Source: Thermotogota bacterium (GTDB taxonomy: Bacteria; Thermotogota; Thermotogae; Petrotogales; Kosmotogaceae). From it: a DNA stretch of 14,603 nucleotides. Of the stretch, positions 1 to 14,603 are shown piece by piece (position 1 is the first letter of the stretch; each line of letters opens with the position of its first letter). The notes beneath the pieces were generated by a model, which was not told the DNA's origin, made no database searches, and saw nothing but the letters and a program-made list of their open reading frames with translations. Both the position numbers and the translations under genes were made by a program. The stretch lies in the NCBI GenBank assembly GCA_034660555.1, contig JAYEJL010000064.1, positions 1-14,603 of the forward strand, in the 5' to 3' direction.

Positions 1-66
1 AATCCAATCACAAAAATTCCTAAAGAGCTACAATATTTGAAAGATAAAGGAATATTGAAAATATGA
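1..66 (+). CDS. 3' end of an upstream gene (partial), possibly a leucine-rich-repeat protein
   Basis: Frame 1 reads NPITKIPKELQYLKDKGILKI* with TGA at 64-66. N-x-I-x-x-I-P-x-E-L-x-x-L resembles an LRR unit. The stop overlaps the next ATG (ATGA at 63-66). Only 21 codons are visible. Confidence 0.35.
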   Translation, partial: NPITKIPKELQYLKDKGILKI

Positions 67-233
67 AGCAAATACTAAAACGCTTGGAAATCATAAAAGC
101 ATCTATATTCATAGAAGACGAAGAGATTGTAGATGCTCCGGTGCAAAAGCTTAAATCGTTGCCTTTAGATGATAAGGTTAAACATATTTTGTTGTTAATT
201 GAGAATAGAATAATGATTTTGAAAAGGAGATGA
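63..233 (+). pseudogene. 56-aa ORF, probable N-terminal remnant of a larger coiled-coil protein
   Basis: Read manually (below the ORF-track cutoff): MKQILKRLEIIKASIFIEDEEIVDAPVQKLKSLPLDDKVKHILLLIENRIMILKRR*. It is coupled to the upstream stop by ATGA. The KRLEIIK..I..EDEEI start resembles, from memory, the N-terminus of larger coiled-coil/J-domain-containing proteins. A tandem AGAAT-AGAAT at 202-211 may mark a frameshift. Confidence 0.35.
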
Positions 234-236
234 AAC

Positions 237-536
237 ATGACAAAATTTAGAAACGTTGACGACGTGGTCGAAGATGCGACGATTTGCATCACTATCGGCG
301 ATTTTGACAAACCCATAGACTGGTCAGGCATTCCCGAGATTTCCGATCAAGTCTCACTGGATACCGACGAGGGTTACTCGATGATGGTCGAGGTAACTGG
401 AATGTCCAACGACAAAGCACTATTCAAAGGAAAAGTCATCAACGGTTACTATCCAAGTGAGAAGTCAAAGCAGATTAATGAGGACGAGATGGTTGAGTTC
501 TCTCGCAAGAAGATAGCAGGAATTCACAAGAACTAA
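237..536 (+). CDS. hypothetical protein, 99 aa (C-terminal half weakly DUF2314/YegJ-like small beta-barrel)
   Basis: Strong SD (AAGGAG, 224-229) ahead of ATG 237. Acidic, natural-looking protein. About 47-50% GC in the three 60-nt lines counted (241-420), above the window background. The family resemblance (MMVEVT..G.V.N...VEF..KI..I) is weak. Confidence 0.6.
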   Translation: MTKFRNVDDVVEDATICITIGDFDKPIDWSGIPEISDQVSLDTDEGYSMMVEVTGMSNDKALFKGKVINGYYPSEKSKQINEDEMVEFSRKKIAGIHKN

Positions 537-701
537 TCGAATCAGCGGATGGAGACAACGCTTTACAGCGCACTTTATCAAAACGGTTACTGATAATAAA
601 GAACCAAAAAAAAGAAAATCTTTAGAAATGAGGATGGTGTAATAAATAAAACTTATTTTAAACACAATCTTTTCCATAAGTTCCTATTTGCTCTTCTTTC
701 C

Positions 702-980
702 TTGTTTCTCTTATCCTCTCTCTCTGGTCAACTCCAGCAAGCCACCATCCTTAAAATCACCGATGGCGACACGTTCTGGGTAAGTATAGATAGTCAGAAA
801 ACAAAGCTGCGCCTGCTGGGTATTGATACACCGGAGAAATATTCCGGTTACAAACTTAAAAGAGATGCAGCAGATTGTGGAGTATCGCAAGAATACATGG
901 CGAGCCTGGGTAAGTCTGCAACAAAGTATGCAAAGAAACTGGTTCATAACAAGAAAATACAGAAGAAATTAAAGCAATAA
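702..980 (+). pseudogene. truncated thermonuclease (staphylococcal nuclease/SNase family)
   Basis: Canonical SNase N-terminal motifs ITDGDTF and LRLLGIDTPE. The frame is open from 600 and encodes a signal-peptide-like stretch (KFLFALLSLFLLSSLSG). It stops at 980 before the expected D-x-YGR-x-L-A-Y and N-x-x-L-V-x-x-G motifs, and no continuation is visible downstream. Confidence 0.75.
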
Positions 981-998
981 GACAATGGTAGAAAAAAC

Positions 999-1026
999 TT
1001 GACTTTGTATTAAAATTTTATGTAAT
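999..1026 (+). promoter_or_regulatory. putative sigma70-type promoter for the defence operon
   Basis: TTGACT (999-1004), a 16-nt spacer, then TGTAAT (1021-1026); alternatively TAATAT at 1023-1028 with an 18-nt spacer. An A-tract lies upstream, and the HTH start codon is ~45 nt downstream. Confidence 0.55.
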
Positions 1027-1028
1027 AT

Positions 1029-1057
1029 TTCATAGAATGTTATATGAAGGATTCTAT
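1029..1057. promoter_or_regulatory. overlapping inverted repeats, candidate operator for the XRE regulator
   Basis: ATAGAAT (1032-1038) N12 ATTCTAT (1051-1057), and TTCATA (1029-1034) N8 TATGAA (1043-1048). Both lie between the -10 box and the SD (GAGG 1061-1064). Confidence 0.4.
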
Positions 1058-1071
1058 CACGAGGCAATGCC

Positions 1072-1293
1072 ATGAAAAATAAAAATGTATCAAATTTGAT
1101 TAAAGAACTGAGGAATAAGCTCGGCCTTACACAGGAACAGTTTGCCCAGAAGGTTGGAGTGACATTTTCGACCATTAACAATTGGGAAAAAGGAACACGG
1201 ACCCCTCACCCATTTCTTTTTCAGAGACTTCTGGAAATGGCAAAGGAAGCAGGTTTGAAGAATATTGAGAATATTAAGAGAACTAAGAAGTAG
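1072..1293 (+). CDS. XRE/Cro-CI family helix-turn-helix transcriptional regulator (controller-protein-like)
   Basis: IKELRNKLGLTQEQFAQKVGVTFSTINNWEKGTRTP is a textbook HTH_3 signature. 73 aa, SD GAGG at 1061-1064, first gene of the operon. Confidence 0.92.
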   Translation: MKNKNVSNLIKELRNKLGLTQEQFAQKVGVTFSTINNWEKGTRTPHPFLFQRLLEMAKEAGLKNIENIKRTKK

Positions 1294-1303
1294 GCAGATA
1301 ACT

Positions 1304-4300
1304 ATGATGGATAATACTAAGAAAAGAAATCTTGTGGAACTAAGTTTATCCAGGAATTATCGGAATGAATATTTATTTTCAGAGATTTATTTGCAAGATA
1401 TTACCCAGCGCCCTGTAACTGACGAGAATCTTAGAGCCTCTTTCCAGACTATTAATGAATGGAAAGAATATGCTGATAAAACTTCTCTTGAGAAATGGAC
1501 CACCACTTATATTGAACCAGCGTTAGATACCTTGGGTTTTGGTCATCATCGAGAGAAAGAAAATACGCCATATGTTTTGTTCCTTTTTCCAGATGTTGAT
1601 AGAAGTAAACCTATGTCTATTTGTTATGTAGTGCCACCAGGTGAAGATATAAATTGCACCATAAAAGGAAAACATTGGGCTGAGAAGATCATACGAAATT
1701 TGAGGAAATATGATTTTGAGTGGGGTATCCTTACTGATGGAGTTTATTGGCGAATATATCATACAAAAGAGCCAACTCCCTACGAGACCTATGTGGAGGT
1801 TAATTTAGAGTCAATTCTCAACAATCAGGATTATCCAGTCTTTCAAATATTTTATTTCTTTTTCTGCCCGGATAATTTCATTAAGAAGAAAAATGGAGAA
1901 TGTAGATTTGATAATTACAAAGAAGAATCTGTAAAGACCACAGAATATATTGAAAATAATCTGAGTGATGCAATTGAACGTGTGGAAGAAGGTGGTGGTG
2001 TTCTCCAAACCCTATGTCTCGGCTACCTCGATTCTTTAGGAAAGGAAACATATTGCGAAGAAGAACGCCAGCTTATTTATCGTGGCGCTATTTTATACCT
2101 CTTTCGTCTACTTTTTCTATTCTATTCCACAGCGCGTGATTTACTAAAAAGTAAAAGTATCGAAGCATTTAAAAGTATCGTTTTGGATTCGTTCCGATTC
2201 CATAATAAAGGTGGATCGCAAAGCAGGTCTTATAACCTTTGGTTTCGTCTTCAGGGTCTCTTTGCTGAAATAGATTTGACTTATGATGGAGGACTTTTTA
2301 ATCCTTACGAAGAAAGCGTTTTTATAAAATTTATAGAACAGAACAAAATTGCTGATCCATTTATTTCAGAAGTTGTATTTGGGCTGGCTTATTATCAGAG
2401 GTCAAAAGGAAATTTTGTCCCCATAAAATACCGTGACCTTTCAGTTCGTCATTTGGGCAGTCTATATGAAGGATTGTTAGAGCATAAATTATTTATTGCA
2501 GATGAAATTACAGTTGTTCGTAAATCAGGTACTAAGGTCAGGTTTATTCCACAATCCCAAGCAGGAAGAATAAGCCGTTCTGAAACCATCATTGAAAAAG
2601 GCAAAGTTTATTTTTCAGAAGATGCAAAAGAAAGAAAACTTACAGGTAGTTATTATACACCTGAAGATGTTGTTGAATACATTGTTAAGAATACCGTTGA
2701 TGCTTTATTAGGAGAAAAGAAGCAAGAATTAATGGCAGATATTGAACCCGTTATCAATGAGATAAATTCTGCAATCAATGAATCTGAACGAAGGCGTCTT
2801 GAGTTATTTATTGATGATAAGATTGTTAAATTTATTGAAGAAAAAATTCTTTCCTTTTCAGTACTTGACCCTACTATGGGAAGTGGTCATTTTCTTGTTA
2901 ATGCAACTAATCATATAGCAAACTTTATAGTGGAACTATTAAATGAGTTCCCAGAATACAATCCTAAAATAAGTTCTGACCCAGCACTCTGGAGGCGTCG
3001 GGTTGTAGAAGATTGCATATATGGTGTTGACCTTAACCCGCTTGCAGTAGAATTGGCAAAATTGTGTCTTTGGATAACGACAGCATTTAAAGAAAAGCCT
3101 CTTTCTTTCCTTAACCATCATCTTAAACAGGGGAATGCCCTTGTCGGTGTTCGGATTTCAGATCTGGAAGAGCATCTTAAAAAGTCCAAAAAAGGATATT
3201 ATGATTTATTTATGCAATCTTATCTCAATTCAATCAGACAGGCTTCTGAAGGATATAAGAAAAAATTAAGCAAACTAACTGAAGCAAGGGAAGATATTGA
3301 AGAAAAGAAAGAAACACTTACTGAGGTAGACGAAGATTTACTTCCTTATAAGCACCTATGTAATCTCTTTACTCATTATCTACTTGGTGAACTGAAAGAA
3401 AGTGACCTTTTGTTTCAAATTAAAAACTGGAAGAAACCAAACCTGCCTGCGCAGGCAGGTAAGACAGAAAAAATCCCCGCTTCTCTAAGTAGTAAAAATT
3501 TCTTTCACTGGGACCTTGAATTTCCTGATGTATTCTATGGTGATAATCCTGGATTTGATTGTGTGATTGGTAATCCGCCGTATGTAGATGTGCCTCAAAC
3601 AGAATATATGGAAAAATATAGTTGTAACAGACTGAAAACAAAAGATTGTAGAAACTTATATGCGTTTCTTACTGAGAAAGGAGTGTCCTATCTTAAAAAG
3701 GAAGGTAAATTTGGATATATTATTCCAATGTCAATAATCTGTTCAAATAGAATGGATAGTTTAAGAAACTTACTTTTAGAGAATGGTAAAACTTATTTTT
3801 CAAACTTCGCAGAGAGACCCGATAAAATTTTCAAGGATGCTGAACAAAAGGTGACAATAATTCTGCACTCAAAAAACAGTGATAAAGCTTATTTCACGAC
3901 TTCTTATTTAAAATGGAATGCAATTGATCGGAAATATTTATTCGATTCTATTGAATATATTGATATAGAAAATGAATATTTTATCATGAATAGGATACCC
4001 AAAATTGGAACTAAGATAGAAAAAAATATTTTAGGAAAGCTCGTTGCAAAAGAAAATTTAGGCAAGATTTTAATAAATGGGGTAAATAGAAATAGAGTAT
4101 TCTACAGAACCTCGGGAGGGAGATATTTTAATGTAATTACTACGTTTGAAACTTATTCCTCCAAGGAAGATTTCATTTGCATTGAAGAGTCAATTTCAAA
4201 TGACGTGGTTTGTGCTATTCTCAACAGTAATTTATTTTATTGGTATTATGTTGTTTACTCGAATTGTAGAGATTTTTATGAAGAGGAAATAGAGAATTTT

Positions 4301-4573
4301 AGAATTAGTATCGATGACATGAATAAGTCAACTAAGCAAACGCTGATTGAACTAAATAGAGAATTGATGGATGATGCAATTAATAATTCTAAGGAACAAT
4401 TAATCAAATATTCTAGAGGAACAAAGAGAGTTAGAGTATTTTATTTAAGAGAATCCAAAAAAATAATAGATAGAATAGACCATGCATTAGCAAAACATTA
4501 TGATTTTAATGCGGAAGAATTAAACTTTATTATTCATTACGATGAAAAATATAGGTTAGGAAAAGACTCATGA
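1304..4573 (+). CDS. Eco57I/Type IIG-like N6-adenine DNA methyltransferase (PglX-like role) with degenerate N-terminal nuclease domain and C-terminal target-recognition domain
   Basis: Gamma-class motif order: RKLTGSYYTPEDVV (motif X), VLDPTMGSGHFL (motif I, ~2861-2896), IYGVDLNPLAVELAKLCLW, FHWDLEFPDVF, FDCVIGNPPY (motif IV, NPPY 3572-3583), then the TRD. The N-terminal WGILTDGVYWRIY is typical of IIG proteins. ATG 1304 (or 1307), just after the HTH stop, is preferred over TTG 1265. Confidence 0.9.
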   Translation: MMDNTKKRNLVELSLSRNYRNEYLFSEIYLQDITQRPVTDENLRASFQTINEWKEYADKTSLEKWTTTYIEPALDTLGFGHHREKENTPYVLFLFPDVDRSKPMSICYVVPPGEDINCTIKGKHWAEKIIRNLRKYDFEWGILTDGVYWRIYHTKEPTPYETYVEVNLESILNNQDYPVFQIFYFFFCPDNFIKKKNGECRFDNYKEESVKTTEYIENNLSDAIERVEEGGGVLQTLCLGYLDSLGKETYCEEERQLIYRGAILYLFRLLFLFYSTARDLLKSKSIEAFKSIVLDSFRFHNKGGSQSRSYNLWFRLQGLFAEIDLTYDGGLFNPYEESVFIKFIEQNKIADPFISEVVFGLAYYQRSKGNFVPIKYRDLSVRHLGSLYEGLLEHKLFIADEITVVRKSGTKVRFIPQSQAGRISRSETIIEKGKVYFSEDAKERKLTGSYYTPEDVVEYIVKNTVDALLGEKKQELMADIEPVINEINSAINESERRRLELFIDDKIVKFIEEKILSFSVLDPTMGSGHFLVNATNHIANFIVELLNEFPEYNPKISSDPALWRRRVVEDCIYGVDLNPLAVELAKLCLWITTAFKEKPLSFLNHHLKQGNALVGVRISDLEEHLKKSKKGYYDLFMQSYLNSIRQASEGYKKKLSKLTEAREDIEEKKETLTEVDEDLLPYKHLCNLFTHYLLGELKESDLLFQIKNWKKPNLPAQAGKTEKIPASLSSKNFFHWDLEFPDVFYGDNPGFDCVIGNPPYVDVPQTEYMEKYSCNRLKTKDCRNLYAFLTEKGVSYLKKEGKFGYIIPMSIICSNRMDSLRNLLLENGKTYFSNFAERPDKIFKDAEQKVTIILHSKNSDKAYFTTSYLKWNAIDRKYLFDSIEYIDIENEYFIMNRIPKIGTKIEKNILGKLVAKENLGKILINGVNRNRVFYRTSGGRYFNVITTFETYSSKEDFICIEESISNDVVCAILNSNLFYWYYVVYSNCRDFYEEEIENFRISIDDMNKSTKQTLIELNRELMDDAINNSKEQLIKYSRGTKRVRVFYLRESKKIIDRIDHALAKHYDFNAEELNFIIHYDEKYRLGKDS
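3441..3460. repeat. perfect 20-bp GC-rich palindrome inside the methyltransferase CDS (REP-like)
   Basis: ACCTGCCTGCGCAGGCAGGT equals its own reverse complement. It is 70% GC in an AT-rich gene and is translated in frame as (N)LPAQAG. Confidence 0.8.
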
Positions 4574-4613
4574 AGCACCACAAGGGTTAAAATTTAGTAT
4601 ATTGAGGTGACTA

Positions 4614-5216
4614 GTGAAAGAACTTTCAAAAGAGGAACTGATAAATCTTTATAAAGCTTCGCCAGAAGACACGCTAAAAAAACTTGGCATTTACAGTAAG
4701 GCAAAAGAAGCATATGAAGAAAAGCAGAAACTGGAAAAGTTAAAAAAAGAACGTATTGAAAGGGCAAAGGGGCTGGTAAAGGAAGCTCAAGAACTATTGA
4801 ATATATACAGGCTCGACCTTAGAGTTACTGCAGGAGGAATGCGAGTTGTGGATAAAGATGGGCAAGGTATTTCTGGTAACTCGCAAAAAAAGAGGAAAAC
4901 GGGTAGTAGACTTTCAGGGGGTGTTAGAACCGTAGCAACTCGATATAGAACTCCTATTTTACAAGCTTTAATTGAATTAAATGGGCGGGAAAAATCAGGT
5001 ATAGTGCTGGACCGAGTTTACCAGCAGATGAAGGATATTTTTGTACCAGTAGATTTAGAAAAAATCCCTGCGGGCGAACTACGATGGAGGAATGCTGCTC
5101 AATGGGAAAGAGTTAAAATGGTGGAAGAAGGTTTGCTTTGTAATGATTCGCCCCGTGGTATTTGGGAAATCACAGAAAAAGGGCGAAAATATTTAGAGGA
5201 ACATAATTATGAGTAA
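4614..5216 (+). CDS. N-terminal coiled coil + basic linker + C-terminal Mrr_N-type winged-helix protein (no nuclease domain)
   Basis: GTG start with SD GAGGTG (4604-4609). The C-terminal YRTPILQALIELNG...RWRNAAQWERVKMVEEGLL..DSPRGIWEITEKGRKYL matches the Mrr N-terminal domain pattern. The N-terminus is E/K-rich and helical. Confidence 0.85.
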   Translation: MKELSKEELINLYKASPEDTLKKLGIYSKAKEAYEEKQKLEKLKKERIERAKGLVKEAQELLNIYRLDLRVTAGGMRVVDKDGQGISGNSQKKRKTGSRLSGGVRTVATRYRTPILQALIELNGREKSGIVLDRVYQQMKDIFVPVDLEKIPAGELRWRNAAQWERVKMVEEGLLCNDSPRGIWEITEKGRKYLEEHNYE

Positions 5217-5276
5217 ATTTTATAATAAAGCTATAGATTATAATAATACTTATAACTTTGGAGCAGAAATAGAGTA

Positions 5277-6086
5277 ATGAAATTTCAATTATCAAACGGA
5301 TACTACTTGCGTTTTAAACATCTATCACATCTACTGCATTATGTGGTGGGTAAGCCGAAGGTTTCTCGTTTTCTCAAGAAAGAGTTGTCATCGGCTCTTG
5401 GTATGTCCCCTCGTATGATTGAGAATCTAATAAGCTACGGAGTAGCATTGGGGCTGTTAACCCGAGGAAATTGTAAGCCAACCGAGCTTGGGATTTTGAT
5501 AGACAAAAAGGATACTTTTTTTGATAAAACCGAAACTCTATGGTTCCTTCATTATACAATAACATCTGATAGAAAATATGTGGTCTGGAACAGATTAGCT
5601 AATCGTGTATTTCCCAAGGAAAGTAAGGTGTTTACAGAAGTAGCCAGAACATATTTCAGTGACCTAAATGGTCATTTCTCAGAGAAAAGTATGAAGAAGC
5701 ACCTAATTAAAGAGATTAATGCATTTTTTAATGCTTATACTGAACAGAATTTTAGTAAATTAAATTATATTTTAAAGATATCAAGTCATTCTTATCGAAT
5801 TAACAATAATCCAGAAGTTCCAGACTTATGTATTCTTGCGTCCTGCTATATGTATAGAGACCGATATATGGAAGGGGCAACCGGATTAGAGATTGAGCAT
5901 TTAGCAAAAGAAGAGAACTCGCCTGGCCGGGTTTTTCATATTACTGAACATCAACTTAGATTAGTCCTGGAACGGTTGAATGCACAGCGACAAATATCTA
6001 TAGAATCAAGAGCCAATTTGGATCAGATTCGTTTTGATTCTAATAAGAACTGGTTAGATATTGTTAAGCAATTTTATGAGGGATGA
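5277..6086 (+). CDS. DUF4007 family protein (SspB-like / BREX type 4 BrxP-associated domain)
   Basis: Family-like motifs LGMSPRMIENL..YGVALGLL, PTELGILI..KDTFFDKTETLWFLHY, EINAFFNAY, ENSPGRVFHI and SRANLDQI. 269 aa, located upstream of a BrxC-like ATPase. Confidence 0.8.
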   Translation: MKFQLSNGYYLRFKHLSHLLHYVVGKPKVSRFLKKELSSALGMSPRMIENLISYGVALGLLTRGNCKPTELGILIDKKDTFFDKTETLWFLHYTITSDRKYVVWNRLANRVFPKESKVFTEVARTYFSDLNGHFSEKSMKKHLIKEINAFFNAYTEQNFSKLNYILKISSHSYRINNNPEVPDLCILASCYMYRDRYMEGATGLEIEHLAKEENSPGRVFHITEHQLRLVLERLNAQRQISIESRANLDQIRFDSNKNWLDIVKQFYEG

Positions 6087-6087
6087 C

Positions 6088-6597
6088 ATGAGTTCATATA
6101 GCTTGGTAAACCTAAAAAAATTTGTAAATAGTCTTTCTGGTGAACGACACAGGACATTTATTGTGCATAATGGTCCTGCAACTGGAAAGTCCAAATATGC
6201 CAGACTATTCGCTGAAAAGAGTAAAGGCAAATATTTGGATTTGCTTGAAAGATTTGGGAAAGATGCAGAATTAAAAAAGAAAATAGATGTTTTTGATTTT
6301 CGGGATCTTGAGAACTTGCTCGTGGAAGAAGCCAAGGATACAAATCTTCTTATTTTGGATAATGTAGAGTTTTTGCTAAACACCTGGGAAGAAGATGGTT
6401 ATAATTTGCTTTTTCACTTACTTGCTAAGAATTGGAATTCTTTTCAATCTTCATATAGAGCAGTATTAGGTGTTTTTCTTATAACTAATCGGAAGATATT
6501 AGATTTAGAATTAAACACGAGCAAAGGAGAGACGAGAGTCTTTCATTTAAGTGAATTAGAATCCTTAGAAGGAGGCTCTGAGTATGAGCAAGATTAA
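6088..6597 (+). CDS. small BrxF-like P-loop NTPase (degenerate Walker motifs)
   Basis: FIVHNGPATGKS (Walker A-like) and LLILDNVEFLL (BrxF-like Walker B). About 169 aa from ATG 6088, which has SD GAGGG at 6078-6082 and lies 1 nt after the DUF4007 stop. Its end overlaps the brxC start by 14 nt. Confidence 0.65.
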   Translation: MSSYSLVNLKKFVNSLSGERHRTFIVHNGPATGKSKYARLFAEKSKGKYLDLLERFGKDAELKKKIDVFDFRDLENLLVEEAKDTNLLILDNVEFLLNTWEEDGYNLLFHLLAKNWNSFQSSYRAVLGVFLITNRKILDLELNTSKGETRVFHLSELESLEGGSEYEQD

Positions 6598-9500
6598 TGA
6601 AATCATAACCATAAAAAGCGGGATGGCTTCTTATGTATACCTTTGTAAGGAGCTTTTTGACACGGATGATTGCAGCCAGAGAATGATGAGCTATAAGCCT
6701 ATAAAATCTCACAGAGATGCCTTTGAGCGTGTTTCCAAAGCCCTTGACCCAAGAGATCGCCGTTGTTACTTATTAACTGGAAGTTATGGAACCGGTAAAT
6801 CACATCTTTGTCTTATGCTTGCGAATTACTTCATGCATCAATCAGATGTGCATGAACTTGAAGAGTTTTTTGCATCTTATAGCGAAGAAGATGAAAGTCG
6901 TGCAAAGGTTCTTTCACAAAAAAGGGCTAAAGGACGATATTTAGTAGCTGTACCTGAGTTTGCCAGTAGAGGAGACTTTGAGGAATTAGTGCTCAGGTCT
7001 ATTGATGAAGCTCTTAAACGGGAAGAATTTGAAGAAGACCTGGATTCGCATTATCAAGAGACCATGAGGAGGATCAATGCCTGGAGGCAAAAAGGAAAAT
7101 CTGGAGAAACAAGGGTAAACTTTTACGATCTATTCTGTGAAGAGCTAAAAGACAGATTCTCCGGCTGGACTGTAGATAAGCTTACCAAAGGTCTTAAAGA
7201 ATATAGCCACGAAGCTCTGCAAGTTTTTCGTCAAATACACAAAAATATTACTGCCAATGAATTTGCATATAGCAAAGATAACCTTGTGGATATCATAACA
7301 GATATTAATAGCACCAAGAAGTTTCAAGAGCGGTTTAAGGGTATTGTAATAATATATGACGAGTTTGGATACCTGCTCCAGGAAGGTCGTCTTGGTTTAA
7401 ATACTTTTCATGCATTCTCTCAATTATGCACTCACGGAAATAAAGACTGGAAAGGTAATCAACTGATCTTTATAGGAACCGCCCATAAGTCATTTATTAG
7501 CTACGCAAAAACGACCACGGCGGTTGACCTTTCCACTTTATCTGACCGGATTAATGAAGTAGCACTTCAGACCGAAGGTATGGAGGACATAATTGCCGCT
7601 ATCGTCATTCCTCAAAAAAGACATAGACTGTGGCAAGAGCATGTAGCCAAATATGGAAGCCTTTTCAATCAATTTACTAAAGACTGTAAGAGACTAAATA
7701 TTTTTAATTGGCTTCCAGCTCCGCGACTGCGTGAGAAGATTATCGAAGACATCTATCCGATGCACCCGATAGCAACATACTGTTTGCTAATTTTAGCGAA
7801 GGAAATAGGTTCTGCCAACAGATCAGTATTTACTTTTTTCTCTGGTGAGTTTGGTAGAGAAGAGGGCTCTTGCCCTTGGTTTATTCAAAATACTGACATA
7901 ATTGATAGTAAAGGGCGACTTAATCTTTATACCACTGATTATCTTTTTAACTACTTCCAAAATTCCCTCGTTTCTACAAATAAAGAGCTTCGTGAAATGA
8001 CGAGGGAGCATATTAAAAATTATGAAGCAACACTCAGAGAGCTCAATAAATATGTTAGTCAAAGAAAACAGGGAAAGCTATTTGATGAAAAAGACGAGCT
8101 CATGGAGCGTACATTGAAAGTTATGCTTATACATGAAATTGTATCTGTGAACAATAGTAAAGAGAATCTTCTTTTTTCTCTGAATTTTAGCACTGCTGAA
8201 CAGAAAAAACAACTTGAGACCAGGCTTGATCTGCTTACTAAAGCTAAAGTGCTCTATTACAACAGTATTAATGATGTCTATGAATTTAAGCGAGGTGACA
8301 TAGTAGATATTGATAGAATGATAGGTGAGTTCAAATCAGATGAAGAAAACTATCCTAAGGATATAGTAGGTAACCTAAATAAATTTGCCCCCTTAACTCG
8401 TGAATTAACTTATATAGAGGCAAAAAACTATAACCAGAACCATAATGAAGATAAGAGGCTTCTTTGCACCTTCTGCCTACCGAATGATCTATCTTCAACC
8501 AGGAAGATTGACGGTAAGGAAATGTCGTTTTTTGAATCATTAGAATATGAAATGCAAACACAAACTGATTTTAAGAAGAATTATGAAGGTATAGCGGTAT
8601 ATGTGATTTGTGAAAATAGAGAAAGTATTGATAAAGCACGTGCTTTACTTGTTAAAAATCCATCCGAAAGAATCGTGATCGCTATTCCAAAAGAACCCAT
8701 CAATGTAACCGAAATTATTTTTAATATATTAGCAATGGAATACATAAAAAAATCTGAGAAATTTGAGGAGTTTTCAACGCAAGATAGAGCTGTTTTAAAT
8801 GAAAAAGACAAACAATATTTGGAACAACTAAAAAAAGAAAGAAATAAATATTTATCACCAGAGCATATTGAATGGTATGGTAAAGCCGGGAAAACATTTC
8901 AAGTAGACACAAAAAAAGACTACGATATTGCTAATAAAGTAATTGAACCACTCTATTATCGTTATTCAAATAAACTCCAACATGATGAATTTAACAAGAT
9001 TCATGGCATTAAGTTTGATCGGACTAGAAATCAATCGCTAAAAGAGGCAGTTGAGAAAGTCCTTAATCGTTATGAATCTATAATCATTGATACAGAATAT
9101 GCACATAATCGCGGAGAAATCCGTTATCTCCGTCGATGTCTTCTTAATCCAGGGGCACTGAGACAGACAGATAAGAAGGGTTCTAAACTATATTGCGAAC
9201 CAGAAAGAGATTTATCAAAGTTCAGTCAAAACTTACCTGCTTTAGCTGATATGATTAAGGAAGTTGAGAAACTTGGAGAAGAAAAGCGGTTAAATATAAA
9301 TACATTTTTGAAAAAATATGCCCAAGATTATGGTCAAGGACTACTCGCCCTATCTTTGATGTTTGCTCTGGTACGTCGTTATTTTGGAGACAACCTAAGG
9401 ATAAAGCGTGATGAAACTGCTATTGGTGATATGCTGCTTATACAGTTTGAAGACCTCTATGACCTAATAACTGGTGAGTATCCAAAAGCATACTTAGAAC

Positions 9501-10675
9501 ATAGGGAAATTGCCGAGTCTGAGCGTAATTTTATCAACAAGTTGTATAACATCTTCTCACAGAAAAAGTTGGGCGCCGGTGAAACCGCTTCTGTAATCCA
9601 AGTTCATAGGTTAATGAAAGAATGGTGGATTGGTCTTTCTCCAGTAGTAAAAATTAAAGACGCCTATGAATCCGCAGCTGGGAATATAGAAAAATTTATT
9701 GAAGCGTTTGAAAAGATCGAGAGTAGAAACGAACATGGGTTTATCCTCGGAGATCTTCAAACTATCTATGATTTTGAACATGATGAGTTAATTACAGACG
9801 AAAGGGCAGTTCAAATATTAGAGAGGACAAGAAAAGACAAGAATACAATAGAGTCCTGCGAGAAAAAGATAGAAAATGAGATACTAAGTGGAGTCTGCCA
9901 GATTTTTAATATAGGGGGTTCTACTTATGATGACATTCAGGCTGGAGTTAGTAAATGGTTTAATGCACTCGATGGCTATCAACGGGATCTAATGGCTGAT
10001 TATCACACAAACGAGAGCAAACATTTGATATTGCACCTGGGTTCTATAATTAATGTAGAAAAGACCTTTTTTGAAGATTTACCATCATCTGCTGGAGTTG
10101 GACTTGGCAAAGTTAGAGATTGGATAGCTAATAAGACAAATGAATATTTAGAGAAAATCCGCACAGGTAAAAAGGTTATCGAAGAAAATAAATTTAGGGT
10201 CGAAAGTGCCGAGGTTGTTTTAAGCGGAGATTATAAAAGACCAAAAGACGATTCTATTCTATATACTGGAACGCTCAATGTGTTATTGAAGCACAAAGAC
10301 CCAGGAATGAAAATTTTCATTACTGCCGATGGTTCTGATCCTACTTATTCTCACAGAAAGGAAGCTGTTGGTCAATTTAAATTGGAAGTTAAAGACAACA
10401 TTACGCTGAAGTTTGTTAGTCAAGATAAGGATGGCAATTTCAGTCGTGTTACATCTCTCTCTATTACTAATGAGGACAAGAAATATGAAATTACACTTCC
10501 AAAACAACTAATGATTGGAGAACCACAGGTGCAATTTCACTTTCCAAAGAAATTGAATGGGCTAATTGTTACCATTAAATCTTTATTAAGATGTGCTCTT
10601 GAAAAAGAAATAATTGATAAGAAAAAATTGCGACAAGAAATAGAACGAATACTTAATGAAATTTTGGGGGAATAA
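6584..10675 (+). CDS. brxC: BREX BrxC/PglY-like large P-loop ATPase (DUF6079/SspC-like) with C-terminal Fn3-associated/chitobiase-like domain
   Basis: Walker A LLTGSYGTGKSHL (GSYGTGKS 6779-6802), Walker B IVIIYDEFG and the IYPMHP motif typical of BrxC/SspC ATPases. 1363 aa, SD GGAGG at 6571-6575, directly upstream of pglZ. C-terminal IFITADGSDP motif. Confidence 0.85.
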   Translation: MSKINEIITIKSGMASYVYLCKELFDTDDCSQRMMSYKPIKSHRDAFERVSKALDPRDRRCYLLTGSYGTGKSHLCLMLANYFMHQSDVHELEEFFASYSEEDESRAKVLSQKRAKGRYLVAVPEFASRGDFEELVLRSIDEALKREEFEEDLDSHYQETMRRINAWRQKGKSGETRVNFYDLFCEELKDRFSGWTVDKLTKGLKEYSHEALQVFRQIHKNITANEFAYSKDNLVDIITDINSTKKFQERFKGIVIIYDEFGYLLQEGRLGLNTFHAFSQLCTHGNKDWKGNQLIFIGTAHKSFISYAKTTTAVDLSTLSDRINEVALQTEGMEDIIAAIVIPQKRHRLWQEHVAKYGSLFNQFTKDCKRLNIFNWLPAPRLREKIIEDIYPMHPIATYCLLILAKEIGSANRSVFTFFSGEFGREEGSCPWFIQNTDIIDSKGRLNLYTTDYLFNYFQNSLVSTNKELREMTREHIKNYEATLRELNKYVSQRKQGKLFDEKDELMERTLKVMLIHEIVSVNNSKENLLFSLNFSTAEQKKQLETRLDLLTKAKVLYYNSINDVYEFKRGDIVDIDRMIGEFKSDEENYPKDIVGNLNKFAPLTRELTYIEAKNYNQNHNEDKRLLCTFCLPNDLSSTRKIDGKEMSFFESLEYEMQTQTDFKKNYEGIAVYVICENRESIDKARALLVKNPSERIVIAIPKEPINVTEIIFNILAMEYIKKSEKFEEFSTQDRAVLNEKDKQYLEQLKKERNKYLSPEHIEWYGKAGKTFQVDTKKDYDIANKVIEPLYYRYSNKLQHDEFNKIHGIKFDRTRNQSLKEAVEKVLNRYESIIIDTEYAHNRGEIRYLRRCLLNPGALRQTDKKGSKLYCEPERDLSKFSQNLPALADMIKEVEKLGEEKRLNINTFLKKYAQDYGQGLLALSLMFALVRRYFGDNLRIKRDETAIGDMLLIQFEDLYDLITGEYPKAYLEHREIAESERNFINKLYNIFSQKKLGAGETASVIQVHRLMKEWWIGLSPVVKIKDAYESAAGNIEKFIEAFEKIESRNEHGFILGDLQTIYDFEHDELITDERAVQILERTRKDKNTIESCEKKIENEILSGVCQIFNIGGSTYDDIQAGVSKWFNALDGYQRDLMADYHTNESKHLILHLGSIINVEKTFFEDLPSSAGVGLGKVRDWIANKTNEYLEKIRTGKKVIEENKFRVESAEVVLSGDYKRPKDDSILYTGTLNVLLKHKDPGMKIFITADGSDPTYSHRKEAVGQFKLEVKDNITLKFVSQDKDGNFSRVTSLSITNEDKKYEITLPKQLMIGEPQVQFHFPKKLNGLIVTIKSLLRCALEKEIIDKKKLRQEIERILNEILGE

Positions 10676-10676
10676 G

Positions 10677-13040
10677 GTGGCGATAGTATCTATTATTAAT
10701 GACAGCTTTGAGATTGGCAGAAAAGAAGACGCGCTGGTTGTCCATGGGATATCCGATTATGTAGATACTTACCTCCAGATTGTAGATTCCATATATAATA
10801 AAGTTGGCTTAAATGTTTTAGTCAGAGATTCTACCTGTTTTAAATGGCTTTCCCGACTTAAGGATCAATATGGAGCCAATTACATTGAAATCTTGGAAAA
10901 TTCTCCGCGTGAAGCAATTAAGCACCAATGGCATCTTGAACATTTACCTGATGATATAACAGATAGGGCTATACTCGAAGCAAGTCTACTCGATTTAAGA
11001 ATAGCTCCTAAAGAGGGAGAAAAATTTGAGAACATTATATTGGAGAACTTTTACAGCAGTCTTTTAACTTACCCTGAATTACCTATTGGCAGATTAGCAG
11101 AACTTTTAGAGGATTTAGTAACTGGTAGATGGAAAGACCATAGGAAAATACCACTTATTTTTAGACAATATGAAAAACGGTTAGACGGGTGGAGGGAAAA
11201 AAGAAAAAAGAAGGAGTTTGAAGAGGTAATTGAAGGTCTTAGGAATAATCCTAAGCTCCTTCAACAGCAGTTGATGAATTATAAAGTAGTAAAGAATTAT
11301 CCAAGTGAACTTGGAGAGCGAATTTTAGGTGAAAAGTATGATGTTTTCCGCAGGTTGCCTTTGGACTTGAACGATCTCAAGATAGAGAGGTCAAGTGTAG
11401 AAAAAGCAATTTATGAAATTGAAATTTTTCTTCGCAACGAAGTAGAAGTTAAGACATGCGAGGATCTTGAGATACTTCTGACCATTTTAAGTGGAGAATT
11501 ATCTATTGAATTTGATATAATTAGAAAGGCAATTTATGATCTGGAGAATGAAGTCACAAAAGACTTAATTGAAAAAGTAAAGGATAAATTTTCTGCGATT
11601 TCTAACCAAATATCAACAGATATAAAAGAACTTGATTTACTTATACACCCTATAAAACCTTCTAAACCTCAGGATTCTTGGAATGCAGAAGAATGGTTAA
11701 ACTGGGCAATTAATGAATATTTACCATACCAGTTTTGGCTTGAGGAACGAAATGAGTATGACAAGGAAATTGCTTCTTTCTCTGAAAGGTTCGCCGATTG
11801 GTTCTATAAAAACTTTATTACGCTAAGAACTTCATTTCCGAGAGTTCTGCACAATGTAGTACCCCACATTTGCCACGAAATCCGTGCTAGTGAAGGGATA
11901 AGCGTTTTTGTCGTGATAGATAATTTCAATTTCAAATACATGCGCAACCTTGAATCTTTACTTAAGCAAAGAGGGTTTTTTTGTAAAGAGCCTCAAGGTT
12001 ATTTCTCTATGATACCTACCGAAACCGAGGTTTGTAAAAAGTGTCTACTGTCTGGTGAACCTGAAAGAAATTCTATTGGAAATAAAAGTTATAAACAAAT
12101 CATAGAGGATGATTGGTATAGATTCATAGGGAATAAGAAGTTTGTATATTTATCCAATCTGGGTGCTTTAAATAAAATCAAAAAAGCAGAGCATGATGTA
12201 TATTTCCTTAACTATTGCAATATTGATGAGTTATTACATAAAGATGAAGATGAATTGGGGAAACCTCATCGGGAAGAGGTATATCATAGGATCAAAACTC
12301 TTGTGGACTTGGTAATCAGTTTTGCCAGGCGTTTAGGGATTGAACACAACCTTTCAATTTACATCTGCTCAGATCATGGTTCTACTAAAATTCAAGCAGA
12401 GACAACCAATTATATTGACAGAAAATACTATGATGCTAAAAGCGAGGACAAACATCATCGCTTCGTTGCGGTTTCAGAGAGGCAAATGCAAAACTTGCCC
12501 TCGCACGTAGAAAACAATTGTTATGTAATTCGCAAAAAAGAATATGGATTGTTGGAAAACTATCTTATAGCGAAAGGTTATGGGAGGTTTGTAAAGACTA
12601 CCGGGAAATTTTATGTTCATGGAGGATTAAGTCCTGAAGAAGTGGTCGTTCCATTTGCTGTTTTTAATAAAATAATGGCTGAGCCTAAGCAAATTCTAGT
12701 CTATTTAAGCCAGAATACTTTTCGTTATTCAGTGAAATCTACTATCAAGTTAAATATCGGAAACACAAACGAATATGAAATAGTTAATATTGTTATTGAC
12801 ATACGAAATAGCAATATAGAATGCCAGTCCCCTAAAGTTATGCGGGTAGAACCCAAAGGCAGAGTTCAGGTAGAAATACCAGCACGATTTAAGAAAAGCC
12901 CGAACAAGAAGGAAACAAATTATCTTTTAATGCGAATTCGTTATCAATTCTTAGGCAAGGATTATATTCAGGATGTCGAACCTGCCATCGTCATGAAATC
13001 GATGGTTCAGGAAAAAACAGAGTTAGAAGAACTTTTTTAA
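10677..13040 (+). CDS. pglZ: BREX PglZ alkaline-phosphatase-superfamily phosphodiesterase
   Basis: PglZ motifs VFVVIDNF, FSMIPTETEVCK, IDELLH, IYICSDHG (SDHG 12369-12380) and YVHGGLSPEEVVVP. GTG 10677 has SD GGGGGA and lies 1 nt after the brxC stop (ATG 10656 is the alternative start). The C-terminal ~115 aa are beta-rich. Confidence 0.92.
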   Translation: MAIVSIINDSFEIGRKEDALVVHGISDYVDTYLQIVDSIYNKVGLNVLVRDSTCFKWLSRLKDQYGANYIEILENSPREAIKHQWHLEHLPDDITDRAILEASLLDLRIAPKEGEKFENIILENFYSSLLTYPELPIGRLAELLEDLVTGRWKDHRKIPLIFRQYEKRLDGWREKRKKKEFEEVIEGLRNNPKLLQQQLMNYKVVKNYPSELGERILGEKYDVFRRLPLDLNDLKIERSSVEKAIYEIEIFLRNEVEVKTCEDLEILLTILSGELSIEFDIIRKAIYDLENEVTKDLIEKVKDKFSAISNQISTDIKELDLLIHPIKPSKPQDSWNAEEWLNWAINEYLPYQFWLEERNEYDKEIASFSERFADWFYKNFITLRTSFPRVLHNVVPHICHEIRASEGISVFVVIDNFNFKYMRNLESLLKQRGFFCKEPQGYFSMIPTETEVCKKCLLSGEPERNSIGNKSYKQIIEDDWYRFIGNKKFVYLSNLGALNKIKKAEHDVYFLNYCNIDELLHKDEDELGKPHREEVYHRIKTLVDLVISFARRLGIEHNLSIYICSDHGSTKIQAETTNYIDRKYYDAKSEDKHHRFVAVSERQMQNLPSHVENNCYVIRKKEYGLLENYLIAKGYGRFVKTTGKFYVHGGLSPEEVVVPFAVFNKIMAEPKQILVYLSQNTFRYSVKSTIKLNIGNTNEYEIVNIVIDIRNSNIECQSPKVMRVEPKGRVQVEIPARFKKSPNKKETNYLLMRIRYQFLGKDYIQDVEPAIVMKSMVQEKTELEELF

Positions 13041-13055
13041 TTAGGAGGGAAAGCT

Positions 13056-14474
13056 ATGCTTCCTTTTGAACAAAAGGCACAAGATTATTATGGAGAGATT
13101 GTTATAAATAAGGGGCTCTTTCGCCAAGTGGGATTTGGAGGTAGAGCAATCCCAACCTATGTAGGTGAATGGATACTTTCCCATTACATGCAAGACCAAG
13201 AAGAACTGACTAATGAGATTCGTAGCAATATAGCCAAGTTTGTAGCGAATTACCTTCCCAGCAAAGGCCAGAAGGAAGAATGGAAAAATCGTTTATTAAA
13301 CCAAGAACCTGTAAACCTTCTCGACCATTATACAGTGTCGGTTAATCTAAAAACGGGGCAGAGACACTTGAATATCCCGTTTTTTGATATGAAAGATGCT
13401 TATATTACAGAACATATTGTAGAAGAGAACGAGCTTCTTCTTACCAGTGGTGTCTGGGGAGTTGGTGAACTGTTTTATGTGCCACCTGATACTGAAAAAA
13501 GTAAGGGACAAGTTTGGATGCGTGACTTTAAACCATTTCAAATAGCAAAAGTTGATTTGGATTACCTTATTGAATGCCGACAATATTTTACTATCTCTGA
13601 GTGGATTGATTTATTAGTATCTAGCATGAGTTTTAGTCCCATCGTTAATAGCGAACGACAAAAAATGCTACTTTTGACTCGAATGCTTCCCTTGATAGAA
13701 CCACGACTTAATCTTGTGGAATTAGCTCCAAAAGGTACTGGTAAATCATTTGTTTTTGACCACCTTTCCAGGTATGCAAGAGTTATTGGCGGTGGCAAAG
13801 TCTCGCCAGCGGTACTATTCCATAATAATCAGTCCCATGAACCTGGTCTTGTAACTAGGTATGATGCAGTGGTACTTGACGAGGTTCAGAGTGTCCATGG
13901 TGACAGCACTGGCGAACTTATTGCTATGCTAAAGGTTTATCTGGAATCCGGGAAATTTAGTCGTGGAAAAACAGAAGCTACTTCTGAAGCAGGATTTGTT
14001 ATGTTAGCTAACATAACCTTAGACGAAAAGCATATGCCTATTTACATTGATAAGGGTATCTTTAAAGAATTTCCTAATTTTCTTCAAGAAACAGCATTTA
14101 TTGATAGGTTACATGGTGTAATTCCAGGATGGTATTTGCCCCGTGTAACCCAGGATACTCCATCTATATACTTGGGATTCAAAGGGGACTTATTTGCTGA
14201 AGTAATGCACAATTTAAGAAAGGATTTAAAATATACAGACTATGTAAATATGAACATGCATCTTGTAGGTTGTGATGATTTACGAGATAAGAAAGCTATT
14301 ACCAGAACTGCCACAGCATATCTTAAGTTATTTTTCCCTCATCTAAAGGTGACCAATGAGGAGTTCGTAAAATATTGTGTTCAACCAGCTATTGAACTTA
14401 GACAACAAATCCGAGATGAGTTATGGAAAATGGATAAAGAATATAAGAAGGTAAGTATAGGAATTGAAGATTAG
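13056..14474 (+). CDS. brxL: BREX BrxL, short form (MCM-like AAA+ ATPase lacking the C-terminal Lon protease domain)
   Basis: AIPTYVGEWIL N-terminal motif, EWIDLLVSSM, NLVELAPKGTGKS (Walker A), VVLDEVQ (Walker B), YLESGKFSRG and AFIDRLHGVIPGW. 472 aa, SD AGGAGG at 13043-13048. Confidence 0.9.
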   Translation: MLPFEQKAQDYYGEIVINKGLFRQVGFGGRAIPTYVGEWILSHYMQDQEELTNEIRSNIAKFVANYLPSKGQKEEWKNRLLNQEPVNLLDHYTVSVNLKTGQRHLNIPFFDMKDAYITEHIVEENELLLTSGVWGVGELFYVPPDTEKSKGQVWMRDFKPFQIAKVDLDYLIECRQYFTISEWIDLLVSSMSFSPIVNSERQKMLLLTRMLPLIEPRLNLVELAPKGTGKSFVFDHLSRYARVIGGGKVSPAVLFHNNQSHEPGLVTRYDAVVLDEVQSVHGDSTGELIAMLKVYLESGKFSRGKTEATSEAGFVMLANITLDEKHMPIYIDKGIFKEFPNFLQETAFIDRLHGVIPGWYLPRVTQDTPSIYLGFKGDLFAEVMHNLRKDLKYTDYVNMNMHLVGCDDLRDKKAITRTATAYLKLFFPHLKVTNEEFVKYCVQPAIELRQQIRDELWKMDKEYKKVSIGIED

Positions 14475-14501
14475 TAAACATAATTTGAATGTAGTGAGAC
14501 C

Positions 14502-14539
14502 AATAAACTACCCCGCCGCTTGCGGCGGGGTAGTTTATT
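14502..14539. terminator. 18-bp perfect inverted repeat downstream of brxL; probable (bidirectional) terminator or REP-like element
   Basis: AATAAACTACCCCGCCGC-TT-GCGGCGGGGTAGTTTATT, starting 27 nt after the brxL stop. GC-rich core with TTTATT tails readable on both strands. Confidence 0.75.
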
Positions 14540-14603
14540 AAAAAAATAAGTTATATATAAAATGATGAAGATTAAATATTGCCATAAAATACTTAAGGAT
14601 TTA

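Follow-up and report, generated by a model that had tools for sequence, protein, structure and literature searches.

A candidate methylation-based BREX subtype with an SspB-like DUF4007 protein on a Thermotogota contig

BREX systems are among the commonest anti-phage systems, and to our knowledge it is not yet known how they halt phages. In 2015, Goldfarb is said to have characterized BREX by a PglZ-domain protein that is encoded beside a large P-loop ATPase of the BrxC/PglY type. The same pairing serves as the definition of BREX in a further source (PMC12205998). Type 4 BREX (brxP-brxC-pglZ-brxL) is the phosphorothioate-writing form (Yuan et al. 2026, PMC12914056; Rakesh and Krishnan 2026, PMC12839542). 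In the latter survey, a methyltransferase is described as “entirely absent” from type 4, and type 4 BrxL as short and without a C-terminal extension (PMC12839542). DUF4007/SspB proteins and SspC-type ATPases are also tied to phosphorothioate (PT) writing (PMC12839542; PMC12914056). Islands of the forms “sspBCDB-brxCZL” and “dndBCD-brxCZL” exist, and a Fischerella cluster carries dndBCDE together with brxL, brxZ, sspB and a methyltransferase (Yuan et al., PMC12914056).

Here we describe a locus in which an Ssp-type chassis appears to have co-evolved with a PglX-like methyltransferase, with no sulfur enzymes. The locus is probably a complete member of a distinct, methylation-based BREX lineage. 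An initial annotation had proposed it as a candidate undescribed BREX subtype, and no fitting catalogued subtype was found. PADLOC 2.0.0 gave only weak matches to BrxC and PglZ. No published account of a methyltransferase-DUF4007-P-loop-BrxC-PglZ-BrxL subtype was found in a literature search that covered the main text of the 2026 survey, nor was any mention of a seventh BREX type found there.

Genes of the Thermotogota locus

The window, i.e. the whole stretch of DNA that was analysed, is contig JAYEJL010000064.1 in its full length of 14603 bases. Its source is the genome of a Thermotogota bacterium (GCA_034660555.1), which is 95.5% complete and distributed over 188 contigs. ORF and domain scans located all eight plus-strand genes of the initial annotation (Table 1). 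Its list of missing genes was borne out as well, as domain scans of 11 ORFs detected no PAPS reductase, cysteine desulfurase, helicase, kinase, DUF1819 (BrxA) or DUF1788 (BrxB). As only 129 nt of contig follow brxL in a genome this fragmented, a further gene may adjoin this copy. Promoter-like and terminator-like matches in the window (52 and 6) are not in excess of those in shuffled sequences (51.6 and 8.3), and no tRNA gene was found in it. The gene arrangement is not due to chance, because the same arrangement recurs in other loci.

Table 1. Predicted genes of the window (longest ORFs)
Feature	Position	Strand	Remarks
Xre-type HTH protein	1072..1293	+	73 aa; HTH_3 56.8 bits
PglX-like gamma-class N6-adenine DNA methyltransferase	1265..4573	+	longest ORF 1102 aa; Eco57I, N6_Mtase, MmeI_Mtase
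Stand-alone Mrr_N winged-helix protein	4614..5216	+	200 aa; Mrr_N 42.9 bits
Free-standing DUF4007 / SspB-like DNA-binding protein	5277..6086	+	269 aa; PF13182 87.4 bits
Small BrxF-like P-loop NTPase “X178”	6061..6597	+	178-aa ORF; overlaps brxC start by 14 nt
BrxC/SspC-like large P-loop ATPase	6584..10675	+	1363 aa; Ig-like C-terminal domain
PglZ, alkaline-phosphatase-fold enzyme	10656..13040	+	794 aa; PF08665 36 bits
Short BrxL	13056..14474	+	472 aa; TIGR02688 457.8 bits

For three of these genes, the true starts are likely to give shorter products than the longest ORFs. The methyltransferase probably starts at ATG 1304, as there is a methionine at residues 14-15, residues 1-28 are modelled with a pLDDT below 50, and conservation begins at residue 34. 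For the small P-loop gene, 6088 is the probable start, since the Atlas record begins at residue 10, and for PglZ it is 10677, since the database record has 787 aa. With these shorter starts, the genes are spaced by 1-60 nt or overlap.

The window encodes PglZ beside a large BrxC-type ATPase, and both proteins fall within the BREX trees, which places the locus in the BREX superfamily. The PglZ, BrxL and DUF4007 scores of Table 1 lie above the respective cut-offs of 25 (PF08665), 329.3 (TIGR02688) and 27 (PF13182). The ATPase matches the PADLOC model for SspC with 104.7 bits (residues 200-589 only; this model has no curated cut-off) and that for type 4 BrxC (PDLC02480) with 39.4 bits. Its Walker A (G66...GKS73) and Walker B (D259, E260) residues are shared by at least 30 of 31 BrxC sequences from all types. 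Likewise, residues D422, T457, D524, D573, H574 and H655 of PglZ are identical in at least 31 of 32 sequences (types 1, 3, 4, 5 and 6 plus the family described below), T457 aligning with the threonine of every type 1, 3 and 4 reference. The best models for PglZ are those of type 3 (NCBIfam NF033449, 61.4 bits, cut-off 250; PADLOC PDLC02558, 51.1 bits). It reaches 41.9 bits on the type 4 model NF033445 (cut-off 140) and 21.9 on the type 1 model TIGR02687 (cut-off 270.35), and the type 4 PADLOC model PDLC02550 is unmatched. BrxL has the BrxL_N and BrxL_ATPase domains only, i.e. an N-terminal DNA-binding region and an MCM-like AAA+ domain without the Lon-like C-terminal domain, with conserved Walker A (GTGKS, 227-231) and Walker B (D275, E276) motifs; its best PADLOC model (PDLC02505, 423.7 bits) is also the top-scoring one for type 4 BrxL. 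All type-specific NCBIfam models scored below their cut-offs on the window's proteins. True type 4 proteins, in contrast, reach 758-2595 bits on the PADLOC models (BrxC 2595, PglZ 1233), versus 39 bits for the BrxC of the window and no match for its PglZ.

The methyltransferase ORF contains the Pfam domains Eco57I (89.9 bits), N6_Mtase (46.9 bits) and MmeI_Mtase (34.0 bits), while TaqI_C (23.5 bits) stays below its cut-off of 26.5. Motif I (DPTMGSGHF) is found at residues 535-543 and NPPY at 770-773, and neither the NPPY nor the SAM motif varies among 25 aligned family methyltransferases. Searching the Protein Data Bank by sequence gave no match to this protein. Its predicted model (pLDDT 83.4) has its best solved matches in the BREX BrxX/PglX structures 9ewz and 8c45 (E 3.7e-15, about 1080 columns). 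Among PADLOC models, it scores highest on type IIG (240 bits, 1e-71) and on DISARM DrmMI (238 bits, 3.4e-71). PglX models give 49-67 bits (PADLOC PglX 6.8e-14), the type 1 PglX model NF033452 accounting for 67 bits against a cut-off of 500. In the first 200 positions, L90, G135, W153, G159, W162 and R163 are invariant in the 25 family sequences; a conserved D...ExK set was not found in the nuclease-like N-terminal domain, where the candidate aspartate varies in the same alignment. The protein matches type IIG/IIL (MmeI-like) enzymes in its methyltransferase half, but, as judged from the alignment, it lacks their conserved PD-(D/E)xK catalytic residues. DISARM was discarded, as no other Drm gene is present.

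The DUF4007 protein matches the SspB models of PADLOC down to 2.2e-19, and the profile of its family matches the solved SspB structures 6juf and 6lb9 (E 9.3e-11). Compared with the C-terminus of type 4 BrxP, the same profile yields an hhalign probability of 0.1%. The small P-loop protein encoded next to it had been called BrxF-like, which holds as a weak likeness at the level of the family and not as a BrxF model match of the window's own copy. The latter has no match in Pfam, NCBIfam or PADLOC, although eight of 21 family members match the PADLOC BrxF model (best 2.4e-5). Compared with type 3 BrxF, the P-loop family reaches an hhalign probability of 67.5% (E 5e-5), and Atlas BrxF clusters score 0.95 for the protein. 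Its predicted model (pLDDT 90.3) has a generic AAA+/RecA-like core, the best structural match being the NSF D2 domain (Z 9.6, rmsd 3.9 over 146 residues). Walker A is degenerate in four of the 21 family members, and the window's copy has N in place of the first glycine. No relation to BrxB was apparent: the profile comparison gave an hhalign probability of 1.2%, and the solved BrxB chain is not among the 50 VIA-align matches listed for the protein. Prediction of a complex of the P-loop protein with BrxC 1-440 and PglZ 1-380 scored 0.74, and a control in which BrxC was replaced scored 0.73, so that the prediction bears on binding in neither direction.

The two remaining genes are local additions with probable regulatory or DNA-binding functions. 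The HTH protein has weak PADLOC matches to the HTH_VI, RmrA, capH and Control_protein models, and phmmer found no homologue of it among 6266 ORFs of related loci; it is a candidate local regulator outside the conserved cassette. In the Mrr_N protein, the domain occupies residues 111-195 and the N-terminal half is charged and helical. Its Atlas neighbours are Mrr_N-only proteins. As an accessory of the nearest clade, it has homologues at the same position in the eight closest loci, and locus L046 has a 299-aa form after brxL.

A conserved six-gene cassette

A scan of genome contigs with the single PglZ sequence did not retrieve any relative; an alignment-based scan recovered the family. The fetched loci with a family PglZ number 119, or 101 after clustering at 95% PglZ identity, and they come from nine phyla or more. 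Most carriers are environmental bacteria, but three cultured strains are included; Clostridium homopropionicum DSM 5847, Pontibacillus salicampi NCAIM B.02529 and Abditibacteriota IAD-21 are among the carriers. The family profile matches 266 cluster representatives (50% identity clusters) with E values up to 1e-30. Two Bacteroidales loci, L122 and L123, were dropped from the counts, having 23-24% identity over about 220 residues in ORFs of 417-478 aa and no other family gene nearby.

The conserved cassette consists of six genes, which encode the PglX-like methyltransferase, the DUF4007/SspB-like protein, the small P-loop protein, the SspC-like BrxC, PglZ and a short BrxL. All five core genes occur together in 59 of the 119 loci. 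BrxL lies at most 200 nt downstream of PglZ in 109 of 118 loci and is of the short form in 88 of 99 complete copies, and the DUF4007 gene is kept immediately upstream of the P-loop gene. In loci L046, L049 and L050, the genes are ordered as in type 1 (A-B-C-X-Z-L), with the methyltransferase between BrxC and PglZ and a long BrxL. On the complete plasmid pIAD-21, all six cassette genes are annotated as “hypothetical protein”. The initial annotation had suggested a search for the same gene order in other genomes, and the cassette does recur across the 119 loci. It had also described the locus as an operon of eight genes and as a hybrid. Six of the eight genes are conserved, while the HTH and Mrr_N genes fall outside this set; the content is indeed hybrid, but it belongs to an old monophyletic lineage and not to a one-off combination.

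The family is monophyletic in the trees of PglZ (SH-aLRT 98), BrxC (100) and BrxL (99). These trees were quick searches with SH-aLRT support only, and they include two near-identical type 4 references and one long-branch Ssp-like ATPase; type 2 is missing from them because no match to a type 2 PglZ model turned up in 301 genomes. In the BrxC tree, the family groups with type 4 (SH-aLRT 99) but not inside it, and it groups with the Treponema Ssp-like ATPase with a support of 86. In the PglZ tree, it groups with types 3 and 4, without any order among the three. Both proteins are split from types 1, 5 and 6 with a support of 99. The trees called for in the initial annotation gave the family a clade of its own. 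Of the type 4-like scaffold proposed there, BrxC (SH-aLRT 99), DUF4007 and the short BrxL stand, but PglZ has no particular affinity to type 4.

The methyltransferase was found in 42 of the 51 loci with enough upstream sequence, a count that is favoured by the eligibility rule, which also admitted any locus in which a methyltransferase had been seen. It is located directly before DUF4007 in 25 of these loci, separated from it by inserted genes in 14, and between BrxC and PglZ in three. Three further eligible loci have a TaqI_C-bearing fragment instead of the whole gene; among the six that remain, L110 has the methyltransferase farther upstream on the same contig, and in the other five none was found within the fetched stretch. 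The methyltransferase clade is monophyletic (SH-aLRT 99), and its subclades match those of BrxC, PglZ and BrxL. That the DUF4007-BrxC-PglZ-BrxL core might usually be unlinked to this methyltransferase, as the initial annotation had allowed, is not what the relatives show. The predicted N6-adenine methyltransferase co-diverges with the core, which suggests that it is the modification enzyme of the BREX gene cluster.

Competing readings and proposed mechanism

The methyltransferase could be an independent neighbour, i.e. a type IIG/IIL-like enzyme or an orphan beside a BREX-like core without a modification gene of its own. Its best PADLOC models are type IIG and DrmMI, not PglX, accessory defence genes are inserted between it and the core in 14 loci, and Yuan et al. 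caution that methyltransferases adjoining brx or PT genes may act alone (PMC12914056). However, 42 of the 51 eligible loci, from many phyla, have it together with the core, three of them inside the core, and it forms one clade whose subclades match those of the core. It also has no conserved D...ExK in its N-terminal domain, its closest solved architecture is that of BREX PglX, and a core without a marking gene has no known means of sparing host DNA. We consider two unrelated neighbours very unlikely. The least probable of the readings is a phosphorothioate system of the type 4 or Ssp kind, with genes for brxP/sspD and for a cysteine desulfurase at another place in the genome or just past the contig end, and with the methyltransferase as an extra. 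According to two sources, DUF4007 and an SspC-like ATPase are known elsewhere only in systems that write PT (PMC12839542; PMC12914056). Islands in which sspBCD or dndBCD is joined to brxCZL have been described, one Fischerella cluster having a methyltransferase as well (PMC12914056), and our contig stops right after brxL in a genome that is not entirely complete. Against this, the source genome has a single PF01507 match of 26 bits, a generic PP-loop ATPase in a metabolic neighbourhood beside ornithine aminomutase, compared with 106 bits for a true BrxP. PF01507 was not detected in the ORFs neighbouring the loci of relatives (0/54 and 0/35, 89 in total), and a phmmer search with type 4 BrxP had no hit among 6266 locus ORFs. 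No PAPS reductase lies within up to 10 kb of the relatives examined (less at contig ends), the complete plasmid pIAD-21 included, and the PF01507 matches of five other carrier genomes are ORFs of 237-527 aa on other contigs. SspA, SspD and SspE were found neither in the window nor near the relatives examined. A brxP/sspD gene that supplies phosphorothioation, which the initial annotation had considered, was thus not seen in linkage or, beyond the one 26-bit match, in the source genome.

A divergent type 1 system, or a group already listed under another name, would require no separate subtype. All six type 1 roles are filled, the methyltransferase fold is PglX-like, and three loci have the type 1 order and a long BrxL. 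Rakesh and Krishnan moreover propose that proteins like BrxA and BrxB occur universally, with DUF4007 being a tri-HTH module of the BrxA kind, and they list 51 of 457 “type 4” taxa without PAPS reductase (PMC12839542). However, PglZ and BrxC are separated from types 1, 5 and 6 at an SH-aLRT of 99, DUF1819 and DUF1788 are absent, the P-loop profile is remote from BrxB (hhalign 1.2%), and the type 1 NCBIfam models score far below their cut-offs; the main text of the survey has type 4 without a methyltransferase, and no seventh type was found in the literature searched. We regard this reading as unlikely.

The feature is real and most likely represents a new methylation-based BREX subtype, which by analogy would most likely work like type 1 BREX. 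The m6A marking, the anti-phage activity and the roles of individual subunits are predictions made from sequence. In the mechanism that we propose, the methyltransferase would recognize an asymmetric motif and methylate one adenine of host DNA as a self mark. When incoming DNA lacks this mark, recognition of the motif would combine with the DUF4007 protein and the BrxC ATPase to bring about the assembly of a complex, in which the small P-loop protein may serve as an adaptor. Within this complex, PglZ as a metal-dependent nuclease and BrxL as a ring ATPase would halt phage replication.

If a methylation-based lineage is the true reading, the marking module of BREX is interchangeable, the nicking proposed for SspB in sulfur insertion is not the sole job of the DUF4007/SspB family, and a whole lineage escapes the rules of defence-finding programs. 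Due to the three cultured carriers, the system is directly testable. More tentatively, the SspB-like (DUF4007) protein and the SspC-like ATPase might form a modification-agnostic reader/loader chassis that evolution joined to different writers on two or more occasions (to a sulfur writer in Ssp and type 4, to a methyl writer here), and the family might be a seventh BREX subtype that bridges Ssp and types 3, 4 and 1. Should this possible extension hold, the family would offer a sulfur-free setting in which to learn the roles of SspB-/BrxA-type proteins and of BrxF/BrxB-type adaptors.

Comparison with described systems

Some described systems were considered and set aside. MADS is matched only weakly (mad8 2.8e-8 on the BrxC N-terminus, MAD2 6.2e-5 on the methyltransferase). 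The “BREX-related” DUF499/Hma systems depend on a helicase and have neither PglZ nor BrxL, and the HerA/FtsK “BRC” system with DUF4007 and PglZ requires HerA, GNAT and TGT genes. The closest systems were represented by reference loci of type 4 (L136, L137), type 1 (L127, L153, L154) and type 3 (L148).

With type 4, the family shares a DUF4007-type module, the BrxC clade, a short, Lon-less BrxL and the order brxC-pglZ-brxL. Unlike type 4, it has neither PAPS reductase nor Fe-S region, but a co-diverging methyltransferase and an extra small P-loop gene, and its DUF4007 protein is free-standing and detectably nearer to SspB than to the BrxP C-terminus. Type 1 (brxA-brxB-brxC-pglX-pglZ-brxL) resembles it in having six genes of matching roles, a methyltransferase of PglX-like architecture, BrxL, and the catalytic residues of PglZ, BrxC and BrxL. 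The family differs in that DUF4007 and a BrxF-like P-loop protein take the place of BrxA (DUF1819) and BrxB (DUF1788), BrxL is mostly short, and PglZ and BrxC lie across a split with a support of 99.

Type 3 (brxF-brxC-pglXI-brxHII-pglZ-brxA) also has a small P-loop gene (about 160 aa) directly before brxC, and the best-scoring PglZ models for the family are those of type 3, in keeping with the grouping of PglZ with types 3 and 4. However, the family has BrxL and no BrxHII helicase, its BrxC lies across the main split, and its methyltransferase is far from PglXI. It resembles SspABCD(-SspE) in its SspB homologue and its SspC-like ATPase, but it lacks SspA, SspD and SspE, and the methyltransferase is its sole modification enzyme. 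In the sspBCDB-brxCZL and dndBCD-brxCZL islands as described by Yuan et al., the DUF4007-brxC-pglZ-brxL arm appears to resemble the core of the family.

Gene content of the window

The genome from which the window derives is 2.1 Mb in size, in 188 contigs, and 95.5% complete; the window is one full contig of 14603 bases. Domain and model scans of its ORFs placed eight genes, all on the forward strand and head to tail, where the initial annotation had put them (see table). None of the 11 ORFs scanned contains a PAPS reductase, cysteine desulfurase, helicase, kinase, DUF1819 or DUF1788 domain. Based on the gene assignments and the lack of these domains, the observed gene set is thus confirmed. 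The true starts of the methyltransferase, the small ORF and PglZ are likely ATG 1304, 6088 and 10677, which makes the genes almost contiguous. The contig stops 129 nt past brxL. Promoter-like and terminator-like matches were as frequent in the window as in shuffled sequence.

Features of the window and examples of inserted genes in related loci (L numbers)
Feature	Coordinates	Strand	Basis
Xre-type HTH	1072-1293	+	domain scan
Methyltransferase ORF, 1102 aa	1265-4573	+	Eco57I, N6_Mtase, MmeI_Mtase domains
200-aa protein, C-terminal half Mrr_N winged helix	4614-5216	+	domain scan
DUF4007 protein, 269 aa	5277-6086	+	domain scan
Small ORF, 178 aa	6061-6597	+	no family match
P-loop ATPase (BrxC), 1363 aa	6584-10675	+	best PADLOC match SspC, 104.7 bits; BrxC model weak, 39.4 bits
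PglZ, 794 aa	10656-13040	+	domain scan
BrxL, 472 aa	13056-14474	+	curated TIGR02688, 457.8 bits (cut-off 329.3)
Inserts in related loci, examples	L008 26-3767; L055 709-7956; L057 915-6019; L078 2799-4423; L081 3662-5377; L098 2613-4313

Just upstream of the operon lies a 92-aa ORF (702-980, +) whose likeness to staphylococcal-type thermonucleases is confined to their N-terminal half (positions 6-82 of 151 in the EcnA model, E 3.4e-13; SNase 19.8 bits, below cut-off). The reading frame runs into stops at 978 and further on, as if a nuclease gene had been truncated here.

The small ORF had been labelled BrxF-like, which is reasonable but weak. Its relatives (21 aligned) share a Walker A motif GxxxxGKT/S and an hhhhD Walker B motif; in the window copy, the first glycine of Walker A is an asparagine. 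Four of the 21 members (loci L046, L049, L081 and L120) have lost Walker A but are otherwise conserved, so ATP binding may be dispensable for the function of the protein. The structural model (pLDDT 90.3) is a bare ASCE P-loop core, closest to AAA+ and RecA-type domains, with the NSF D2 domain as best VIA-align match (Z 9.6, rmsd 3.9, 146 residues; many rows lie within 1 Z) and ORC subunits at the top of the Foldseek search (E 7e-6). The label is based on three likenesses: hhalign gave a probability of 67.5% (E 5e-5) to a type 3 BrxF of 162 aa located directly before brxC in the reference locus L148, the PADLOC BrxF model was the most-matched family (8 of 21 members, best E 2.4e-5), and “BREX-3 P-loop protein BrxF” clusters scored 0.95 to the small ORF in a language-model atlas. 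The PADLOC BrxF model does not match the window copy. Profile comparison with BrxB (DUF1788) gave no likeness (probability 1.2%).

Recurrence of the cassette and linkage of the methyltransferase

Close relatives of the window PglZ are few (40 matches, nearly all metagenomic). An alignment of 30 of them was used as query in scans of metagenome and species-representative genome collections. The former yielded 151 relatives, the best 80 of which were kept as loci, and the latter 42 relatives in 41 loci. Two Bacteroidales loci (L122, L123) with short, weak PglZ matches were left out. All locus ORFs of at least 60 aa were then searched with family HMMs, for which 19 to 22 diverse members were used. 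The family PglZ is present in all 119 remaining loci, which form 101 clusters at 95% identity, and 59 of the 119 carry DUF4007, small ORF, BrxC, PglZ and BrxL together, the others being incomplete through contig ends. BrxL starts at most 200 nt downstream of PglZ in 109 of 118 loci. The gene order thus recurs in other genomes, and the locus is more than a single, isolated hybrid. Among 1.84 billion cluster representatives, a profile search returned 266 proteins at E<=1e-30, 621 at E<=1e-10 and 1193 at E<=0.001.

By record title, carriers are mostly Chloroflexota, with further ones in Abditibacteriota, Bacillota, Actinomycetota, Poribacteria, Chthonomonadales, Melioribacteraceae, Deltaproteobacteria and Brocadiia. 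Three are cultured: Abditibacteriota IAD-21, Clostridium homopropionicum DSM 5847 and Pontibacillus salicampi NCAIM B.02529. In IAD-21, the system is located on the complete plasmid pIAD-21, with all six genes annotated as “hypothetical protein”. Among 151 genomes of the window's phylum, only the window genome has the system, and it was not found in four other genomes of the genus; its distribution is thus sporadic, as expected of mobile defence genes. Two other PglZ matches in the phylum are type 3 PglZ (~25% identity). Type 3 BREX, with PglZ above the curated cut-off, occurs in five of the 151 genomes (G453, G454, G459, G416, G539).

For the linkage of the methyltransferase, loci were considered eligible if they had either a DUF4007 gene with at least 3 kb upstream or a same-strand family methyltransferase of at least 100 bits, the latter clause biasing the count toward linkage. 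The methyltransferase (METHYLTRANSFERASE) was found in 42 of 51 eligible loci: 25 times directly before DUF4007 (gap of at most 150 nt), 14 times upstream past inserted genes, and three times between BrxC and PglZ (L046 and the near-duplicates L049 and L050). In L064 and the duplicates L021 and L093, just a partial, TaqI_C-bearing ORF is present at the edge of the stretch. No methyltransferase was seen within the fetched stretch of the remaining six, where SIR2 plus HerA, SMC-like and AAA_21 ATPases, or AbiE occupy the upstream region. One of these, L110, has a 1208-aa homologue (486 bits) just upstream on the same contig and strand; the other five are L008, L063, L073, L074 and L079. In a tree with type 1, 3 and 5 methyltransferases, those of 19 loci form one clade (SH-aLRT 99), and their subclades match the BrxC, PglZ and BrxL subclades from the same loci. 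This points to co-inheritance with the core over a long time rather than chance neighbourhood, in agreement with the proposed tie between methyltransferase and core.

L046 (1330-14358), L049 and L050 (696-14490) form one subclade, in which the methyltransferase between brxC and pglZ gives the type 1 gene order.

Conserved residues and variable genes

Across 25 sequences, two motifs of METHYLTRANSFERASE do not vary: DPxMGSGHF for SAM binding (residues 535-543) and NPPY (770-773). A WGxLTxGxxWR motif is retained in the N-terminal domain. In its first 200 positions only L90, G135, W153, G159, W162 and R163 are invariant, and since the candidate aspartate is variable, we infer that this domain is not an active PD-(D/E)xK nuclease. 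The full-length model (pLDDT 83.4, pTM 0.88) is closest to BREX BrxX/PglX of E. coli and Salmonella (9ewz, 8c45; E 3.7e-15 to 1e-13; ~1080 aligned columns, TM ~0.4), followed by CamA, DrdV, LlaBIII, BpuSI and MmeI. By sequence models, type IIG (240 bits) and DISARM DrmMI (238 bits) score higher than PglX (49 to 67 bits).

To compare catalytic residues, 28 to 32 sequences of every type compared, including the window, were aligned, and positions identical in all or all but one were recorded. Common to the types are D422, T457, D524, D573, H574 and H655 of PglZ, Walker A (G66...GKS73), D259 and E260 of BrxC, and GTGKS 227-231, D275 and E276 of BrxL. T457 aligns with a threonine present in all references of types 1, 3 and 4. 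In the E. fergusonii type 1 system, PglZ T538A cuts defence ~1000-fold with methylation unaffected (PMC12205998); T457 is probably the counterpart of T538.

Other genes vary. None of the related loci has a counterpart of the window's HTH gene. The Mrr_N gene, which encodes a winged helix without catalytic domain, is found at the same position in the eight closest loci, and L046 has a 299-aa version of it downstream of brxL. Inserts occur at two hot spots, between methyltransferase and DUF4007 or between BrxC and PglZ, and comprise AbiE toxin-antitoxin pairs, Schlafen/AlbA_2-HATPase_c_4 proteins, GmrSD, SIR2 plus HerA, SMC-like and AAA_21 ATPases, CHAT, caspase and TPR proteins, and PIN, HepT and MNT/HEPN. 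Such varied accessory genes agree with BREX loci generally, as described in the available text of a 2026 survey (PMC12839542). Large inserted ORFs without Pfam match were also seen (e.g. L056 4932-7541, L058 5373-9319, L100 2987-5296).

Some loci deviate further. Complete BrxL proteins of at least 600 aa (usually ~475 aa), with an additional C-terminal portion, occur in 11 family copies; the loci noted for long BrxL or gene order are L046, L049, L050, L090, L111, L113, L081, L015, L112, L116 and L117. In L095 (Chthonomonadales MAG, 3658-11026), a C-5 cytosine methylase (PF00145, 215.7 bits) precedes a shortened BrxC ORF of 564 aa and stands in place of the adenine methyltransferase, DUF4007 and P-loop gene; this may be a decayed or remodelled family copy. 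On a Meiothermus taiwanensis plasmid (L125, 6543-14620), a BrxL homologue (34% identical) follows vWA, tubulin-like and hypothetical genes and adjoins a DUF1156/Swt1-HEPN block, a non-BREX context in which PglZ and BrxC are not annotated. The Treponema saccharophilum plasmid pTS1 (L159, 9159-19327) has an unusual Ssp-like layout with DUF4007, a 1201-aa SspC-like ATPase, a class V aminotransferase (cysteine desulfurase-like), a DEAD/DEAH helicase, an ATPase and a phospholipase D-family protein; PAPS reductase is not annotated.

Relation to known BREX and Ssp systems

A brxP or sspD gene elsewhere could in principle supply phosphorothioation. The window genome has a single PF01507 match (26 bits), in a 319-aa ORF flanked by an ornithine aminomutase subunit and a HAD phosphatase; it is a generic PP-loop ATPase. 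True type 4 BrxP scores 106 to 107 bits on this model. Pfam scans of 54 + 35 unassigned ORFs beside and inside related loci gave no PAPS reductase, and a phmmer search with type 4 BrxP found none among 6266 ORFs, a single-sequence query that could miss distant DndC/SspD. Five other carrier genomes have PF01507 matches on contigs other than that of the system, most in ORFs of 237-399 aa at 154 to 194 bits and one at 23 bits in a 527-aa ORF; most are likely housekeeping sulfate-assimilation enzymes. The window, the 89 neighbouring ORFs and the BrxP search thus agree with the proposal of a system without a linked phosphorothioation gene.

All curated type-specific models remain below their cut-offs. 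The window PglZ reaches 61.4 bits on the curated type 3 model (cut-off 250), 41.9 on type 4 (140) and 21.9 on type 1 (270), and the methyltransferase 67 bits on type 1 PglX (500). On the PADLOC type 4 models, scores of true type 4 proteins range from 758 to 2595 bits, whereas the window BrxC reaches 39 and PglZ is unmatched. Quick maximum likelihood trees (LG+G4, SH-aLRT support) were calculated with type 3 references from the window's phylum, types 1, 5 and 6 from annotated plasmids, and two near-identical Bacteroidota type 4 loci, the only two matches in 401 genomes, which encode BrxC, PglZ, a BrxL of 485 aa and a BrxP that carries PAPS reductase and Fe-S motifs; no type 2 reference locus was found. 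The family forms its own clade in each (PglZ 98, BrxC 100, BrxL 99). Its PglZ lies with types 3 and 4 across a 99-supported split from types 1, 5 and 6, with no settled order among the three. BrxC joins type 4 (99), apart from types 1, 3, 5 and 6; when one Ssp-like ATPase from a Treponema plasmid is added, it sits on a long branch and joins the family (86) within the type 4 group (98). In the BrxL tree, family, type 4 (100) and type 1 (100) are three groups, a number for which sister order is not informative. The proposed type 4-like core therefore holds for BrxC, but for PglZ the tree does not place the family nearer to type 4 than to type 3.

The DUF4007 profile matches solved SspB (6juf, 6lb9; E 9.3e-11) and has no significant likeness to the C-terminus of Bacteroidota BrxP. 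In the available text on Ssp systems, SspB is proposed to prepare DNA for sulfur insertion (PMC12707154). As the family has no sulfur chemistry, its SspB-like protein cannot be doing so. This agrees with PMC12839542, where DUF4007 is read as a DNA-binding module akin to BrxA. By likeness to type 1 BREX, the PglX-like enzyme would methylate adenine in an asymmetric motif of host DNA; this enzyme, the DUF4007 protein and the BrxC ATPase would recognise unmarked DNA, and the PglZ nuclease and BrxL ring ATPase would then stop phage replication. This function is predicted from conserved motifs and context, and the three cultured carriers open it to testing.

We found no description of the arrangement among the listed full-text papers mentioning DUF4007, nor the term “type 7 BREX”, “BREX type VII” or similar. 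The survey of Rakesh and Krishnan (NAR 2026, PMC12839542), judged by its main text, distinguishes six BREX types, three helicase-based “BR” systems and a HerA-centred system, and calls the methyltransferase “entirely absent” in type 4; 51 of its 457 type 4 taxa are without PAPS reductase, and the supplementary tables might hold family members. No catalogued subtype was found in this text that fits the arrangement. In the text available, Yuan et al. (Nat Commun 2026, PMC12914056) list “sspBCDB-brxCZL” and “dndBCD-brxCZL” islands and describe a cluster in Fischerella that combines dndBCDE, brxL, brxZ and sspB with a methyltransferase, cautioning that methyltransferases in such clusters may act independently. 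The feature is real and its initial reading largely right: the family is best described as a new methylation-based BREX subtype whose chassis is Ssp/type 4-like and whose adaptor is BrxF-like.
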